DNA of 64,000 bases from an uncultured Chloroflexia bacterium (GCA_963768655.1 CAVYIM010000004.1:640001-704000), one strand, 5' to 3'; positions 1 to 64,000 are shown, counted from the stretch's first letter. Made by a program: numbers and translations. The notes: generated by a model not told the origin, from the letters alone.

Positions 1-657
1 TACGCGTTCCTCACCGGCTTCGAATACGTCCGCTTCAACGCCCGCCTGCAGGGCATGCGCAACGCCGATGCCGCGGCTCGCGCCGCGATTGCCAGGGTCG
101 GCCTGGAAGACGCGGCCGACCGCGCCATCGGCACCTACTCGAAGGGAATGCGCCAGCGAGCCAAGGTTGCCGGCGCGCTCGTTCACGATCCCCAGGTGCT
201 GCTCCTGGATGAGCCGTTCAACGGCATGGACCCTCGTCAGCGCCTGTCGATGATGGAGCTGCTGGGCGAGATGGCCGGCGCCGGCCGGACCATCCTGTTC
301 TCCTCGCACATCCTCGAGGAGGTCGAGAGGATCGGGACGGAGATCCTGGTCCTGGTCGCCGGTCGGCTGGCCGCGTCGGGCGACTTCCGGGCGATCCGGG
401 CCCTGATGACCGATCGGCCCCACTCGATCACGATCCGCTCCAGCGACGACCGCAGGCTGGCTACAACCCTGATGGCCGATCCGGCCGTCTTCGCCGTGGA
501 GCTGAAGGAGAACGCCCTGTCGGTGCAGACCGCTCATCTCTCCGCCTTCCGCCGCATCATCGCCGTCGCCAGCCGGAGTGCCGGCGTACGCCTGACGGAG
601 GTCGTGCCGGCAGACGAATCGCTCGAGAGCGTGTTCGACTATCTGGTGCGCCGATGA
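1..657 (+). CDS. ABC transporter ATP-binding protein (5' truncated by window edge)
   Basis: Frame open from base 1; signature YSKGMRQR, Walker B VLLLDEP, H-loop SSHIL. Confidence 0.92.
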   Translation, partial: YAFLTGFEYVRFNARLQGMRNADAAARAAIARVGLEDAADRAIGTYSKGMRQRAKVAGALVHDPQVLLLDEPFNGMDPRQRLSMMELLGEMAGAGRTILFSSHILEEVERIGTEILVLVAGRLAASGDFRAIRALMTDRPHSITIRSSDDRRLATTLMADPAVFAVELKENALSVQTAHLSAFRRIIAVASRSAGVRLTEVVPADESLESVFDYLVRR

Positions 658-1436
658 TCGGCACGCCAGTGGCAGGATCCTCGATGACCGGATGGCTGAC
701 TGCGTTCGTGGAGATCGTGCGGCTGACCTTCCGCCAGCAGCTGGGGCGGCGGCGCACGCTGCTGCTCGTGCTCCTGGCCGCGCTGCCGCCGCTCCTCGCC
801 CTGATCTTCCGCGCCTTCGGCGAGGTGGACGTCAGCCGCTTCACGAGCCGTGTCTTCGACCTGGTGTCCCTGACCATCGTCCTGCCGCTGGCGACGGTCC
901 TCTTCGGCACCGGTGCGTTCGGCGCCGAGAACGACGAAGGCACGATCCTCTATCTGCTGGCCAAGCCGATCTCGCGCTGGGTGATGGTCGCGGCCAAAGC
1001 GTTCGCTGCCGTGGCGCTTTCACTCGTCCTGACGGTCGCCTCCGTTCTGGTAGCGGGCGCGATCGAACTGGTGCCGGCCGGCTCCGACGGAGTCTCCGCG
1101 ACTGAGGCCTACGTCGCGGCGATGGTCGTAGGTTCGCTCTGCTACGTCGTCCTGTTCCTGACGCTGAGCCTGTTCACCCGCCGTGCGCTTGTGATCGGCA
1201 TCGGCTACTCGCTGGTGTGGGAGGGCGCCCTCTCGTCCCTCCTGCCCGGCATCGCCAACCTGTCTGTACGGCAGTACGCCCTCGGTGTGGCTGACGGCTT
1301 CTACCAGCTCCACGTCCAGGCGGCCCGACTCTCGCCCACGACGGCCCTCACACTGTCGGCGATCCTGATCGTGGTCGCGCTCGCGCTCGCCACCTGGCGC
1401 CTGATGCGCTTCGAGCTGTCGGGCTCGACCGACTGA
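654..1436 (+). CDS. ABC-2 type transporter permease
   Basis: About 6 hydrophobic segments, ENDEGTILYLLAKPISR motif; ATGA overlap with the ATPase gene. Confidence 0.88.
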   Translation: MIGTPVAGSSMTGWLTAFVEIVRLTFRQQLGRRRTLLLVLLAALPPLLALIFRAFGEVDVSRFTSRVFDLVSLTIVLPLATVLFGTGAFGAENDEGTILYLLAKPISRWVMVAAKAFAAVALSLVLTVASVLVAGAIELVPAGSDGVSATEAYVAAMVVGSLCYVVLFLTLSLFTRRALVIGIGYSLVWEGALSSLLPGIANLSVRQYALGVADGFYQLHVQAARLSPTTALTLSAILIVVALALATWRLMRFELSGSTD

Positions 1437-1455
1437 TCGCTCCGGGCTTCGTGTC

Positions 1456-1491
1456 CCGCCGAGGAGCGCGCCGCCGAGGAGCGCGCCGCCG
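1456..1491. repeat. 15-bp tandem repeat (CCGCCGAGGAGCGCG x2.4)
   Basis: Seen directly between two convergent genes. Confidence 0.75.
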
Positions 1492-1560
1492 GGCGGCGGG
1501 GGTGGCAGGCCGGCGAGCGGCAGGCCGGCGGCCCGGGCCGCCGCGGAGATCCAGAAGCCG

Positions 1561-2541
1561 CTACTCCGCGACCGGCAGCCCCAGGATGTTGAAGCCGCCG
1601 TCGACGTAGATGACTTCGCCGGTGGTCTGGCCCGAGAGTGGGCTCGCCAGGTAGACGGCGGTGCCGGCCACGTCTTCGATGGTGATGTGCGAGCGGAGCG
1701 GAGCCACCTCGGCGAAGGCGCCGTACATCAGCTTGAAGCCGGCGATGCCGTGGGCGGAGAGGGTCCGCACGGGCCCGGCGCTGATGGCGTTGATGCGGAT
1801 GCCACTGGGGCCTAGGTCGGCTGCGAGATACCGCGTGGAGGCCTCGAGCGCCGCCTTGGCCACGCCCATGACGTTGTAGTGGGGCACTACCTTCTCGGCG
1901 CCGTAGTAGGTCATAGTGATGATCGACGACCCCGGAGGCATGTACGGCCGGGCTTCCCGGGCCATCGCGATCAGCGAGTACACGCTGATGTCGAAGGCGG
2001 TGTGGAAGCCGTCGCGGCTGGTGTCGGCGAAGTGGCCGGCCAGGTCTTCTTTTTCGGCATAGGCGACGGCGTGGACGAGGATGTCCAGGCTGCCTTCCCT
2101 GGCCTTCCAGTGCTCGAAGACTCGCCGAATCTCGTCGTCGTCACGGACGTCGCACGGCTCGACGAAGCGGGAGCCGATGGAGGCGGCCAGCGGCCGGACG
2201 CGCCGCTTGATGAGCGACGACATGGAGCTGAAGCCGACCTCGGCACCCTGGTCGTAGAGCGCCTTGGCAATGCCCCAGGCGATCGAGTGGTCGTTGGCGA
2301 CGCCGAACACCAGCGCCTTCTTGCCCTTGAGCAGGCCTTCTCGATCGCAGTCGTCCGCGGGTCTGGCCAGGCGGCGGGAGGCGCGTGGCCGGGCGACCGT
2401 GGTAGCTACCTCGACGGCCGCGGCTCTGGAGCCGGCGGCGGCCGGCTCGCGCCGGCTGCGGAGGTCGGCTTCCGTCGCCTGCGTCGGGGCTGTCGGTTCC
2501 TGTTCGGCGGCGCCGGCGGCCGGTCGTTTGGTCAGCTTCAT
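1561..2541 (-). CDS. fabI: Enoyl-ACP reductase FabI with N-terminal extension
   Basis: GVANDHSIAWGIA, catalytic YNVMGVAK, NAISAGPVRT, IYVDGG; GGAGG upstream of the ATG at 2541. Confidence 0.95.
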   Translation of the reverse strand: MKLTKRPAAGAAEQEPTAPTQATEADLRSRREPAAAGSRAAAVEVATTVARPRASRRLARPADDCDREGLLKGKKALVFGVANDHSIAWGIAKALYDQGAEVGFSSMSSLIKRRVRPLAASIGSRFVEPCDVRDDDEIRRVFEHWKAREGSLDILVHAVAYAEKEDLAGHFADTSRDGFHTAFDISVYSLIAMAREARPYMPPGSSIITMTYYGAEKVVPHYNVMGVAKAALEASTRYLAADLGPSGIRINAISAGPVRTLSAHGIAGFKLMYGAFAEVAPLRSHITIEDVAGTAVYLASPLSGQTTGEVIYVDGGFNILGLPVAE

Positions 2542-2643
2542 GAGTTCCGTCGGTCCTCCGTTGGTTCTGCCCCGGTTCGCCGGCGGGCGGGTCGGATCCA
2601 GGCGAGCCGCCGCCAGGTTTGCGGCCGCGCCCCGCGCCTCCGA

Positions 2644-2827
2644 CCGTTTCTACCTGTCCAAACTCCGCCCGCGCTCGATCGTTACGTTGATCCGAGAGAC
2701 GGACCGGAGGGCGCCCGACCGGAGCATAACTTCCACTCAGGCGCTACACAATGCGAGCCGAGAGGAGTTGCAGCTTTGCAGACCCGACAGGCGCATCCGG
2801 TCGGAGGTTTGAACGGAGATGAACCGG
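2644..2827. repeat. ~184-bp element bounded by imperfect ~30-bp inverted repeats
   Basis: Left end CCGTTTCTACCTGTCCAAACTCCGCCCG versus reverse complement of right end CCGGTTCATCTCCGTTCAAACCTCCGACCG. Confidence 0.45.
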
Positions 2828-3138
2828 CTGTTCCCATCACTCGGATAGTGCTGCCGAGGTGGATTGCGGAGTCAGTCGCCCGAGCGGCCTGAGCCACGCC
2901 TTGCGGTCTTCGTGCAGCTACTTCGTGGCTGCGCCCTGGTCCTTGAGATCGTCAGGCTCCGGGTGCGCCGGGCGGGGCCCTCTGCATGGCAGTCATGGTA
3001 AGGGGTGCGGCTGGGTCCGCCTGTCATCGTTGCGTAGTCCTGGAGGCTCCGCTAACGCCCGGGACGACCAGGCACGATCCTCCGGAACGCTCGCCGACTC
3101 GCTTTACCGTCAGTCGGCCCTCGCCGCCGGAAACCCGC

Positions 3139-4026
3139 TCAGAACGGGCCGATGCCGCCGAGGAGGTTCTGAGCGGGCGATTCATCGCCCTGCTCCTGGG
3201 CCTCGACGCGCTCGAGCGCGACGACGATCGCCAGACCGAGCGGCACTTCGAAGCCGGGCGCGATCTGGATCCCATAGGCGTCGTGGATGCTGAACCACTT
3301 GCGAGACGCGTCTATGACCTGCCCGCCGGCCTGGTCCTTGACCTGAAACTCGCGGTTCGACCAGTTGCCATGGACCGTGAGCTCCTGGCCGCCGGCGAGG
3401 GTGATCTTGAACTTATCGCCCCCCAGGTGAAAGATCGCCTCCTGGACGGTGGCCGAAACCCGGCCGTCCTTCTTGATCTCGATGGTCTTGTGAATATGCG
3501 GGGCGAGCGGCTTACTGATCTCGTAAAGCGGCTGGCCGTTGAGATCTTTGAGCACATGGGTGCCGTGCAGGCTGACGAGCTTGCCATCGACTTCGAAAGC
3601 GTGGTTGCCCTGTCCGTCCTCGATCCACAGATCACCGGTCAGCGAAATCAACTTCTGATTGAGAACGAACGTCTGGACTTGACCACCTGGCATCGTCGAC
3701 GCCGCGGGAACACTCGGAGGCATCTCGGCAGGCGACTGTGGCGAGGTGGGCGAGTCGGGCGAGGTGGGCGAGTCGGGCGAGTCGGGCGAGTCGGCGACCT
3801 TCTGCTGGGTGAAGGACGTGGCGCCGCACTGCGGGCACTTCGCGGCATTCGCAAGCTGCTGGTAGTGCGCGCGGAGAGCGGTCTGCTGGTCGAACGTGGC
3901 CCCGATGGTCGATGTGAACTGACTCGCGAGAGACTGCAGGTTTGGTCTTTCTTCCGCGATGCCGGCCGGAACAGACCAGGTGTGGTGGCACTTATTGCAG
4001 GTCCGCTCGTAGTCGCCATTCGCCAT
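3139..4026 (-). CDS. Zn-ribbon + Ser/Pro repeat linker + LURP-one-related/scramblase (tubby-like) domain protein
   Basis: AGGAGG RBS before ATG 4026; CNKC...CPQC; C-terminal QKLISLTGDLWIED..., SRKWFSIHDAYGIQI typical of the LURP-one family. Confidence 0.8.
   Translation of the reverse strand: MANGDYERTCNKCHHTWSVPAGIAEERPNLQSLASQFTSTIGATFDQQTALRAHYQQLANAAKCPQCGATSFTQQKVADSPDSPDSPTSPDSPTSPQSPAEMPPSVPAASTMPGGQVQTFVLNQKLISLTGDLWIEDGQGNHAFEVDGKLVSLHGTHVLKDLNGQPLYEISKPLAPHIHKTIEIKKDGRVSATVQEAIFHLGGDKFKITLAGGQELTVHGNWSNREFQVKDQAGGQVIDASRKWFSIHDAYGIQIAPGFEVPLGLAIVVALERVEAQEQGDESPAQNLLGGIGPF
3731..3793. repeat. In-frame 9-bp tandem repeat encoding (D/T/Q)SP units
   Basis: GGCGAGTCG/GGCGAGGTG units on +; protein reads DSPDSPDSPTSPDSPTSPQSP. 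Confidence 0.85.
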
Positions 4027-4451
4027 GTCAACCTCCTGGAGTTGCGCGTGCACGCTTGGCGATCTGTCCGACGTGCCGCACGAACGTCCATGATCGTCGA
4101 TCAGTGCTGTACCCACCATTACGCGTCCCGTCCATCTCGCGCGTGGCAACCGGCCGCGGTCAGCCGCCCGCGAAGGAGCTGGTCAGGGCCATCGAGCCCG
4201 TTGCGATGAAGGTGCCAGTCTTGGGGCCATAGAGCTTGGCTGACTGCGGCCGCCCGTCCGGGTTTAGTGTCGCGATTCAGCTCTATCGTGCGACACCCGG
4301 ACTCGGCAGCCGGAGCACGCCTCGCCCGACAACTTCACGCACCGCTAACCTTCCGCACATGACTCTCGCGAACGACCTTCCGGACTTCGGCCACCTCACC
4401 GTCGCGCGCCAAGCGACGGGCGACGTGTGGCCGGCTCACTTCTGACAGCCG

Positions 4452-5483
4452 ATGCCGGAGACTGTTCGGCGGCGTCTAGCGGCCCAGCTGCTGAGCGGAA
4501 GCCCCGCTCGAACCCCGGAGGCCGCGGTCAATCGAATCCTGGCCGTGCAAGCACAGGATCTTCGAGGCGCCCGCCTCGCGATTCGGGCGCGAAGCACGGG
4601 CCTGACCGCTGCAGACGTAGATCGGGCCCTGACCGTCGATCGGTCGCTTCTGGTCACATGGCTGAACCGCGGAACGCTGCACCTGGTGACCCGAGAGGAC
4701 TACCCGTGGCTTTTCGCTCTGACGGCGCCCCGACACCGAGCGTGGGTTAGCGCGCGCCTGGGGCAACTCGGCGTCGCGCCCGAGGTGGCCGAACGCGGAG
4801 TCTCGATCATCGTCGGGGCGCTCCGGAATGAGGGTCCGCTCACCCGATCCGACCTCGTCGAGCGGCTGAACCGTCGCGGCGTGCCCACCGCCGGTCAAGC
4901 TATCGTCCATCAGATCGGGCTGGCAAGCCTGCGAGGCCTGGTTGTTCGAGGTCCGATGCGCGGGCGAGAGCAGTGCTTCGTTCATGTGCGCGATTGGCTC
5001 GGGGAACCCGTGCCTGTGGATCGGGAGCGTGCGTTCGCCGAGCTGGCCCGCCGCTACCTCGCCGGCCACGGTCCGGCCGCCGAGCGCGACCTCGCGTACT
5101 GGGCCGGCGTGCCGCTCCGCGACGCCCGTGCCGGACTGCGATCGATCGGCCCCGAGCTCGAGGAATGGGCCGACGGCCTCGTGGATCTAGCCGGCCGGGG
5201 AGTCGCTCCCGAGTTGCCGCCCCCTCGCCTGCTCGGCCCATTCGATCCGCTGCTGCACGGCTGGGCTTCGCGCGAACCTATCGTCGGCCGACACGGCGGG
5301 CTGGTCACGAGCAACGGCGTATTTCGGCCGATCCTACTGGTGAATGGCCGCGCCACCGGAACATGGACAGTGCAGGCCGGTCGCGTCGAGTTGCGGCCGT
5401 TCGAGGATCTCGAGGATTCGGCGATCGCTGCTCTCGAAGCCGACGGCGGAGCGGTGTTGCGCTATCTCAGCCCGGCCGTCTAG
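4452..5483 (+). CDS. HTH_42 winged-helix DNA glycosylase, AlkZ-like
   Basis: AVQAQD (QxQ) motif, WLNRGTLHLV, GPAAERDLAYWAG, LLGPFDPLL. Confidence 0.85.
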   Translation: MPETVRRRLAAQLLSGSPARTPEAAVNRILAVQAQDLRGARLAIRARSTGLTAADVDRALTVDRSLLVTWLNRGTLHLVTREDYPWLFALTAPRHRAWVSARLGQLGVAPEVAERGVSIIVGALRNEGPLTRSDLVERLNRRGVPTAGQAIVHQIGLASLRGLVVRGPMRGREQCFVHVRDWLGEPVPVDRERAFAELARRYLAGHGPAAERDLAYWAGVPLRDARAGLRSIGPELEEWADGLVDLAGRGVAPELPPPRLLGPFDPLLHGWASREPIVGRHGGLVTSNGVFRPILLVNGRATGTWTVQAGRVELRPFEDLEDSAIAALEADGGAVLRYLSPAV

Positions 5484-5809
5484 AGCCGTCTCCGTACGGA
5501 GCCTGGCCGGCCCTCCCAAGTCGCTCAGGTCTTCTGCGGCAGCGGTCGCGACGTCCTGCAGACGTCCCGAGGCTCGGGACTGTAGATCGCCATTCTCAGT
5601 CTGGGCCCGCTTCGCGTCGCTTGCCGAGGTCGGTGCTGCCAAGCAGAGGAGTCCACGGCCTCACTCCATGAGCGCGAGCCACCTGCCACCAGGTACTTCG
5701 CGGATTGCCGCTCCCCGCGTTGCCTGGCCCGCTAAGCTAGACGGTGCCAGCCGGGATACACGCTTGCGTACCGCCACATCCCGGCCGCCGACAGACGAGG
5801 AGGATCCTG

Positions 5810-6640
5810 GTGGACGCTGTCATGGGGCTGTTAGTTCTTGTGGTCGTCGTCGCCTGCGTCGTCTGGGCGGTCCGCGTCACGGGCTTTTCGCTGCCGATCT
5901 GGAACGGAGTCCGCAGCGAGGGGATCATCGTGGCGTGGCGAGACACGGGGATGGCGGAGAGCAGCGGCGCTGGGAGCCTCGGCTCGACGATATATGACCT
6001 CCAGCTTCAGGTCATGCCGGTGCGGGGTGGAGCGCCCGTCATAGCCCACGTGAGAGCCCAGCTCGACTCCTTCTTGGACCCCGACGTCGGCAAACGAGTT
6101 CCGATCATCATCTCGCCGACGAACCCCAAACGCGTCAAGGTGGACCATTCGCGGTTGGACACGCCTCTGGACAAGAGCTGGCACACCGCCACCGGCTCGG
6201 CGCCAGGTGCCAGCTCGACGGGCGCGAAGCCCGGCCTCGACTTCGCCTTCGACGCCAACATGAACCCGACAACGGCCAGCCTGGACAACGTGGTCGGCGG
6301 GGTCACGACCGGGACGCAGAAGATCATCCACAACAGCGCGGCCCAGCTCCTTGCGAGCGGAACGCGCGGCACCGCGGTGATCAGCAGCTGCCAGCCTCTT
6401 GGCAAGACGGTTCTCCAGATGAATCCGCACGCAACGGCGCACCTGGACGATCCGGCGTGGCTCTTCACGTTGAAGGTCACCGTTCCCGGCAACGGCACGT
6501 GGCCGGCCGTCATGGGCCACTACGTGCCGCAGGCCAAAGTAGGCATGGTCGGTCCTGGCGTAAGACTGGCCGTGGCTGTCAACATGGCCGACAAGATGAA
6601 CGAAGTGGCCATCGACTGGGACCAGTCGCCGCTCCCGTAG
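5810..6640 (+). CDS. Membrane-anchored hypothetical protein with two similar beta-rich domains
   Basis: GAGGAGG RBS then GTG 5810; N-terminal TM helix; two related halves ending in VKVD and VAIDW. Confidence 0.65.
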   Translation: MDAVMGLLVLVVVVACVVWAVRVTGFSLPIWNGVRSEGIIVAWRDTGMAESSGAGSLGSTIYDLQLQVMPVRGGAPVIAHVRAQLDSFLDPDVGKRVPIIISPTNPKRVKVDHSRLDTPLDKSWHTATGSAPGASSTGAKPGLDFAFDANMNPTTASLDNVVGGVTTGTQKIIHNSAAQLLASGTRGTAVISSCQPLGKTVLQMNPHATAHLDDPAWLFTLKVTVPGNGTWPAVMGHYVPQAKVGMVGPGVRLAVAVNMADKMNEVAIDWDQSPLP

Positions 6641-6987
6641 GGGTTCGGGCGCGACAAGCCCCACCGCGTTGTCTGGCCGCGAAGACGCGACTCCTGACGT
6701 GCTTCACGGTTCACTCAACTCGACGGAGGGTTCGAGGGGACGGCCGAACTGAGCGAGTAGGCCAGCCTAGTCGAATGGTCGGAACGAGAGGACTAGAGGC
6801 CGAGATAACAAGCTAGCCTGTCTTCGAGGCAAAGGACGCCGTCGCATGGGGAGAAACGTTCCCCAAGACCGGCCCGTCGGTTTGGCGGTCCCGTCGCCCC
6901 TCGGCGCATCTAGGATCGGCCCGGGGGCGGGCTCAACGGCTTCTATACTCAAGTTGAGGCGAAGCCGATTTGAGAGGAGCTGCTGAG

Positions 6988-7224
6988 ATGCACGGAGCCA
7001 GCCAAGGCATTGCCTGTCCGAAGTGCAAGGCAGAGTGGCAGATTGTCCTGGAGGGCGAAGACGACTTCCACGGGCCGATCGATGACAGGGTCGGTTATGG
7101 CTCAAGGGAAGGCGGGGTCGGCTTCGTCGCAAGACTAGAGAGAGCAATGTGCCCGAACTGCGGCGCCAAAGTTGAGTCGATGCCGGAGAAGACGCCGCCG
7201 GCGATCGAGAAGATCGGCTGGTAG
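6988..7224 (+). CDS. Small Zn-finger protein (CPKC...CPNC)
   Basis: GAGGAG RBS before ATG 6988; two CxxC motifs in 78 aa. Confidence 0.6.
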   Translation: MHGASQGIACPKCKAEWQIVLEGEDDFHGPIDDRVGYGSREGGVGFVARLERAMCPNCGAKVESMPEKTPPAIEKIGW

Positions 7225-7316
7225 TGGACTAGAACCTCCGACCCATCCGGCCCCTCGCCCAAAGAGAAGCGGCCGCCGGGCGAATGCCCCGCGGCCGCGG
7301 TATTGACGTAGGACCG

Positions 7317-9038
7317 CTATCCCAGCAGCGCGGGGATTGCCTCCAGCGGGACGGGGTTCGCGCCGGTTACGATCTCACCCGCCGCGCGCAGCCGCGGCGC
7401 CACCGAGGCGATGTACGTGCGGGCGATCGGCTTCTTGGCGTCGAGAACGTTGGTGTCGCGCAGGACCAGCCACGAGCACACGAGCCACACGGCCATGTCG
7501 ACCAGGTCGCAGGCGTAGTAGTCGACGCGGTCGCGGTCCGGCTGGGCCTTCAACGCATCGACGGCCCTCTGGTACAGGGCCGTCAACTCGACCAGGATCG
7601 CTTTTTCGGCGGTCATGTCGACCGGGTAGTCGGCGGCCTGCCACTCGGCGAGCAGCGGATCGAGCGTCCGGTTCAGCAGCTTGCCGATAGCCGCGACGAC
7701 CTGCAGCTGGCTCGTGCCTTCGTAGATGTTCGTGATTCGAACGTCGCGGAAGAGCCGCTCGATGTTGAACTCGCGCATGTAGCCGACGCCGCCGTGGACC
7801 TGCATCGACTGGTAGCAGACCCGGTTGCCCATCTCGGTGGAGCAGTACTTCACCATTGGGGTCAGCGTCTCGGCCAGGGCCTGACACTGCTTGTGGCGGG
7901 CACGGACCGCCGGGTCGGCCTCGGCTCCGCCGTCTCCGAGAGCCTTCTCGTAAACCTTCCAGAGGTCCACCCAGCGCGCGGTTTCGGCCAGGAGGGCGCG
8001 GGTGGCCTCCGTGTCGACCCGCATCGAGAGCAGCAGCCGGGCGACGGCGGGGAGGACGCGGATCGGCTTGCCGAACTGGATCCGCTCCTTGGAGTAGCGG
8101 TCGGCCTCGCGATAGGCGGCCTCGGCGATACCCATGGCCTGGGCGGCGACCGCCAGACGTGCGCCGTTCATCAGATTCATCGAGTAGCGCATCAGGCCGA
8201 AGCGGCGCTTGCCGATCAGGATCGCCGGCGTGTTGTTGTACTGGATCTCGCAGGTGGGCGAGGAGTGGATGCCCATCTTGTTCTCGATGCGGCGGATCTT
8301 GACCGTCTCGTCTTTTTCCACCAGGAACATCGAGAGGCCGCGGGCGTCGCTGGAGCCTTCCTCGCTGCGAGCCAGGACGACCGAGATGTCGGCCAGGCCG
8401 TTGGTGATGAAGCGCTTGACGCCGTTCAGGTGCCACTGGCCGGTGGCCTCGTCCAGCGTCGCGCGAGTCGCCACGGCGCCCAGGTCCGACCCGGCGTCGG
8501 CCTCGGTCAGGACCATCGCGCCCGAAACCTCGCCGCGCGAGAAGCGTGGCAGGACGCGGGCCTTGGTCTCGGGGTCGCCGTACTCGTCGATCATCGAGGC
8601 GATTTCCTGGAGGCCGAAGACGGTCATGAGGCCGCTCTCGGCGCGGGCGACGATCTCGACCATCATCTGGTAGATCGACTCGGGCAGGTTCAGGCCGCCG
8701 AATTCGCGCGGCAGCATGGCCCCGAACAGCTCGGCCTGCTTGAGCGCCGCGATGGCGTCGAGCGTCGGCGCGGCGTACGTGACGACGCCGTTCTCGAAGT
8801 GGGCGCCCTCCTCGTCCGCCTCGGCGGCGCGGGGAGCCACGCGCTCGGCGCAGATCTCGCCCAGGACCTCGAGAACGATCTTGTAGTTGTCCTTGGCGTC
8901 GGCGTAGTTGCGCGGCGCCGCGGGGTACATGCCGGCCTCCGCGTAGCCCTTTTCCTTGAGCTCGAGGACTTCCCGAAGGTCGAGCTGGGCCAGCCGGAAC
9001 TGGAGGTCCTCGTTGTCGAAGAAGAAGCTGTCGCTCAT
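7317..9038 (-). CDS. Long-form acyl-CoA dehydrogenase
   Basis: MVLTEADAGSD, NGVKRFIT, KMGIHSSPT, QVHGGVGY, IYEGTSQLQ. Confidence 0.95.
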   Translation of the reverse strand: MSDSFFFDNEDLQFRLAQLDLREVLELKEKGYAEAGMYPAAPRNYADAKDNYKIVLEVLGEICAERVAPRAAEADEEGAHFENGVVTYAAPTLDAIAALKQAELFGAMLPREFGGLNLPESIYQMMVEIVARAESGLMTVFGLQEIASMIDEYGDPETKARVLPRFSRGEVSGAMVLTEADAGSDLGAVATRATLDEATGQWHLNGVKRFITNGLADISVVLARSEEGSSDARGLSMFLVEKDETVKIRRIENKMGIHSSPTCEIQYNNTPAILIGKRRFGLMRYSMNLMNGARLAVAAQAMGIAEAAYREADRYSKERIQFGKPIRVLPAVARLLLSMRVDTEATRALLAETARWVDLWKVYEKALGDGGAEADPAVRARHKQCQALAETLTPMVKYCSTEMGNRVCYQSMQVHGGVGYMREFNIERLFRDVRITNIYEGTSQLQVVAAIGKLLNRTLDPLLAEWQAADYPVDMTAEKAILVELTALYQRAVDALKAQPDRDRVDYYACDLVDMAVWLVCSWLVLRDTNVLDAKKPIARTYIASVAPRLRAAGEIVTGANPVPLEAIPALLG

Positions 9039-10075
9039 TCGTGCTCTCGCTGGTCCATGTTGCGCTCGCGCAGGGTCTTGATGATCAGGGGGAGCACCTC
9101 GGCCACGTCGCCGACGATGCGGTAGTGGGCGATCTGGAACATCGGCGCGTTGGGGTCGGTGTTGATGGCGATGATCTTGGATGACTGATCCATGCCGGCC
9201 CGATGCTGGATGGCGCCTGAGATCCCGGCCGCGATGTAGAGGCGCGGCCGGACCGTGGTGCCGGTCTGGCCGACCTGGTGCGGCCGGGCGATCATGCCGG
9301 CGTCCACCGCCGCGCGGGACGCGCCGACCTCGCCGCCGAGGAGATTGGCCAGGTCGCGCAGGAGGGCGAAGTCCTCGGCGCTGCCGATACCGGCGCCGCC
9401 CGAAACGACGACCGGGGCTTCCTTGAGGTTGACGGTCGAGTGGCGCGTCTGGCGGCTGAGAACCTCGAGAGCGAAGTCGCCCGGCTCGAACGCGGGAACG
9501 ACCTTCTCGATCGTGCCCTTTCGGCCCGGCTGGGCGGCCGGCATGCGCATCACGCCTTCGCGCACCGTCGCCATCTGGGGCCGGGTCTTGGGGTTGACGA
9601 TCGTGGCGATCAGGTTGCCGCCGAAGGCGGGCCGGATCTGGTAGAGCAGGTTGGGGTAGGTCTTGTTCTCCTTGCGGATCGTGTACTCGCCGATCTGCAG
9701 GTCCGTGCAGTCCGCCGTGAGGCCGCAGCGCAGGGCGCTGGCGACGCGCGGGGCGAGGTCACGGCCGTTGGGCGTGCCGCCGATCAGGAAGATCTCCGGC
9801 TTGCGGGCCTTCGCCTCGGCTATCGCGATGCGGGCGTAGGGGAGGGTGCGGTAGTCGGCGAGCTCGGGGTGGTCCGCCAGGAGCACGCGATCGGCGCCGC
9901 GCTCTATCACCTGCTGCGCCAGCGGCTCGACTTTGTGGCCGAAGACGAGACCCACTACGTCGTAGCCGAGCTGATCGGCCAGCTCGCGGGCTTTGCCGGT
10001 CAGCTCCAGGCTGACGTCCGCGATCTTGCCGTCGGTCTGCTCGATGAAGACCCAGATGCTGTTCTGCTCTGTCAT
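9035..10075 (-). CDS. etfA: Electron transfer flavoprotein alpha subunit
   Basis: GLTADCT, RPAFGGN, QVGQTG, GISGAIQH, AINTDPNAP; start trimmed to MTEQN. Confidence 0.95.
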   Translation of the reverse strand: MTEQNSIWVFIEQTDGKIADVSLELTGKARELADQLGYDVVGLVFGHKVEPLAQQVIERGADRVLLADHPELADYRTLPYARIAIAEAKARKPEIFLIGGTPNGRDLAPRVASALRCGLTADCTDLQIGEYTIRKENKTYPNLLYQIRPAFGGNLIATIVNPKTRPQMATVREGVMRMPAAQPGRKGTIEKVVPAFEPGDFALEVLSRQTRHSTVNLKEAPVVVSGGAGIGSAEDFALLRDLANLLGGEVGASRAAVDAGMIARPHQVGQTGTTVRPRLYIAAGISGAIQHRAGMDQSSKIIAINTDPNAPMFQIAHYRIVGDVAEVLPLIIKTLRERNMDQREHE

Positions 10076-10083
10076 CGCTTGCC

Positions 10084-10989
10084 CTACCCGACGATGTATT
10101 CGTGGACCAGTTCCTGGATCATCGCCGCGATGCCCTCGGGCGTGGCCGGAATGGTCTTGCTTTCGGTGCTCTCCAGGACCACGAAGTTGATCCTGTGGAC
10201 CTGCGTGGGAGAGCCCGCCAGGCCGACCTGTTCCTCGGAGGCGCCGATGTCCTCCGCGGTCCAGATCGCGATCTTCAGGTCGTGGGCTGCCAGATACGCC
10301 GCCAGCTGTTCGTCCGATTCGAACTCGGGCCAGGCGGCGCGAAGGGCGGCGTACTCGTTCGTGGTGGCGGCCAGCTTGCGCTCGATGCGGCGACGGACCG
10401 AGGCCGGGCGAGGCGTGTTGGCGGAGCCGACGACGGTGAGGAGAACCGGCATCTTGCAGCGAACGATCTCCGAACCGGAGTCGAGCGCGCGCTCGGCGAC
10501 GATCTGGTCGTCCGAGAGCTCGACGATCGTCTCGGCGTAGGTGATCTGCGGGATGCCGAGCTTCTCGGCCAGCTGCGGCCCGACCTGGGCCGTGTCGCCG
10601 TCGATCGCCTGGCGGCCGCAGAACAGGAGGTCGAACGGACCGGCCTTCTCGACGGCGCACTTCAGCACGTAGGAGGTGGCCAGCGTGTCCGCGCCGGCGA
10701 ACTTGCGATCGGTCAGCAGGATGACCCGATCCGCGCCGCGAAAGAGGGCCTCGCGCAGGACATTGGCCGCCTTGGGCGGGCCCATGGTGATCACGGTCAC
10801 GGTGCCGCCGCGGCGCTCCCGGACCTGCAGCGCCATCTCGAGGGCGTTCAGGTCCTCCGGGTTGAAGATCGCCGGCAGCGCGTTGCGGTTCATGGTGCCG
10901 TCCTTCGTCATCACCTCACCGGTGATGTTGTGGGTGTCCGGCACCTGTTTCACGAGCACAGCCGAGTGAATGGGTTTCTGGTCCGTCAT
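10084..10989 (-). CDS. etfB: Electron transfer flavoprotein beta subunit
   Basis: VKQVPD, NPEDLNALE, GADTLAT, GRQAIDGDTAQVG. Confidence 0.95.
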   Translation of the reverse strand: MTDQKPIHSAVLVKQVPDTHNITGEVMTKDGTMNRNALPAIFNPEDLNALEMALQVRERRGGTVTVITMGPPKAANVLREALFRGADRVILLTDRKFAGADTLATSYVLKCAVEKAGPFDLLFCGRQAIDGDTAQVGPQLAEKLGIPQITYAETIVELSDDQIVAERALDSGSEIVRCKMPVLLTVVGSANTPRPASVRRRIERKLAATTNEYAALRAAWPEFESDEQLAAYLAAHDLKIAIWTAEDIGASEEQVGLAGSPTQVHRINFVVLESTESKTIPATPEGIAAMIQELVHEYIVG

Positions 10990-11206
10990 CCTGTCTCCGG
11001 GAGCCGCCCGGTCGCACCGGGGCGGGGGATTCGCGAAGGGCTTTCCCGGGCTCGATCGCCGCTCGGGTGGCGCGGGCCGGCGGGCGATGTCTCCCGTCCG
11101 CAGGTCCGGCGCGAACTATAACCTGCCGCGGGTGCCGGTCGTCGGGTCGCCGCGGCGCCGCGCGGGTGGGGGAGTGGCGCCGGCGAGTTTGTGCGACGAT
11201 CCCGCA

Positions 11207-12133
11207 ATGCCGCCTGGCCCGACCGTCAATTCCGACCTGCGCGTCCGCCTGGCCGGCGTGCGGGCACTGCTTCTCGACATGGACGGCGTGCTCGTCCTGC
11301 GGGGCGAGCCAATTCCGGGCGCCACGGCGGCGCTCGCCGCCCTCGACGCTCGGGCGATCCCATACGTGCTCGCCACGAACACGTCGCTGGTGAGCCGGGC
11401 CACGCTGGCGCGCGAGCTCGGCCGGGCCGGCATTTCGGTGGCGGCCGACCGGATCGTCACCGCGGCCTCGGCGGCTGCGGCGCACGTGGGGCGGCGCTTC
11501 GACGGCGAGCCGCTGTACGTGATGGTCGCGCCGGACGCCCGGGTCGAGTTCGAGGGGCTGCGGCTCCTCTCCTACGACGAGGCGGCCGCGCCCGACGCCC
11601 GCGCCGCGGCGGTGGTCGTCGGCGATGCCGCCGACGAGTTCACGCCGCGGAACCTGCAGTCGGCCTTCACGCTGCTGCGGAGCGGCGCCAGGTTCGTGGC
11701 GATGCACAAGAACCGCTGGTGGCTCACGCCGGCCGGGGCCATGCTCGACGCCGGGGCGTACGTGGCCGGCCTCGAGTACGTGACGCAGCGCCGGGCGCTG
11801 GTCGCCGGCAAGCCGTCGCGTACGTTCTTCGCCGAGTGCGTGCGGCGCCTCGAGGAGATGGTCGGCGGGGCCGGCGACGCCGGCGGGACTGGCGGAGCCG
11901 GCGCGCGAACCGGCCGCGCGTCGCATCTCGCGCCCACTGAAGTGGCGATGGTCGGCGACGATCTCTGGAACGACGTCCTCGGGGCCCAGAAAGCGGGCCT
12001 GCGCGGTGTCTTCGTCCGATCCGGCAAGCACGGCGACGCCGATCTCGCGCGAGTCACCACCGAGCGCGGCGGGCGGGCGCCGGACGCCGTGGCCCCGTCG
12101 ATCGTGGAGGTCGTGGCCGCTCTGGTGAGTTGA
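11207..12133 (+). CDS. HAD superfamily IIA hydrolase
   Basis: LDMDGV motif I, ATNTS, AGKPS, MVGDDLWNDVLGA; start uncertain. Confidence 0.88.
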   Translation: MPPGPTVNSDLRVRLAGVRALLLDMDGVLVLRGEPIPGATAALAALDARAIPYVLATNTSLVSRATLARELGRAGISVAADRIVTAASAAAAHVGRRFDGEPLYVMVAPDARVEFEGLRLLSYDEAAAPDARAAAVVVGDAADEFTPRNLQSAFTLLRSGARFVAMHKNRWWLTPAGAMLDAGAYVAGLEYVTQRRALVAGKPSRTFFAECVRRLEEMVGGAGDAGGTGGAGARTGRASHLAPTEVAMVGDDLWNDVLGAQKAGLRGVFVRSGKHGDADLARVTTERGGRAPDAVAPSIVEVVAALVS

Positions 12134-12296
12134 TCCGACGCCGCCTTCATCGGTGGCCGGAACCTGCGTCACCTGAGGGAGGGTCTCCGCGACGGCGCGC
12201 GGTAAACTGGCGGCAGATGGCTGCGCCCTGCTGCGGGCGCGCGGCTCGAGGCGGCGCAGCCAGGTCCCAGGTGCCCGGCACCAGGAGGGCGTTCGG

Positions 12297-13871
12297 ATGA
12301 CCGCGACGTCTGAGCCCCGGCTCAAGATCACCTACGCCACGATGCGAAACGACAACGAGCAACTGCATGCCTCGTACGATGCCGGCCTGCTAACCGCCCG
12401 CAATGAGCTCGGCGGCACCCACGGCATCTACGTCAACGGCGAGTGGCACCCGGCAAAGGAGACCTTCGAGAAGCGTTCGCCGATCGACGGGTCGCTCGTC
12501 GGCCGCTTCGCGAAAGGCACGCGCGCGGACGTTCGGGAAGCGATCGCCGCCGCCCGCGCCGCCGCCCCGGGCTGGGCCAGGACCCCGTGGCTCGAGCGCA
12601 TCGCCGTCATGCGCCGCATGGCGGAGTTGATCAGCGAGCACCAGATGGAATTCGCGGCCCTGATGGCGATCGAGGTCGGAAAGAACCGGCTCGAGGCCCT
12701 CGGCGATGTCGAGGAGACGGCCGACCTGATCCGCTACTACTGCGACCAGCTCGAGGCCAACGACGGCTTCGACCACCCGATGGGGAATCTCGGCGACCCG
12801 ACCGTGCATACCCGCTCTGTGCTCAAGCCGCACGGTGTTTGGGCCGTCATCAGCCCGTTCAACTTCCCGATGGCACTCTCGGGCGGGCCCGCGGGCGGCG
12901 CGCTCGTGGCCGGTAACGCGGTCGTCTACAAGCCCTCGAGCGATGCCCCGCTGTGCGGCGTCAAGCTGGCCGAGGTCGCGGACCTGGCCGGTCTCCCGCG
13001 CGGCGTCTTCAATATGGTCAGCGGCCCGGGCGCCACGGTCGGCGTGGAGCTGCAGGAGAACGAAGGGATCGACGGGCTGCTGTTCACCGGCTCCTTCGAG
13101 ATCGGCTTCAACTCGATCTTCAAGACGTTCAGCAAGCGCTGGCCCAAGCCGGTCGTGGTCGAGATGGGCGGCAAGAACCCGGCCATCGTCAGCGCCCGGG
13201 CGGACCTCGAGGAGGCGGCCGAAGGGATCGTCCGGTCGGCCTTCGGTTTCGCCGGCCAGAAATGCTCGGCCTGCAGCCGGGTCTACGTCGAGGCTCCCGT
13301 GCACGCCGCCCTGCTCGAGCAGCTCGTCGCCAAGACGAAAGCGCTCACCATCGGCGATCCGACGGACCGCAAGATCTGGCTCGGCCCGCTGGTCAATGCC
13401 AACGCGATGGCCACCTACGATGCCGCCGTTGCCGAGGCCAAACGGGACGGCCGGATCGTCTTCGGCGGGGAGCGGCTGGCCGGGATGCCGAGCGACCTCT
13501 TCGTCGCGCCCACGATCGTGGCGGACCTGCCGTTCGAGCACCGGATCTGGCGCGACGAGCTATTCGTGCCGCTCGTCGCGGTCGGCTCCGTCAAGTCGCT
13601 GGACGAGGCCTTCGAGCGCGCCAACGACACGATCTACGGACTGACGGCGGGCTTCTTCAGCGAGGATCGCGAAGAGGTCGAGCGCTTCAAGGAGGCCGTC
13701 GAGGCCGGCGTCATCTACATCAACCGCCGCGCCGGCGCGACCACGGGGGCCTGGCCGGGCATCCAGCCGTTCGGCGGCTGGAAGGGCTCCGGAACCACCG
13801 GCAAGGCATCGGGCGGCCTGTACTACGTCCAGCAGTTCATGCGCGAGCAGTCGCAGACCCTGGTCGACTGA
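12297..13871 (+). CDS. Aldehyde dehydrogenase, 1-pyrroline-5-carboxylate dehydrogenase-like
   Basis: ISPFNFP, FTGS, EMGGKN, GQKCSACSR, ELFVP, QPFGGWKGSG. Confidence 0.9.
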   Translation: MTATSEPRLKITYATMRNDNEQLHASYDAGLLTARNELGGTHGIYVNGEWHPAKETFEKRSPIDGSLVGRFAKGTRADVREAIAAARAAAPGWARTPWLERIAVMRRMAELISEHQMEFAALMAIEVGKNRLEALGDVEETADLIRYYCDQLEANDGFDHPMGNLGDPTVHTRSVLKPHGVWAVISPFNFPMALSGGPAGGALVAGNAVVYKPSSDAPLCGVKLAEVADLAGLPRGVFNMVSGPGATVGVELQENEGIDGLLFTGSFEIGFNSIFKTFSKRWPKPVVVEMGGKNPAIVSARADLEEAAEGIVRSAFGFAGQKCSACSRVYVEAPVHAALLEQLVAKTKALTIGDPTDRKIWLGPLVNANAMATYDAAVAEAKRDGRIVFGGERLAGMPSDLFVAPTIVADLPFEHRIWRDELFVPLVAVGSVKSLDEAFERANDTIYGLTAGFFSEDREEVERFKEAVEAGVIYINRRAGATTGAWPGIQPFGGWKGSGTTGKASGGLYYVQQFMREQSQTLVD

Positions 13872-14043
13872 CCGGGGCGGGTGTGCCCGATATCCGAGCG
13901 GCCCGACTGCCCCGGCGAGCCCGCGCGATTAAATCGCAGAGCGCCGGTTCGGGCTCGCCCGTCGGCTATGCTGGCGTGTGCCTGCCCGGTCCGGCGAACC
14001 GGCGCGGGCAGTTGGCGCCCGATTCTCGCCCTGGACGGTATCA

Positions 14044-15018
14044 ATGGCCTCGGCAGTCTTCGACGTGGCGACGATCGTCGGCGCGCTCGACCAGATCGAC
14101 GCCCATCTCGGGTCACCCGTCAGCTGGCATCCGAGCGGCCCGTCGCAGGCGCGCCTGCTCGAATGGCGCGGCAAGCTGGCCGGTGAGGTCGCGAAGCTGC
14201 GCCACCTGGAAGGCTGCGCCTCCGCCGAAGCGGAGGAGCTCAATCGTTTCCTGGCAGAGCGTGACTTCGACTTCCGCTTCGGCCCGCTCACGCCGCCCTC
14301 GTTCGGAGCGGCATCAACGCTCCGGGAGACGACGACATGGCCGTCGCCGGGGACGAGCGTCCCGGTCTTCGCCTCCGGCCGCGACTATCGCGGGTTCATC
14401 CTGGCGGGTCTGTCCGTGGACGGTTTCGGCCTGGCCGACGGATGGACGCTGGTGGCGATGCCGCGGAGGGTCACAGATCCGAGCTACGTCTGGCTCCTGC
14501 TCGGCGATCGTCTGCCCGACGGATCGGACGGATTCGAGTTGTTCGATGCGGCCCACGCGGCCCTGTCCGCGCGTGCTGCCGGCGAGCGCCAGCGGTTCGC
14601 CAGTGTGACCATGCCGGAAGTGCGGCTGATCGCCACGAACGAACTGGCGTGGTTGCGCGGCCTGAGCGGTGAGGGCGGGGCGGCGATCGAGCAGGCGGTG
14701 CAGGAGGCCAAGCTGCGCATCGATCGAACCGGCTCGGAGGCGGCCGTGGCCACGACCCTGGTCATGAGGTCCGCGGCGTTCGGTTTCGTGCGCGACCTGA
14801 CGGTCGACCGGCCGTTCATCGCGTTCTGGACCGACGAAGCCAGCGACGCGCTGCCGCTCGCCGTGGCCCGCTTCGACTTCGACACCTGGAGCGCGTGGGA
14901 CGCGGAGCGTGCCGACCGCGAGAACGCGGAGCTCGAGGCGGCCGATGCCACGGCGGCCGGCGAACAGGGCGACACCGAACGGCCCTCGCTCGTGCGCAGG
15001 CTGCTCATCCGGCGGTAG
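14044..15018 (+). CDS. Divergent serpin-like protein
   Basis: C-terminal QAVQEAKLRIDRTGSEAAVATTLVMRS...LTVDRPFIAF matches the serpin hinge, reactive loop and s1C-s4B pattern; N-terminal half not recognisable. Confidence 0.6.
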   Translation: MASAVFDVATIVGALDQIDAHLGSPVSWHPSGPSQARLLEWRGKLAGEVAKLRHLEGCASAEAEELNRFLAERDFDFRFGPLTPPSFGAASTLRETTTWPSPGTSVPVFASGRDYRGFILAGLSVDGFGLADGWTLVAMPRRVTDPSYVWLLLGDRLPDGSDGFELFDAAHAALSARAAGERQRFASVTMPEVRLIATNELAWLRGLSGEGGAAIEQAVQEAKLRIDRTGSEAAVATTLVMRSAAFGFVRDLTVDRPFIAFWTDEASDALPLAVARFDFDTWSAWDAERADRENAELEAADATAAGEQGDTERPSLVRRLLIRR

Positions 15019-15190
15019 CCCCGACCGCCGCCGATCGTCTTCCGCGGATCGGCCCCGAATTGACACCTCAACCGCTCCGGACGGCCACTCGGCTATACTG
15101 TGAAGACTATCCAGGCTGCATAAAGGCTATCCGTTTCGCTGCGGCAGCTGCGCCCGATCCGCGGCCCGCCACAACCTGTCGAGGTGCACC

Positions 15191-16489
15191 GTGACCCAGG
15201 CTCCCGGCAAGCTCGCCCAGGCTCCCACCGTTCCGCACCTCGTCACCGAGCTGCCCGGCCCGAAGGCCCGCGCCCACCTGGAGTTCGACCGTCAGTGGAC
15301 CTCGCCGAGCGTGCCACGGGCCTACCCGGTCGTGCCCGTGCGCGGCGAAGGCTGCGTCATCGAGGACATCGACGGCAACCTCCTGCTCGACTTCAACGCC
15401 GGCATCGCCGTGACCTCGACCGGGCACTGCCACCCCGACGTGGTCCGTGCCATCCAGGACCAGGCGGGCAAGCTGCTCCACTACAGCGCCGACTTCTACC
15501 TGCCGATCTACGCCCAGATGTGCGCCGAGCTGGCCCGCATCGCGCCGATGAAGGAGAAGTGCCGCGTCTTCCTCGGCAACTCCGGGACGGAGGCGGTCGA
15601 GGGTTCGATCAAGCTCGCCCGCTTCGCTACCCGTCGCCAGTACATCGTCGCGTTCCTGGGCGCCTTCCACGGCCGCTCCTACGGTTCCGTGTCGCTGACC
15701 GCTTCGAAAGCGAAGTACCACGCCGGCTTCGGGCCGATGCTGCCGGGCGTCTTCCACGCCCCGTTCGGGCACGTCGCGGACCTGCGCTGGTTCGACGACG
15801 TGCTATTCGACAAGCTGGTTCCGCCCGAAGAAGTGGCGGCCATCATCCTGGAGCCGATCCAGGGCGAGGGTGGCTACGTCGTCCCCGAAGACGGCTTCAT
15901 CCAGGGAGTGCGCGCGATCTGCGACAAACACGGCATCCTGCTGATCGCCGACGAGGTTCAGTCGGGCGGCGGCCGGACCGGCAAGATGTGGGCCATCCAG
16001 AACTGGGACGTGGAGCCGGACATCGTGGCCACCGCCAAGGGGATTGCCAGCGGCATGCCCCTGGGCGCGTTCATCGCCCGCGACTCGCTCATGACGAAAT
16101 GGGGTCCCGGTGCGCACGGCACCACGTATGGCGGCAACCCGGTTGCCTGCGCCGCCTCGCTCGAGACGATCAAGCTGCTCGAAGGCGGGCTGATGGCCAA
16201 CGCGAAGGCGCGCGGCGATGAGTTGCTGGCCGGGCTTCGGGTCTTGCAGGCGCGGTTCCCGTCCGTTGTGCGCGACGTGCGCGGCATCGGACTGATGATT
16301 GGCGTGGAGTTCGACTCGCACGAGCGCGCCGCGGCCGTGGAGTGGGGCTCGTTCCAGCGCGGGCTGCTCGTGCTGGAGGCCGGCCACACCGTGGTCCGCA
16401 TCTCGCCGCCGCTCGTCATCACGGCCGAAGAGGCGGCCCTCGGGCTGAAGCTCTTTGGCGAGGCCGTCGCCGAGGCCGCGGCGAAGTAG
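15191..16489 (+). CDS. Class III PLP aminotransferase (4-aminobutyrate/ornithine aminotransferase-like)
   Basis: NSGTEAVE, FHGRS, EPIQGEGG, DEVQSG, AKG lysine, TTYGGNP. Confidence 0.93.
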   Translation: MTQAPGKLAQAPTVPHLVTELPGPKARAHLEFDRQWTSPSVPRAYPVVPVRGEGCVIEDIDGNLLLDFNAGIAVTSTGHCHPDVVRAIQDQAGKLLHYSADFYLPIYAQMCAELARIAPMKEKCRVFLGNSGTEAVEGSIKLARFATRRQYIVAFLGAFHGRSYGSVSLTASKAKYHAGFGPMLPGVFHAPFGHVADLRWFDDVLFDKLVPPEEVAAIILEPIQGEGGYVVPEDGFIQGVRAICDKHGILLIADEVQSGGGRTGKMWAIQNWDVEPDIVATAKGIASGMPLGAFIARDSLMTKWGPGAHGTTYGGNPVACAASLETIKLLEGGLMANAKARGDELLAGLRVLQARFPSVVRDVRGIGLMIGVEFDSHERAAAVEWGSFQRGLLVLEAGHTVVRISPPLVITAEEAALGLKLFGEAVAEAAAK

Positions 16490-16581
16490 GCTCTGTGCAG
16501 CCGCGATGCAGTCGCGGATGATCGTCGGGCCATCGCCAGATATCGCCAGATAAGGTCCAGATAAGCCGCAGGTAAGCGCCG

Positions 16582-17499
16582 ATGAGTAAGGTCATGTCGA
16601 TGCGCGACGCCGTCGCCGCGAATGTCCATGACGGCGACGTCGTCGCCATCGAAGGCTTCACGCACCTGATCTGCTTCGCGGCGGGTCACGAGATCATTCG
16701 CCAGCGCAAGCGGGACCTTACGCTGGCGCGCCTAACGCCGGACCTGATCTACGACCAGATGGTCGCGGCCGGGACGGCGCGCAAGCTCGTGTTCAGCTGG
16801 CTCGGAAACCCTGGCGTCGGCGGGCTCCACGCGATCCGCCGCCGGGTCGAAGACGCCGATCCGGCGCCGCTCGAGCTGGAGGAGTACAGCCACTTCGGCA
16901 TGGTCGGGCGGTATACGGCCGGCGCCTCGAACCTGCCGTTCTTCCCGCTGCGCTCCTACTTCGAGACGGACCTGCCGAAGGCGAACCCGCTGATCAGGCC
17001 AATCCGCTCGCCCTACGGCGACGAGACGGTCTACACGGTTCCGCCGCTCAAGCCGGACGTGACGGTCGTTCACGCCCAGCGGGCCGACGCCGAGGGCGAC
17101 ACCCAGATGTGGGGCCTGCTGGGCTGTCAGAAGGAGGCTGCCTTCGCCGCCGAGCGGGTCATCGTCGTCGTGGAGGAGCTCGTCCCGGAGGCGGTCATTC
17201 GGGCGGATCCGAACCGCACCGTCATCCCGGGCCTGATCGTGGACGCGGTGGTCGTGGAGCCGTTTGGGGCGCATCCCTCCTACGTCCAGGGTGCCTACGA
17301 CCGCGACAACCGCTTCTACCGCGACTGGGACGCGATTGCCCGCGAGGACGCGACCACTCAGGCCTGGCTCGACGAATGGGTCTACGGCGTCAGCGGTCGG
17401 GCGGAGTACGTCGAGAAGCTCGGGGCCGAAAGGGTGGCCAGCCTGAGGCCCTCGGGCGAAGCGCCATCCGGCTCGGTCGACTACGGAGTCTACAGATGA
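16582..17499 (+). CDS. Family I CoA-transferase subunit A (glutaconate/3-oxoadipate CoA-transferase type)
   Basis: EGFTHLI, WLGNPGVG, EEYSH, HAQRAD, GAHPSY..YDRD. Confidence 0.9.
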   Translation: MSKVMSMRDAVAANVHDGDVVAIEGFTHLICFAAGHEIIRQRKRDLTLARLTPDLIYDQMVAAGTARKLVFSWLGNPGVGGLHAIRRRVEDADPAPLELEEYSHFGMVGRYTAGASNLPFFPLRSYFETDLPKANPLIRPIRSPYGDETVYTVPPLKPDVTVVHAQRADAEGDTQMWGLLGCQKEAAFAAERVIVVVEELVPEAVIRADPNRTVIPGLIVDAVVVEPFGAHPSYVQGAYDRDNRFYRDWDAIAREDATTQAWLDEWVYGVSGRAEYVEKLGAERVASLRPSGEAPSGSVDYGVYR

Positions 17500-18338
17500 G
17501 CGAGTCGCGTCCGGCGGCGGGTTCGGCCGCCGGCGGCCCCGGCGTCGGCGGCTCCGCCACCCCGGCCTCCACCTTCAGCAAGTCCGAGATGATGATCGTG
17601 GCAGCCGCCCGCGAGCTGGCCGGCCAGCGCGTCTGCTTCGTCGGCGTGGGGCTGCCGAACATCGCCGTCAACCTGGCCCGCCTGACCGTCGCTCCGACGC
17701 TCGAGCTGGTCTACGAGTCGGGCGCCTTCGGCGCGAAGCCGGCCCGGCTGCCGCTCTCGATCGGAGACCCGACCATCGTCACGGGCGCCACGGCTGCCGT
17801 ATCGATGTTCGAGCTGTTCAGCTTCTACCTGCAGGGCGGCCTGGTCGACGTCGGGTTCCTCGGCGCCGCCCAGATCGACCGCTTCGGCAACATCAACAGC
17901 ACCGTCATCGGCGAGTACGAGCATCCGAAGACGCGGCTGCCGGGCTCGGGCGGAGCGTGCGAGATCGCCATCAACGCCCGCCAGGTGTTCGTGATCATGC
18001 GCCAGTCGAAGCGCTCGTTCGTCGATCGGATCGACTTCCGGACTTCGCCCGGCAACCTCGGCGGGGCGGCGGCGGCGGCCCGAATCCGGCGCGAGGAGGG
18101 CTGGCTAGGGCGCGGGCCATCGGTCGTCGTGACGGACCTGGGCATCTACCACTTCGACGACTCGGGCGAGATGCGCCTGGACTCGATCCATCCCGGCGCC
18201 ACGCTCGACCAGATCCGCGACACGATCGGCTGGGAGCCCAGGGTGGCCGAGCCGCTGGCCACGACGCCGGCGCCCACGCCCGAGGAGCTGCGCCTCATCC
18301 GCGAGGAGCTCGACCCCGAAGGCGCCTACACGAAGTAG
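17496..18338 (+). CDS. Family I CoA-transferase subunit B
   Basis: FVGVGLP, YESG catalytic Glu, QIDRFGNIN, LPGSGG; ATGA overlap with subunit A. Confidence 0.9.
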   Translation: MSESRPAAGSAAGGPGVGGSATPASTFSKSEMMIVAAARELAGQRVCFVGVGLPNIAVNLARLTVAPTLELVYESGAFGAKPARLPLSIGDPTIVTGATAAVSMFELFSFYLQGGLVDVGFLGAAQIDRFGNINSTVIGEYEHPKTRLPGSGGACEIAINARQVFVIMRQSKRSFVDRIDFRTSPGNLGGAAAAARIRREEGWLGRGPSVVVTDLGIYHFDDSGEMRLDSIHPGATLDQIRDTIGWEPRVAEPLATTPAPTPEELRLIREELDPEGAYTK

Positions 18339-18371
18339 GGCCAGGGGCCGCGCGCGCCGTGCGCTGCACGT

Positions 18372-18860
18372 CTACCGCCTGACGGCCTCCGGCCTGCCCC
18401 GGACGACCATCACCGGGCAGTGGGCGTGGCGAACCACGAAGTCGGAGACGCTGCCGATGAAGAAGCGGCTGACGCCGCTGCGGCCGTGCGAGCCAACGAC
18501 GATCAGGTCGGCGCACTCCGAGTCCGCCGCCGCGACGATCGCGTCGCCGGCCTCGCCTTCCCAGACCAGGTACGTGGCGTTGGCGCCTGCGGCGCGGGCT
18601 CGCTGCACGATGGCCTGCGCCCTGGCTGCCATCGAATCACGCGAGTCGGCCTCGTGCGCCTCGACGCCGGGGGCTCCGTGCGCCGACGCGCCGTGGGCGG
18701 CCGCGGCTGCGGCCTCGGACGGCTGGCGCGCGGAGGCCACGACGCTCACGACGAGGAGTCGCGCCTCCACCTGGATGGCGAGATCGATGGCTTGCTCGCT
18801 CGCCGGCTCCGATGCGGCCGAGCCGTCGGTGGCGAGCAGGATCGTTTCGAGTCGGGGCAT
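18372..18860 (-). CDS. Universal stress protein
   Basis: ILLATDGS...DLIVVGSHGRSG..IGSVSDFVVRHAHCPV. Confidence 0.93.
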   Translation of the reverse strand: MPRLETILLATDGSAASEPASEQAIDLAIQVEARLLVVSVVASARQPSEAAAAAAHGASAHGAPGVEAHEADSRDSMAARAQAIVQRARAAGANATYLVWEGEAGDAIVAAADSECADLIVVGSHGRSGVSRFFIGSVSDFVVRHAHCPVMVVRGRPEAVRR

Positions 18861-19080
18861 CACGCTCAATCCGGCGCCATGCGGGGCGCGCCGGTCCGTC
18901 TCGATGGTGGGCGCGCGTCCGGGGAAGGGCCAAGGTACATGCGGCCCGTTCCTGCTGGCGCTATGGCACCTGGTCGGGGCGAGAGGAGTAGCGGCGAGAG
19001 CATTCGAGCGCGCGATTCCGACCACTCCGGTTCCGGCCGCGGTGTTGACCTGACCCACCTCGCGCGAGCAACGCGAGGAC

Positions 19081-19503
19081 TTGACGCCGAGGGTGGGAAT
19101 GGGTCAGGGTGGCGCCGTGCCCTCTCAGCCACTCCCCACACCCGGACCGATCACCCGGCTCGGCCGCCTCGTCCAACCGGCCGACGCCAACGAGCGCGGC
19201 ACTCTCTTCGGCGGAGAGGCCATGCGGTTCATGGACGAGGCAGCGGCCGTTGCCGCCATCCGCTACGCCCGCGGGTCGGTGCTGACCGCCCACGTCGACG
19301 CCATAGACTTCCGGGCCCCGGTCCCCATCGGCGCCTTCATCGAAGCGATCGCTCGGGTCGTGGCCGTCGGCCGCACGTCGATGACCGTGGAGGTGGTCCT
19401 CGAGGCCGAGGACCGGCACACGGCCGCGCGCACGGTCACCACAACAGGGCGCTTCGTTCTCGTGGCAGTGGACGCCGAGGGGCTGCCGCGCGAGGTTCGG
19501 TGA
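19081..19503 (+). CDS. Hotdog-fold acyl-CoA thioesterase
   Basis: DANERGTLFGG..MDE, IDFRAPV, VGRTSM. Confidence 0.88.
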   Translation: MTPRVGMGQGGAVPSQPLPTPGPITRLGRLVQPADANERGTLFGGEAMRFMDEAAAVAAIRYARGSVLTAHVDAIDFRAPVPIGAFIEAIARVVAVGRTSMTVEVVLEAEDRHTAARTVTTTGRFVLVAVDAEGLPREVR

Positions 19504-19621
19504 GGCGCGCCGCCGCCGGCCCGCGGCGTGCCGCGGGCCCCAACCCGACCGGCCGGCGTTTCGCGCCGCAGGCGAGCGAGGCGGGGCGACCCACGCGAGC
19601 TGGCGGCCTGCTAGGCTGCCG

Positions 19622-21193
19622 TTGATGACGGCATCTGACTCAGCCGCGAAGGTGCGCCAGAACTCTTCTGGCCTCCTCGGGCTGCGCGACGTGGCCACGG
19701 CGCTGGACGTCTGGCGGCGAGATCCCAACGCCGCCACTCACGGTCGCCTGGCCGAAGCGTTCGGGCGAGTCGTGACCGGCTCAGGGCTGCGGGGCGGTCA
19801 CCTCTACCTCCATGCGCCCCCGCTCGCCGAGGCCGAGCTGCGCGCCGGTAGCCTCCTCGACGAGAGCACGCAGGCGGCCGGCGTGCACGCATACGAGCTT
19901 CGCTTCGGCGATCGGATCCTGGCGACGCTGGCGCTGGACGCCCCGCCGGCCGCCGTGTTCTCGGTCGACGAGTGCGCCCGAGGCCTGGAGATCGTCGTCG
20001 GAGCGGCCTGGTCCGAGGCGCGCGCCGGCCAGGCCACGGACGAGCTGGCCGCCCTCGACACCGCCACGCGCGGCATCGCCGGCGTGCTGGACCTGGATCG
20101 GGTCCTGCAGCTGATCACGGACCGGGTCCGCGAGCTCGCCCATGCCCAATATGCGGCCCTGGGGATCGTCGACCAGGAAGGCGGGATCGAGCGCTTCATC
20201 ACCAGCGGCATCGGCCGCACGGAGCGCGAGAGGATCGGCCCTCCGCCGCACGGCCACGGCCTCCTGGGCGTCATCGCCACCGTCAATCGTCCGCTGCGGA
20301 TCCACGATATCGCCACGGACCCGCGGCGCTACGGCTTCCCGGCCAATCACCCGGCGATGAATTCCTTGCTCGGAGTTCCGATCGGTGTGAAGGGCCGATC
20401 GATCGGCCGGCTGTACCTGACCAACAAGCTGCCTTCGGGCGACTTCACGGAGGACGATGAGCGGCTGGTCGAGATGTTCGCCCTGCATGCCGGCATCGCC
20501 ATCGAGAACGCCCGACTGCACGAGCAGGTGCAGCGGCTGGCCATCGTCGAGGAGCGCGAACGGATCGGCCGCGACCTCCACGACGGCATCATCCAGAGCA
20601 TCTATGCCGTGGGTCTCTCGCTCGAGGACGTCCCGGATCTGATGGAGGACGAGCCTGAGGTCGCCCGCGCCCGAGTCGAGCATGCCATCGATTCGCTCGA
20701 CCAGTCGATCCGCGACATCCGCAACTTCATCTTCGGCCTGCGCCCCGAGCTGCTCGAACAGGCCGGCCTGGTTGGCGGCCTGGCGGCCCTGGCAGACGAG
20801 TTCCGGGTCAACAGCATGGTCGACATCGACGTCGAGACCTTCGGCGTCGAGGACGTGGATCTCTCGCCCGATCAGACGGGTCAGCTGCTCTCCATCGCCC
20901 GAGAGGCACTCAGCAACGTCGCCCGCCACTCCAAGGCGACCCGCGGAACGGTTCGCGTGGAGGTCCGCGACGGCACGATCCGGCTGACCGTCAGCGACAA
21001 CGGCGTCGGCTTCGAGCCCGACCGGCAGCGCGGCCCGAGCCATCAGGGCCTGATCAACATGCGCGCCCGGGCCGTCGCGGTAGGTGGGCATCTGGTGCTC
21101 GAAAGCGCACCGGGTGGCGGCACGCGTATCATCGTGGAGGTTGCGCGGCGCGAGACGCTTGGCGCCGATGCCAGCCAGCTAGGAGACGAATGA
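19622..21193 (+). CDS. GAF-domain sensor histidine kinase, DosS/DevS-like
   Basis: GAF with GFPANHPAM (DosS heme-ligand His position), HisKA_3 ERERIGRDLHD, EALSNVARHS, DNGVG. Confidence 0.9.
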   Translation: MMTASDSAAKVRQNSSGLLGLRDVATALDVWRRDPNAATHGRLAEAFGRVVTGSGLRGGHLYLHAPPLAEAELRAGSLLDESTQAAGVHAYELRFGDRILATLALDAPPAAVFSVDECARGLEIVVGAAWSEARAGQATDELAALDTATRGIAGVLDLDRVLQLITDRVRELAHAQYAALGIVDQEGGIERFITSGIGRTERERIGPPPHGHGLLGVIATVNRPLRIHDIATDPRRYGFPANHPAMNSLLGVPIGVKGRSIGRLYLTNKLPSGDFTEDDERLVEMFALHAGIAIENARLHEQVQRLAIVEERERIGRDLHDGIIQSIYAVGLSLEDVPDLMEDEPEVARARVEHAIDSLDQSIRDIRNFIFGLRPELLEQAGLVGGLAALADEFRVNSMVDIDVETFGVEDVDLSPDQTGQLLSIAREALSNVARHSKATRGTVRVEVRDGTIRLTVSDNGVGFEPDRQRGPSHQGLINMRARAVAVGGHLVLESAPGGGTRIIVEVARRETLGADASQLGDE

Positions 21194-21861
21194 CCGACCA
21201 GCTCGATGCACGCCCGCTGCGGCTGCTCGTGGTCGACGATCACGAGGTCGTACGGCAAGGCCTCGTCTCGCTGCTCGACAGGCGCGAGCACTTCCAGGTC
21301 GTTGCCGAGGCGGGAACCGCGGCCGAGGCCGTGGAGATGGCGCGCAAGTTCGAACCGGACCTGGTGGTCATGGACGTCCGCCTGCCGGATGGCTCCGGGA
21401 TCGAGGCCTGCCGCGAGATTCGAGCCGAATTCCCGGCCACGCGCGTCGTCATCCTGACGAGCTACCCGGACGAGGAAGCCGTTCTGTCGGCGATCATCGC
21501 CGGCGCATCGGGCTATCTGCTCAAGCAGATCCGCAGCCGCGACCTCGTCAGTGCCCTCGAGTCGGTCGGCCGGGGCGAGTCGCTGCTCGATCCCGCCGTC
21601 ACCGAGAAGGTGCTCGACCGAGTCCGCCGCATCGCCACCGGCACCTATACCGACGAGATGGCCCAGCTGACCCAGCAGGAGCAGAAGATCCTGCTGCTCG
21701 TGGCCGAAGGCAAGACCAACAAGGAGATCGCGGCGGAGGTCTTCCTTTCGGACAAGACGGTCAAGAACTACGTCAGCTCGATCCTCTCCAAGTTGAACCT
21801 GGAGCGCCGCGCTCAGGCGGCTGCGTTCGTCGCGCGGCATCGGTTGAAGGGCGGGGCATAG
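21190..21861 (+). CDS. NarL/LuxR response regulator, DosR/DevR-like
   Basis: VDDHEVVRQG, MDVRLPDGSG, TNKEIA..FLSDKTVKNYVSSILSKL. Confidence 0.93.
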   Translation: MTDQLDARPLRLLVVDDHEVVRQGLVSLLDRREHFQVVAEAGTAAEAVEMARKFEPDLVVMDVRLPDGSGIEACREIRAEFPATRVVILTSYPDEEAVLSAIIAGASGYLLKQIRSRDLVSALESVGRGESLLDPAVTEKVLDRVRRIATGTYTDEMAQLTQQEQKILLLVAEGKTNKEIAAEVFLSDKTVKNYVSSILSKLNLERRAQAAAFVARHRLKGGA

Positions 21862-21879
21862 CCGCCGCTCAGTCGGGCG

Positions 21880-22026
21880 ATCTCTTCGTTACGCCTCCGG
21901 GTGTTCTGCTCACGCACGTTCAAGTGCGCTCGCGTCACGTCCTCGGCGCGCCTCGATCTCGCCCGCCGGAGCGGCGGCGCTGCAGGCTCGCGGCGGGCCA
22001 TCTCTTCGTTACGCCTCCGGGCGTTC
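21880..22026. repeat. 27-bp direct repeat pair, period 120 bp
   Basis: ATCTCTTCGTTACGCCTCCGGGYGTTC at 21880 and 22000 (1 mismatch). Confidence 0.9.
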
Positions 22027-22114
22027 CCCAACGCCGCTCCTCCGTGTCGCCGGGCATCATCCGACCGGGGCGCTCGACTTCACGCAGATTCGTGCGGCCA
22101 CTACACTCCGCCTC

Positions 22115-23386
22115 ATGCGTATCGTCACCGCCGATGAGGCCGTTTCTGCCATCCAATCAGGTCAGCAGATCTTCATGCACGGCTCAGCCGCGACACCGTC
22201 CGTGCTCCTCGACGCGCTGTGCAGGCGCGCCCCTCTGCTCCAGGACGTCAAGATCGTTCACATGCACTGCGAAGGCCCGCACCCTCATCTCGCGCCGGAG
22301 ATGCAGGGCCACCTGCTGCATCGCGCCGTGTTCATCGGTCCGAACGCTCGCCAGGCGATCAACGAAGGCCGGGCCGAGTTCATCCCCGTCTTCCTGTCGG
22401 ACATCCCGCGCCTGATCGAAACCGGGCTCCTGCCGCTGGACGCGGTGTTCATCAATGTAACTCCGCCCGACGAGCACGGCTACTGCTCGCTCGGCACTGC
22501 GGTCGACACTATGCACACGGCGATCCGCTGTGCGAAGACCGTCATCGCCCAGCTGAACAAGAGCATGCCGCGCACCCTGGGCGACAGCTTCATCCATGTC
22601 AGCAAGATCGATTTCGGGGTCGAAGTGGACCAGCCGCCGTACACCTACCATCGCGGCGACGTCGGTGATGTGGAGCGGCGCGTCGGCGAGTTCGTAGCGG
22701 ATCTCATCCCGGACGAGGCGACACTGCAGATGGGAATCGGCGCCATTCCCAGCGCCGTCGGCCTGTGCCTGGACGGCAGGAAGAACCTGGGCGTCCACAC
22801 CGAGATGTTCACCGATGTGCTGGTCGATCTCGTGGAGCGCGGGGTGGTGACCTGTGAACGCAAGGAGCTCGACTGCGGCAAGGCCGTCACCGCCTTCATG
22901 ATGGGCTCGCCGCGCCTCTACAAGTTCGTCGACAACAATCCGATGGTCGAGATGCGGCCGGTCGACTACACGAACGACACGGCTGTCATCCGGCGCTTCA
23001 AGCGCATGACGGCCATCAACTCGGCCATCGAAGTGGACCTTACCGGCCAGGTATGCGCCGACTCGATCGGACACCGCATGTACAGCGGCGTCGGCGGCCA
23101 GATGGACTTCATGCGCGGCGCGGCCCTGGCCGTGGAAGGGCGGGCCATCATCGCGTTGCCCTCCACCGGTGCCGACGGCAAGTTCACCCGTATCACGGCC
23201 AACCTGAAAGAAGGGGCCGGTGTGACGACGACCCGCTCGCACGTTCGAACCGTCGTGACGGAGTACGGCGTGGCCGAGCTATTCGGGCAGAGCTTCCGCG
23301 AGCGGGCCAAGCGGCTCATCGCCATCGCCCACCCCGATTTCCGCGACGAGCTCACGGCCTACGCGAAGAAGTACCACGAGCTCTAG
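22115..23386 (+). CDS. Acetyl-CoA hydrolase/transferase family (4-hydroxybutyrate CoA-transferase-like)
   Basis: LQMGIGAIP, HTEMF, EVDLTGQV, SGVGGQMDF, VTEYG. Confidence 0.93.
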   Translation: MRIVTADEAVSAIQSGQQIFMHGSAATPSVLLDALCRRAPLLQDVKIVHMHCEGPHPHLAPEMQGHLLHRAVFIGPNARQAINEGRAEFIPVFLSDIPRLIETGLLPLDAVFINVTPPDEHGYCSLGTAVDTMHTAIRCAKTVIAQLNKSMPRTLGDSFIHVSKIDFGVEVDQPPYTYHRGDVGDVERRVGEFVADLIPDEATLQMGIGAIPSAVGLCLDGRKNLGVHTEMFTDVLVDLVERGVVTCERKELDCGKAVTAFMMGSPRLYKFVDNNPMVEMRPVDYTNDTAVIRRFKRMTAINSAIEVDLTGQVCADSIGHRMYSGVGGQMDFMRGAALAVEGRAIIALPSTGADGKFTRITANLKEGAGVTTTRSHVRTVVTEYGVAELFGQSFRERAKRLIAIAHPDFRDELTAYAKKYHEL

Positions 23387-23546
23387 ACCGATCGAGCCCG
23401 GCCCCGCTCGTTCGTGATCGGAGTCGCCGGTTTCGATTCGCGACATCCGGCCGGACCACTCAGTTCGACGCCGCTTCGAGGCGGCAGCATGCCTCGTTTC
23501 GCTCACGTCATGTTTCCATGGGCGTATCCGCCCGGGAATGCGACGT

Positions 23547-23731
23547 TTTCCGTCATCTACACCTGGTAGGCGTGCTCGACGCGGATTGTGGCCGTGGTAG
23601 CTCGCACGCTGCGTTCCCGAACGCGTTCGCGCGCTCGTCGCGAGCGTGGATCGTGCGCAGCGCGCCTCGGGCCGATGCCCGTGCCATCAGGGACTGCGTC
23701 TTGCACTCCCGGTAGGCGTAAGTGGCGGAAA
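23547..23731. repeat. REPIN/MITE-like inverted doublet 1 of the 28-bp repeat family
   Basis: 23547-23574(-) CACGCCTACCAGGTGTAGATGACGGAAA and 23704-23731(+) CACTCCCGGTAGGCGTAAGTGGCGGAAA. Confidence 0.75.
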
Positions 23732-23802
23732 CGCGGGGGGCACTTGACCGCCCTCCAACCGCGAGGAGCGAACAAGCGAGCGCACGGGATTTTGCCGGGC
23801 GC

Positions 23803-23842
23803 AAAAAAGGACGAACGCCGGGCGTCCCCTCCGGCGTTCGTC
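23803..23842 (-). terminator. Intrinsic terminator on the minus strand with no annotated upstream gene
   Basis: 12-bp perfect stem GACGAACGCCGG/CCGGCGTTCGTC followed by CTTTTTT on the minus strand. Confidence 0.7.
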
Positions 23843-24080
23843 ACGCGAGCAAGTCTGGGATCGGCGCCGATCCGTGCGCAGTGCCGAACGGCCCCCCGCG
23901 GCGGGCAACAGGACCCCCTCGCCGAGCTTACCCGGGTAGGGAAGGGCCGGCCCGGCCCGTGTCGGGCCATCCCCGAGGCTGGCGCCCGGGCCGCCGCCCG
24001 GACCAACGACTGCCACCGCACACCGCCGCGCCGGCCCCCTCCTTCGGGCAGGCCTCTCCCATCCCGGCCTGTCGCCCTGC

Positions 24081-24119
24081 GGGCCATATGGCCCCCGGCA
24101 TTAGGGAGCCCTGTCGCTA
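24081..24119. promoter_or_regulatory. Tandem DosR-like boxes upstream of the PFOR operon
   Basis: Perfect palindrome GGGCCATATGGCCC (24081-24094) and TTAGGGAGCCCTGTCGCTA (core at 24104). Confidence 0.5.
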
Positions 24120-24154
24120 CGGGTGGAGAGGCTCCAGCGCGCACGCTATGCGCC

Positions 24155-26497
24155 ATGCTCGCCGATTCCAATCTGCCTTTGCGTCGACTGCTCATCGTCA
24201 GTCAACACCGCGCGGCAACCGAGGCGCTCTGCGATCACCTCTCGCGTCACGGCTTCGCGATCGTCGCTCAGGCGACCTCCGCTGAATCCGCGGCGCGCGA
24301 TTGCGCTGCCTCGAACCCGGACGTGGTGCTGCTCGATGCGGACGTTCCAGGCGGATGGCGGCCGGTAGTGGCAGCACTGCGCGACTGCATCCCCGCGGAG
24401 CGGATCGCCGTGCTCGCCTCCTACTGGCATGCGGACGAGCAGCGCGAGGCGGTCGCCAGCGGGATTGGCGGCACCCTGCTCAAGCACTTGGACGGAAGCG
24501 CACTGGCCCGCCAGTTGCGCGCATTGGGTGAACCGACCATCGTGACGAATTCGCCGACACCGGAGTATCCAGGCATCCCGGCCATCATCGACGGCTCGGA
24601 GGCCATCGCCCATGTCGAGTCGCGGATCAGCGACGGCGCATGCGCCTACCCGATCACGCCATCGACAACCATGGCCGCGGTCTACCAGGTCGCCGTGGCC
24701 AACGGCACCCCGAACATCTGGGGCACAACGCTCAAGTTCATCGAACCCGAGTCGGAGCACTCCTCCGCCTCCGCCGCCGAGGGCTTCGCTCTCGCCGGTG
24801 GCCGGGTCACGAACTTCACGGCCGGGCAGGGACTCATCCTGATGAAGGAAGTCCTGTACGTCATCGCCGGCAAGCGCCTGCCCGTGGTCTTCCACGTGGG
24901 TGCGCGCGCGCTGACCAGCCAGAGCCTCAACATCCACGCCGGCCACGACGACTTGATGGGCGTCGCGGACTGCGGCTGGGGCATGTTCTTCTCGCGCAAC
25001 TGCCAGGAGGCGGCCGACCTGACCGCCATCGCCCGACGCGTCGCCGAGGACGGCGAGACGCCGTGGTTCGTGGCCCAGGATGGGTTCCTCACCACGCACA
25101 CGATCGAGAACGTCCAGCTGCCTGAGGACGAGCTCCTGAAGCGCTTCGTGGGCGACCCCCGCGTGACGGTCCGCGATCTGTTCGACACCAAGGACGGTCT
25201 GATGTCCGGCGTCGTCCAGAACCAGGACTCCTACATGAAGGGCCGCATCGCCCAGCGCGCCTGGTACGACAGGCTCATCGAGATCACCGAGCGCGCCATG
25301 GCCGAATGGACGGCCTTCACGGGGCGTCAGTACGGTCTGATCCAGACGTACAAGACCGAAGACGCCGACTACGTCATGGTTTCGATGGGGACCATGGCGG
25401 ACACCGCTCTCGCGGTCGTCGACCATCTCCGCGCCGCCGGCCGCAAGGTCGGTTGCATCACGGTTACGTGCTTCCGCCCGTTCCCGGCGAAGCAGCTTGC
25501 GAAGGCTCTGGCCAACGCCAAAGTGGTGGCCGTCGTCGAGCGCACGGACGAGCCCGCGGCCGCGGACAATCCGCTGACTCGCGAGCTCAAATCGGCCCTC
25601 GCCGATGCGGCGATGGACGGCGCCCGCCTGCCGCGTGTCGTGTCGGCCTCGGCCGGCCTCGGCTCGCGCGACATCCAGCCCGGCGACCTCGCGGCCGTCT
25701 TCGACTGGATCGCCGACGAGAAGGCTGTCAAGGAGCGCAAGCACGCCGTGTTGGGCATCCGCCATCCGCTCGCGCTCAAGAAGAGCGACGTCAACATCCG
25801 CCCCCGCGGCGCCTACAGCCTGCGCGGCCACTCGGTCGGCGGCTTCGGCTCGGTCACCACGAACAAGCTCGTGGCGACGACCGTCGGCGAGCTCTTCAAC
25901 CTCTACGTCCAGGCCTATCCGCGCTACGGCTCGGAGAAGAAGGGCCTGCCTACTACGTATTACCTCACCATCGCCGAGGAGCCGATCCGGCTCCACAACG
26001 AGCTGACCGAAGTCGACTTCGTGCCGCTCTTCGACACCAACTCCTTCAAGCAGGGCGATCCGCTCGCCGGGCTCGTGAACGGCGGCACGGTCTTCGTGCC
26101 GACGCCGCTCACCGACCCGGACGAGATCTGGGCCGCTCTGCCGCCGGCGACCCGGGCCGAGATCCTGGCTCGAAAGATTCGCCTTCTCGCCCTCGACACG
26201 GCGGAACTCGCCACCAAGTACGCGCCGCGACCGGACCTGTTGATCCGGATGCAGGGTGTCGCTCTGGTTGGCGTCTTCCTCAAGGTCTCGCCGTTCGCCG
26301 AGCGGGCCGGCCTCGACCGACCCGCTCTGATGGAGGCCGTGCGGGCCAATCTGACTCGCTTCTTCGGGAAGCGCGGCACATCGGTCGTCGACGCCAACCT
26401 GGCCGTGATCCAGGGCGCCTACGACGGCGTGATCGACGTCACCGCGGCGATAACCGCCGGGAGCACCGTTTCGGCGGCCGCCCGGGCGACGCGATGA
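24155..26497 (+). CDS. Pyruvate:ferredoxin oxidoreductase N-terminal half (alpha+gamma domains) with in-frame N-terminal receiver domain
   Basis: REC (PDVVLLDAD, LASY, LLKH) then AYPITPST, ESEHS, FTAGQGL, QDGFLTTH, GHSVGGFGS, YGSEKKG; ORF-track start 23588 rejected. Confidence 0.88.
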   Translation: MLADSNLPLRRLLIVSQHRAATEALCDHLSRHGFAIVAQATSAESAARDCAASNPDVVLLDADVPGGWRPVVAALRDCIPAERIAVLASYWHADEQREAVASGIGGTLLKHLDGSALARQLRALGEPTIVTNSPTPEYPGIPAIIDGSEAIAHVESRISDGACAYPITPSTTMAAVYQVAVANGTPNIWGTTLKFIEPESEHSSASAAEGFALAGGRVTNFTAGQGLILMKEVLYVIAGKRLPVVFHVGARALTSQSLNIHAGHDDLMGVADCGWGMFFSRNCQEAADLTAIARRVAEDGETPWFVAQDGFLTTHTIENVQLPEDELLKRFVGDPRVTVRDLFDTKDGLMSGVVQNQDSYMKGRIAQRAWYDRLIEITERAMAEWTAFTGRQYGLIQTYKTEDADYVMVSMGTMADTALAVVDHLRAAGRKVGCITVTCFRPFPAKQLAKALANAKVVAVVERTDEPAAADNPLTRELKSALADAAMDGARLPRVVSASAGLGSRDIQPGDLAAVFDWIADEKAVKERKHAVLGIRHPLALKKSDVNIRPRGAYSLRGHSVGGFGSVTTNKLVATTVGELFNLYVQAYPRYGSEKKGLPTTYYLTIAEEPIRLHNELTEVDFVPLFDTNSFKQGDPLAGLVNGGTVFVPTPLTDPDEIWAALPPATRAEILARKIRLLALDTAELATKYAPRPDLLIRMQGVALVGVFLKVSPFAERAGLDRPALMEAVRANLTRFFGKRGTSVVDANLAVIQGAYDGVIDVTAAITAGSTVSAAARATR

Positions 26498-26889
26498 CCG
26501 AAACTCGCAAGGTTGGGGACGTCATGACCCCCAACCCGGTCTCGATCTCGGAGACGGCCTCCCTCGCGGAAGCCGCCGCCCTGCTCGGCAGCAGGGAGAT
26601 CTCCGGCCTGCCCGTCATCGACGCGAGCGGATGTCTGGTCGGAGTCCTGAGTCAGACCGATCTCATCAAGACGCAGGCAAACCCGGGGCTCTCTGCCAGC
26701 TGGCGGGGCCTGCCCGTTGGAGAAATCATGACGAAACCGGCGCTCACAATCCCCTCGACCGCAGGCCTCGACGAGGCCGCGCGGCTGATGGGCGAGCGCC
26801 GAGTCCACCGCCTCGTCGTCACGGACGCGGCGGCCACCCCGATCGGAATCATCTCGGCCAGCGACCTCGTTCGGTCGTGGCTGCGATAG
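26494..26889 (+). CDS. Tandem CBS-domain protein
   Basis: VGDVMTPNPVSI, ISGLPVID, IMTKPALTI, IGIISASDL; ATGA overlap with upstream gene. Confidence 0.9.
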   Translation: MTETRKVGDVMTPNPVSISETASLAEAAALLGSREISGLPVIDASGCLVGVLSQTDLIKTQANPGLSASWRGLPVGEIMTKPALTIPSTAGLDEAARLMGERRVHRLVVTDAAATPIGIISASDLVRSWLR

Positions 26890-26910
26890 GACCCGAAGAC
26901 TGAGCGAGCG

Positions 26911-28608
26911 ATGACAGAGACGATTGCCACCGAGAAGAACGGAAAGGGCCAGTTCGTAGGCACGCTGGCCAACCTTCCCGCGGGTCCCGGGCGAATTGCG
27001 CCGCAGACCCTCGATATCGCCGCCTACATCAAAGACTTCAACACCACGGTCATAGACGCGTATCGCAGCGGCGTTGCCGACGTTGAGCTGCCCGCCGACA
27101 TGGGTGTCGGCCGCAGCCTGATCGCCCCTGGCACCGCCGGCACCCGCGACTTCAGCAGCCTCTCGCCGCTGATCCCGCAATTCGCGGCGGAGCAGTGCGT
27201 GGGCTGCATGGCCTGCGTCAGCGCCTGCCCCGACAGCGCCATCTACGCGACGGCGCAGCCGAAGGCCGCACTGGCTGCCGCGATCGACCAGTTCGCCGCC
27301 GCCCAGCCGAGCCCGACGCTGGCCGCGGAGACGGCGAAGCAGCACTTCGTCCACACTACCAAGTACGCCGACGTGCCCGCCAAGCGCGGCCTCGAGCCGG
27401 CCGACTTCGGGCTCTTCATCGATCCCCTCCACTGTAAGGGCTGCGCCGAGTGCGTCGACGTCTGCCTGGCCCAGGGTCATACCGCTCTCGTCATGGCCGA
27501 GAAGTGCGATTGCGAGCCGAGCGGCGAGTGCACGCTCGATCGCTACCGCCGCGACATCGGCTTCTACAAGAGCCTGCCGACGACCCCGGTCGCGTACCGC
27601 AACGAGAAGGCCCTGGCCGACATCATGCTCGGCGAGCACGCCTTCGGCTTCGTCGGCGGCGGAGGCTCGTGCTCAGGCTGCGGCGAAGGCACCGTCGTCC
27701 GGATGGTGATGGCCGCCACGCTGCAGGTCTACGGCCCGCAGAGCATGGGCATCGTCGCCGAGACGGGCTGCAACACCGTCTTCGCCAGCACCTACCCGTA
27801 CAACCCGTTCACGGTTCCGTGGACCAACTCCCTCTTCGAGAACGGCCCGGCCGATGCCCTCGGCATCCGGCTGCGCTGGGATCAGGCCGGCCACGCCGAT
27901 CGGCGGCTGTGGGTCTTCGGCGGCGACGGCGCCATGTACGACATCGGCTTCCAGTCGCTGTCGCGCCTGGTTGCCTCGGGCCACGACATCAAGGTCCTGG
28001 TGCTCGACACCGGCGTCTACTCGAATACCGGCGGCCAGACCTCCACGGCTTCCTTCACCGCTCAGGTTTCCAAGCTCTCCGCCTACGGCAAGGCCCAGCA
28101 CGGCAAGCAGGAGAAGCGCAAGGAGCTGGGCCGGATCATGATGGCCCATGGCGACGCCTACGTCGCCCAGGTCGCGGCCTGCAACATCAACCATCTCTAC
28201 AAGGCAGTGATGGAGGCCAACGCCTATCCCGGCCCGGCTGTCATCATCGCCTACACGCCCTGCATGCCGGAGCACGGTATCGCCGACGACGCTGCCAATC
28301 GCCAGGCCAAGCTCGCCGTGGAGTCGCGGGCCTTCCCGCTCTTCACGTACGACCCGCGCCGCGGCGACTCGCTCGCCGAGCGCCTCTCACTCCAGGGCAA
28401 TCCGGCGGTGAAGGAAGACTGGTCGAAGAACCCCGACGGGACCACTTTCGACTTCATCTCCTTCGCCCGAACGGAAGGCCGCTTCAGCCAGCACTTCGAC
28501 AAGGAGGGCAACCCCTCCCACGAGCTGCAGGCCTCCCAGGAGGATCGCCTCCACGACTGGCGCATCCTCCAGGAGATGGCCGGCGTTCTGCGCGCCGCAG
28601 GCCACTAG
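26911..28608 (+). CDS. Pyruvate:ferredoxin oxidoreductase C-terminal half (2x[4Fe-4S] + TPP-binding domain)
   Basis: CVGCMACVSACP, CKGCAECVDVC, SCSGCGE, TGC, NSLFEN, GGDGAMYDIG, YSNTGGQ. Confidence 0.92.
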   Translation: MTETIATEKNGKGQFVGTLANLPAGPGRIAPQTLDIAAYIKDFNTTVIDAYRSGVADVELPADMGVGRSLIAPGTAGTRDFSSLSPLIPQFAAEQCVGCMACVSACPDSAIYATAQPKAALAAAIDQFAAAQPSPTLAAETAKQHFVHTTKYADVPAKRGLEPADFGLFIDPLHCKGCAECVDVCLAQGHTALVMAEKCDCEPSGECTLDRYRRDIGFYKSLPTTPVAYRNEKALADIMLGEHAFGFVGGGGSCSGCGEGTVVRMVMAATLQVYGPQSMGIVAETGCNTVFASTYPYNPFTVPWTNSLFENGPADALGIRLRWDQAGHADRRLWVFGGDGAMYDIGFQSLSRLVASGHDIKVLVLDTGVYSNTGGQTSTASFTAQVSKLSAYGKAQHGKQEKRKELGRIMMAHGDAYVAQVAACNINHLYKAVMEANAYPGPAVIIAYTPCMPEHGIADDAANRQAKLAVESRAFPLFTYDPRRGDSLAERLSLQGNPAVKEDWSKNPDGTTFDFISFARTEGRFSQHFDKEGNPSHELQASQEDRLHDWRILQEMAGVLRAAGH

Positions 28609-28628
28609 CCGATCCCTCGCCGTCACAG

Positions 28629-28660
28629 AGAACCGGGGCTCCGCAACGGGCCCCGGTTCT
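28629..28660. terminator. Hairpin terminator between convergent oxidoreductase operons
   Basis: AGAACCGGGGC/GCCCCGGTTCT inverted repeat. Confidence 0.75.
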
Positions 28661-28695
28661 TGATTCTGTGGAGGGCGGCGGCGCGGGGCGCGCTC

Positions 28696-29250
28696 CTACG
28701 CGGCCACCCCGACCCGGCCGGCTTCCAGGCCGGCGGCGAATACGCCCAGGTCCGCCTCGATGATCTCCGGCCGTTTCCGGGCGGAGATCTCGCGCAGCGC
28801 GGCCTGGACCGAGGCCGGGGTCACCCAGCCCAGCCGCGCCACGAGGGCGCCCAGGGCCACGATGCTGACGAGCTTGTCGTCGCCGCCTTTGGCCGCAAGG
28901 TCCGTGCAGGGGAGACGCAACTCATCGATGTCGGCCCGGGCGGAGGTCTGCGAGGTGACGAGGGACGTGTTCACGATGAGCAGCCCGCCCGGGGCGACCC
29001 GTGGGCCGTACTTGCGCAGCGACGGCAGGTTCATCGCGATCGCGGCGTCGAACTGATCGACGACCGGGGAGCCGATCGGATGATCCGCCACGATGACCGT
29101 GCACGAGGCCGTGCCGCCCCGCATCTCGGGACCGTATGACGGGATCCAGAAGACCTCCAGGCCATCCTTGATCGCGGCGCGGGCGAGGACCTGGCCGGTG
29201 AACAGCAGGCCCTGGCCGCCGAAGCCGGAGAAGATGACGGAACGCTCCAT
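28696..29250 (-). CDS. 2-oxoacid:ferredoxin oxidoreductase gamma subunit
   Basis: SGFGGQG, PSYGPEMRGGTA. Confidence 0.93.
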   Translation of the reverse strand: MERSVIFSGFGGQGLLFTGQVLARAAIKDGLEVFWIPSYGPEMRGGTASCTVIVADHPIGSPVVDQFDAAIAMNLPSLRKYGPRVAPGGLLIVNTSLVTSQTSARADIDELRLPCTDLAAKGGDDKLVSIVALGALVARLGWVTPASVQAALREISARKRPEIIEADLGVFAAGLEAGRVGVAA

Positions 29251-29251
29251 C

Positions 29252-30103
29252 TCAGGCCTCCGACTCGGCGGCTGCCGATGCGTGGCTCGGCGCGGTCGTG
29301 GACGTGGCCGCCACGGTAGCGACTCCGCGGTCGATGATGACCCCGAGCGGATACGCCTCGACGACCGGGCCCTTCAGGTGCTCCAGCAATTCCTGAGCGG
29401 TCATGCCCCAGCCGACCGGGCAGTTCGACAGCGCCTCGACCAGGGCAAAGCCGCCGCCCTGCATCTGGACCAGGCAGGCCCGCTTGATCATGGCCTTGAG
29501 CTTGCCGATCAGCGACGCGTCGGCGATGCTGCCGCGGGCCGCGTAGGTGACCCCGGGCAGCTGGGCCAGCATCTCCGTGATCCGGATCGGATAGCCCATC
29601 AGGGCCGCGTCCCGCCCGTTCGGCGAGGAAGTGGTCTTCTGGCCCAGGAGCGTGGTCGGTGCCATCTGGCCGCCGGTCATGCCGTAGATGCCGTTGTTGA
29701 CGAAGATCGCGGTGATGCGCTCGCCGCGCGCCGCGGCATGGACGATCTCCGCCGTGCCGATCGCGGCCAGGTCGCCGTCGCCCTGGTACGTCAGCACGAA
29801 CGCCTCCGGTCGAACCCGGCGGATGCCCGTCGCCACGGCCGGAGCCCGGCCATGGGGGGCCTCCACGAAGTCGACGTTCAGGTAGTCGTAGGCGAAGACG
29901 GCGCAGCCCACCGGGGCCACGGCGATGGTGTGGGCCGGTAGATCCAGCTCGGTCATCACCTCCGCCAGCAGCCGATGGACGATGCCGTGGCCGCAGCCGG
30001 GGCAGTAGTGGGTGGACCGGTCCAGCAGCACGTCCGGCTTGCGGTAGATCAGCCTTGGAGCCCCCGGCCGCGCCGTCAGCTCGGGGTTCGGGTTGAGCGT
30101 CAT
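29252..30103 (-). CDS. 2-oxoacid:ferredoxin oxidoreductase beta (TPP-binding) subunit, VOR/KOR type
   Basis: YCPGCGHG, PVGC, HGRAPA, QGDGDL, NNGIYGMTGGQ, SNCP. Confidence 0.93.
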   Translation of the reverse strand: MTLNPNPELTARPGAPRLIYRKPDVLLDRSTHYCPGCGHGIVHRLLAEVMTELDLPAHTIAVAPVGCAVFAYDYLNVDFVEAPHGRAPAVATGIRRVRPEAFVLTYQGDGDLAAIGTAEIVHAAARGERITAIFVNNGIYGMTGGQMAPTTLLGQKTTSSPNGRDAALMGYPIRITEMLAQLPGVTYAARGSIADASLIGKLKAMIKRACLVQMQGGGFALVEALSNCPVGWGMTAQELLEHLKGPVVEAYPLGVIIDRGVATVAATSTTAPSHASAAAESEA

Positions 30104-31374
30104 CGCTCGCCTCCGTCGCGTACGCTCGCGGGGATGCCGGCCTCGGCCCGGTTGGTTCGTTCCGGCGGACCGTCGACCGCCGCCCGGTGATGCCCGGGCT
30201 GACCTTCGCCGCGACCGGCGTGCCGCTTCTGCTGCTGCTCGCGCTCGCGCTCGCGTGTGCGCTCGACCTTGCCTGCCAGCGCCTTGAGCGCCCCGACGAC
30301 CTCGTCAGGGGTCGGCACCAGGCCGCCCATTCGACCGTGGAAGCCGACCGGGCAGCGACCTTCGACCGCCAGGCGGACGTCCTCGACCATCTGGCCCGAC
30401 GAGAGCTCGACCGCGAGGATGGCGTGCGCGTGCCGGGCGACTCGGGCCAGCTCACGGCTCGGGAACGGCCACAGCGTGATCGGGCGGAAGAGGCCGGCCT
30501 TGATGCCCCGGGCACGGGCCTTCTCGATGGCGCTCCGCGCCACGCGCGCGGCGGTGCCGTAGGCGACCAGGACGTACTCCGCGTCGTCCATGCGTTCGGT
30601 CGCCCAGCGGGTCTCCTGGCGCGCGATCTCCGCGTACTTGCGCTGGAGGGCGATGTTGCGCTTCTCGAGGACCTCCGGCACGAGGTCGATCGACTTGATG
30701 ATTCGCGCCGGACGCCCGGCGGCCCCTGTCAGGGCCCAGTCGAAGGCGTGTCGTTCCGGGTTGCGGAAGCGCAGCTCCACCGGCTCCATGGCCTGTCCCA
30801 GGATCCCGTCCACGACGACCATGACCGGCGTGCGGTACCGCTCCGCCAGCTCGAAGGCCGTCGCCATCAGCTCCATCGCCTCGCCGATCGAGGCCGGGGC
30901 CAGCACCGGGACGCGGTAGTCGCCGTGGCCGTGGCCCTTGGTGGCCTGGAAGTAATCGCTCTGCGAGGGCCCGATGCCGCCCAAACCCGGCCCGGCGCGC
31001 ATGACGTTGACGAGCACCATCGGCGTACCCGAGCCGGCCATGTAGCTCATCCCCTCGGCCATCAGGCTGATGCCCGGGCTCGAGGAGGAGACCAGGACCC
31101 GCGCGCCCGTGGCGGCAGCGCCCAGGGCCATGTTGATCGCCCCGAGCTCGCTCTCGGCCTGGACGAAGGCGCGCTCCAGCTCCGGCATCCGGCGGGCCAT
31201 CCACTCCAGCAGCTCGGCCTGCGGAGTGATGGGGTAGCCGAAGTACGCGTCGCAGCCAGCCTGGATCGCCGCCTCGGCGATCGCCTCGTTGCCCTTCATC
31301 AGGACCCGAGAGCGGCGACCGGCGTCTGCCTCGGACGAGACCGGAGTGATGTCCATGTCGGGCGGTTCGGTCAT
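30100..31374 (-). CDS. 2-oxoacid:ferredoxin oxidoreductase alpha subunit (2-oxoisovalerate type)
   Basis: MKGNEAIA, FGYPITPQ, QAESE, SSSSPGISL, RAGPGLG; start trimmed. Confidence 0.93.
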   Translation of the reverse strand: MTEPPDMDITPVSSEADAGRRSRVLMKGNEAIAEAAIQAGCDAYFGYPITPQAELLEWMARRMPELERAFVQAESELGAINMALGAAATGARVLVSSSSPGISLMAEGMSYMAGSGTPMVLVNVMRAGPGLGGIGPSQSDYFQATKGHGHGDYRVPVLAPASIGEAMELMATAFELAERYRTPVMVVVDGILGQAMEPVELRFRNPERHAFDWALTGAAGRPARIIKSIDLVPEVLEKRNIALQRKYAEIARQETRWATERMDDAEYVLVAYGTAARVARSAIEKARARGIKAGLFRPITLWPFPSRELARVARHAHAILAVELSSGQMVEDVRLAVEGRCPVGFHGRMGGLVPTPDEVVGALKALAGKVERTREREREQQQKRHAGRGEGQPGHHRAAVDGPPERTNRAEAGIPASVRDGGER

Positions 31375-31658
31375 CTGGCACGCTCCTCTCGCGGCGTTCG
31401 CGGCGCGGCCCAGACCGTGAAGACCGAATCCGGGCAGATGCGGGCGCAGAAGGCGCAGCTGGTGCAGGCCGAAGCGTCGGTCAGCGCGATGGGATGGTAG
31501 CCGAGGACATTGACCTTGCCTCGATCCAGGGCGAGGACCGACTTGGGGCACGCGGCCACGCACAGCTCGCAGCCCTTGCAGCGTTCCTCGGCGATGACGA
31601 GGGGCGTCCACGGAACGGGAGGCCGAGGCAACCGAATGGCAACTGGACTGATCGCCAT
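31371..31658 (-). CDS. 2-oxoacid:ferredoxin oxidoreductase delta (ferredoxin) subunit
   Basis: CKGCELCVAACP and CTSCAFCARICP. Confidence 0.92.
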   Translation of the reverse strand: MAISPVAIRLPRPPVPWTPLVIAEERCKGCELCVAACPKSVLALDRGKVNVLGYHPIALTDASACTSCAFCARICPDSVFTVWAAPRTPREERAR

Positions 31659-31779
31659 CTGTATTCACTTTCTGTTGCGGAGCCCGAACGCCGAACACGC
31701 CACTGGCCGCCGGGCCCGCGGCGGTCCCGCAAGCGGGACTTGTTGCTCGTAGCCTCCCGCTCGCCATATCGAGAGGCAA

Positions 31780-31793
31780 GGGCCGAAGGACCC
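31780..31793. promoter_or_regulatory. DosR-like box in divergent promoter region
   Basis: GGGCCGAAGGACCC (reverse complement GGGTC-CTTC-GGCCC). Confidence 0.45.
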
Positions 31794-31966
31794 ATCGGCC
31801 GGAGCGGGAAGTACGACGTCCCATTACTCGGCCGGGTGGGCGTTTCTCGGCCCGGTGGGCGCCTCAGGGCGCCGGCACCGATGCGATGGCATACTGCCTG
31901 CAGGTTGCGTCGGAAACATCGGGCCCTGTTCATGAGGCCGGGCGGACCGCACCCTGGAGGGCCTTC

Positions 31967-33190
31967 ATGACAGACGACAGTCGCTCACCGAACAGGCACG
32001 AGACGTTTACCAGGGCGCCCGCCGTCCCGTTCGATCCCGATGCCAGGCCGCCCGTGCCGGTTCGGGCCGCTTTCCCCGGCGAGGAGCAGCCGCAGGGTTT
32101 GCGCCTGGCGGATCTCGGTCCGGCGGGCGAAACCGAGCCGAACATCCGGCCGGCCGTGCTGGGCGAGCCGTTCGACGATCCGGTCGCGCCCGGGAGTGTC
32201 CGCTGCATCGCCTGCGCCCACCGCTGCGTCCTGCGACCGAGCCGGATCGGCATCTGCGGCGTCCGCCAGAACCGGGGCGGCTCGCTGTACACGCTGGTCT
32301 ACGGCCAGGCAGTCGTCACTCAGGCGGAGCCGATCGAGAAGAAGCCGTTCTTCCATTTCCTGCCTGGTAGCTACGCCTACTCGGTCGCGACGCAGGGCTG
32401 CAACTTCCACTGCGCCTACTGCCAGAACTGGCAGATCTCTCAGGCGCACCGGGAGGGGCGCGTGCCGGAGAGCCGGTACGTGGAACCGGAGACGGCAGTG
32501 CAAGAAGCGGTCGCCGCGGGCGTTCGAAGCATCGCGTACACGTACGTCGAGCCGACGGTCTTCCTCGAGTACGCCCTGGACACCATGGTCCGGGCGCTGG
32601 CGGCCGGCCTGCGGAACGTTTTCGTGACCAACGGCTACGAGAGCCCCGAAGCGCTCGATCTGCTGGTGCCGTACCTGGACGCGGCCAACGTCGACCTCAA
32701 GGCGGCGACCGACGACTTCTATCGCCACGTCTGCGGCGCCCGGTGGGATCCCGTGCGCGACACCGTCGTGGCGATGCACGAGCGGGGCATCTGGTTGGAG
32801 CTCACGACCTTGATCATTCCCGGCCTCAACGACGATCGCGGCGACATCCGCGCCATGGCCGAATGGATCGCCACGGCGGTGGATCCCGAGACGCCCTGGC
32901 ACCTGACGCGTTTCCAGCCGGCGTACCGGCTCTCGGGGCTGGCGGAGACACCGGCGGCCACGCTCGTCGACGCGGCCGCGATCGCCCGGGAGGTCGGCCT
33001 GCGCCACGTCTACGTCGGCAACGCGCCCGAGGTCGAGTCCGCCACCACGACCTGCTCCGAATGCGGTGAGCGGCTGATCGGCCGCTCCGACTTCGCGGTC
33101 ACCGAATGGCATCTGGTCGATGGACGCTGCCCACGCTGCGGGCACTCACTGGCGGGCGTCGGGCTGGAGGAGGCGCCGGTCGTCGCCTGA
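31967..33190 (+). CDS. AmmeMemoRadiSam-type radical SAM enzyme
   Basis: CIACAHRC..GICGVRQN, EPIEKKP, CNFHCAYCQNWQISQ, YTYVEP, C-terminal CSEC/CPRC; GGAGG RBS before ATG 31967. Confidence 0.9.
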   Translation: MTDDSRSPNRHETFTRAPAVPFDPDARPPVPVRAAFPGEEQPQGLRLADLGPAGETEPNIRPAVLGEPFDDPVAPGSVRCIACAHRCVLRPSRIGICGVRQNRGGSLYTLVYGQAVVTQAEPIEKKPFFHFLPGSYAYSVATQGCNFHCAYCQNWQISQAHREGRVPESRYVEPETAVQEAVAAGVRSIAYTYVEPTVFLEYALDTMVRALAAGLRNVFVTNGYESPEALDLLVPYLDAANVDLKAATDDFYRHVCGARWDPVRDTVVAMHERGIWLELTTLIIPGLNDDRGDIRAMAEWIATAVDPETPWHLTRFQPAYRLSGLAETPAATLVDAAAIAREVGLRHVYVGNAPEVESATTTCSECGERLIGRSDFAVTEWHLVDGRCPRCGHSLAGVGLEEAPVVA

Positions 33191-33298
33191 GAGGCGGGCT
33201 ATCCGCCGAGTGGCGCGACCAGCACTGCGGCCACCGCCGGCGAGCAATTCCGTCGGCCCACTACCGGTGGGCATATCTGACAGGGCGACTCGGGCGCA

Positions 33299-33485
33299 TT
33301 TCAGTCACCTACGTCCGGTAGGCGTGTCGGCCGCAATGTCGGACACAGATGGCTCCGATTCGGGGGTCGCCCGGGCACAATCCGAAGCCGTCCTGAGCGT
33401 CAGCGACTCCGCGACCGGCCGGTCGACGGTGGCCCGGGATCCGCAGGTCGTGTCCGACACGCCTGGTAGTGGTAGATGGCGGAAA
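33299..33485. repeat. REPIN/MITE-like inverted doublet 2 of the 28-bp repeat family
   Basis: 33299-33326(-) CACGCCTACCGGACGTAGGTGACTGAAA and 33458-33485(+) CACGCCTGGTAGTGGTAGATGGCGGAAA. Confidence 0.75.
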
Positions 33486-33555
33486 CGCGCCGCCCCTGGT
33501 GCGTCTCGGCGCGGCCGGGTCCTCGGCGCGGTCGGGTCATCGGCTCGGTCCTGCG

Positions 33556-33614
33556 GCGTCCTTCGGCCCGCCTCTCGCCCCGGCCGGGTGGGGCGTAGTT
33601 GGGACCTTCGGCCG
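33556..33614. promoter_or_regulatory. DosR-like boxes upstream of the hyp operon
   Basis: GCGTCCTTCGGCCC (33556) and GGGACCTTCGGCCG (33601). Confidence 0.45.
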
Positions 33615-33731
33615 CATGTGCGGGCCTCTCGGCAGGCGGAAACCGGAGCGGTCGGGTGTGAGATAGACGCGGGCGGTTACGCTTTGCGCACGCCCCGGCA
33701 CATGGACCGGGTCCAGCGGAGGTTCGATCGG

Positions 33732-34070
33732 ATGCATGAGGCAGGTCTGGCACGAAACGTGGCAAAGACTCTCAAGAGCCGCAGCCTGACGCTGGCCCAG
33801 GTGCGTCTCAGCGTTCGGGGCGGCCACCGCGATCCCGCCGAGTTCGAAGCCGATCTGCGGGCCCACCTGGCCCAAGCGATGCCCGATCAGGCGAGGGCGG
33901 TGCCGGGCCTCGAGATCCGGCGGGCCCCGTTCGGCCATCTGTGCCCGGGCTGCGGCAACGAGTTCGACTCGCCGCAGATCGCCGCGTCGTGCCCGCGCTG
34001 CCATGCCGAGTCGCTGCCCGAGCTGACGGACGAGGAGATCGACATCGAACGGCTGGAGCGCTATCCGTGA
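33732..34070 (+). CDS. hypA: Hydrogenase nickel metallochaperone HypA (divergent)
   Basis: N-terminal MHE, CPGC...CPRC, position at head of hyp operon. Confidence 0.8.
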   Translation: MHEAGLARNVAKTLKSRSLTLAQVRLSVRGGHRDPAEFEADLRAHLAQAMPDQARAVPGLEIRRAPFGHLCPGCGNEFDSPQIAASCPRCHAESLPELTDEEIDIERLERYP

Positions 34071-36463
34071 CCTCGGCGGGGCCGGGGGAACGCGTCGCCC
34101 GCAGCCTCGAGGTTCGAGGCGTGGTTCAGGGCGTCGGCTTCCGGCCGTTCGTGTGGCGGCTTGCCGCTGAGCTCGGCCTCGACGGCACGGTCATCAACCG
34201 CGCTGGCCAGGTCGAGATCGAGGTCGCCGGTTCGCCCGAGGCGGTCGAAGCATTCGCGGGTCGAATCCGGACCGACGCACCTCCGCGCGCCCGGGTGGAA
34301 GAGATCCTGGTTCGGCCGATCGAGCGGGCGCCGGCGCCCGGTTCCGGTTTCACGATCGCGGAGAGCGAGGCCGTCGCCTCGACGGAGCGTCTGTTCCCGC
34401 CCGACATCGCCACCTGCGACGACTGCCTGCGCGAGCTGTTCGACCCGAACGATCGGCGCTACCGCTACCCGTTCACCAACTGCACCAACTGCGGTCCACG
34501 GGCCACGATCATCGACGAGCTTCCGTACGACCGGGCGCGGACTTCGATGCGCGAGTTCCGGCTGTGCGCCGCCTGCGAGGCCGAGTACCGCGACCCGGCC
34601 GACCGCCGCTTCCACGCCGAGCCGGTCGCGTGCCCCGACTGCGGGCCGCAGCTCTCCTACCGGCGTCCCGACGACGCAGCCCCGGCGGCGCGCCGGGAAG
34701 CGGCATTGGCGGCCGCGCTGGCGGATCTCCGCGCCGGGCGGATCGTGGCGATAAAGGGCCTGGGCGGCTATCACCTCGCCTGCGACGCCACCGATCCCGC
34801 CGCGGTGGCCCGGCTGCGCGACCGCAAGCATCGCTGGGCCAAACCGTTCGCGGTGATGGTTCGGGACGTCGCGGCGGCGCGGGCTCAGGCCGAGATGTCG
34901 GCCGAAGAGGAGGCGCTTCTCGTCTCGCCCGCCCGGCCGATCGTGCTGGTGGAGCGGCGCCGCGACGCAGAGCCGCCGCTCGCCGATGGAGTGGTCACGG
35001 CGGAGCCCGAAAGGTCGGCAGCTCTGAACCGCCGTGTCGGCCTCTTCCTGCCGTACACGCCGCTGCACCACCTGCTGCTCGAGGGGTTGGGCCGACCGAT
35101 CGTGCTGACCAGCGGCAACCTTTCGGACGAGCCGCTGGCCACGGACGACGCCGAAGCGCTCGAGCGGCTGGCGGGCATCGCCGACTCGTTCCTGGCCCAC
35201 GACCGCGAGATCCGGGCCCGCTACGACGACTCTGTCACGCGGGTCGTGGACGGGCGCGAGAGCCTGATCCGGCGGGCCCGCGGCTACGCCCCGGAGCCAC
35301 TTGCGTTGCCGATCGCCGTGCCGGAACCGCAGTCAATCCTGGCGGTGGGCGCCGAGCTGAAACACACGTTCGCGCTGGCGCGCGGCGGTCGGGCGCACGT
35401 GGCCCCGCACACGGGCGACCTCGAGGATCTGCTTACGTATCGAGCCTTCGAGACGAACCTGGCGCACCTTAAGCGGCTGCTCGACCTCGAGCCGGCCTAC
35501 GTCGCCCACGATCTGCACCCCGCATACCTCTCGACCCAGTACGCCGCCCGAGCATTCCCGGAGAGCCGGCGCATCGGCGTCCAGCACCACCACGCTCACG
35601 TGGCGTCGGCCGCGGCCGAGGCGGGGCTGACGGGCCAGTTCATCGGCGTCGCGTTCGACGGGCTGGGAATGGGCGACGACGGGACGTTCTGGGGTGGCGA
35701 GGTGCTCGTCGCCACTCTCGCCACTTACCGGCGGGTGGCGCGGTTCGGGCACGCCCGCATGCCGGGTGGGGCGCTGGCGGTCAAGAAGCCGTACCGGATG
35801 GCCCTCGGCTACCTGCTGTCCGCCGAGGCGTTCGAAGCTGACGCGCTCGCCGGCGAGGCTTCTGTGGCCGACTGGATCGACCCCGAGCTCGCACGCGCCT
35901 TCCTCGAGCGCCTGGACCCGCGCGAGGTCGAGGTCGTTCGAGTTCAGCTGGCCCGCGGGCTCAACGCCCCGGTCGCATCTTCGGCCGGCCGCCTGTTCGA
36001 TGCCGCGGCGAGCCTGCTCGGGATTCGCGACGTGGCCGAATACGAAGCCCAGGCCGCCGTCGAGTTGGAGTTGCTGGCGGAGGAGGGGAGCGTCCGTCCG
36101 CTCCCGTACGAGATCGTTCGGCAGGGAGATCTCCTCGTCTACGACCCGCGGCCCACCCTGCGCGCTCTCCTCGAGGGCCGCGCCGGCGGTGCGACTCCGG
36201 AGCACCTCGCCGCTCGCTTCCAGGAGACCATCGCCGCCGTCACCCGCCAGCTGTGTGGCGACGTGCGTGCGGCCACCGGCCTCGCCACGGTCGCCCTCTC
36301 GGGCGGCGTCTTCCAGAATCAGTGGCTGGCTACGACCCTCGTCCGCCGCCTGGCCCGCGACGGCTTCGAGGTCCATACCAACGAACGCGTCCCGGCGAAC
36401 GACGGCGGGATCAGCTACGGTCAGGCGGCGGTCGCGGCCGCGCGTCTGGCCGGCGCGTCCTAG
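34067..36463 (+). CDS. hypF: Carbamoyltransferase HypF
   Basis: [10 protein letters not shown], Zn fingers [34 protein letters not shown]. Confidence 0.97.
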
Positions 36464-36511
36464 CGGCCGCGAAGCAGCCTCGCGGCAGCCTCGTGGCAAG
36501 GAGATCATCGA

Positions 36512-36828
36512 ATGTGCCTCGGCATCCCCGGCAAGGTGGTGGAGATCAACGACGACGGTCCGCTTCGAATGGCCCGCGTCGATTTCGGTGGGGTGCGCAA
36601 GGAGGCCTGCCTCGCCTACGTGCCCGAGGTCCAGCTCGGCGACTACGTGATCGTCCACGTCGGCTTCGCCATCAGCCAGCTCGACGAGGAAGAGGCGCGC
36701 AAGACGCTCGAGATGCTGCGGGCCATCGACGCGGAGGGCGTGGCGCTGGAGCTCGGCTCGATGGGCGACGAGGCGGCGGCTTCGCAGCCGGCTGCGGCGG
36801 TGCCCCCACCCGCCGCGGGAGCCTCCTC

Positions 36829-36832
<4 letters not shown>
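36512..36832 (+). CDS. hypC: HypC chaperone
   Basis: [18 protein letters not shown]. Confidence 0.97.
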
Positions 36833-37961
<1,129 letters not shown>

Positions 37962-37965
<4 letters not shown>

Positions 37966-39071
37966 GCGAGCGACGCGCCCCCGTTCCGGCGGCCGCCCCC
38001 GATGCGGTGGCATCGGCGGGGCCGGATCCAGCAAACCTCGTCTGCCCGGCGCCGATCCCCGAGCGGGCGCGCGTGCTGCTGGGCCACGGCTCCGGCGGCC
38101 AGCTCTCGGCGGCGCTGATGCGCGACGTCATCGGCCCGGCGCTGGCGGCGGCGGCACCCGGCGGTCCATTGAACGATGCCGCCGTGGTGGAGGTGGCCGG
38201 CCAGCGGCTCGCCTTCACGACCGACTCGTTCGTCGTCAGCCCGCTCGAGTTCCCCGGCGGCGACATCGGAGAGCTGGCGGTCAATGGCACAGTCAACGAC
38301 CTGGCGATGATGGGCGCCCAGCCACTGGCGCTGTCTCTGGCCTATGTCATCGAGGAAGGCCTGCCGATTGAAGACTTGCGGCGGGTCACCGAATCGGTGG
38401 CCAGGGCGGCCGGCCGAGCAGGCGTTCGGATCGTCACCGGCGATACCAAGGTGGTCGGTCGGGGAGCGGCAGACAGGCTCTTCGTCAACACCGCCGGCAT
38501 CGGGGTCGTGGCTCCGGGCGTGACTGTGGCGGCCGATCGAGCGGCCGCAGGAGACGCGGTCATCCTTTCCGGGCCGATCGGGCTCCATGGCATCGCCATC
38601 ATGAGCGTCCGCGAGGGCCTGGACTTCGAGGTCGAGATCGCCTCCGACACCCAGCCGCTGAACGGCCTGGTCGCCGCGATCGTCGCCGCATGCCCGGACG
38701 TGCACGTCCTTCGGGACCCGACACGCGGCGGCCTGGCGTCGGCCCTGAACGAGATCGCCGCCGCCTCCGGCCTCGGCATCGAGCTGCGCGAGGAAACGAT
38801 CCCCATCCCGGGTCCCGTGCACGCCGCGTGCGAGATGCTTGGCCTGGACCCGCTCCACGTCGCCAACGAGGGCAAGCTCGTGGCTCTCGTGCCCGCTTCC
38901 TCGGCCGGGGCTGTCCTGGCCGCCATGCGCGCCGTCCCCTCGGGAGCCGAGGCGGTGGAGATCGGCCGTGTGGTCGCGGACCATCCGTCGATGGTCACGC
39001 TGCGCACGATCGTCGGCTCGCAGCGCATCGTCGACATGCTCGTCGGAGAGCAGCTGCCGCGCATCTGCTAA
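37962..39071 (+). CDS. hypE: HypE
   Basis: [24 protein letters not shown]-terminal PRIC. Confidence 0.97.
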
Positions 39072-39084
39072 GCAACGCGTTGAA

Positions 39085-39116
39085 GATGGCACGCTCGCAT
39101 GGGCGAGCGTGCCATC
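39085..39116. terminator. Perfect 14-bp hairpin after hypE (no U-tract)
   Basis: GATGGCACGCTCGC-ATGG-GCGAGCGTGCCATC. Confidence 0.6.
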
Positions 39117-39222
39117 ACACGCGCCCTGACCTATCCAGATGTCGAGTCGCCCGACCCGGCCGGTGCCGGGCGAGTAAGCCCGAGGTAAGCCCCGTGCAAT
39201 CGGTGCGCTGCATCCTGGCTGC

Positions 39223-40095
39223 GTGGAACCGTTGCAGGCGGGCAGAGTCCTTCGAGCCGTTCGGCGCCGTCGCGGACTGACGCAGGTAGAGCTCGCCGCG
39301 CTGGCTTCGGTGGCTCAGCAGACCGTCTCGCTGCTCGAACGCGGCAAGGCCGACGACTCGACCTTGCGCACGATCAAGAAGGTCGCCGCCCCACTGGGGA
39401 TCACCGTCGGCGTGGTTCTCCGATGGAAAGGACCCGAGCTCGATCGGCTCTTGGACGCCCGACACGCCGGGCTCGTGAAGGCAGTCGTGTCCCGGCTCGG
39501 CGAGGGTTGGCAGGTTGTCGTCGAGTACACGTTCAATCGCTATGGCGACCGCGGATCGGTGGATGTCCTGGCCTGGCACGCAAGCGCACGAGCGCTCCTC
39601 CTGATCGAGGTCAAGTCGGAGCTGGATAGTGTCGAGGCCGTGCTGAGATCGATGAACACGAAGTCGAGGGTCGTGCCGGAGCTGCTGGCCAACGATCCAG
39701 GCTGGCACGCGAAATCGATCGCGTCGATTCTGGTGCTGCCGGACGAGTCCACGGCACGCCCCGCAGTCGATCGGATGAGCCCGGTCTTCGACGTTTCCTT
39801 CCCTGGGCGGACGGTAGCGATCCGCAGGTGGCTTCGGAAGCCCGCCGAACACCTGCGCGGTGTCTGGTTTCTGGCAGATACGCGTACCAGGCGTGTTGCA
39901 CGCAACCCGGGCAGCGCAGGACGGGTCTGTCACCCAGGTCGAATCGGGATCCACGCTCGCGAAGAAGCTGCCCCGTCGACACAAGGGCCGACGGTGACTC
40001 CTCATCGACCCAACCTGCAGCCAACACGCCTACCAGGCGTAGCTGACGGAAACGGCCGCGGTTCCGCGCCGGATACCACCGCCAGGCGTAGCTGA
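39223..40095 (+). CDS. XRE-family HTH protein with C-terminal PD-(D/E)XK nuclease-like domain
   Basis: LTQVELAALASVAQQTVSLLERG; VEYTF...GSVDVLAW...LLIEVKS (E..D..ExK); low-complexity tail runs into the repeats. Confidence 0.75.
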   Translation: MEPLQAGRVLRAVRRRRGLTQVELAALASVAQQTVSLLERGKADDSTLRTIKKVAAPLGITVGVVLRWKGPELDRLLDARHAGLVKAVVSRLGEGWQVVVEYTFNRYGDRGSVDVLAWHASARALLLIEVKSELDSVEAVLRSMNTKSRVVPELLANDPGWHAKSIASILVLPDESTARPAVDRMSPVFDVSFPGRTVAIRRWLRKPAEHLRGVWFLADTRTRRVARNPGSAGRVCHPGRIGIHAREEAAPSTQGPTVTPHRPNLQPTRLPGVADGNGRGSAPDTTARRS

Positions 40096-40108
40096 CGGAA
40101 ACGGCCGC
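40025..40108 (+). repeat. Tandem pair of the 28-bp repeat family (period 49 bp)
   Basis: CCAGGCGTAGCTGACGGAAACGGCCGC identical at 40033 and 40082. Confidence 0.9.
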
Positions 40109-40186
40109 CGTTCCGGGCCGCGGTTCCGGGCCTCATACCGCGACTGTCGGCAACGGACGGAACGGCTCCGGCCCAGCCGGCTTCCC

Positions 40187-40240
40187 GGGCCATTCGGCCC
40201 GCACCCAGGGGACTCCTGTCCCTATGCGCAACTGCGCATA
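40187..40240. promoter_or_regulatory. Two DosR-like boxes plus putative ArsR operator
   Basis: GGGCCATTCGGCCC (40187), GGGACTCCTGTCCC (40209), perfect inverted repeat TATGCGCA-AC-TGCGCATA (40223-40240). Confidence 0.6.
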
Positions 40241-40258
40241 TATCCAACACTGCACGGC

Positions 40259-40642
40259 ATGGACGAGGTCTACAAGCTCCAGGCGGAAGTCCTGAAGACG
40301 CTCTCGAATCCGCGGCGGCTGGAGATCATCCACCTCCTCGCCGACGGTCCTCGTGAGGTCTGCAGGCTCGCCGAGGAAATGGGCATCAGCCAGCCCAACG
40401 TCTCGCAGCATCTGGCGCTCATGCGCTCAGCCGGAGTCGTCGAGGCGGAGCGCGATGGGCGCGAGGTGCGGTATCGGCTGAGCGATCCCGAGATCATCTG
40501 CGCCTGCGAGACGATGCGCGGCGTCCTCGTGCGCCGGCTATCGCGCATCTCGGCGGTCGCCACGCGCACCCCTGCCGAAGTCGTGGCCGGGCGCGCTGCG
40601 GCCGCCGCCGCCCAGACCGCCGCCGACCGGCCATCCAGCTGA
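40259..40642 (+). CDS. ArsR/SmtB family regulator (Cys-containing, possible persulfide sensor)
   Basis: LSNPRRLEII, SQPNVSQHLA, RDGREVRYRL, IICACE. Confidence 0.92.
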   Translation: MDEVYKLQAEVLKTLSNPRRLEIIHLLADGPREVCRLAEEMGISQPNVSQHLALMRSAGVVEAERDGREVRYRLSDPEIICACETMRGVLVRRLSRISAVATRTPAEVVAGRAAAAAAQTAADRPSS

Positions 40643-40650
40643 GGACCCCA

Positions 40651-41064
40651 ATGGACGAAACCATCTCGATCGTGCTCTTCTCCGGCACCGACGACAAGCT
40701 CCAGGCCGCCGCCGTCCTCGCCGCCGGGGCCGCCGCCCTGGGCCGGCCGGTCAAGATCTTCCTCCAGTATTGGGCGCTCGACGCCTTCCGGGCCGATCGA
40801 ATCATGTCCGACCACGGCCTGGCGCCTGAAGCTGGGGAGGCCGGCCGGGCCGCCGTCGACGCCGCCGCGAAGGCCGGCCAGGCTCGCTGGACTGACACAC
40901 TGCGCGCGGCCAAGGAGATCGGCGAGGTCGATATCCAGGCCTGCTCGCTCTCCATGGACATTCTCAAGCTCGAGCAGTCGGATCTGGATCCGCTCGTGGA
41001 CGGCGTCGAGGGTGTGGCAGCTTTCTACATCAATGCCGGCGAGGGCCAGATCATTTTCATCTAG
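40651..41064 (+). CDS. DsrE/DsrF-like sulfur-relay protein
   Basis: SIVLFSGTDDK, IQACSLSM, EGVAAF, terminal IIFI. Confidence 0.85.
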   Translation: MDETISIVLFSGTDDKLQAAAVLAAGAAALGRPVKIFLQYWALDAFRADRIMSDHGLAPEAGEAGRAAVDAAAKAGQARWTDTLRAAKEIGEVDIQACSLSMDILKLEQSDLDPLVDGVEGVAAFYINAGEGQIIFI

Positions 41065-41134
41065 GAAACGAGAATCCGGTACCGCGCGGTGGCGGTCCGG
41101 AGCGCGACCACTTGCTGCGAAAGGACAGGACCAG

Positions 41135-41371
41135 ATGAGCAGTCTCGATATCAAGCTCAAGGTCGACGCCAGCGGCCTCTCGTGCCCGCTGCCGATTCTC
41201 AGGGCGACCCAGGGCATCAAGACCGTTGCCTCCGGCGAGCTCATCGAGGTCGTGGCAACGGACCCGGGCTCGGTCAAGGACTTCGCTGCATGGTCGGCCT
41301 CGACCGGCAACGCGCTCGTCGAGCAGGACTCCGCCAACGGTAAGTTCCGCTTCGTCCTTCGCCGCAAGTAG
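41135..41371 (+). CDS. tusA: Sulfurtransferase TusA family
   Basis: VDASGLSCPLP, ATDPGSVKDF..W. Confidence 0.92.
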   Translation: MSSLDIKLKVDASGLSCPLPILRATQGIKTVASGELIEVVATDPGSVKDFAAWSASTGNALVEQDSANGKFRFVLRRK

Positions 41372-41427
41372 GCCCACCCTTCCGGGCGTGGGGGCAGCCC
41401 GGCCGTCAGGAACGAAAGGATGCGAAT

Positions 41428-41925
41428 ATGCCCGCAGAGGCAGCCAGCAAGACCAAGAAGGTCTGCATCATCGCCTACAGTGGCGAGCTAGAGCCGACCT
41501 GGGCCTCCATGATCATCGCCTCGACCGCGGCCGCCATGGACATGGAGGTCTCGATCTTCGTGACGTTCTGGGGATTCCACGCCCTCGTGAAGGACAGCAG
41601 GCGTCTACCCGGCCGGAACTGGATGCAGAAGATGCTATCCGTCATGCAGAGGCCGGGGATCAGCCACCGCAAGCTCAGCAAGATGAACTTCATGGGCATG
41701 GGCCCGTGGATGATGTTCCAGCTCGCCAAGCAGTACAACGTCTCCAAGCCCAAGGACCTTCTCGCGATGTGCCAGGAGCTCGGGGTCAAGATCTACCCGT
41801 GCCAGATGACCATGGACCTCTTCGGGCTCAAGAAGGAGGACCTGATCGACGGCCTCGAGGATCCGGTCGGCGCGGCGACGATGCTGCAGCTGTCGACCGA
41901 GGCCGACTCCACGCTGTTCATCTAG
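41428..41925 (+). CDS. DsrE2-like sulfur-relay protein
   Basis: IFVTFWG, LSKMNFMGMG, YPCQMTMD, VGAAT, terminal TLFI. Confidence 0.88.
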   Translation: MPAEAASKTKKVCIIAYSGELEPTWASMIIASTAAAMDMEVSIFVTFWGFHALVKDSRRLPGRNWMQKMLSVMQRPGISHRKLSKMNFMGMGPWMMFQLAKQYNVSKPKDLLAMCQELGVKIYPCQMTMDLFGLKKEDLIDGLEDPVGAATMLQLSTEADSTLFI

Positions 41926-42062
41926 CCAATTCTGCGGGGGCCATCGGCGAGAAGCCCCTGGGGTGTTGACCGCAACCTGACGGTCGCTGGGCCACGCGCC
42001 GCATGGCGCGCGCAACGCGACGCCCGGGGCGGAACGGACCGGCGAGCCCGTACACTGCCGCC

Positions 42063-42977
42063 ATGATCGACTTCACGCCCAACCCTGTTGCCCTGGGACT
42101 CGGCCCGCTCGAGATCCGCTGGTACGGCCTCGCGTACGTGGCCGCAATCGCCGCCGGGACCTGGCTCGCCTTCCGCCTTGCGCGCCAGCGCGGTGAGCGC
42201 ACCGACATGCTCATCGATGGCCTGATCATCGTCGCCGTTGCGGCCCTCGTCGGCGGACGGGCGTATCACGTCATCGATCAGTGGGCCTACTACCAGAACC
42301 ATCTTGCCCAGATTGTCCTGCCGCCGTACAGCGGCCTGGGCATCTACGGTGGACTGTTCACGGGCATGCTGGCGGTTACCTGGCTCGTCCGTCACTACCA
42401 CGTCTCGTTCTGGCGCTGGGCCGACATCCTGGCCCCGTGCATCTTGCTGGCCCAGGCAGTAGGTCGGTGGGGCAACTATATGAACCAGGAGCTGTACGGC
42501 CCGCCGACGAACCTGCCCTGGGGCATCGCCATCCAGTGCCAGTACCGCGTGGCCGAATACGCCTGTCCGGCCGGTTCCGATCCGACGGCGACGCTCGGAC
42601 AGCATTTCACGCCGCTCTTCCTCTACGAGTCGATGCTGAGCCTGCTCGGCGTCGGCGTGATGCTCTTGCTGTGGCGCCGCTTCACGGCGCGGCGCCGCCT
42701 GCTCATCGCCGGCGATGTCGGCCTGCTCTACTTCGTCTGGTATGGCGTCGAGCGCAGCATTCTCGAAACGCTCCGCAGCGGGTGGAACTGGACTTTCTTT
42801 GGTCTCGCGACGGCGCAGATCGTGGGCCTGAGCGCGGCCGCCGCGGCGATCGTCGCCATTCTCGTTCGGCACTGGTGGGTGCGGCGTCACCCCGAGGGAG
42901 CCGATGGCGCTCCGGCTGAGGCCGCGCCACAGCTGGCAACCGCAGGGCCGAGATCGGGGTCAATCGAGATCGCGTAA
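42063..42977 (+). CDS. lgt: Prolipoprotein diacylglyceryl transferase
   Basis: IRWYG, GGRAYHV, GLGIYGG, QAVGRWGNYMNQELYG, PLFLYES. Confidence 0.9.
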   Translation: MIDFTPNPVALGLGPLEIRWYGLAYVAAIAAGTWLAFRLARQRGERTDMLIDGLIIVAVAALVGGRAYHVIDQWAYYQNHLAQIVLPPYSGLGIYGGLFTGMLAVTWLVRHYHVSFWRWADILAPCILLAQAVGRWGNYMNQELYGPPTNLPWGIAIQCQYRVAEYACPAGSDPTATLGQHFTPLFLYESMLSLLGVGVMLLLWRRFTARRRLLIAGDVGLLYFVWYGVERSILETLRSGWNWTFFGLATAQIVGLSAAAAAIVAILVRHWWVRRHPEGADGAPAEAAPQLATAGPRSGSIEIA

Positions 42978-42986
42978 CGTCGACCG

Positions 42987-43349
42987 CTAGCGGAGGACGA
43001 AGATGCTCGTCAGCAGGATGAGCAGCACGGTCAGAGTTATGGCCGTGTAGAGCCGGTCCCCCTCGAGCGCGAAGCCCAGCACCGATGCCGCGACTCGTGT
43101 TACCGGTGTCGCCAGCAGGACCAGAAGGCCCAGCTGGACGACGGCGGCGGGTTCCAGGGCGGCCAGCCGGTCCGGCAGGTTGGAGAAGTTCGTCGTGGCG
43201 GCTGTGGATGCGGGTGCCGTACCCAGGAGCGAGCCCTGCCAGCCGACCGCCAGCGCCGCCGCGAAGCCGGCCCCGATGAGAGCCGCGCTGACGACCACGC
43301 CGGCGATCAGCACTGCACTGATCACCATTCTGAAACGCTCCGGCGTCAC
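42987..43349 (-). CDS. DUF1634 membrane protein
   Basis: QLGLLVLLATPVTRV; usual partner downstream of TSUP genes. Confidence 0.82.
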   Translation of the reverse strand: MTPERFRMVISAVLIAGVVVSAALIGAGFAAALAVGWQGSLLGTAPASTAATTNFSNLPDRLAALEPAAVVQLGLLVLLATPVTRVAASVLGFALEGDRLYTAITLTVLLILLTSIFVLR

Positions 43350-44188
43350 AGCCCGAACCCCAGACCACGGCCGATCGTCTCGATCCCGACAACCACGAGC
43401 ACCGGAAGAAAGACGAGCCGAACAGTGCGGTTCGATATCCGATGGAGAATCCTGGCGCCGATCAGCGCCCCGGCCAGCACGCCGAGCGCCACGGGAGCCG
43501 CTACCTGCGGGTCGATGTAACCACGACCCAGGTAAATGCCTGCCGAGGCTGCCGCCGTCACACCGATCATGAAGTTGCTCGTTGCCGAGCTGACCTTCAT
43601 CGGCAGGCGCATTGCTCCATCCATGGCGAGAACCTTGAGCACTCCAGAGCCGATCCCGAGCAGTCCGGACACCAGGCCTGCTATCCACATCAGCACGAAC
43701 CCGAGCGGAACGCGCCGCGCCGCGTACGGAACGTCGCGGTTCAGCTTGCGGTCCGGATAGGAGGACTCGAGACGAAGACGAGATGCCAGCACCGACGGCA
43801 GATCGACGGGCGGCGTCTCTTCTCCCATGCGCGCAACCTGCATGCCCGCCGATGCGAGCAGGATGATCCCGAGCAGCAGGTAGAGCAACGCCGGCGCCAC
43901 CGCGGCCGCCAGGAGTGCGCCGCAGACCGCCCCTGTGGTCGTCGCCAGCTCGAGAAACATGCCAACCCGCATGTCGGTCATGCGATCCCGGACATAGGCG
44001 GCGGCGGCGCCGGAGCTCGTGGCGATGACGGACACGATGCTCGCTCCTGCGGCCAGGTGGATGTCCACGCCGAAGCCGAACGTCAGGGCCGGGATGACCA
44101 GGATGCCGCCACCGACCCCCGCCAGAGCGCCTATGAGCCCTGCGGCGACACTGATCGCGAATACCCCAAGATCCGCAGCCGGGCTCAT
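43346..44188 (-). CDS. TSUP/TauE-SafE sulfur-compound exporter
   Basis: GVGGG, SVIATSSGAA, GLLGIGSG, KVSSATSNFMIGVTA. Confidence 0.92.
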   Translation of the reverse strand: MSPAADLGVFAISVAAGLIGALAGVGGGILVIPALTFGFGVDIHLAAGASIVSVIATSSGAAAAYVRDRMTDMRVGMFLELATTTGAVCGALLAAAVAPALLYLLLGIILLASAGMQVARMGEETPPVDLPSVLASRLRLESSYPDRKLNRDVPYAARRVPLGFVLMWIAGLVSGLLGIGSGVLKVLAMDGAMRLPMKVSSATSNFMIGVTAAASAGIYLGRGYIDPQVAAPVALGVLAGALIGARILHRISNRTVRLVFLPVLVVVGIETIGRGLGFGL

Positions 44189-44228
44189 CGGGACAGCACT
44201 GCCATGTTGTCGCCCCTAGATCTGCAAC

Positions 44229-44244
44229 TTGCGCAAGTACGCAA
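44229..44244. promoter_or_regulatory. Putative ArsR operator in tauE/rhodanese divergent promoter
   Basis: TTGCGCAAGTACGCAA, 12/16 identical to ATGCGCAACTGCGCAT at 40224. Confidence 0.55.
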
Positions 44245-44351
44245 CTGCTGGTATCTTAGCTGACGCTCGGCGAGTTCGCCTGGTGATCCGCGACCGGGGT
44301 CACCGGTTCGTGGCGCACCAGGAACCACTCCACGTTGCATTGGAGCTGCTC

Positions 44352-44687
44352 GTGCATCTCTTCGCTCGGAACCCGACCCCTGAGATCGGAGTCGACGAGC
44401 TCGAGGATCTTCTCCGGCACGGAAGCGTGCGCGTCCTGGGTGTGCGCGAGGACTGGGAATTCCGCCGCGGCCGAGTGCCCGGGGCGATCAGCGTTCCACT
44501 GGGCCGCCTGGCGTCACAAGGGGAGGAGCTGCCGCGCGACAAGCCCTGGGTGGTCATCTGCCAGAGCGGCAACCGCAGCCTGGCGGCAACGGAGCTCCTG
44601 CTGAGCCGGGGCTTCGATGGCGCTGTCTCCGCCCGCGGCGGCACGAATGCCTGGGCTCGGGGCAATCGGCCGTTGGAGAGGGGCTGA
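44352..44687 (+). CDS. Single-domain rhodanese
   Basis: GVREDWEF..GRVPGA, active loop CQSGNRS, GGTNAW; GGAG before GTG 44352. Confidence 0.88.
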   Translation: MHLFARNPTPEIGVDELEDLLRHGSVRVLGVREDWEFRRGRVPGAISVPLGRLASQGEELPRDKPWVVICQSGNRSLAATELLLSRGFDGAVSARGGTNAWARGNRPLERG

Positions 44688-44688
44688 C

Positions 44689-45318
44689 GTGGTCACCGAT
44701 CAGCGCCGGCTGGAATGGGACGAGCGCCACCGGGCAGGCGACTTCGAAGGCGAGGGGCCGAACTCCACCCTCATGCTGGGCCTGATGGGGCTGCGCCCGG
44801 GCAGTGCCCTGGAGCTTGCGTGCGGCAGCGGCACCAACGCCGTCTGGCTGGCCCGGCAGGGCTGGCGCACCACTGCCGTCGATTGGTCGCCAGTCGGTCT
44901 CGCCAATGGCAGATCCAAAGCGGACGAAGCCGGTGTTCAGGTCGATTGGCTGGAGCGCGATCTGTTCGCCTGGTCGCCGCCGGCCCGTCAGTTCGACCTG
45001 GTCGCCATCGTCTACCTGCACCTGCCGCCCGACGAACGCGGCCCTGCCTACTCGCGGGCCGCCGCGGCCGTGGCTCCCGGAGGGCGAATGCTTGTCGTGG
45101 GTCACGATCGCTTGCACGGCGCCGAGGGTCAGGGCGGACCCGATCCAGAGCGCCTGTTCACGGCCGACGAGATTGCCGCGGAGCTTCAGGCAGCCGATCC
45201 GGAGCTCGTCGTGGAACGGGCGGAAGTCGTGCGCAGGGTACCGTGGCCGGGCCGAGGCCCCATCGATTCACTTCTCATCGTCCGCCGTCCCCCAACTCGT
45301 GCGGCCCAGGCAGGATAG
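44689..45318 (+). CDS. Class I SAM-dependent methyltransferase (TehB-like)
   Basis: ALELACGSGTNAVWLA, VDWS, FDLV, APGG. Confidence 0.88.
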   Translation: MVTDQRRLEWDERHRAGDFEGEGPNSTLMLGLMGLRPGSALELACGSGTNAVWLARQGWRTTAVDWSPVGLANGRSKADEAGVQVDWLERDLFAWSPPARQFDLVAIVYLHLPPDERGPAYSRAAAAVAPGGRMLVVGHDRLHGAEGQGGPDPERLFTADEIAAELQAADPELVVERAEVVRRVPWPGRGPIDSLLIVRRPPTRAAQAG

Positions 45319-45319
45319 C

Positions 45320-45802
45320 GTGGGCTCGCAGCGGCTTCCCGACCTGGGCCGGCGTGGGGAGGGCTGGTTCCTGATGCAGCTCGTCCTCTTCGGCGCCATC
45401 GCCCTCGCCGGCACCGTTGGTCCGATCTGGAGCGGCTGGCCCAGGCTGGCCAGCGTCCTTGTCGGCGCGGTTCTGCTCGGCTGCGGCGGGGTCCTGTCCC
45501 TGCGCGGAGTCCTGGACCTGCGCGAGAACCTGACGCCTTTTCCCAGGCCGCTGCCAGGCGCCCGTCTCGTCGAGTCGGGGGCCTACCGGCTGGTCCGACA
45601 TCCGATCTACGGCGGCTTGGTGCTCGGCGCGGCGGGCTGGGGTCTGCTGACGGCCTCCGCCCTGGCCCTGCTCGGCACCCTGGTGCTGGTGGCCTTCTTC
45701 GATCTCAAGTCGCGCCGCGAGGAGATCTGGCTATCCGCCCAGTTCGAGGACTATGGCACGTACAGGAGCCGGACCCGGCGGCTGCTACCCTGGCTCTACT
45801 AG
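45320..45802 (+). CDS. ICMT/PEMT-family membrane methyltransferase
   Basis: LVESGAYRLVRHPIY, KSRREE..L, YGTYRSRT. Confidence 0.85.
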   Translation: MGSQRLPDLGRRGEGWFLMQLVLFGAIALAGTVGPIWSGWPRLASVLVGAVLLGCGGVLSLRGVLDLRENLTPFPRPLPGARLVESGAYRLVRHPIYGGLVLGAAGWGLLTASALALLGTLVLVAFFDLKSRREEIWLSAQFEDYGTYRSRTRRLLPWLY

Positions 45803-46407
45803 CGGTTCTTGTTGACCAGAGTCCGACCCGACGCCTGCCAGGCGTTCATCCCGCCCGTCAGGTTCCAGACATTGGTGTAGCCGAGGTTCAGGAGCGTCTG
45901 GGCGGCCTGGGCGCTCTGAACCCCGCTCCGGCAGTAGACCAGGATCTTGGCGTTCTTGTCGGCTGGCAACTCCGAAGCCCGTGCCGTCAGCTGGTCGTAG
46001 GGGATGTAGAGATCAGTGCCGTCGATCTCGCCGCTGTACGGCGTCTTCACGTTGATCAGCGTGAAATCCTTGTCCTGGAGCATCTGGGCCAGCTGGTCGG
46101 GAGTCACGTTGGTCCACGTGGAGACGCGCGTGGGACCCGCTGCTCCCAACTGGCTCGCGCTGGCGAGCACCGTCCCTGTGGCGGTCGAACTGCCACCCTG
46201 GTTGGCGATCGCGCCCATCACGAAGTCGGCGGCAATTACGACCACTGATATCAGAACGAGCGTGACGATGAGGAGGCCCATCTGGCCGCGTCCGCCCATC
46301 TGTGACGGGGGCGCCGGGCGCGGCGCTCGAGGGGCCTGGCTCGAGCTGTCAGGCTGCGGCGCGATTCGGCCTGCCTTCTCCGGATGCTGGCGACGCTTCG
46401 AAGTCAC
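45799..46407 (-). CDS. Membrane-anchored rhodanese
   Basis: Single N-terminal TM helix; YCRSGVQS loop; LTGGMNAW. Confidence 0.88.
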   Translation of the reverse strand: MTSKRRQHPEKAGRIAPQPDSSSQAPRAPRPAPPSQMGGRGQMGLLIVTLVLISVVVIAADFVMGAIANQGGSSTATGTVLASASQLGAAGPTRVSTWTNVTPDQLAQMLQDKDFTLINVKTPYSGEIDGTDLYIPYDQLTARASELPADKNAKILVYCRSGVQSAQAAQTLLNLGYTNVWNLTGGMNAWQASGRTLVNKNR

Positions 46408-46440
46408 GATCCCATCTCCATCGGTCCTGAAGGATCGTAA

Positions 46441-47580
46441 CTACCCGCGCAAGCGGATCGCGATCAGAGCAACAGGCCGGTACAGGACGTGGGCGAACTT
46501 GCCGAACGGCACCAGAAGCACGAGGGCCATCGCGACGCCGACGTGAAGCAGGAACATCGGGTAGCCCCATGCCGGAGCCGAGGGCAGGTAGAGCCCGAGC
46601 TCCAGCAAGAACCCGGTCACACCCGCCACCCACAGCATTCCCAGGAACGTCCAGTCGGGCGTGGTCGAGTGCAGGCTGGATCGATCGCTCTTGCGCAACC
46701 GTCGGACGATCAGCACCGTTGTGCCATAAATGAGGGCTGCTCCTGCCAGAGTGCCAAGCAGGCGCACCGGGTACCAGATCGGCACCGGCGTCCCGGTCGC
46801 CTTCAGGCCCAGGAGCTCGAGTCCGTAGTCGGCCATCGTGGCGCCCAACAGGCCCAGGAAGCCCCACATGGTCGTGAAATGGATGAACCAGCGCTGCAGG
46901 TACCACGGCCGAGATTCGGTCGCGTCGGCACACTCCTGCCGGAAGCGCGTCTGCGCGAGCGATTCGGTGCCCACGGCGTAGACAACGGCGTCGGCCGCTC
47001 TGCGGACGCCGGGTCTGCCAATCGTCTTGCCCTGGCCGCGGCCGACGTGCCGGATCATCTCGAACAGGCCGGCAAGCGCCGCCACTCCCATGATCGCCAT
47101 GACGCCCACACCCAGGTTGTGGACGAAGTCAGACGGGACGAACTGGAAGAGGGTCAGCGTCGAGCCGTCTGTCGGGCCATGGACGGAATACATGAAGGCC
47201 GCGAGGAGGCCGACGAGGGCAACGATGAAGACGCCGGCGAACCAACGCGACGTAGCCAGGAGGTAGGCCAGGTGGGTTCGGTCGTAGCTGGCCACGGCAT
47301 AGCGGCGGGCCGCGTGCATGAACGAGGCCGGATCGGCCTGGGTCGGGCAGCTCTCGCTGCACTCGGCGCAGCCGTAACAGGCCCACAGCTCCGGGCTGGA
47401 CAGCAGCTGGTCGCGGAGACCGAGCTGAGCGTAGCGGGCCATGCGTCGCGGGAACGAGGCTCCATCCACGGAGAGCGGACAGATGGCCGTGCAGACGCCG
47501 CAGTTGAAGCACGCGGAGATGTCGGTGGCGCCGAAGCGACGCAGATCCGGATAGAGGTTGTGGTCGACTCGGGCGGTCAC
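46441..47580 (-). CDS. QmoC-like protein (HdrC-like 2x[4Fe-4S] + cytochrome b membrane domain)
   Basis: CFNCGVCTAICP, CYGCAECSESCP, about 6 TM helices with His (WFIH, LLHV, GKFAH). Confidence 0.88.
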   Translation of the reverse strand: MTARVDHNLYPDLRRFGATDISACFNCGVCTAICPLSVDGASFPRRMARYAQLGLRDQLLSSPELWACYGCAECSESCPTQADPASFMHAARRYAVASYDRTHLAYLLATSRWFAGVFIVALVGLLAAFMYSVHGPTDGSTLTLFQFVPSDFVHNLGVGVMAIMGVAALAGLFEMIRHVGRGQGKTIGRPGVRRAADAVVYAVGTESLAQTRFRQECADATESRPWYLQRWFIHFTTMWGFLGLLGATMADYGLELLGLKATGTPVPIWYPVRLLGTLAGAALIYGTTVLIVRRLRKSDRSSLHSTTPDWTFLGMLWVAGVTGFLLELGLYLPSAPAWGYPMFLLHVGVAMALVLLVPFGKFAHVLYRPVALIAIRLRG

Positions 47581-47828
47581 GGCCGGGCCTCCTTTTGCAC
47601 GGCGAAGTACCGGAAGTAGCCCTCGGGCGTGGCTTCCTTGACCTCGCGCACGTAGCCGTAGCGGCGCATGCCCATGACCCAGTACATGGCCTCGTTGGCC
47701 GGACGCCCGATCGCCTCCGCGATCTCGGGAACGGTGTGGGGCCCGTCGGCGAGGACCCCGAGGATGCGGTCCCGCATGAATGGCTCCTCTCGGACGATCT
47801 CTCGAACGTCCCTGTTGGCTGACGTCAT
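47577..47828 (-). CDS. Small winged-HTH-like protein embedded in the hdr operon
   Basis: 83 aa, GPHTVPEIAEAIG..YWVMGMRRYG; overlaps both neighbours by 4 bp. Confidence 0.75.
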   Translation of the reverse strand: MTSANRDVREIVREEPFMRDRILGVLADGPHTVPEIAEAIGRPANEAMYWVMGMRRYGYVREVKEATPEGYFRYFAVQKEARP

Positions 47829-49591
47829 GCGATCGCCTCCTCGAGCAGGCCGTCGATCATGGCCGTGATCTGGGCGTCGGTGTAGCCGCGCAGGTCGATG
47901 GCGTTCTCCGGGCAGATAGGGACGCATCCACCGCAGCCCTTGCAGCCGGTCTGGCTGATCGCGGCGACCTCACGGCCGTTGAGCGACAGCTTCTCAATGG
48001 CGCCATAGGGGCAGGCGTTCTCGCACTTGCCGCACCAAGTGCATCTGTCCGGGTCCACCGTGGCCACTAGCGGGTCGAGCTCGGCGACTCCCTTCTTCAG
48101 CACCGAGGCGCTCTGGGTCACTGCGGCCAGACCCGAAGCCACGCTCTCCGCGGAGCTCTTGGGCCCCTGGCAGGCACCGGCGATCAGGACGCCGTCGACG
48201 ACGGTCTCGACCGGGCGCAGCTTGGGGTGGATCTCGTTGAAGAAGCCGTCGCTGCCGAGGGGCAGCTTGAGCAAGCCCACGAGGTCTTTGTTCTCGCGGG
48301 GGACCATGCCGGTGACCAGGACCACGAGGTCGACCGGAATCTCCAGTTCCTCATCGCCCGAGAGCAGGTCCCGGACGGTGACCGCCAGCCCGCCGGACCG
48401 GTCCGCGGTGACGACCGGTGGGGCGTCGTCGGGGTACTTGACGTAGACGGCGCCGTCCTTGCGGGCCTCGGTGTACAGGAGCTCGAGCGAGCCGTAGGTC
48501 CGGATGTCTCGATAGAGGTGGTACTGCCGCATCCCGGGGTCAAGCTCGGAGACTCGGATGGACGAGTGAGCCGTCGCCGCACAGCAGTACCGCGAGCAAT
48601 ACTCGTTGCCGTCTGGCTGGCGGCTGCCCACGCAGTAGATGTAGGCGACGCTGCGAACCGGCCTGTCGTGATAGCGCAGCTGTCCGTCGGCCCCGTCGAT
48701 CATCTCCTTGAACTCGGGCAGGGCCACGACACCGTCCATTCCGGCACCGAACTCACCATCGGCCGGCTGGTAAGAGTCGAAGCCGGTGGCGACGATGATC
48801 GAGCCGACCTCGATCGGGATCGTCTGTAGGGGATCGCCGTCGATTTGGACGCCGACCTGGTAGTTTCCGAAGCTGCCCGACTTGCTGACGACCTCGGCGC
48901 CGGTGAAGACCTTGATTGCTGGCCTCTTCCTGACCTCGGCGACGAGATGGTCGATCAGCTCGCGGCCGTTGCGCTCGTGCGGGTAGGTATTCCCGAAGCG
49001 TCCGACCCAGCCGCCCAGCTCACGCTCGCGCTCTACCAGGAAGACGCCCAGACCGACGTCGGCCAGGCCGATCGCGGCGCGGAGGCCGGAGATTCCACCA
49101 CCGATCACCAGGGCCTTCTGGGCCGTTTCGACCACGATCGGTTCCAGGGGTTCGCTCAGGCGGGTGCGGGCAATGACCCCGCGGACGAGGCCGATGGCCT
49201 TGCGGGTGGCCCCGGCAGGATCGTCGGTGTGAGTCCACGAGCATTGCTCGCGAATGTTGGCCTGGCTGTACTCGTAGGGGTTGAGCCCCGCGCGTTTGGC
49301 CACGCCACGGAAGGTCACGACGTGGAGCTTGGGCGAACAGGAGGCGACGACGAGGCCGTCGAGTCCCTGCTGCTCGATGTCCTGTTCCATCTCCTGCTGG
49401 CCCGCGTCAGAACAGGCGAACATCGTGTGCTTGGCGACGACGACGCCTGGCTCGTTCTTGACGGCGTCGACGACGGCCTGGACATCCACGTAGTCCGAGA
49501 TGTTGCCGCCGCAGTGGCAAACGTAGACACCGATTCGTCGCGCGGTCGGGCTCGGCGAAGCGAACGGGTGATCCTGCGAGAGCTCGCTCAT
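47825..49591 (-). CDS. hdrA: HdrA-family flavoprotein (QmoB-like, no fused MvhD)
   Basis: VYVCHCGGNI, ASCSP, IREQCSW, GGGISG, YCVGSR..YCSRYCC, C-terminal 2x CxxCxxCxxxCP. Confidence 0.88.
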   Translation of the reverse strand: MSELSQDHPFASPSPTARRIGVYVCHCGGNISDYVDVQAVVDAVKNEPGVVVAKHTMFACSDAGQQEMEQDIEQQGLDGLVVASCSPKLHVVTFRGVAKRAGLNPYEYSQANIREQCSWTHTDDPAGATRKAIGLVRGVIARTRLSEPLEPIVVETAQKALVIGGGISGLRAAIGLADVGLGVFLVERERELGGWVGRFGNTYPHERNGRELIDHLVAEVRKRPAIKVFTGAEVVSKSGSFGNYQVGVQIDGDPLQTIPIEVGSIIVATGFDSYQPADGEFGAGMDGVVALPEFKEMIDGADGQLRYHDRPVRSVAYIYCVGSRQPDGNEYCSRYCCAATAHSSIRVSELDPGMRQYHLYRDIRTYGSLELLYTEARKDGAVYVKYPDDAPPVVTADRSGGLAVTVRDLLSGDEELEIPVDLVVLVTGMVPRENKDLVGLLKLPLGSDGFFNEIHPKLRPVETVVDGVLIAGACQGPKSSAESVASGLAAVTQSASVLKKGVAELDPLVATVDPDRCTWCGKCENACPYGAIEKLSLNGREVAAISQTGCKGCGGCVPICPENAIDLRGYTDAQITAMIDGLLEEAIA

Positions 49592-52305
49592 GCCGGCACC
49601 TTCTGGCTTTCGAGATGGGCCGCGACCTGGGCTACCGCAGCGCCGGCGTGGACGATCGAGTCGGCGATGTCCTTGGCACCGGACGCCGTGCCGGCGACGA
49701 ACACCCCAGGGATGCTCGTGCGTCCGGGGTCGATGTCGTCGTACGACTCGGCGACGTAGTGGTATTCGTCGAGGGCGAGGTCGTCGCCGATGAAGAGCCG
49801 CTCGACCTCACGGTTCGGCTGAACGCCGACCGCCAGCACGACCAGGTCGTACTCGGCCTCGACCAGCGCCCCGCCATGCTCGATGTCCTCGTAGCGCAGG
49901 ATCAGGTTGCCGTCTTCCTTCTCTGTGATCTTCGCTACCCGACCCTTGACGTACGTCGCGCCCATCGACTTGGCGCTCTCGTAGAACTCGTCGTAGCGCT
50001 TGCCCGGCGCCCGAATGTCCATGTAGTGGACCGTGACTTCGGCGAGCGGTAGAGCGCCCATGATCAGCTGGTTCTGCTTGATGGAGTACATGCAGCAGAA
50101 CCGTGAGCACAGAGGGTTTCCGACGGTCTCGTCGCGCGAGCCGGTGCACAGAACGTAGGCGATCCGTTCCGGGATCTTCCCGTCGCCGGGCCGCAGCACG
50201 GTGTTGTACGGCCTCGTGGGAGCGAGCAGGCGGTCCATCTGCATGCCGGTGATCACGTTCTTGAATCGGCCATAGCCGTATTCGGGCTTCAGATCCGCCG
50301 CGAACAGCTTGTAGCCGGTGGCGACGACCACGGCGCCGACGCGGACCTCCTCGACCTTCTCCCGCATCTCGAGGTGGATGGCGTCGGACGGGCAGGCCAC
50401 GACGCACGCCCGGCATTCCGAGCAGACGCCGCAGTCCAGGCAGTCGCCCGCGCTGGCCCGGGCCTCGGCTTCGCAAAGGGGCGCTTCGATCTCGGCGAAG
50501 TCGCGCGGCGAGCGGGCACCGGCGCCGGGGCCAGCCCGGAGCGGCCCGCTGTGGTTGTCGTAGTGCGCCTGGCGGGCGATGACTTTCGACTTGTCGACCA
50601 GCGGCAGCAGGTCGTCCATTTCGAACCCGTCGAGCGGCTCGCCGCGCAGCCAGCGGTCGATCATGTGGGCCGCCCGCCGGCCCTGCCCGACGGCGCGGGT
50701 GATGTCCGAGGCGCCGGTCGTAACGTCGCCAGCGGCGAAGATGTGAGGAACGGCCGTCTGGAGAGTATGCGGATCGGCGGCGACAGCGCCGTTCGGAGTG
50801 GCGGCCACCTGAGCGCCGAAGGCCGCGCCTTCGGGCGCCATTCCGATCGCCACCAGCACCGTGTCGCAAGGGATGACGAACTCGCTGCCCCTGACGGGCT
50901 CGGGGCGGCGACGGCCCGAGGCATCGGGCTTGCCCAGAGCCGTGCGCTGGCAGCGGAGACCGGTGACCTTGCCCGCGGCATCGCCGAGGACCTCTACCGG
51001 GGCGACCTGGAATGCGAAGCGGACACCATCCTGCTCGGCGTCGTCGACCTCGGCCCTGTGGGCGGGCATCTCCCCGCGGCCGCGACGGTAGGCGATCGTG
51101 GTCTCGGCGGCGCCGAGGCGGACGGCCGTTCGGGCCGCGTCCATGGCGACATTGCCGCCGCCAACGACCACGACACGCTTCCCGGTAAGATCGCCGCCGG
51201 AGCCGAGCTTCGTCGCCCGCAGGAACCGCAGGCCGCCGACGATGCCGTCGAGTGTCTCGCCCGGCACGTTGAGGGCCGTGGAGAGCGGGGTGCCGGTCGC
51301 GACCAGGACGGCGTCGAAGCCTTCTCGACGGAGGGCTTCGAGGTCGCCGACCGGCGAATTGGTGGCGATCTCAACGCCGACGGCGGTGACGTTGGAGATG
51401 TCCTGCTCGACGACCTCGGGCGGGAGACGGTATGCCGGGATGGCCAGGCGCAGGAAGCCGCCGGCAACGGGCGCGGCCTCGAAGATCTTGACACCGTAGC
51501 CCCGGCGAGCCAGCTGCCAGGCGGCGGTCAGTCCCGCCGGGCCGGAACCCACGACGGCGACGCGCTTGCCGTTGCTCGGCGGGACTTCCACGCCGGGTCC
51601 GTCCGTCGCTTCGTAATGCCTGTCGGCCGCGAAGCGCTTCAGGCGCCGGATCGGAAGAGTTCCCTCGAGCGAGCCGCGCGTACACTCGCCCTCGCACGGG
51701 GCGTAGCAGGCGCGACCGAGCGTGCCGACGAGCGGCGTCGCCTCGAGCACGAGCTGGAACGCCTTCTCATACTCGCCGCTGCGGATCAGCGACACGTAGC
51801 CGTGGGCCTTGATTCCGGCGGGACAGCTGAAGGTGCACGGTGAGGTTCCGGCGCGCTCGAGGACGGCTTTCTTGGGCACTGCCTGCGGGAACGTGATGTA
51901 GGCAGCCCGGCGGGCGACCAGGTCGGCGTTGAACTGGTCTGGCACCGCGACCGTGCAGGCGGTTTCGCACAGCTGGCAGCCGGTGCAGGCCGCCTCATCG
52001 ACAAAACGTGGCTTCTGACGGATGGTTGCCCTGAAGGTGCCGTCGCCATCGCGAGTGATGCCGTCCACCTCGGTATAGGTGAGGGCGGTCACGTTCGGGT
52101 GGTGGATCGAGGCCGCCATCTTCGGCGTGGAGATGCAGCTGGCGCAGTCCAGGGTGGGGAAGACCTTGCTGAGCAGGATCATCCGCCCGCCCACGCTGGC
52201 CTCCTTCTCCACCAGCAGGACCTTGTAGCCCATGTCGCCGAGCTTGAGGGCGGACTCCATGCCGGCAATGCCGCTGCCGACGACGAGGGCGTCGTAGTCG
52301 GTCAT
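49588..52305 (-). CDS. HdrL-like protein: HdrA core with inserted GltD-like NAD(P)H oxidoreductase
   Basis: GSGIAG, FPTLDCASC, CTGCQLC; insert PCTFSCP, CYAPCEGEC, GSGPAG, GGGNVAMD, YRR; then CLDCGVCSECRAC, LCTGSR, CSRFCCMYSIK. Confidence 0.9.
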   Translation of the reverse strand: MTDYDALVVGSGIAGMESALKLGDMGYKVLLVEKEASVGGRMILLSKVFPTLDCASCISTPKMAASIHHPNVTALTYTEVDGITRDGDGTFRATIRQKPRFVDEAACTGCQLCETACTVAVPDQFNADLVARRAAYITFPQAVPKKAVLERAGTSPCTFSCPAGIKAHGYVSLIRSGEYEKAFQLVLEATPLVGTLGRACYAPCEGECTRGSLEGTLPIRRLKRFAADRHYEATDGPGVEVPPSNGKRVAVVGSGPAGLTAAWQLARRGYGVKIFEAAPVAGGFLRLAIPAYRLPPEVVEQDISNVTAVGVEIATNSPVGDLEALRREGFDAVLVATGTPLSTALNVPGETLDGIVGGLRFLRATKLGSGGDLTGKRVVVVGGGNVAMDAARTAVRLGAAETTIAYRRGRGEMPAHRAEVDDAEQDGVRFAFQVAPVEVLGDAAGKVTGLRCQRTALGKPDASGRRRPEPVRGSEFVIPCDTVLVAIGMAPEGAAFGAQVAATPNGAVAADPHTLQTAVPHIFAAGDVTTGASDITRAVGQGRRAAHMIDRWLRGEPLDGFEMDDLLPLVDKSKVIARQAHYDNHSGPLRAGPGAGARSPRDFAEIEAPLCEAEARASAGDCLDCGVCSECRACVVACPSDAIHLEMREKVEEVRVGAVVVATGYKLFAADLKPEYGYGRFKNVITGMQMDRLLAPTRPYNTVLRPGDGKIPERIAYVLCTGSRDETVGNPLCSRFCCMYSIKQNQLIMGALPLAEVTVHYMDIRAPGKRYDEFYESAKSMGATYVKGRVAKITEKEDGNLILRYEDIEHGGALVEAEYDLVVLAVGVQPNREVERLFIGDDLALDEYHYVAESYDDIDPGRTSIPGVFVAGTASGAKDIADSIVHAGAAVAQVAAHLESQKVPA

Positions 52306-52748
52306 GACTTCGCTCCGGCAGATCGGAGCGCAATCAAAGCTTCCGAGAACTGGTTCATGTGCCTGGCGAAGTTCTCGGCGCAGACCGAGCAGATGGCCGC
52401 CATCTTCAGCCGCTGCGGTGAGAGGCCCTCCGACTTCAGCAGCGTCTGTGCCTCGGCGACGATCCTCGACGCCCGCCTGGCGCAGTCGGGCAGGTAGGCG
52501 CACTCGTCCCCGTCCGAGGCGATGAAGACGCCCTCGAATCCCTGCTTGATGGCGTGAAGGATCCACGACGGACGGATGCCGCTGGTGCAGGGCACGCTGA
52601 TGACGCGTACCCCGGGCGAGTAGTGCAGGTGGGCGCTGCCGGCCAGGTCGATGCCCGGGTCGGAGATGTTGTTGGTGGAGAACACGAGAATCCGCGGTGC
52701 TGGCGCCGGGACCTTCTCGTCCACCGGGGCGGCGGCGAGCGCGGTCAT
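52302..52748 (-). CDS. mvhD: MvhD/FlpD-like iron-sulfur subunit (atypical Cys pattern)
   Basis: GIDLAG...VRVISVPCTSGI..WILHA..GFEGVFIA..ECAY, RLKM; position in hdr operon. Confidence 0.8.
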   Translation of the reverse strand: MTALAAAPVDEKVPAPAPRILVFSTNNISDPGIDLAGSAHLHYSPGVRVISVPCTSGIRPSWILHAIKQGFEGVFIASDGDECAYLPDCARRASRIVAEAQTLLKSEGLSPQRLKMAAICSVCAENFARHMNQFSEALIALRSAGAKS

Positions 52749-52821
52749 CGATCCAATGCTCCTGCGTGGGTTTGAGAAGGCCGAGCCGAAGGGGCGGCCT
52801 GCCGATCGAGAGCCCGGTCGA

Positions 52822-53085
52822 CTACTTGCCGCGCCGAATGAAGACGCGGTCGTAGCCGTCAGCCTCGATGACACCGAGAAATTCGTGGCCTACCTTGTCT
52901 GCCCATGCGCCCATGTCCGTCTTGGTGACGGGGTCGCTAGACCAGACCTCGATGACGTCGCCCACGGCGACCTTGCCCATGCCCTTCTTGGCCTCGAGGA
53001 GCGGGCCCGGGCATGCGGAACCGCGGGCGTCGATGATCTCGGCGGCTGATATCGTTTCGAGCTCGGCTACGTTCAGGGCGCTCAT
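52822..53085 (-). CDS. tusA: Sulfurtransferase TusA family
   Basis: IDARGSACPGP, SSDP..W..KVGHEF. Confidence 0.92.
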   Translation of the reverse strand: MSALNVAELETISAAEIIDARGSACPGPLLEAKKGMGKVAVGDVIEVWSSDPVTKTDMGAWADKVGHEFLGVIEADGYDRVFIRRGK

Positions 53086-53108
53086 GGCTCTCTCCGTATG
53101 TGGGTGGA

Positions 53109-53474
53109 CTAGTAGGTCAGGGCGTTGGTGGCCGAGGTCAGCTCGGCGACGAACCGCGCGGCGGCCACGACCTCCGCGTTCTCGACCAGCTGAGTGGCCG
53201 TGTCGATCTGGCGCGACTTGACGCACGGTCCGCAGATGAGGATCTTGCCGCCCAGCTCGCGGTAGTCGTTCATGAGCTTGGCAAGCGGCGGGAACCCCTC
53301 GGCCGCGACCGAGTCGGCGCGTCCCTTGACCGCGATCTCTACACCATCTGCCTGGAGCCCGATGACCGCTTCGACATCCGAGACCAGGGCGGCGACTGCC
53401 ATCACGAAGGGGATCGTGACGTGCTCGGGATGATCCGGACCGTGCGTGACCATGAAGAGCAGCTTTTCGGACAT
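53109..53474 (-). CDS. DsrE family protein
   Basis: THGPDHPE..IPF, LQADGV, ICGPCVKSR. Confidence 0.88.
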   Translation of the reverse strand: MSEKLLFMVTHGPDHPEHVTIPFVMAVAALVSDVEAVIGLQADGVEIAVKGRADSVAAEGFPPLAKLMNDYRELGGKILICGPCVKSRQIDTATQLVENAEVVAAARFVAELTSATNALTY

Positions 53475-53516
53475 CGGTTCTCATTGCCTCCAATGGGTGA
53501 CGATACGATCGGGTGG

Positions 53517-53891
53517 TCAGAGCGTGGGTTCGATTGCCTCGGGGGTCGCCTGCGTCGAGCTCTCGAATGAAGCGGCCAGATCGCCGAGCCGGGCGATCCG
53601 CCGGATGAGCACCTGCCGCATCAGCCCGCACGCGGCCACGATCTCGGGATCGGCGAGCCGGTATCGGACCTCGCGGCCGTCTCGCACGGCTTCAACGATG
53701 CCGACGCCACGAAGAGCTGCGAGGTGCTGGGAGATGGCTGGCTGCGGCATGCCGAAGTGTTCGGCGAGCTTGCGGACCTCGACCGGGCCCGCCTCGCCCA
53801 GATAGTGGACGAGCTCCAACCGCCGTGGGCTGGCCAGCGTCTTTAGGAGGGTGGCCTGCAGGGCGTATATGCCGTCGGCCGGTCGCAACAT
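53517..53891 (-). CDS. ArsR/SmtB family regulator
   Basis: LASPRRLEL, QPAISQHLA, RDGREVRYRL, VAACG. Confidence 0.92.
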   Translation of the reverse strand: MLRPADGIYALQATLLKTLASPRRLELVHYLGEAGPVEVRKLAEHFGMPQPAISQHLAALRGVGIVEAVRDGREVRYRLADPEIVAACGLMRQVLIRRIARLGDLAASFESSTQATPEAIEPTL

Positions 53892-54135
53892 CGTCAGTCC
53901 TCTCGCTTTCAGTTCGCAGACCGGAGCCTCGCTCGCCTTCGCCCGATCAGGACGGGCCCGGCATCACGATGATCTCCAGGCGAGCATGTATGCGTGATCC
54001 ATGAATAGATCTTGCGATTGCATATGACTACATGCCGAATGTCACGTCCCTGTCGTCCTTCGGCCCAAACTCGCCGGAACGCAAGCGAGCGGCTGGCTGC
54101 CGGGCGTTTCGAGGCGCCCGCCCTACAATCGCGCT

Positions 54136-55506
54136 ATGAACTTCTCTGATCGCACGGGTCGGACCGGCGCCTCCACGGGACGGGTCTTCCAGAGAGTCAT
54201 CGGGCGCGAGCTGCCGGTCGCGGTGCGGGCGGAAGACTGCACCATCTGGGACGCGCAAGGTCGGGCCTATCTGGACGCGGCGGGCGGCGCGATCGTCGTG
54301 AACGTGGGCCACGGGCGACAGTCGATCGTGGATGCGATGGAGCGACAGGCGCGGGCATTCACGTACGTCCACGGCACGACCTTCACGACCGAGCCGCTCG
54401 AAACGTACGCCCGAGCGGTGGGCCGCTACCTGCCCGTGGACGATCCGGCGATCTACCCGGTAAGCGGCGGCTCGGAGGCGATCGAGAGCTGCTTGAAGCT
54501 GGTTCGGGCCTATCACCTGGCCCGGCGCGAGCCCGACCGGACCGTCGTCATCGCCCGGTGGGGGAGCTACCACGGCAACTCGATGGGCGCGCTGGATCTC
54601 TCGGGTCGCGAGCCGCTGCGCCGCCCCTACGAACCGTGGCTGGGGCGCTTCCGCCACGTCAGCGCCGCGTATCCCTATCGCGCGGGAGAAACCGCCGCGC
54701 ATGCCCTGGGCGACACGGCCGCTCTCGTCGCCGAGCTGGAGTCGGCCATCGCAGAAGCGGGGCCCGGCAGGGTCGCGGCGTTCGTAGCCGAACCCATCGT
54801 CGGCGCCACGCTTGGCGCCGTGGCCCCGCCCGACGACTACTGGCCGGCGATCGCGGAGGTCTGCCGCCGCCACGGCGTGGTGCTCGTCGCCGACGAAGTG
54901 ATGACCGGCTTCGGGCGGACGGGGCGCTGGTTCGGGATGGATCACTGGGGCGTGCGGGCCGACGTGATGGCGGCGGCAAAGGGCGTGGCCGGCGGCTACT
55001 TCCCACTGGGCCTGGCCGTGGCGAGCGGCAACGTCTACGAGACGATCACGGCGGGCAGCGGCTTCGTCCACGGGTTCACGTACAGCCACTCCCCGGTGGG
55101 GGCGGCCGTGGCCCTCGAGGTGCTTCGGATCCTGGAAACGGAGAAGCTCGTCGAGGCCAGCGCCGCCAGGGGCGAGCGGCTGCTCGCGCTCGTCGGCGAG
55201 CGGCTCGGCGGCCATCCCAACGTCGGCGAGGTCCGCGGTCGCGGGTTGCTGGTGGGCGTGGAGCTCGTCGCCGACCGCGCCACGCGGCGCCCCTTCCCGC
55301 GGGCCGCGAAGCTGATCGAAAGCGTCATGGCCGGCGCCGCCGAGAAGGGCTTGCTGCTATACCACGGCACGGGCAACGCGGACGGCACGAACGGCGACAC
55401 CGTGCTGCTGGGGCCGCCGTTCGTCGTCACCGACAAGGAGCTGGAGACGATCGCCGACCGCCTCGGCGAGGCGGTCGAGCGAGCCGCCGCCGGCGTTTCG
55501 GCGTAG
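54136..55506 (+). CDS. Class III PLP aminotransferase
   Basis: SGGSEAIE, SYHGNS, EPIVGA, DEVMTGFGRTG, AAKG, HGFTYS. Confidence 0.93.
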   Translation: MNFSDRTGRTGASTGRVFQRVIGRELPVAVRAEDCTIWDAQGRAYLDAAGGAIVVNVGHGRQSIVDAMERQARAFTYVHGTTFTTEPLETYARAVGRYLPVDDPAIYPVSGGSEAIESCLKLVRAYHLARREPDRTVVIARWGSYHGNSMGALDLSGREPLRRPYEPWLGRFRHVSAAYPYRAGETAAHALGDTAALVAELESAIAEAGPGRVAAFVAEPIVGATLGAVAPPDDYWPAIAEVCRRHGVVLVADEVMTGFGRTGRWFGMDHWGVRADVMAAAKGVAGGYFPLGLAVASGNVYETITAGSGFVHGFTYSHSPVGAAVALEVLRILETEKLVEASAARGERLLALVGERLGGHPNVGEVRGRGLLVGVELVADRATRRPFPRAAKLIESVMAGAAEKGLLLYHGTGNADGTNGDTVLLGPPFVVTDKELETIADRLGEAVERAAAGVSA

Positions 55507-55548
55507 CCGCCGCACCCGCGTCGACCCGGCCGCCGCCGGCGTTTCGGT

Positions 55549-57963
55549 TCAGCCGGCCGCCGACTCGGGCGTCGGCCGTGCCAGCCGGCCGCTTCGACCG
55601 CCTTCGTCTCGGAGCCCAGGCTCCAGTCCCGATCCAGGCTCCCGCGTGTCGCATTCGTACTCGGTCGCTACGTGGCTGAAGCCGAGCCGGCTCGAGAGAG
55701 CTGACACCTGCGACGGCGCCCACCAGGCCCAGCGGCCGAGCAGCCGCATCGTCGCGGGCACCAGCAGGGCCCGGATGACCGTGGCGTCGATCAGGACGGC
55801 GATCGCCATCCCGACGCCGAGGCTCTTGATGATGATCAGGTCGCCGGTCCCGAAGGCGGCGAACACCGACACCATGATCAGCGCGGCGCCCGTGATCACC
55901 CGGCCGGTTCTGGCGAGCCCGTCCGCGACCGCTCGGGTGGTGTCGCCGTCACGTCGGTATGCCTCCTGGATACGCGACAGCAACAGGACCTCGTAGTCCA
56001 TCGACAGCCCGAATATGACGCTGAACATCAGGACCGGAACGATGGCCACGGTGAACCCGGGGGACGAGAAGCCGAGCGGGCCGGCGAGATTGCCGTCCTG
56101 GAATATCCAGACCAGCGCTCCGAAGCTTGCGGTCAGCGACAGCAGCGTCATCACGACCGCCTTGAGCGGCAGAACCACCGACCCGAACTGGAGCAGCAGC
56201 ATGACGGCCATGGCCGCCAGGATGAATACAACGGCGCCCGGCAGCTCCTGGTTCTGAGCCGTCAAGAAGTCGAGCGCGGCGGCGTCGGAGCCGCCCACCG
56301 CGACCTGCAGCCCGGGTCCCGTGTTCAGTCCACGGATCGTCTGCACGAGCGCCTGAGCGCCGGTGGAGCCCGCGAGCGGGCTGATGACCTGGAGATGAAC
56401 GGTCGATCCATGCACGTCCGCGGCGATCAGAGCATTCAGCGCGGCAGGACGCGAGCCCGCCGGGGACGAAAGAACGGCTGCGGCCGTCGAAGACGGCATC
56501 GGCCGGCCCGACGAGTCGGTCAGCGAAAAGGGACCGTCCACCTGGGTGACGCCCGCCAGGCCGCCCAGTCGCGCCGAGTAGTCGGTCAGCGAGGCGGCGT
56601 TCGAGGCTGTCAGCGGGTTGCCCGGTACCGTGACGAGAACATCGATCGGGCTGGTCTCGCCCGCCGGGAAGTCGGTTTCGATGGTGTCCCAGGCCTGGCG
56701 TGCCTGGTTGCTGACGGGTAGGACACTCGCGCCGGGCAGGCCCCCTCGTTCGCCCAGGAACGGCAGGCCGAAGGCGAGCAGCAGGGCCAGGATCGGCGCC
56801 AGAACGGCCACCGGCCGGCGCATCACCGCGGACGCGATTCGCTCCCACAGTCCGGCGCGGGCAGTCGAGCCCGCCGTCGAGCCGGCGGCAGCGGCGGCTG
56901 CGGCGGCACTCGAACGCCGGAGCGTCAGGACGGCGGGAACTCGGATTCGCAAGCGCTCGACGCGCGGTCCGAGCATGCCCAGCACGGCCGGCAGGAAGGT
57001 CAGCGCGTATACCACCGAGCAGATTGCGATCAACGCGCCGCCGATGCCCATCGAGCTGAGCGTCGGCGCTCGAAACAGCAGCAGGCCGGAGAGGCCGATG
57101 GCTACGGCAGTTCCTGAGAAGGCGACGGCCTTTCCGCTCGTCGCCACCGCCTTCTCGACGGCCTCCTGTACGGAGGCGCCGCAGGCCATCTCCTCCCGGA
57201 AGCGGCTGACCATGAAGAGCGAGTAGTCGATCGCCAGGGCCAGGCCCAGCATCGTCACCACGCTCGTGACGAAGATGCTCATGGTCAGTCGCTGGGCCAC
57301 GACCCAGACCAGGGCCAGCGTGGTCGGGATCGTCAGGCCGGCGACGAAGAGCGGCAGTCCGGCCGCAACGAGCGAGCCGAACACGAGCATCAGTATGAGG
57401 AGCGCGACCGGCAGCGATATCGTCTCGGCCTGGGCCAGGTCCTTCTCGGACTGGGCGGACATGGCCGCGCTCAGCGGCGCGGCACCGGTCAGGGCGACGT
57501 CAAAGCCCGGAGGTGTTGATATCTCGGCCTGGATGCTGTCCACGGCGGAGATGGCAGCGTCGGCGCTCATGTTCAGATTGACGAGTACCCAGCTGGCGTC
57601 GCCGGTCGTGCCGATGAAGCGCGGGTCGGCGGTCTGGGCGTAGCCGACGATCGAGGCCACGCGCGGGTCTGAGCCCAGGCGGGCGAGCGCCTGCGTGATC
57701 TCACCCTGGAAGGCCGGGCTCGCCGCATCGTTCCGGCCGGGCGCCTCGAATAGCACCACCATCGAGCTGCCGCCCTGTCCGAAGTCGCTGACCAGCCGCT
57801 GCGCGACCTGCTGTGATTCGGAGCTCGGGTCGTACCAGCCGCCGGTCGTCAGGACCGAAGAGACCCGAGAAGCGAAGGCGAGCGACAGCACAGCGACGGC
57901 GACCGCCAGTCCGGCGACAAGGCGTCGATGCCGATAGACGAAGCGCCCCCAACGAGGAAACAT
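55549..57963 (-). CDS. MMPL/RND-family transporter
   Basis: GLALAIDYSLFMVSRFREE, GLSMDYEVLLLSRIQE, DATVIRALLVPA..LLGRWAWW. Confidence 0.94.
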   Translation of the reverse strand: MFPRWGRFVYRHRRLVAGLAVAVAVLSLAFASRVSSVLTTGGWYDPSSESQQVAQRLVSDFGQGGSSMVVLFEAPGRNDAASPAFQGEITQALARLGSDPRVASIVGYAQTADPRFIGTTGDASWVLVNLNMSADAAISAVDSIQAEISTPPGFDVALTGAAPLSAAMSAQSEKDLAQAETISLPVALLILMLVFGSLVAAGLPLFVAGLTIPTTLALVWVVAQRLTMSIFVTSVVTMLGLALAIDYSLFMVSRFREEMACGASVQEAVEKAVATSGKAVAFSGTAVAIGLSGLLLFRAPTLSSMGIGGALIAICSVVYALTFLPAVLGMLGPRVERLRIRVPAVLTLRRSSAAAAAAAAGSTAGSTARAGLWERIASAVMRRPVAVLAPILALLLAFGLPFLGERGGLPGASVLPVSNQARQAWDTIETDFPAGETSPIDVLVTVPGNPLTASNAASLTDYSARLGGLAGVTQVDGPFSLTDSSGRPMPSSTAAAVLSSPAGSRPAALNALIAADVHGSTVHLQVISPLAGSTGAQALVQTIRGLNTGPGLQVAVGGSDAAALDFLTAQNQELPGAVVFILAAMAVMLLLQFGSVVLPLKAVVMTLLSLTASFGALVWIFQDGNLAGPLGFSSPGFTVAIVPVLMFSVIFGLSMDYEVLLLSRIQEAYRRDGDTTRAVADGLARTGRVITGAALIMVSVFAAFGTGDLIIIKSLGVGMAIAVLIDATVIRALLVPATMRLLGRWAWWAPSQVSALSSRLGFSHVATEYECDTREPGSGLEPGLRDEGGRSGRLARPTPESAAG

Positions 57964-58072
57964 GACCGTCCCTTTCGTGAACTGAGGGCGCGCCGGAGAC
58001 TGATTCCCCAGCTGACCCTGTGCGCGATGGACGGTCGGCCGACCGGCGCCGGAGTCCCCTCCGACGTCAAGA

Positions 58073-58102
58073 AGAATAGGGATTCTCTATTCTCTTTGTC
58101 AA
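58073..58102 (-). promoter_or_regulatory. Sigma70-type promoter for mmpL overlapped by probable TetR operator
   Basis: Minus strand TTGACA (58102-58097)-18 bp-TATTCT (58078-58073); inverted repeat AGAATAG-N7-CTATTCT (58073-58093). Confidence 0.7.
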
Positions 58103-58186
58103 CTACCCGTCTCGCGGGACGGCTCCGTTTGAATTGCCCGGCGGTCGGGATATGATGGGGAACGGCGATTCCCTTTGTGGTGAGGC

Positions 58187-58843
58187 ATGCCTCGAGTCAC
58201 TGCGGAGCACGAACAAGCGGTCCGGGCCCGGATAGTCGATGCCGCGATCAACGTCTTCGGCGAGCTGGGTTACGAGCGGGCGAGCGTCCAGGATGTGGTC
58301 CGGGAGAGTGGCCTGTCCGTCGGCGCCGTCTACACCCACTTCCGGAGCAAGGAGGAGCTCTTCCTCGTTGCCTGCGCTTGCGAGGCGGAGACGGAAGCTT
58401 CGACGCTGAAACTGCGACTGGCCGAGCTCGGGTCGCTTCCGGATCGCCTGCGCGTGGCCGTCGACTGGGCCATCCAGTCGGTGGTCGTCGGCGGCACCCT
58501 CAAGAGCGCCCTCGCGCACGCCTGGCCCCTGGCCCAATCGTCGTCCGATCTGCGCGAGATCCTTCGCGCGCGCCGGGCCGCGCTGGTCGGCTTTGCCGCG
58601 TCCATCCTGGGGGAAGCCCGCGATCGTGGCGAACTGCCGGTCTGGATCGACGTGGACGCAGTGGCATCGGCCTGGGTCACGCTGGTGGATGGGTTTGCGG
58701 TGCGCGGGGCTGAAGATGGCGGGCTCTCGCCCGAGGAAGCGCGGCGGGAGGCGTATTCGTTGCTCGAGCTACTGCTCGCGGCGCCCGCAGCCATGCCGGC
58801 GGCTGTCGACAGGGTGCGCCGGGCCGCGTCTGAGCCTGCCTGA
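58187..58843 (+). CDS. TetR/AcrR family regulator
   Basis: GYERASVQDVVRESGLSVGAVYTHFRSKEEL; divergent from mmpL. Confidence 0.93.
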   Translation: MPRVTAEHEQAVRARIVDAAINVFGELGYERASVQDVVRESGLSVGAVYTHFRSKEELFLVACACEAETEASTLKLRLAELGSLPDRLRVAVDWAIQSVVVGGTLKSALAHAWPLAQSSSDLREILRARRAALVGFAASILGEARDRGELPVWIDVDAVASAWVTLVDGFAVRGAEDGGLSPEEARREAYSLLELLLAAPAAMPAAVDRVRRAASEPA

Positions 58844-58993
58844 TCCCGGCCTTCAGTCGATTCGACGCGCCCATTCGGAAAGTTCCGCAGTGCCTGCCGG
58901 CCACTAGGTCACCGTTCCTACGCCGTCCAGCGCAGCCGAGAATCGCCCATGTGAGTGATGTCAACGGGCAGTGTGAACCCGTAGGGTTCATCC

Positions 58994-60697
58994 ATGGTCG
59001 CAGCACATTCGGATTCGGGCGCGCCCGGGTCGTCGCGCCACGCCAGCCCGAGGCCGATGGCCCCCGCGCTTCGAGGCGCGCGGCTCGCCCTGGTGCTGGC
59101 CTGGCTTCCAGTTCTGGTCCTGGGGTTGCTGGCGACCGTCGATGCCTTCGGACTTGCCAGCGACTTCGCCGTCGCGGCCTGGACCTCGGGGCTATGGATG
59201 ATCGGCCTCACTCTCGTCGCCGGAATCCGTGACCTGCGGGCGGCCGAGGCCCGAACGGGCGCCGCGCTCGAGCGAGCCGTCGCGGCGGAGACCGCGCAGC
59301 GGGCCCGCGCCGACGAGCTGGCCGAGATCCTGCGAGCCAGCGAAGGGCTGGTGCTGACCGGCGAGGGCAAGCTCGACTTCATGGGCATCCTGGCAGCCAT
59401 CACGCCGGCGGGGTGCACGTCCTACCTGGCCCAGGTAGAAGGCGGGGTCGAGTCACTGGTTGTGGCCGCGCATGGACCGCTCGCTCCGTGGGTCATCGGC
59501 CTGCGAAAGCCGCTGGACGCCGGCAGCGACGACACCGACCGACGGACCAGCCCTCTGACCTCGTACAGCGCCGGCGGTCACGTTGTCGGTGTTGCGGCCG
59601 GCCTGATCGACCTGCCGGGGATGGAGACCGAGATCGAAGCCGCCCTCAGCGTCCGCCTGATCGACCACAGCGGCCGCTCGCTCGGGTGGCTGAACCTTCT
59701 CGACCCGATTGACGAGCGGATCCTCGATTCGACTTTCGTGAACCTCGCCCAGCTGGTGGCGAGCCAGATCGGCGTCGCCATGGAGAACCAGGCGCTCCTG
59801 GCCCGGGCCCAGCGCCAGGTAATCGAGGTCCAGCGGGTCCAGCAGCAGCTGGTCCGAGCCAGCAAGCTCGGAGCCATGGGTGAGCTGGCGGCTGCCGTGG
59901 CGCACGAGGTGAACAACCCGCTCACCGGCATCCTGGGCTTCTCCGAGTTGCTGCTGGCCGAGCTGCCGGCCGACGATCCCCGTCATCAGGAGGCATCGAC
60001 GATCCAGGCCGAGGCGGTCCGTGCCCGGGCCATCATTCGATCACTGCTGGAGTTCGCCAGGCCGCGTCCGCCGCAACGGATCCCGAGCGACATCAACGGC
60101 CTGATCCGGTCAACCCTGGATCTCATCCGCTTTGGCACCCAGGAGGCCGGCATCCGGATCGCGGAGGAGTACGGCGAGCTGCCGTGCCTTGAGATCGACC
60201 CGGACGCCCTCAAGCAGGTTCTGGTGAACCTGTTCAGCAACGCAATCCAGGCAATGCCCAGCGGCGGCGAGCTTCGCGTCTCGACGCTCACCGCGGACGA
60301 CCGGATCGGAATCGTCGTCGCGGATAGCGGGATCGGCATGGATCCTCAGACCAGGACCCACATCTTCACTCCGTTCTTCTCGACGCGGGCCGCAGCCGGC
60401 GGCGGCACCGGCCTCGGCCTGTCGGTTAGCCTGCAGATCATCGAGGGCCACGGCGGATCGATCGAAGTCGAGAGCGAACCCACCAAGGGTTCCGTCTTCA
60501 CCGTGTGGCTGCCGCTCTCGTGGTCCGCGTTCGATGGCGCCGTCATCGTGCCGGGCATGGAGCGGCTGGGCTCGGACCGCCCCGTCTCAGACCACGCGGG
60601 CACTCCGACCGGCGAGAATGCGCGCGACACCAGTCCAGTCTCCTGTGGCGACGCAGCCGGTGTCGGATCCGGCAGGCGAGCGGTGGTGGCGGCATGA
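58994..60697 (+). CDS. Membrane sensor histidine kinase (GAF-like + HisKA + HATPase)
   Basis: 2 TM helices, AHEVNNPL, QVLVNLFSNA, DSGIG, PFFST, GTGLGL. Confidence 0.92.
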   Translation: MVAAHSDSGAPGSSRHASPRPMAPALRGARLALVLAWLPVLVLGLLATVDAFGLASDFAVAAWTSGLWMIGLTLVAGIRDLRAAEARTGAALERAVAAETAQRARADELAEILRASEGLVLTGEGKLDFMGILAAITPAGCTSYLAQVEGGVESLVVAAHGPLAPWVIGLRKPLDAGSDDTDRRTSPLTSYSAGGHVVGVAAGLIDLPGMETEIEAALSVRLIDHSGRSLGWLNLLDPIDERILDSTFVNLAQLVASQIGVAMENQALLARAQRQVIEVQRVQQQLVRASKLGAMGELAAAVAHEVNNPLTGILGFSELLLAELPADDPRHQEASTIQAEAVRARAIIRSLLEFARPRPPQRIPSDINGLIRSTLDLIRFGTQEAGIRIAEEYGELPCLEIDPDALKQVLVNLFSNAIQAMPSGGELRVSTLTADDRIGIVVADSGIGMDPQTRTHIFTPFFSTRAAAGGGTGLGLSVSLQIIEGHGGSIEVESEPTKGSVFTVWLPLSWSAFDGAVIVPGMERLGSDRPVSDHAGTPTGENARDTSPVSCGDAAGVGSGRRAVVAA

Positions 60698-61962
60698 CCT
60701 GGGATCTGCGACCGCCCCACACGGGCAACCCACGCCCTCGCGTCCTGTGTGTCGACGACGAACCGGTCATATTGCAGATCCTGCGCCGGCTGCTCGAGGT
60801 GCAGGGCTTCGAGCCGGTCACGTGCGGCGATCCGGTGGCCGCCATCGCGCTGTTCGACGACAGCTCGTTCGACGTCGTCATCACGGACATTCACATGCCC
60901 GGTATGGATGGCCTGGCCCTGATGAAGGCTTTGCGGGAACGCCAGCCCGAACTGCCGGTCATGGTCGTGACCGGCCACGGAACGGTGGACACGGCGATCC
61001 AGGCGCTCCGCGAAGGGGCCAGCGGAATGCTGGTCAAACCTTTCACCGGCGAGGAACTGCTCGGCGAAGTGCGGCGTGCCCTCTCGGCCTCGCAGATGCG
61101 CTACGAGGCATTGCAGTACCGCTACCTCAGTCCGGTCCTGGACTCGATCGCGCTGACCCTGTCGACCGCGATCGAAGCCCGAAACCTGGAGACGGGCGAG
61201 CATTGCCGGCAGCTGGGCGTGCTTTCCGAGCGAATGGCAGCGGTTCTGGGCCGGGACGAGCGGCAACGTATGACCATCCGCATCGGCGGGTATCTCCACG
61301 ACATCGGCAAGATCGGCATCGCCGATGCGATCCTGCTCAAACCGGGCCGCCTCACCGACGAGGAAATGGCCGAGATGCGGCGCCACTCCGAGATCGGGGC
61401 GGCGATACTCGAGGTCCACGAAGCGATGGCCGACATTGCCCAGATCGTGCGCCATCACCACGAGCGCTGGGACGGCATGGGCTACCCGGACGGGCTCGCC
61501 GGGACCGCCATCCCGCTGGGCGGCCGGATCATCGCCGTCGCCGACGCCTTCAGCGCCATGACAAGCGATCGCATCTATCGACCGAAGATGTCGATGGATC
61601 GGGCCTGGGCCGAGCTGCGAGCCCACTGCGGCACACAGTTCGATCCCGAGATCGTCGCCGCCTTCGGGCAGGTCGTCGACGAGGCGGGTCGCATCAGGAC
61701 CCTCGACGACTCGATCGAGCAGAGCCTTCAGCCGGACGTTCACGTGCCGATGTCGACGTCGAGTGACTGGCAGTCCAGGCTGGCGATGCTGCCCGTCCTC
61801 GAGCCCGTGGTCGTGACCGTCAAGGCGCGTGTCGAGGCCCTGACCGAGGCCTGCCCGGTGGCGCCGGTCGGCGAGGAGTGCGCGGTCATCGCCTCCGGCG
61901 AAGGCTGCGAGATGATCGCTCCCGTCGAGGGGGCGCAGTCGGGTCAACCGCAGGTCGCCTGA
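60694..61962 (+). CDS. Response regulator with HD-GYP phosphodiesterase domain
   Basis: VDDE, TDIHMP, KPF; LHDIGK, HHERWDGMGYP, VADAFSAM. Confidence 0.93.
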   Translation: MTWDLRPPHTGNPRPRVLCVDDEPVILQILRRLLEVQGFEPVTCGDPVAAIALFDDSSFDVVITDIHMPGMDGLALMKALRERQPELPVMVVTGHGTVDTAIQALREGASGMLVKPFTGEELLGEVRRALSASQMRYEALQYRYLSPVLDSIALTLSTAIEARNLETGEHCRQLGVLSERMAAVLGRDERQRMTIRIGGYLHDIGKIGIADAILLKPGRLTDEEMAEMRRHSEIGAAILEVHEAMADIAQIVRHHHERWDGMGYPDGLAGTAIPLGGRIIAVADAFSAMTSDRIYRPKMSMDRAWAELRAHCGTQFDPEIVAAFGQVVDEAGRIRTLDDSIEQSLQPDVHVPMSTSSDWQSRLAMLPVLEPVVVTVKARVEALTEACPVAPVGEECAVIASGEGCEMIAPVEGAQSGQPQVA

Positions 61963-61998
61963 CCCGAACCAGGACCGGGTACAGCTGCGCCCGGCGCG

Positions 61999-62535
61999 CT
62001 ACCGCCGGTTCCGGCTGACGATCCAGATCCCGAGCAGCACCAGCAGCGCCGGTCCGAGCAGACGGCCGGCGTCGATGTTCGTGTAGCTCGTGGCGACGTC
62101 GCTCCCGCCCCACAGGCACAGCAGAGCGCCGAGGACGACCGGCCAGCCCCAGCTCCGGCCAGCGTGGGCCCTGATCGGCACGATGGCCAGGACGCCGACC
62201 CCGAGGAATAGCGCCCCCCAGCCGTCGCCGTGGATGACTCCGGCGGTAGACAGAAGATCCGAGAGCGCGAGCGCAGTCACCAGGATGCCGACATAGAGCG
62301 CTGCGTCGTTGTGATCGCGCAGCCAGACGAGCAGCAGGACGATGCCGAGTGCCAGGAACAGCGCGGAGGCCCCGATTTCGGCGCCCTTGAACAGCTGGCC
62401 GGCGGCGAGCAGCACCCCAAAGACGATCAGGAAGACGCCGAAGAGCGGGATTCGGCTCCGCCGGCCCGGCGTGTCGGTTTCGAAGCCCCAGCTATTGATG
62501 CGAACCGCCTTGGGCGGCTGATACCTGTCGCTCAT
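61999..62535 (-). CDS. Hypothetical multi-pass membrane protein
   Basis: About 6 short TM helices; reminiscent of LiaF/DUF5668-type membrane proteins. Confidence 0.7.
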   Translation of the reverse strand: MSDRYQPPKAVRINSWGFETDTPGRRSRIPLFGVFLIVFGVLLAAGQLFKGAEIGASALFLALGIVLLLVWLRDHNDAALYVGILVTALALSDLLSTAGVIHGDGWGALFLGVGVLAIVPIRAHAGRSWGWPVVLGALLCLWGGSDVATSYTNIDAGRLLGPALLVLLGIWIVSRNRR

Positions 62536-62610
62536 GACGCGAGAGTAGCAGCCGGAGCAACCTCCTGCGGGCCGCCGGCGAAGGGCCCGCGCCCGCAGGC
62601 CCGCGCCGGC

Positions 62611-63051
62611 CTACTCCAGGGCGGCGTCCAGGCTGACGGCGACGTTCCCGACCAGGGCCCGAGAGATCGGGCAGCCGTCCTTGGCCCCTTCGGCGATCGG
62701 GCGGAACCGATCGTTGTTCATGCCGGTGACTCGACCGCGCACGGTCAGCTTGCTAGACACGACGGTCCACTTGCCGTCGACGCGGTCGAAGGCGACCTCC
62801 GCCGTTACCTCCAGGCGGTCCGCCGGCGAACCGGCCTTCGCCAGATCGCTCGACAAGGCCATCGAATAGCAGCTCGCGTGGGCGGCGGCCATGAGCTCCT
62901 CGGGGCTCGTATGTCCGTCGGCGCGCTCGGTCCGCGAGGCCCACGTGACCGGCAGCGAGGTAAAGGCCTGGCTGGTGATGGCGCTGACGTGGCCGTAGCC
63001 CGTTGCGAGATCGCCGTCCCATTTCACAGTCGCGCGACGAATAGCCGCCAT
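62611..63051 (-). CDS. osmC: OsmC family peroxiredoxin
   Basis: WDGDL..G.G, SPEELMAAAHASCYSMA, AKDGCPISRAL; GAGGAG RBS. Confidence 0.92.
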   Translation of the reverse strand: MAAIRRATVKWDGDLATGYGHVSAITSQAFTSLPVTWASRTERADGHTSPEELMAAAHASCYSMALSSDLAKAGSPADRLEVTAEVAFDRVDGKWTVVSSKLTVRGRVTGMNNDRFRPIAEGAKDGCPISRALVGNVAVSLDAALE

Positions 63052-63147
63052 GGCGGACTCCTCATGTTGTCTGGACGAACGAATACTCTCACGCGCCGAA
63101 CCGGCAGGGCGCATACCACCCGATCGGACCGGGCGGCGGGACGGCAG

Positions 63148-64000
63148 CTACGAAACGGCAGCTCGGCGGGATACGGCTCTGGCGGCGGTCGCGGAGCGAG
63201 TCGTTCCGGATCGGCGGACGGGAACCTCGGCCGAGACTGCCCTGAACAACGCCCGCTGGGCGGTGCCCGGTGGCGGCACCAGCGAGTCCGCGTTGCCGAA
63301 CTGGAGGTAGGCGCGCAGAGCATCGGCGAAGGCGGCTACGAAGCCGGGCTCGGCGAGTGGATCGAACCCCGCCTCCCAGCCCAGGCTCAGGATCCGCACG
63401 GCCTTGTCCGCCCTGTCGATGCGCGGCTCGATCCGCCCAACGAGCCGATCGCCAAAGAGAATCGGCAGGACGTAGTAGCCCCAGCGGCGCTTCGCCGCCG
63501 GCGTGTAGACCTCCCAGCGGTACTCGAAGCCGTAGAGTGGCTCGAGAGCATCGCGGTCCCACATGATCGGGTCGAGCGGGGCCAGGAAACTGGCGCCGGC
63601 GGGGCCGTCTCCGGGGCGGGAGATGGCCCCCGTCGCCTCGGCCGCGATCTCCCGTTCCGCTTGCGCGATCAGCGGCATCTCGTCCGCCACCGCGAAGCGC
63701 TGGCCTTTGAGGCCCTCCACCGTGACGGGCGCGATCTCGCCGCGATCCACGAGCTCGGCTCGGAGCTCCGTCCGTAACGCGGCCGGTCCGATGCCGAGCC
63801 ACAGCTCGCCGCCGGACGTGCCGAGCAGGCCATGGGCGCGGAAGCGGGACAGGAGCTTGTGACGCCTCTGCTCGCGTTCCGGGACGCGTATGGCCAGGAG
63901 GTCGGAGGGGAAGAGACGTTCGACCAGGTCGTAGTAGCGGCGGTTGCCGTCGCGTCGCGCCAGCCCCAGGCGGCCGGAGACGGACAGCGCCTCGAGTACC
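63148..64000 (-). CDS. HTH_42 DNA glycosylase, YcaQ-like (5' part beyond the window)
   Basis: RRDGNRRYYDL, LAPLDPIMWDR, EYRWEVYTPAAKRRWGYYVLPIL. Confidence 0.88.
   Translation of the reverse strand, partial: VLEALSVSGRLGLARRDGNRRYYDLVERLFPSDLLAIRVPEREQRRHKLLSRFRAHGLLGTSGGELWLGIGPAALRTELRAELVDRGEIAPVTVEGLKGQRFAVADEMPLIAQAEREIAAEATGAISRPGDGPAGASFLAPLDPIMWDRDALEPLYGFEYRWEVYTPAAKRRWGYYVLPILFGDRLVGRIEPRIDRADKAVRILSLGWEAGFDPLAEPGFVAAFADALRAYLQFGNADSLVPPPGTAQRALFRAVSAEVPVRRSGTTRSATAARAVSRRAAVS

Follow-up and report, generated by a model that had tools for sequence, protein, structure and literature searches.

Which partner does a Qmo/Hdr-like complex serve when its genes lie among those of sulfur carriers? 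The question is raised by an island at positions 40259-53891 of a 64,000-nucleotide stretch of DNA (the window) from a soil/freshwater Chloroflexota genome of 3.37 Mb. Since this genome is 88.6% complete, the absences reported below mean only that a gene was not found. Pfam and NCBIfam searches, ORF calls, our own profile scan of the window and alignments of homologues recovered, at or near the positions proposed for them, all the gene classes listed in a preliminary description of the island: two ArsR regulators, three DsrE-type proteins, two TusA, two rhodaneses, TauE with DUF1634, and two methyltransferases. As that description also held, the window lacks the usual partners, in that profile searches of it found no HdrB/CCG, AprA or DsrA.

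Core operon and accessory genes of the island

The minus-strand genes run, from 53891 to 45799, in the order arsR2-dsrE-tusA2-mvhD-hdrL-hdrA-wHTH-qmoC-rhodanese. All four junctions from mvhD to qmoC overlap by 4 nt and the remaining intergenic gaps measure 23-73 nt, so the run fits a single operon, as had been suggested. The opening gene, arsR2 (53517..53891, minus strand), encodes an ArsR/SmtB-type regulator of 124 aa with one Cys (Pfam HTH_5, E 3e-13). It is followed by a DsrE of 121 aa (53109..53474, minus; PF02635, E 1e-13), whose CxxC is kept among 40 sequences (Cys81 in 100%, Cys84 in 95%), and by TusA2 (52822..53085, minus; 87 aa, CPGP motif, Pfam TusA, E 3e-18), with Cys25 conserved in 100% of 98 sequences. 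The final gene (45799..46407, minus) encodes a membrane-anchored rhodanese with one N-terminal hydrophobic helix and the active loop CRSGVQS (Pfam Rhodanese, E 1e-14), in which Cys159 is invariant in 24 sequences.

Between these genes lie those for the redox subunits. MvhD is a separate gene (52302..52748, minus) for a [2Fe-2S] protein (Pfam FlpD, E 7e-29) that keeps Cys120 and Cys123 in 98% of 84 sequences. HdrL (49588..52305, minus; 905 aa; Pfam Pyr_redox_2, 4e-43, and Fer4_20; NCBIfam PRK12771, 467.6 bits) matches the structures of both NfnB (4ylf_B, 3e-81) and HdrA (5odc_A, residues 289-566). It consists of an HdrA flavin domain and an NfnB/GltD-type module for NAD(P)H and FAD, which spans about residues 141-650 and separates the two cluster motifs within the inserted ferredoxin domain; it lacks the N-terminal domain and the C-terminal ferredoxin domain. 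The NfnB/GltD-type module gives substance to the proposed link to NAD(P)H. The second flavoprotein, HdrA (47825..49591, minus; 588 aa), has the complete HdrA architecture without the inserted ferredoxin domain. Its best structure match is 5odc_A (E 2e-117); residues 18-249 correspond to HdrA 12-243 (8rvu_a) and 250-585 to 310-652 (5odc_A), and none of the cluster cysteines varies across 37 sequences. No redox-active CxxC was seen in the HdrA proteins of the module.

The QmoC-like subunit (46441..47580, minus; Pfam Fer4 families and Nitrate_red_gam) combines an HdrC-like domain, which bears two [4Fe-4S] motifs (8rvv_C, E 8e-14), with a NarI/HdrE-like dihaem membrane domain. Across 103 sequences eight Cys are kept at 100% and four His at 93-100%, the ligand set expected for what are predicted to be two [4Fe-4S] clusters and two b haems. 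A fixed place between hdrA and qmoC is taken by a gene for an 83-aa winged helix-turn-helix (wHTH) protein (47577..47828, minus) with zero cysteines and no family match in Pfam or NCBIfam. Its AF2 model (pLDDT 85.6) has SmtB/ArsR-type wHTH proteins as top folds, and it may be a subunit or a regulator of the complex.

The remainder of the island begins with Box 1 (40223..40240), a perfect palindrome, TATGCGCA-NN-TGCGCATA, about 20 nt upstream of arsR1. Box 1, a candidate ArsR operator, has no second copy in the 3.37-Mb genome even when one mismatch is allowed, and recurs in 12 related loci, upstream of an arsR1-type gene in the four inspected. The arsR1 gene (40259..40642, plus) encodes an ArsR/SmtB-type protein of 127 aa (Pfam HTH_5, E 1e-16) with Cys35, Cys91 and Cys93; one C-terminal Cys (PEIxxAC) is kept in 92-97% of 67-77 homologues. 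Three carrier genes follow on the same strand. DsrE-type carrier A (40651..41064; 137 aa; DrsE_2 PF13686, E 5e-16) keeps Cys98 in all 28 sequences aligned. TusA1 (41135..41371; 78 aa, CPLP motif; our TusA profile, E 3e-33), read in a different frame from an 84-aa ORF at 41089, keeps Cys17 in all of 80. The DsrE2-like carrier B (41428..41925; 165 aa; DrsE_2 PF13686, E 7e-46; 90.6 bits against NCBIfam DsrE2, under the cut-off of 210) keeps Cys125 in all of 39.

Further along, a DUF1634 membrane protein (42987..43355, minus; PF07843, E 4e-22) is encoded next to a TauE/SafE-family anion (sulfite-type) permease (43346..44188, minus; PF01925, E 3e-50), the two genes being paired in 9/12 genus loci. 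The divergent intergenic region between tauE and the soluble rhodanese carries Box 3 (44227..44237, ACTTGCGCAAG), unique in the genome and found in 12 related loci, in which it lies upstream of a third arsR gene that is absent from the window; Box 3 is a candidate operator or promoter element. The soluble rhodanese (~44229..44687, plus; active loop CQSGNRS; Pfam Rhodanese, E 2e-15) has its active Cys in 100% of 26 sequences. Our own profile match to it begins at 44343, and the true start is probably near 44331. Taken across TusA, the three DsrE types and the two rhodaneses, the carriers thus retain their active cysteines, as originally claimed.

Two predicted methyltransferases complete this part. 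One (44617..45318, plus) is of the class I SAM-dependent type, with a GxGxG motif in its translation, no Pfam match in the first frame tried and weak NCBIfam matches (TehB, 31 bits against a cut-off of 218). The other (45374..45802, plus) is an ICMT/PEMT-family membrane protein (Pfam PEMT 1e-9, ICMT 6e-6; 44.9 bits against NCBIfam isoprenylcysteine methyltransferase, cut-off 160). The soluble rhodanese and both methyltransferase genes are kept together in 10/12 genus loci. The island also holds a gene that the preliminary description left unmentioned, lgt, for a prolipoprotein diacylglyceryl transferase (42003..42977, plus; Pfam LGT, E 1e-57); most genus loci do not have it at this position, and it is probably a bystander.

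The island comprises at least four transcription units with differing conserved operator-like boxes, and is not the one system it was first taken for. Its non-core part, the arsR-dsrE-tusA-dsrE2 cassette, TauE/DUF1634, the soluble rhodanese and the two methyltransferases, amounts to an accessory set at the level of the genus, with candidate operators of its own.

Conservation of the core across phyla

Only the core of the minus-strand operon is conserved past genus and family. Synteny is kept in 12/12 loci within the genus. Of the 14 loci fetched at the level of class and phylum, 12 contain the module, with hdrL and hdrA gone from one of them (L060), and the remaining two are canonical aprA-linked Qmo. 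This retention, within the genus and far beyond it, indicates that the gene arrangement is not due to chance. We extended the comparison to 61 loci with at least 6 kb of upstream DNA, from about ten phyla. Synteny profiles, built on these very loci and then used to score them, gave wHTH in 60/61, mvhD in 60/61, tusA in 59/61 and dsrE in 57/61. The sulfur carriers are, as foreseen, conserved beside the complex in other genomes, and tusA holds its position immediately upstream of mvhD across phyla. No further recurrent catalytic gene was seen in the neighbourhoods of the module. In 40 module-bearing genomes AprA was found in 7 and DsrA in 8, with neither in 31. Cross-phylum retention together with these 31 genomes marks the core as a widespread, uncharacterised TusA/DsrE-linked Qmo-like complex, present here in the form with an NAD(P)H module (HdrL). 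We found no paper describing such a module or its function, consistent with the initial suggestion that the system might be undescribed.

Electron partners and direction

In this genome we found no AprA, DsrA, DsrC or Sat, no siroheme sulfite reductase (NIR_SIR), molybdopterin enzymes or YeeE, no sulfate-assimilation genes and no LbpA. A single GcvH was considered as LbpA and rejected, as its gene sits between gcvT and gcvPA. The proposal that neither AprAB, DsrAB nor an sHdr/LbpA set serves the complex therefore stands. An hdrC-hdrB pair, absent from the window, is present elsewhere in the genome, at G000:C4:168581-170169, 470 kb from the island. The complex might then be an ordinary Qmo or Hdr with its catalytic partner elsewhere, either AprAB or this HdrCB, and QmoAB-HdrCB forms are indeed known from part of the account in PMC10504309. 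However, hdrCB forms part of a complete, canonical hdrCBA-mvhDGA hydrogenase operon that supplies an HdrA and an MvhD of its own, and it is no obvious explanation for the complex; QmoC already bears an HdrC-like domain; and AprA, not found here, is also missing from 33/40 module-bearing genomes. AprAB as a distant partner is largely refuted, and we regard a partner elsewhere as extremely improbable. Neither this hdrCB nor the gene neighbourhoods in other genomes, where the carriers are retained, refutes the original proposal.

The same operon, and hypF, hypD and hypE directly upstream of the island (33941-39071), raise another option, in which MvhD docks a [NiFe] hydrogenase of the MvhAG type and the complex acts as an H2:quinone/NAD(P)+ oxidoreductase, whether or not sulfur is involved. 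A NiFe large subunit is encoded in 31/40 module-bearing genomes, but the other nine gave no NiFe hydrogenase match, no hydrogenase gene recurs beside the module, and MvhAG of this genome shares an operon with an MvhD and HdrABC of its own. Hydrogenase docking is thus very unlikely.

The module could also be an electron-transfer device independent of sulfur, for example between NAD(P)H and quinone or ferredoxin, with TusA and DsrE acting as (co-)sensors for ArsR or feeding cofactor or thiolation pathways. We saw no catalytic sulfur site in it (no CCG/HdrB, siroheme or molybdopterin), arsR leads only 33/61 loci, with LysR (15 loci), Crp or PadR elsewhere, and among the 120 longer TusA2 relatives listed 25 are ArsR-TusA fusions, which could mean that TusA serves for sensing only and not for substrate delivery. 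Against this, tusA and dsrE persist even where arsR does not, tusA is held next to mvhD as described above, and one TusA-MvhD fusion occurs among the same 120 relatives. Moreover, the canonical carrier-free Qmo adjoins its substrate enzyme AprAB, so a neighbouring gene is expected to mark the partner. We consider a role unconnected to sulfur decidedly unlikely.

We favour a complex that would pass electrons among quinone, NAD(P)H and sulfane sulfur bound to the carriers, most likely in the reductive direction, and put the probability of this reading at about 50%. The two HdrA-type flavoproteins would form the core, in the manner of the HdrA dimer and of QmoA/QmoB; QmoC, with its [4Fe-4S] pair and dihaem domain, should face the quinone pool, and MvhD would be the [2Fe-2S] adaptor. 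In this lineage the NAD(P)H/FAD module is inside one HdrA (HdrL) and the ferredoxin domain is lost from the other, and the short form in other phyla may use ferredoxin where this form uses NAD(P)H. Electrons would move between menaquinone/menaquinol, NAD(P)H and a third partner docking on the MvhD side. We infer that this partner is sulfane sulfur, as a persulfide on TusA/DsrE, which would take the position held by AprAB in the Qmo system; the direction and chemistry of the complex, like any link to ferredoxin or H2, we likewise infer. Most likely here, carrier persulfide plus 2 e- would yield carrier thiol and H2S, with NAD(P)H and/or quinol meeting the cost, either clearing reactive sulfane sulfur or supplying sulfide where no sulfate-assimilation genes were found. 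The ArsR regulators, with one conserved Cys each, may sense sulfane sulfur, probably via TusA. The TusA fusions, to ArsR and to MvhD, count for this reading, though those to ArsR could equally point to sensing; the lack of an evident catalytic centre for sulfur in the module weighs against it. Nothing else in the genome supports the S0/polysulfide respiration suggested earlier.

The energetics bear on the direction. At standard potentials, with a persulfide at about -270 mV, reduction by NAD(P)H and menaquinol is not clearly favourable, and the opposite, oxidative direction is as plausible. In favour of the latter, sulfide/S0, at about -270 mV, falls between menaquinone (-74 mV) on one side and NADP+ (-320 mV) or ferredoxin on the other. 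The same complex would then run in reverse, with sulfide or carrier persulfide as donor at the MvhD/HdrA side and flavin-based bifurcation to menaquinone (QmoC) and NAD(P)+ (NfnB module), or ferredoxin in the short form, making it a sulfide-oxidising, reductant-generating complex. HdrA has the architecture of its bifurcating namesakes; in the Mvh-Hdr, Flx-Hdr and Fdh-Hdr complexes MvhD serves as adaptor on the donor side; HdrCB, like QmoC a high-potential outlet, can stand in for the latter; and the adjoining TauE (a sulfite-type exporter) and rhodaneses fit oxidative sulfide-detoxification regulons equally well. Known chemistry, however, offers no oxidation of sulfide onto a carrier thiol by [2Fe-2S] or FeS/flavin centres, and many bearers of the module are, by taxon, fermentative anaerobes (Bacteroidales, Anaerolineae). 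Oxidative operation is therefore possible, if unlikely.

Relation to known Qmo and Hdr systems

The canonical (type I) QmoABC of sulfate reducers and Chlorobi likewise has two HdrA-related flavoproteins, an MvhD-type module and a QmoC that joins an HdrC-like di-cluster domain to a dihaem membrane domain. It differs from the island in that aprBA and sat are found neither near the latter nor in its genome, MvhD is a separate upstream gene and not the C-terminal domain of QmoB, the conserved wHTH gene separates hdrA from qmoC, and tusA and dsrE belong to the operon. Two QmoC matches from the same phylum, which lie beside aprA without tusA or wHTH, share only 27-29% identity with the QmoC of the island. 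A paralogous module in locus L132 ends in HdrC and a CCG (HdrB-like) protein where QmoC would be expected, matching the QmoC/HdrCB swap that part of PMC10504309 describes for Qmo serving AprAB. In that part of Neukirchen et al. 2023 (PMC10504309), type II Qmo, with HdrA-like QmoAB and QmoC, is named for Ammonifex degensii and 'Ca. Vulcanisaeta moutnovskia', and its qmoAB are placed nearer hdrA than bacterial qmoAB, a trait with which the module agrees and by which it may belong to this type; TusA, DsrE, MvhD and wHTH are not named as partners in those passages.

The methanogen MvhAGD-HdrABC (PDB 5odc, 8rvu), a true copy of which is the hdrCBA-mvhDGA cluster of this genome, resembles the island in the fold and clusters of HdrA, in having MvhD as adaptor and in a di-cluster domain of the HdrC type. 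The island, in contrast, lacks HdrB/CCG and hydrogenase subunits, directs its output to a dihaem membrane domain and carries an NfnB module in one HdrA. HdrL of Desulfobacterium autotrophicum, an HdrA that carries a second module for NAD(P)H and FAD (Strittmatter 2009, as cited in a passage of PMC12142623), has the same GltD/NfnB-like interruption of the HdrA flavin domain and an adjoining mvhD; in the island HdrL occurs together with another HdrA, an anchor of the QmoC type and sulfur carriers. Finally, the sHdr-LbpA system, as outlined in part of PMC11094781, is also an Hdr-type complex tied genetically to TusA, DsrE-type carriers and rhodaneses under ArsR-type regulation; the island lacks its HdrB1B2 and HdrC1C2, as the genome does LbpA, and has the membrane subunit QmoC and MvhD.

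Gene content and regulation of the island

We annotated the island within its own genome (3.37 Mb, 9 contigs, 88.6% complete, 0.6% contamination, ~69% G+C), of which the window is G000:C4:640001-704000, choosing between genes and shadow open reading frames (ORFs) by third-position G+C and assigning identities from Pfam, NCBIfam and translations. Every gene class listed in a preliminary description of the region was found in the window by these means, and lgt (42003-42977) is also part of the island. The genuine tusA1 lies at 41135-41371, in a frame different from that of an 84-aa ORF (41089-41343), which has no Pfam match. The membrane methyltransferase is the C-terminal portion of a long open frame with a likely start at 45374; the ORF at 44715-45374 matches no family and was discarded as a shadow frame. 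For a selenium or tellurium reading, the only matches in NCBIfam (TehB-like and selenoprotein-family) are weak and far under their cut-offs.

The minus-strand run arsR2-dsrE-tusA2-mvhD-hdrL-hdrA-wHTH-qmoC-rhodanese (53891 to 45799) had been said to look like a single operon, and its spacing agrees with this: the four junctions from mvhD to qmoC each overlap by 4 nt, and the remaining gaps are 23-73 nt. We read the run, on this spacing, as one operon. Promoter and terminator consensus scans gave results at chance (0 promoters versus 1.2 expected; 6 terminators versus 4.5 expected). A search of sequencing runs for this DNA yielded no RNA run and three DNA runs, each sharing a small fraction of its words (0.06-0.13).

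Several conserved DNA boxes are distributed over the island. Box 1 (40223-40240), a perfect palindrome upstream of arsR1, occurs once in the genome, with no further site in the window at ≤3 mismatches. Twelve related loci also have it, and in the four of them that were inspected it precedes an arsR1-type gene. Box 3 (44227-44237, ACTTGCGCAAG), between tauE and the soluble rhodanese gene, is likewise unique in the genome and present in 12 related loci. Among relatives, the gene that follows it is a third arsR, located between tauE and the soluble rhodanese gene; the window (44189-44340) retains ACTTGCGCAAG but not the gene, which suggests a recent loss of this arsR. A third conserved stretch is found ~100 nt upstream of arsR2. 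The presence of different boxes at different genes indicates that the island consists of several units, and in the loci compared the core of the arsR2 operon alone is conserved beyond the family. The idea of one sulfur-relay island, thus, holds for the gene content, but not for the island as a single unit.

ArsR repressors of the SqrR/BigR type, which sense persulfides, carry a conserved pair of cysteines, which become linked through a di- to tetrasulfide bridge. The module's ArsR proteins have one conserved cysteine (PEIxxAC, 92-97% of sequences), and a second in about one third of the homologues; ArsR1 has three cysteines and ArsR2 has one. Tandem repeats within the island are minor. Imperfect ones occupy 40033-40132, just upstream of box 1 and arsR1 (a 26-nt unit in ~3 copies, then a 13-nt unit), and in a related locus, L028, the matching position is occupied by another short tandem array.

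Genes for a class I SAM methyltransferase and an ICMT/PEMT-family membrane methyltransferase (44617-45802) adjoin the rhodanese gene and are kept in 10 of 12 loci of the genus. The ICMT family includes the methanethiol methyltransferase MddA, and methylation of sulfide or thiols by these proteins may be regarded, by analogy, as a lead. Directly upstream of the island are hypF (33941-36463), hypD and hypE (to 39071), with an ORF at 36512-36832 that is possibly hypC; hydrogenase maturation genes (33941-39071) thus adjoin an operon that contains MvhD. Further upstream, a 969-aa ORF (23588-26497) of the 2-oxoacid:ferredoxin oxidoreductase alpha/gamma type has a response-regulator receiver domain (residues 202-309) before the POR domains, which reflects an unusual fusion or else an ORF that was called too long.

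Predicted architecture of the complex

The QmoC-like protein has an N-terminal HdrC-like domain (matching structure 8rvv_C, E 8e-14) and two CxxCxxCxxxCP motifs; Pfam assigns Fer4 families and Nitrate_red_gam, its membrane domain being a weak NarI-family match. Among 103 homologues, eight cysteines are 100% conserved, and His154, His234, His346 and His364 are conserved at 93-100%. Two [4Fe-4S] clusters and two b haems would be expected to need such a set of ligands. A ninth cysteine of QmoC (gene at 46441-47580), Cys217 in the motif RQEC, is positioned in a cytoplasmic loop before the His234 helix. It is conserved in 99% of the 103 module-linked sequences, is not invariant across a wider QmoC alignment (A1), and could be a contact site for a thiol or persulfide.

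HdrA (588 aa) can be aligned to methanogen HdrA structures in two stretches, residues 12-243 (8rvu_a) and 310-652 (5odc_A); it has all HdrA domains minus the inserted ferredoxin domain, and its C-terminal end is a ferredoxin domain. HdrL (905 aa) has only the flavin domain of HdrA (5odc_A 289-566, with an N-terminal piece). Its residues ~141-650 form a GltD/NfnB-type NAD(P)H/FAD module (NfnB 4ylf_B, 3e-81; Pyr_redox_2, 4e-43; Fer4_20), bordered on both sides by the cluster motifs Cys108-118 and Cys623-639. Because these motifs flank it, the NAD(P)H module lies within the region that corresponds to the inserted ferredoxin domain of HdrA. In other phyla there is a short form, exemplified by locus L091, with a 466-aa flavin-domain HdrA that retains the insert and a 715-aa full-length HdrA. 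In one metagenome-assembled genome (MAG), HdrL and HdrA form a single open frame of 1483 aa (L078:5206-9654), which is a true fusion or else an artefact of assembly or frame.

MvhD is encoded by a separate 148-aa gene upstream of hdrL (FlpD, 7e-29). The 83-aa protein encoded between hdrA and qmoC is free of cysteines and matches no Pfam or NCBIfam family; it is modelled with confidence (pLDDT 85.6) as a minimal winged helix (hence wHTH), nearest to SmtB/ArsR repressors at low sequence identity.

Conservation and spread of the module

The arsR2 operon is present in all 12 loci of the genus, seven with the HdrL form and five with the short form (HdrA ~40% identical, no HdrL match). The accessory genes are less constant, rhodanese-methyltransferase-ICMT occurring in 10 of the 12 loci and tauE-DUF1634 in 9. 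QmoC-like matches at E ≤1e-20 were found in 18 of 401 sampled Chloroflexota genomes, and 14 of these 18 loci were compared. Ten from the class and two from other families have tusA-mvhD-...-wHTH-qmoC; the two most distant matches (27-29% identity) belong to canonical Qmo directly beside aprA, with no match to tusA or wHTH. One of the twelve module-bearing loci, L060 (G384:C3), from a member of the family, keeps arsR-dsrE-tusA, part of mvhD, wHTH and qmoC, with ~350 nt in place of hdrL and hdrA, and looks like a decayed operon.

A profile scan of all species returned at least 586 relatives, the best 80 of which were compared. Their records are labelled Chloroflexota, Actinomycetota, Bacteroidota, Ignavibacteria, NC10, Acidobacteriota, Desulfobacterota, Spirochaetia, Planctomycetales and Heimdallarchaeota. 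Synteny was counted in the 61 loci that extend 6 kb or more upstream of qmoC, using profiles built from the best 80 and the earlier loci, that is, from the same loci that were scored. In these counts wHTH and mvhD were each found in 60/61, tusA in 59/61 and arsR in 33/61, and a dsrE-family gene in 57/61 (35 upstream, 22 just downstream). The sulfur carriers stay next to the complex outside the genus. The exceptions were L068, L085 and L116 (no dsrE match), L142 (neither tusA nor dsrE match) and L108 (no module). The module may be defined as a co-directional tusA-mvhD-hdrA-hdrA-wHTH-qmoC with dsrE at either end; the window has this arrangement, and the same order is found in 57-60 of the 61 loci. 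The distance from mvhD to wHTH is 3.1-3.7 kb in 40 loci and 4.4-4.7 kb in 18, with L142 (4.1 kb) and L090 (5.2 kb) as outliers from these two classes, and the long (HdrL) form was seen also in Bacteroidota and a deltaproteobacterial MAG.

Among the neighbouring genes of the compared loci, no further catalytic gene recurs beside the module. The recurrent neighbours are genes for regulators (LysR in 15 loci, Crp and PadR), for a thioredoxin-YgaP protein in 5 loci and for cysteine desulfurase in 6. Most of the recurrent clusters of 'unknown' ORFs proved, from translations and Pfam, to be shadow frames, of LysR among other genes.

Fusions and exchanges of subunits were also seen. TusA2 has 137 longer relatives at E ≤1e-8; among the 120 listed, 25 are ArsR-TusA fusions of ~200 aa and some others are tandem TusA-TusA proteins (proteins of these kinds are found among P0316-P0414, P0296 and P0334). 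In P0398 (171 aa), the one such protein among the matches listed, TusA is joined to the C-terminal two thirds of MvhD. A Thermoleophilia MAG (L132) has a second, paralogous module, in which tusA-mvhD-hdrL-hdrA-wHTH is followed by genes for an HdrC-like di-cluster protein and a CCG protein and by dsrE2, indicating that QmoC is exchangeable for HdrCB. QmoAB-HdrCB forms are already described (Neukirchen et al. 2023, PMC10504309).

Possible function and relation to known systems

In the own genome (88.6% complete), AprA over cut-off, DsrA, DsrC, ATP sulfurylase, a NIR_SIR-type sulfite/nitrite reductase, a molybdopterin oxidoreductase and a YeeE/YedE transporter were not found, which at this completeness is short of proven absence. 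The lack of matches to ATP sulfurylase, NIR_SIR and molybdopterin oxidoreductase suggests that the organism may depend on reduced sulfur. The only GCV_H match lies between gcvT and gcvPA and is therefore the glycine-cleavage protein, not LbpA. Of the genes that the preliminary description proposed to look for in the genome (aprAB, sat, dsrAB, hdrB and lbpA), AprA over cut-off, ATP sulfurylase, DsrA and LbpA were thus not found within the 88.6% covered.

The complex had also been described as lacking HdrB. There is indeed no CCG (HdrB-type) match in the window, but the genome has three elsewhere (C3:802989-803639, C4:168860-169576 and C5:31008-31226), and one of these, a true hdrB, stands beside hdrC in a canonical hdrC-hdrB-hdrA-mvhD-mvhG-mvhA-maturation protease cluster at C4:162782-170169, outside the window and ~470 kb upstream. 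That cluster, which in this non-methanogen encodes a [NiFe] hydrogenase of the group 3c type and a heterodisulfide reductase, and the island account for all HdrA homologues of the genome (one and two, respectively). Being self-contained, the cluster is not an obvious source of a missing subunit for the island complex. In its accessible part, a Chloroflexi preprint (10.1101/2021.08.23.457424) reports group 3c hydrogenase-Hdr clusters, not this module. We also searched the genomes of 40 of the 80 loci, picked for phylogenetic spread and mostly from outside the genus. AprA over cut-off was found in 7/40, DsrA in 8/40, either in 9/40 and neither in 31/40. A [NiFe] hydrogenase large subunit was present in 31/40, and H2, therefore, cannot be the general partner of the module.

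Complexes of the Qmo and Hdr types have a central part in sulfate reduction, methanogenesis and flavin-based electron bifurcation. To our knowledge, all those described so far are associated with an established catalytic partner (AprAB, HdrB or LbpA/sHdr). Judged from sequence, the core described here is a Qmo/Hdr-type complex with a new, conserved partner set; its conserved partners are TusA and DsrE alone, and it occurs in many phyla without a dissimilatory sulfur pathway. By analogy with Hdr, Qmo and Nfn, the two HdrA proteins would form a flavin core, linked by QmoC to the quinone pool and by the NfnB module to NAD(P)H; ferredoxin would be the partner of the inserted ferredoxin domain where the short form is present. 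MvhD would be the adaptor to a third partner, which synteny suggests to be sulfane sulfur bound to TusA/DsrE, in the place that AprAB has for Qmo.

We give about even odds to the direction in which quinol- and NAD(P)H-linked electrons reduce carrier persulfide to sulfide. Such a reaction would remove reactive sulfur or supply sulfide, the latter role being considered because no sulfate assimilation genes were found in the own genome (88.6% complete). What counts against persulfide reduction is that the complex has no recognisable catalytic sulfur site. The main rival is the reverse direction, a sulfide-driven bifurcating reaction; another possibility is that TusA serves sensing only. If the carriers are the substrate, the module would connect intracellular sulfane sulfur both with the quinone pool and with NAD(P)H or ferredoxin, a link so far unstudied. 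It would then matter for hidden sulfur cycling in habitats such as soils, peat, sediments and digesters, and for the ways in which anaerobes get rid of reactive sulfur or obtain it. A bolder proposal, to which we would give just under one chance in five, sees in the TusA/DsrE-linked Qmo-like complexes a new class of flavin-based enzymes, which would bifurcate or confurcate electrons in dependence on sulfur. Carrier-bound sulfane sulfur or sulfide would be the mid-potential couple, menaquinone (QmoC) or a disulfide (HdrCB, in the soluble form) the high-potential one, and NAD(P)+ (HdrL form) or ferredoxin (short form) the low-potential one. If true, this would be an unrecognised energy-coupled step of the sulfur cycle in at least 10 phyla, including, by record labels, Asgard archaea, soil Chloroflexota and Bacteroidales.

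Searches of the accessible literature found no description of tusA-mvhD-hdrA-hdrA-wHTH-qmoC. The claim of a distinct Qmo/Hdr-like sulfur system, thus, stands as far as the conserved TusA/DsrE partner set and the literature searched are concerned, while its sulfur chemistry and direction come from synteny and analogy. Tanabe et al. 2024 (PMC11094781), in the part accessible to us, present TusA/DsrE relays for sHdr and rDsr only.

With sHdr-LbpA, the island does not share LbpA or the duplicated HdrB/HdrC: the sole GCV_H is in the gcv locus and there is no CCG protein in the island, and we rejected the sHdr/LbpA reading on the position of that GcvH. With HdrABC-MvhAGD it shares MvhD and an HdrA with FAD and FeS domains, but the catalytic HdrB of that system, with two CCG domains, is not encoded in the operon or the window. 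In canonical QmoABC, the C-terminus of QmoB is a fused MvhD-like domain, whereas here MvhD is a separate 148-aa protein and HdrA ends in a ferredoxin domain. There is also no link to aprBA/sat (neither AprA over cut-off nor ATP sulfurylase was found in the 88.6% complete genome, and AprA is absent from 33 of the 40 genomes), and the reading as a canonical Qmo for AprAB was rejected as the own genome yielded no AprA over cut-off. The likeness to QmoABC is in the build of the complex: a QmoC with an HdrC-like two-[4Fe-4S] domain fused to a dihaem b membrane domain, and two HdrA-related flavoproteins (QmoA and QmoB there; HdrA, 588 aa, and HdrL, 905 aa, here, both matching 5odc_A). With known HdrL proteins the island protein shares an HdrA interrupted by a GltD/NfnB-type module, with HdrA segments on both sides. 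The nearest published statement that we know, made by Neukirchen et al. 2023 (PMC10504309), concerns the QmoABC of Ammonifex and Vulcanisaeta, termed type II Qmo.
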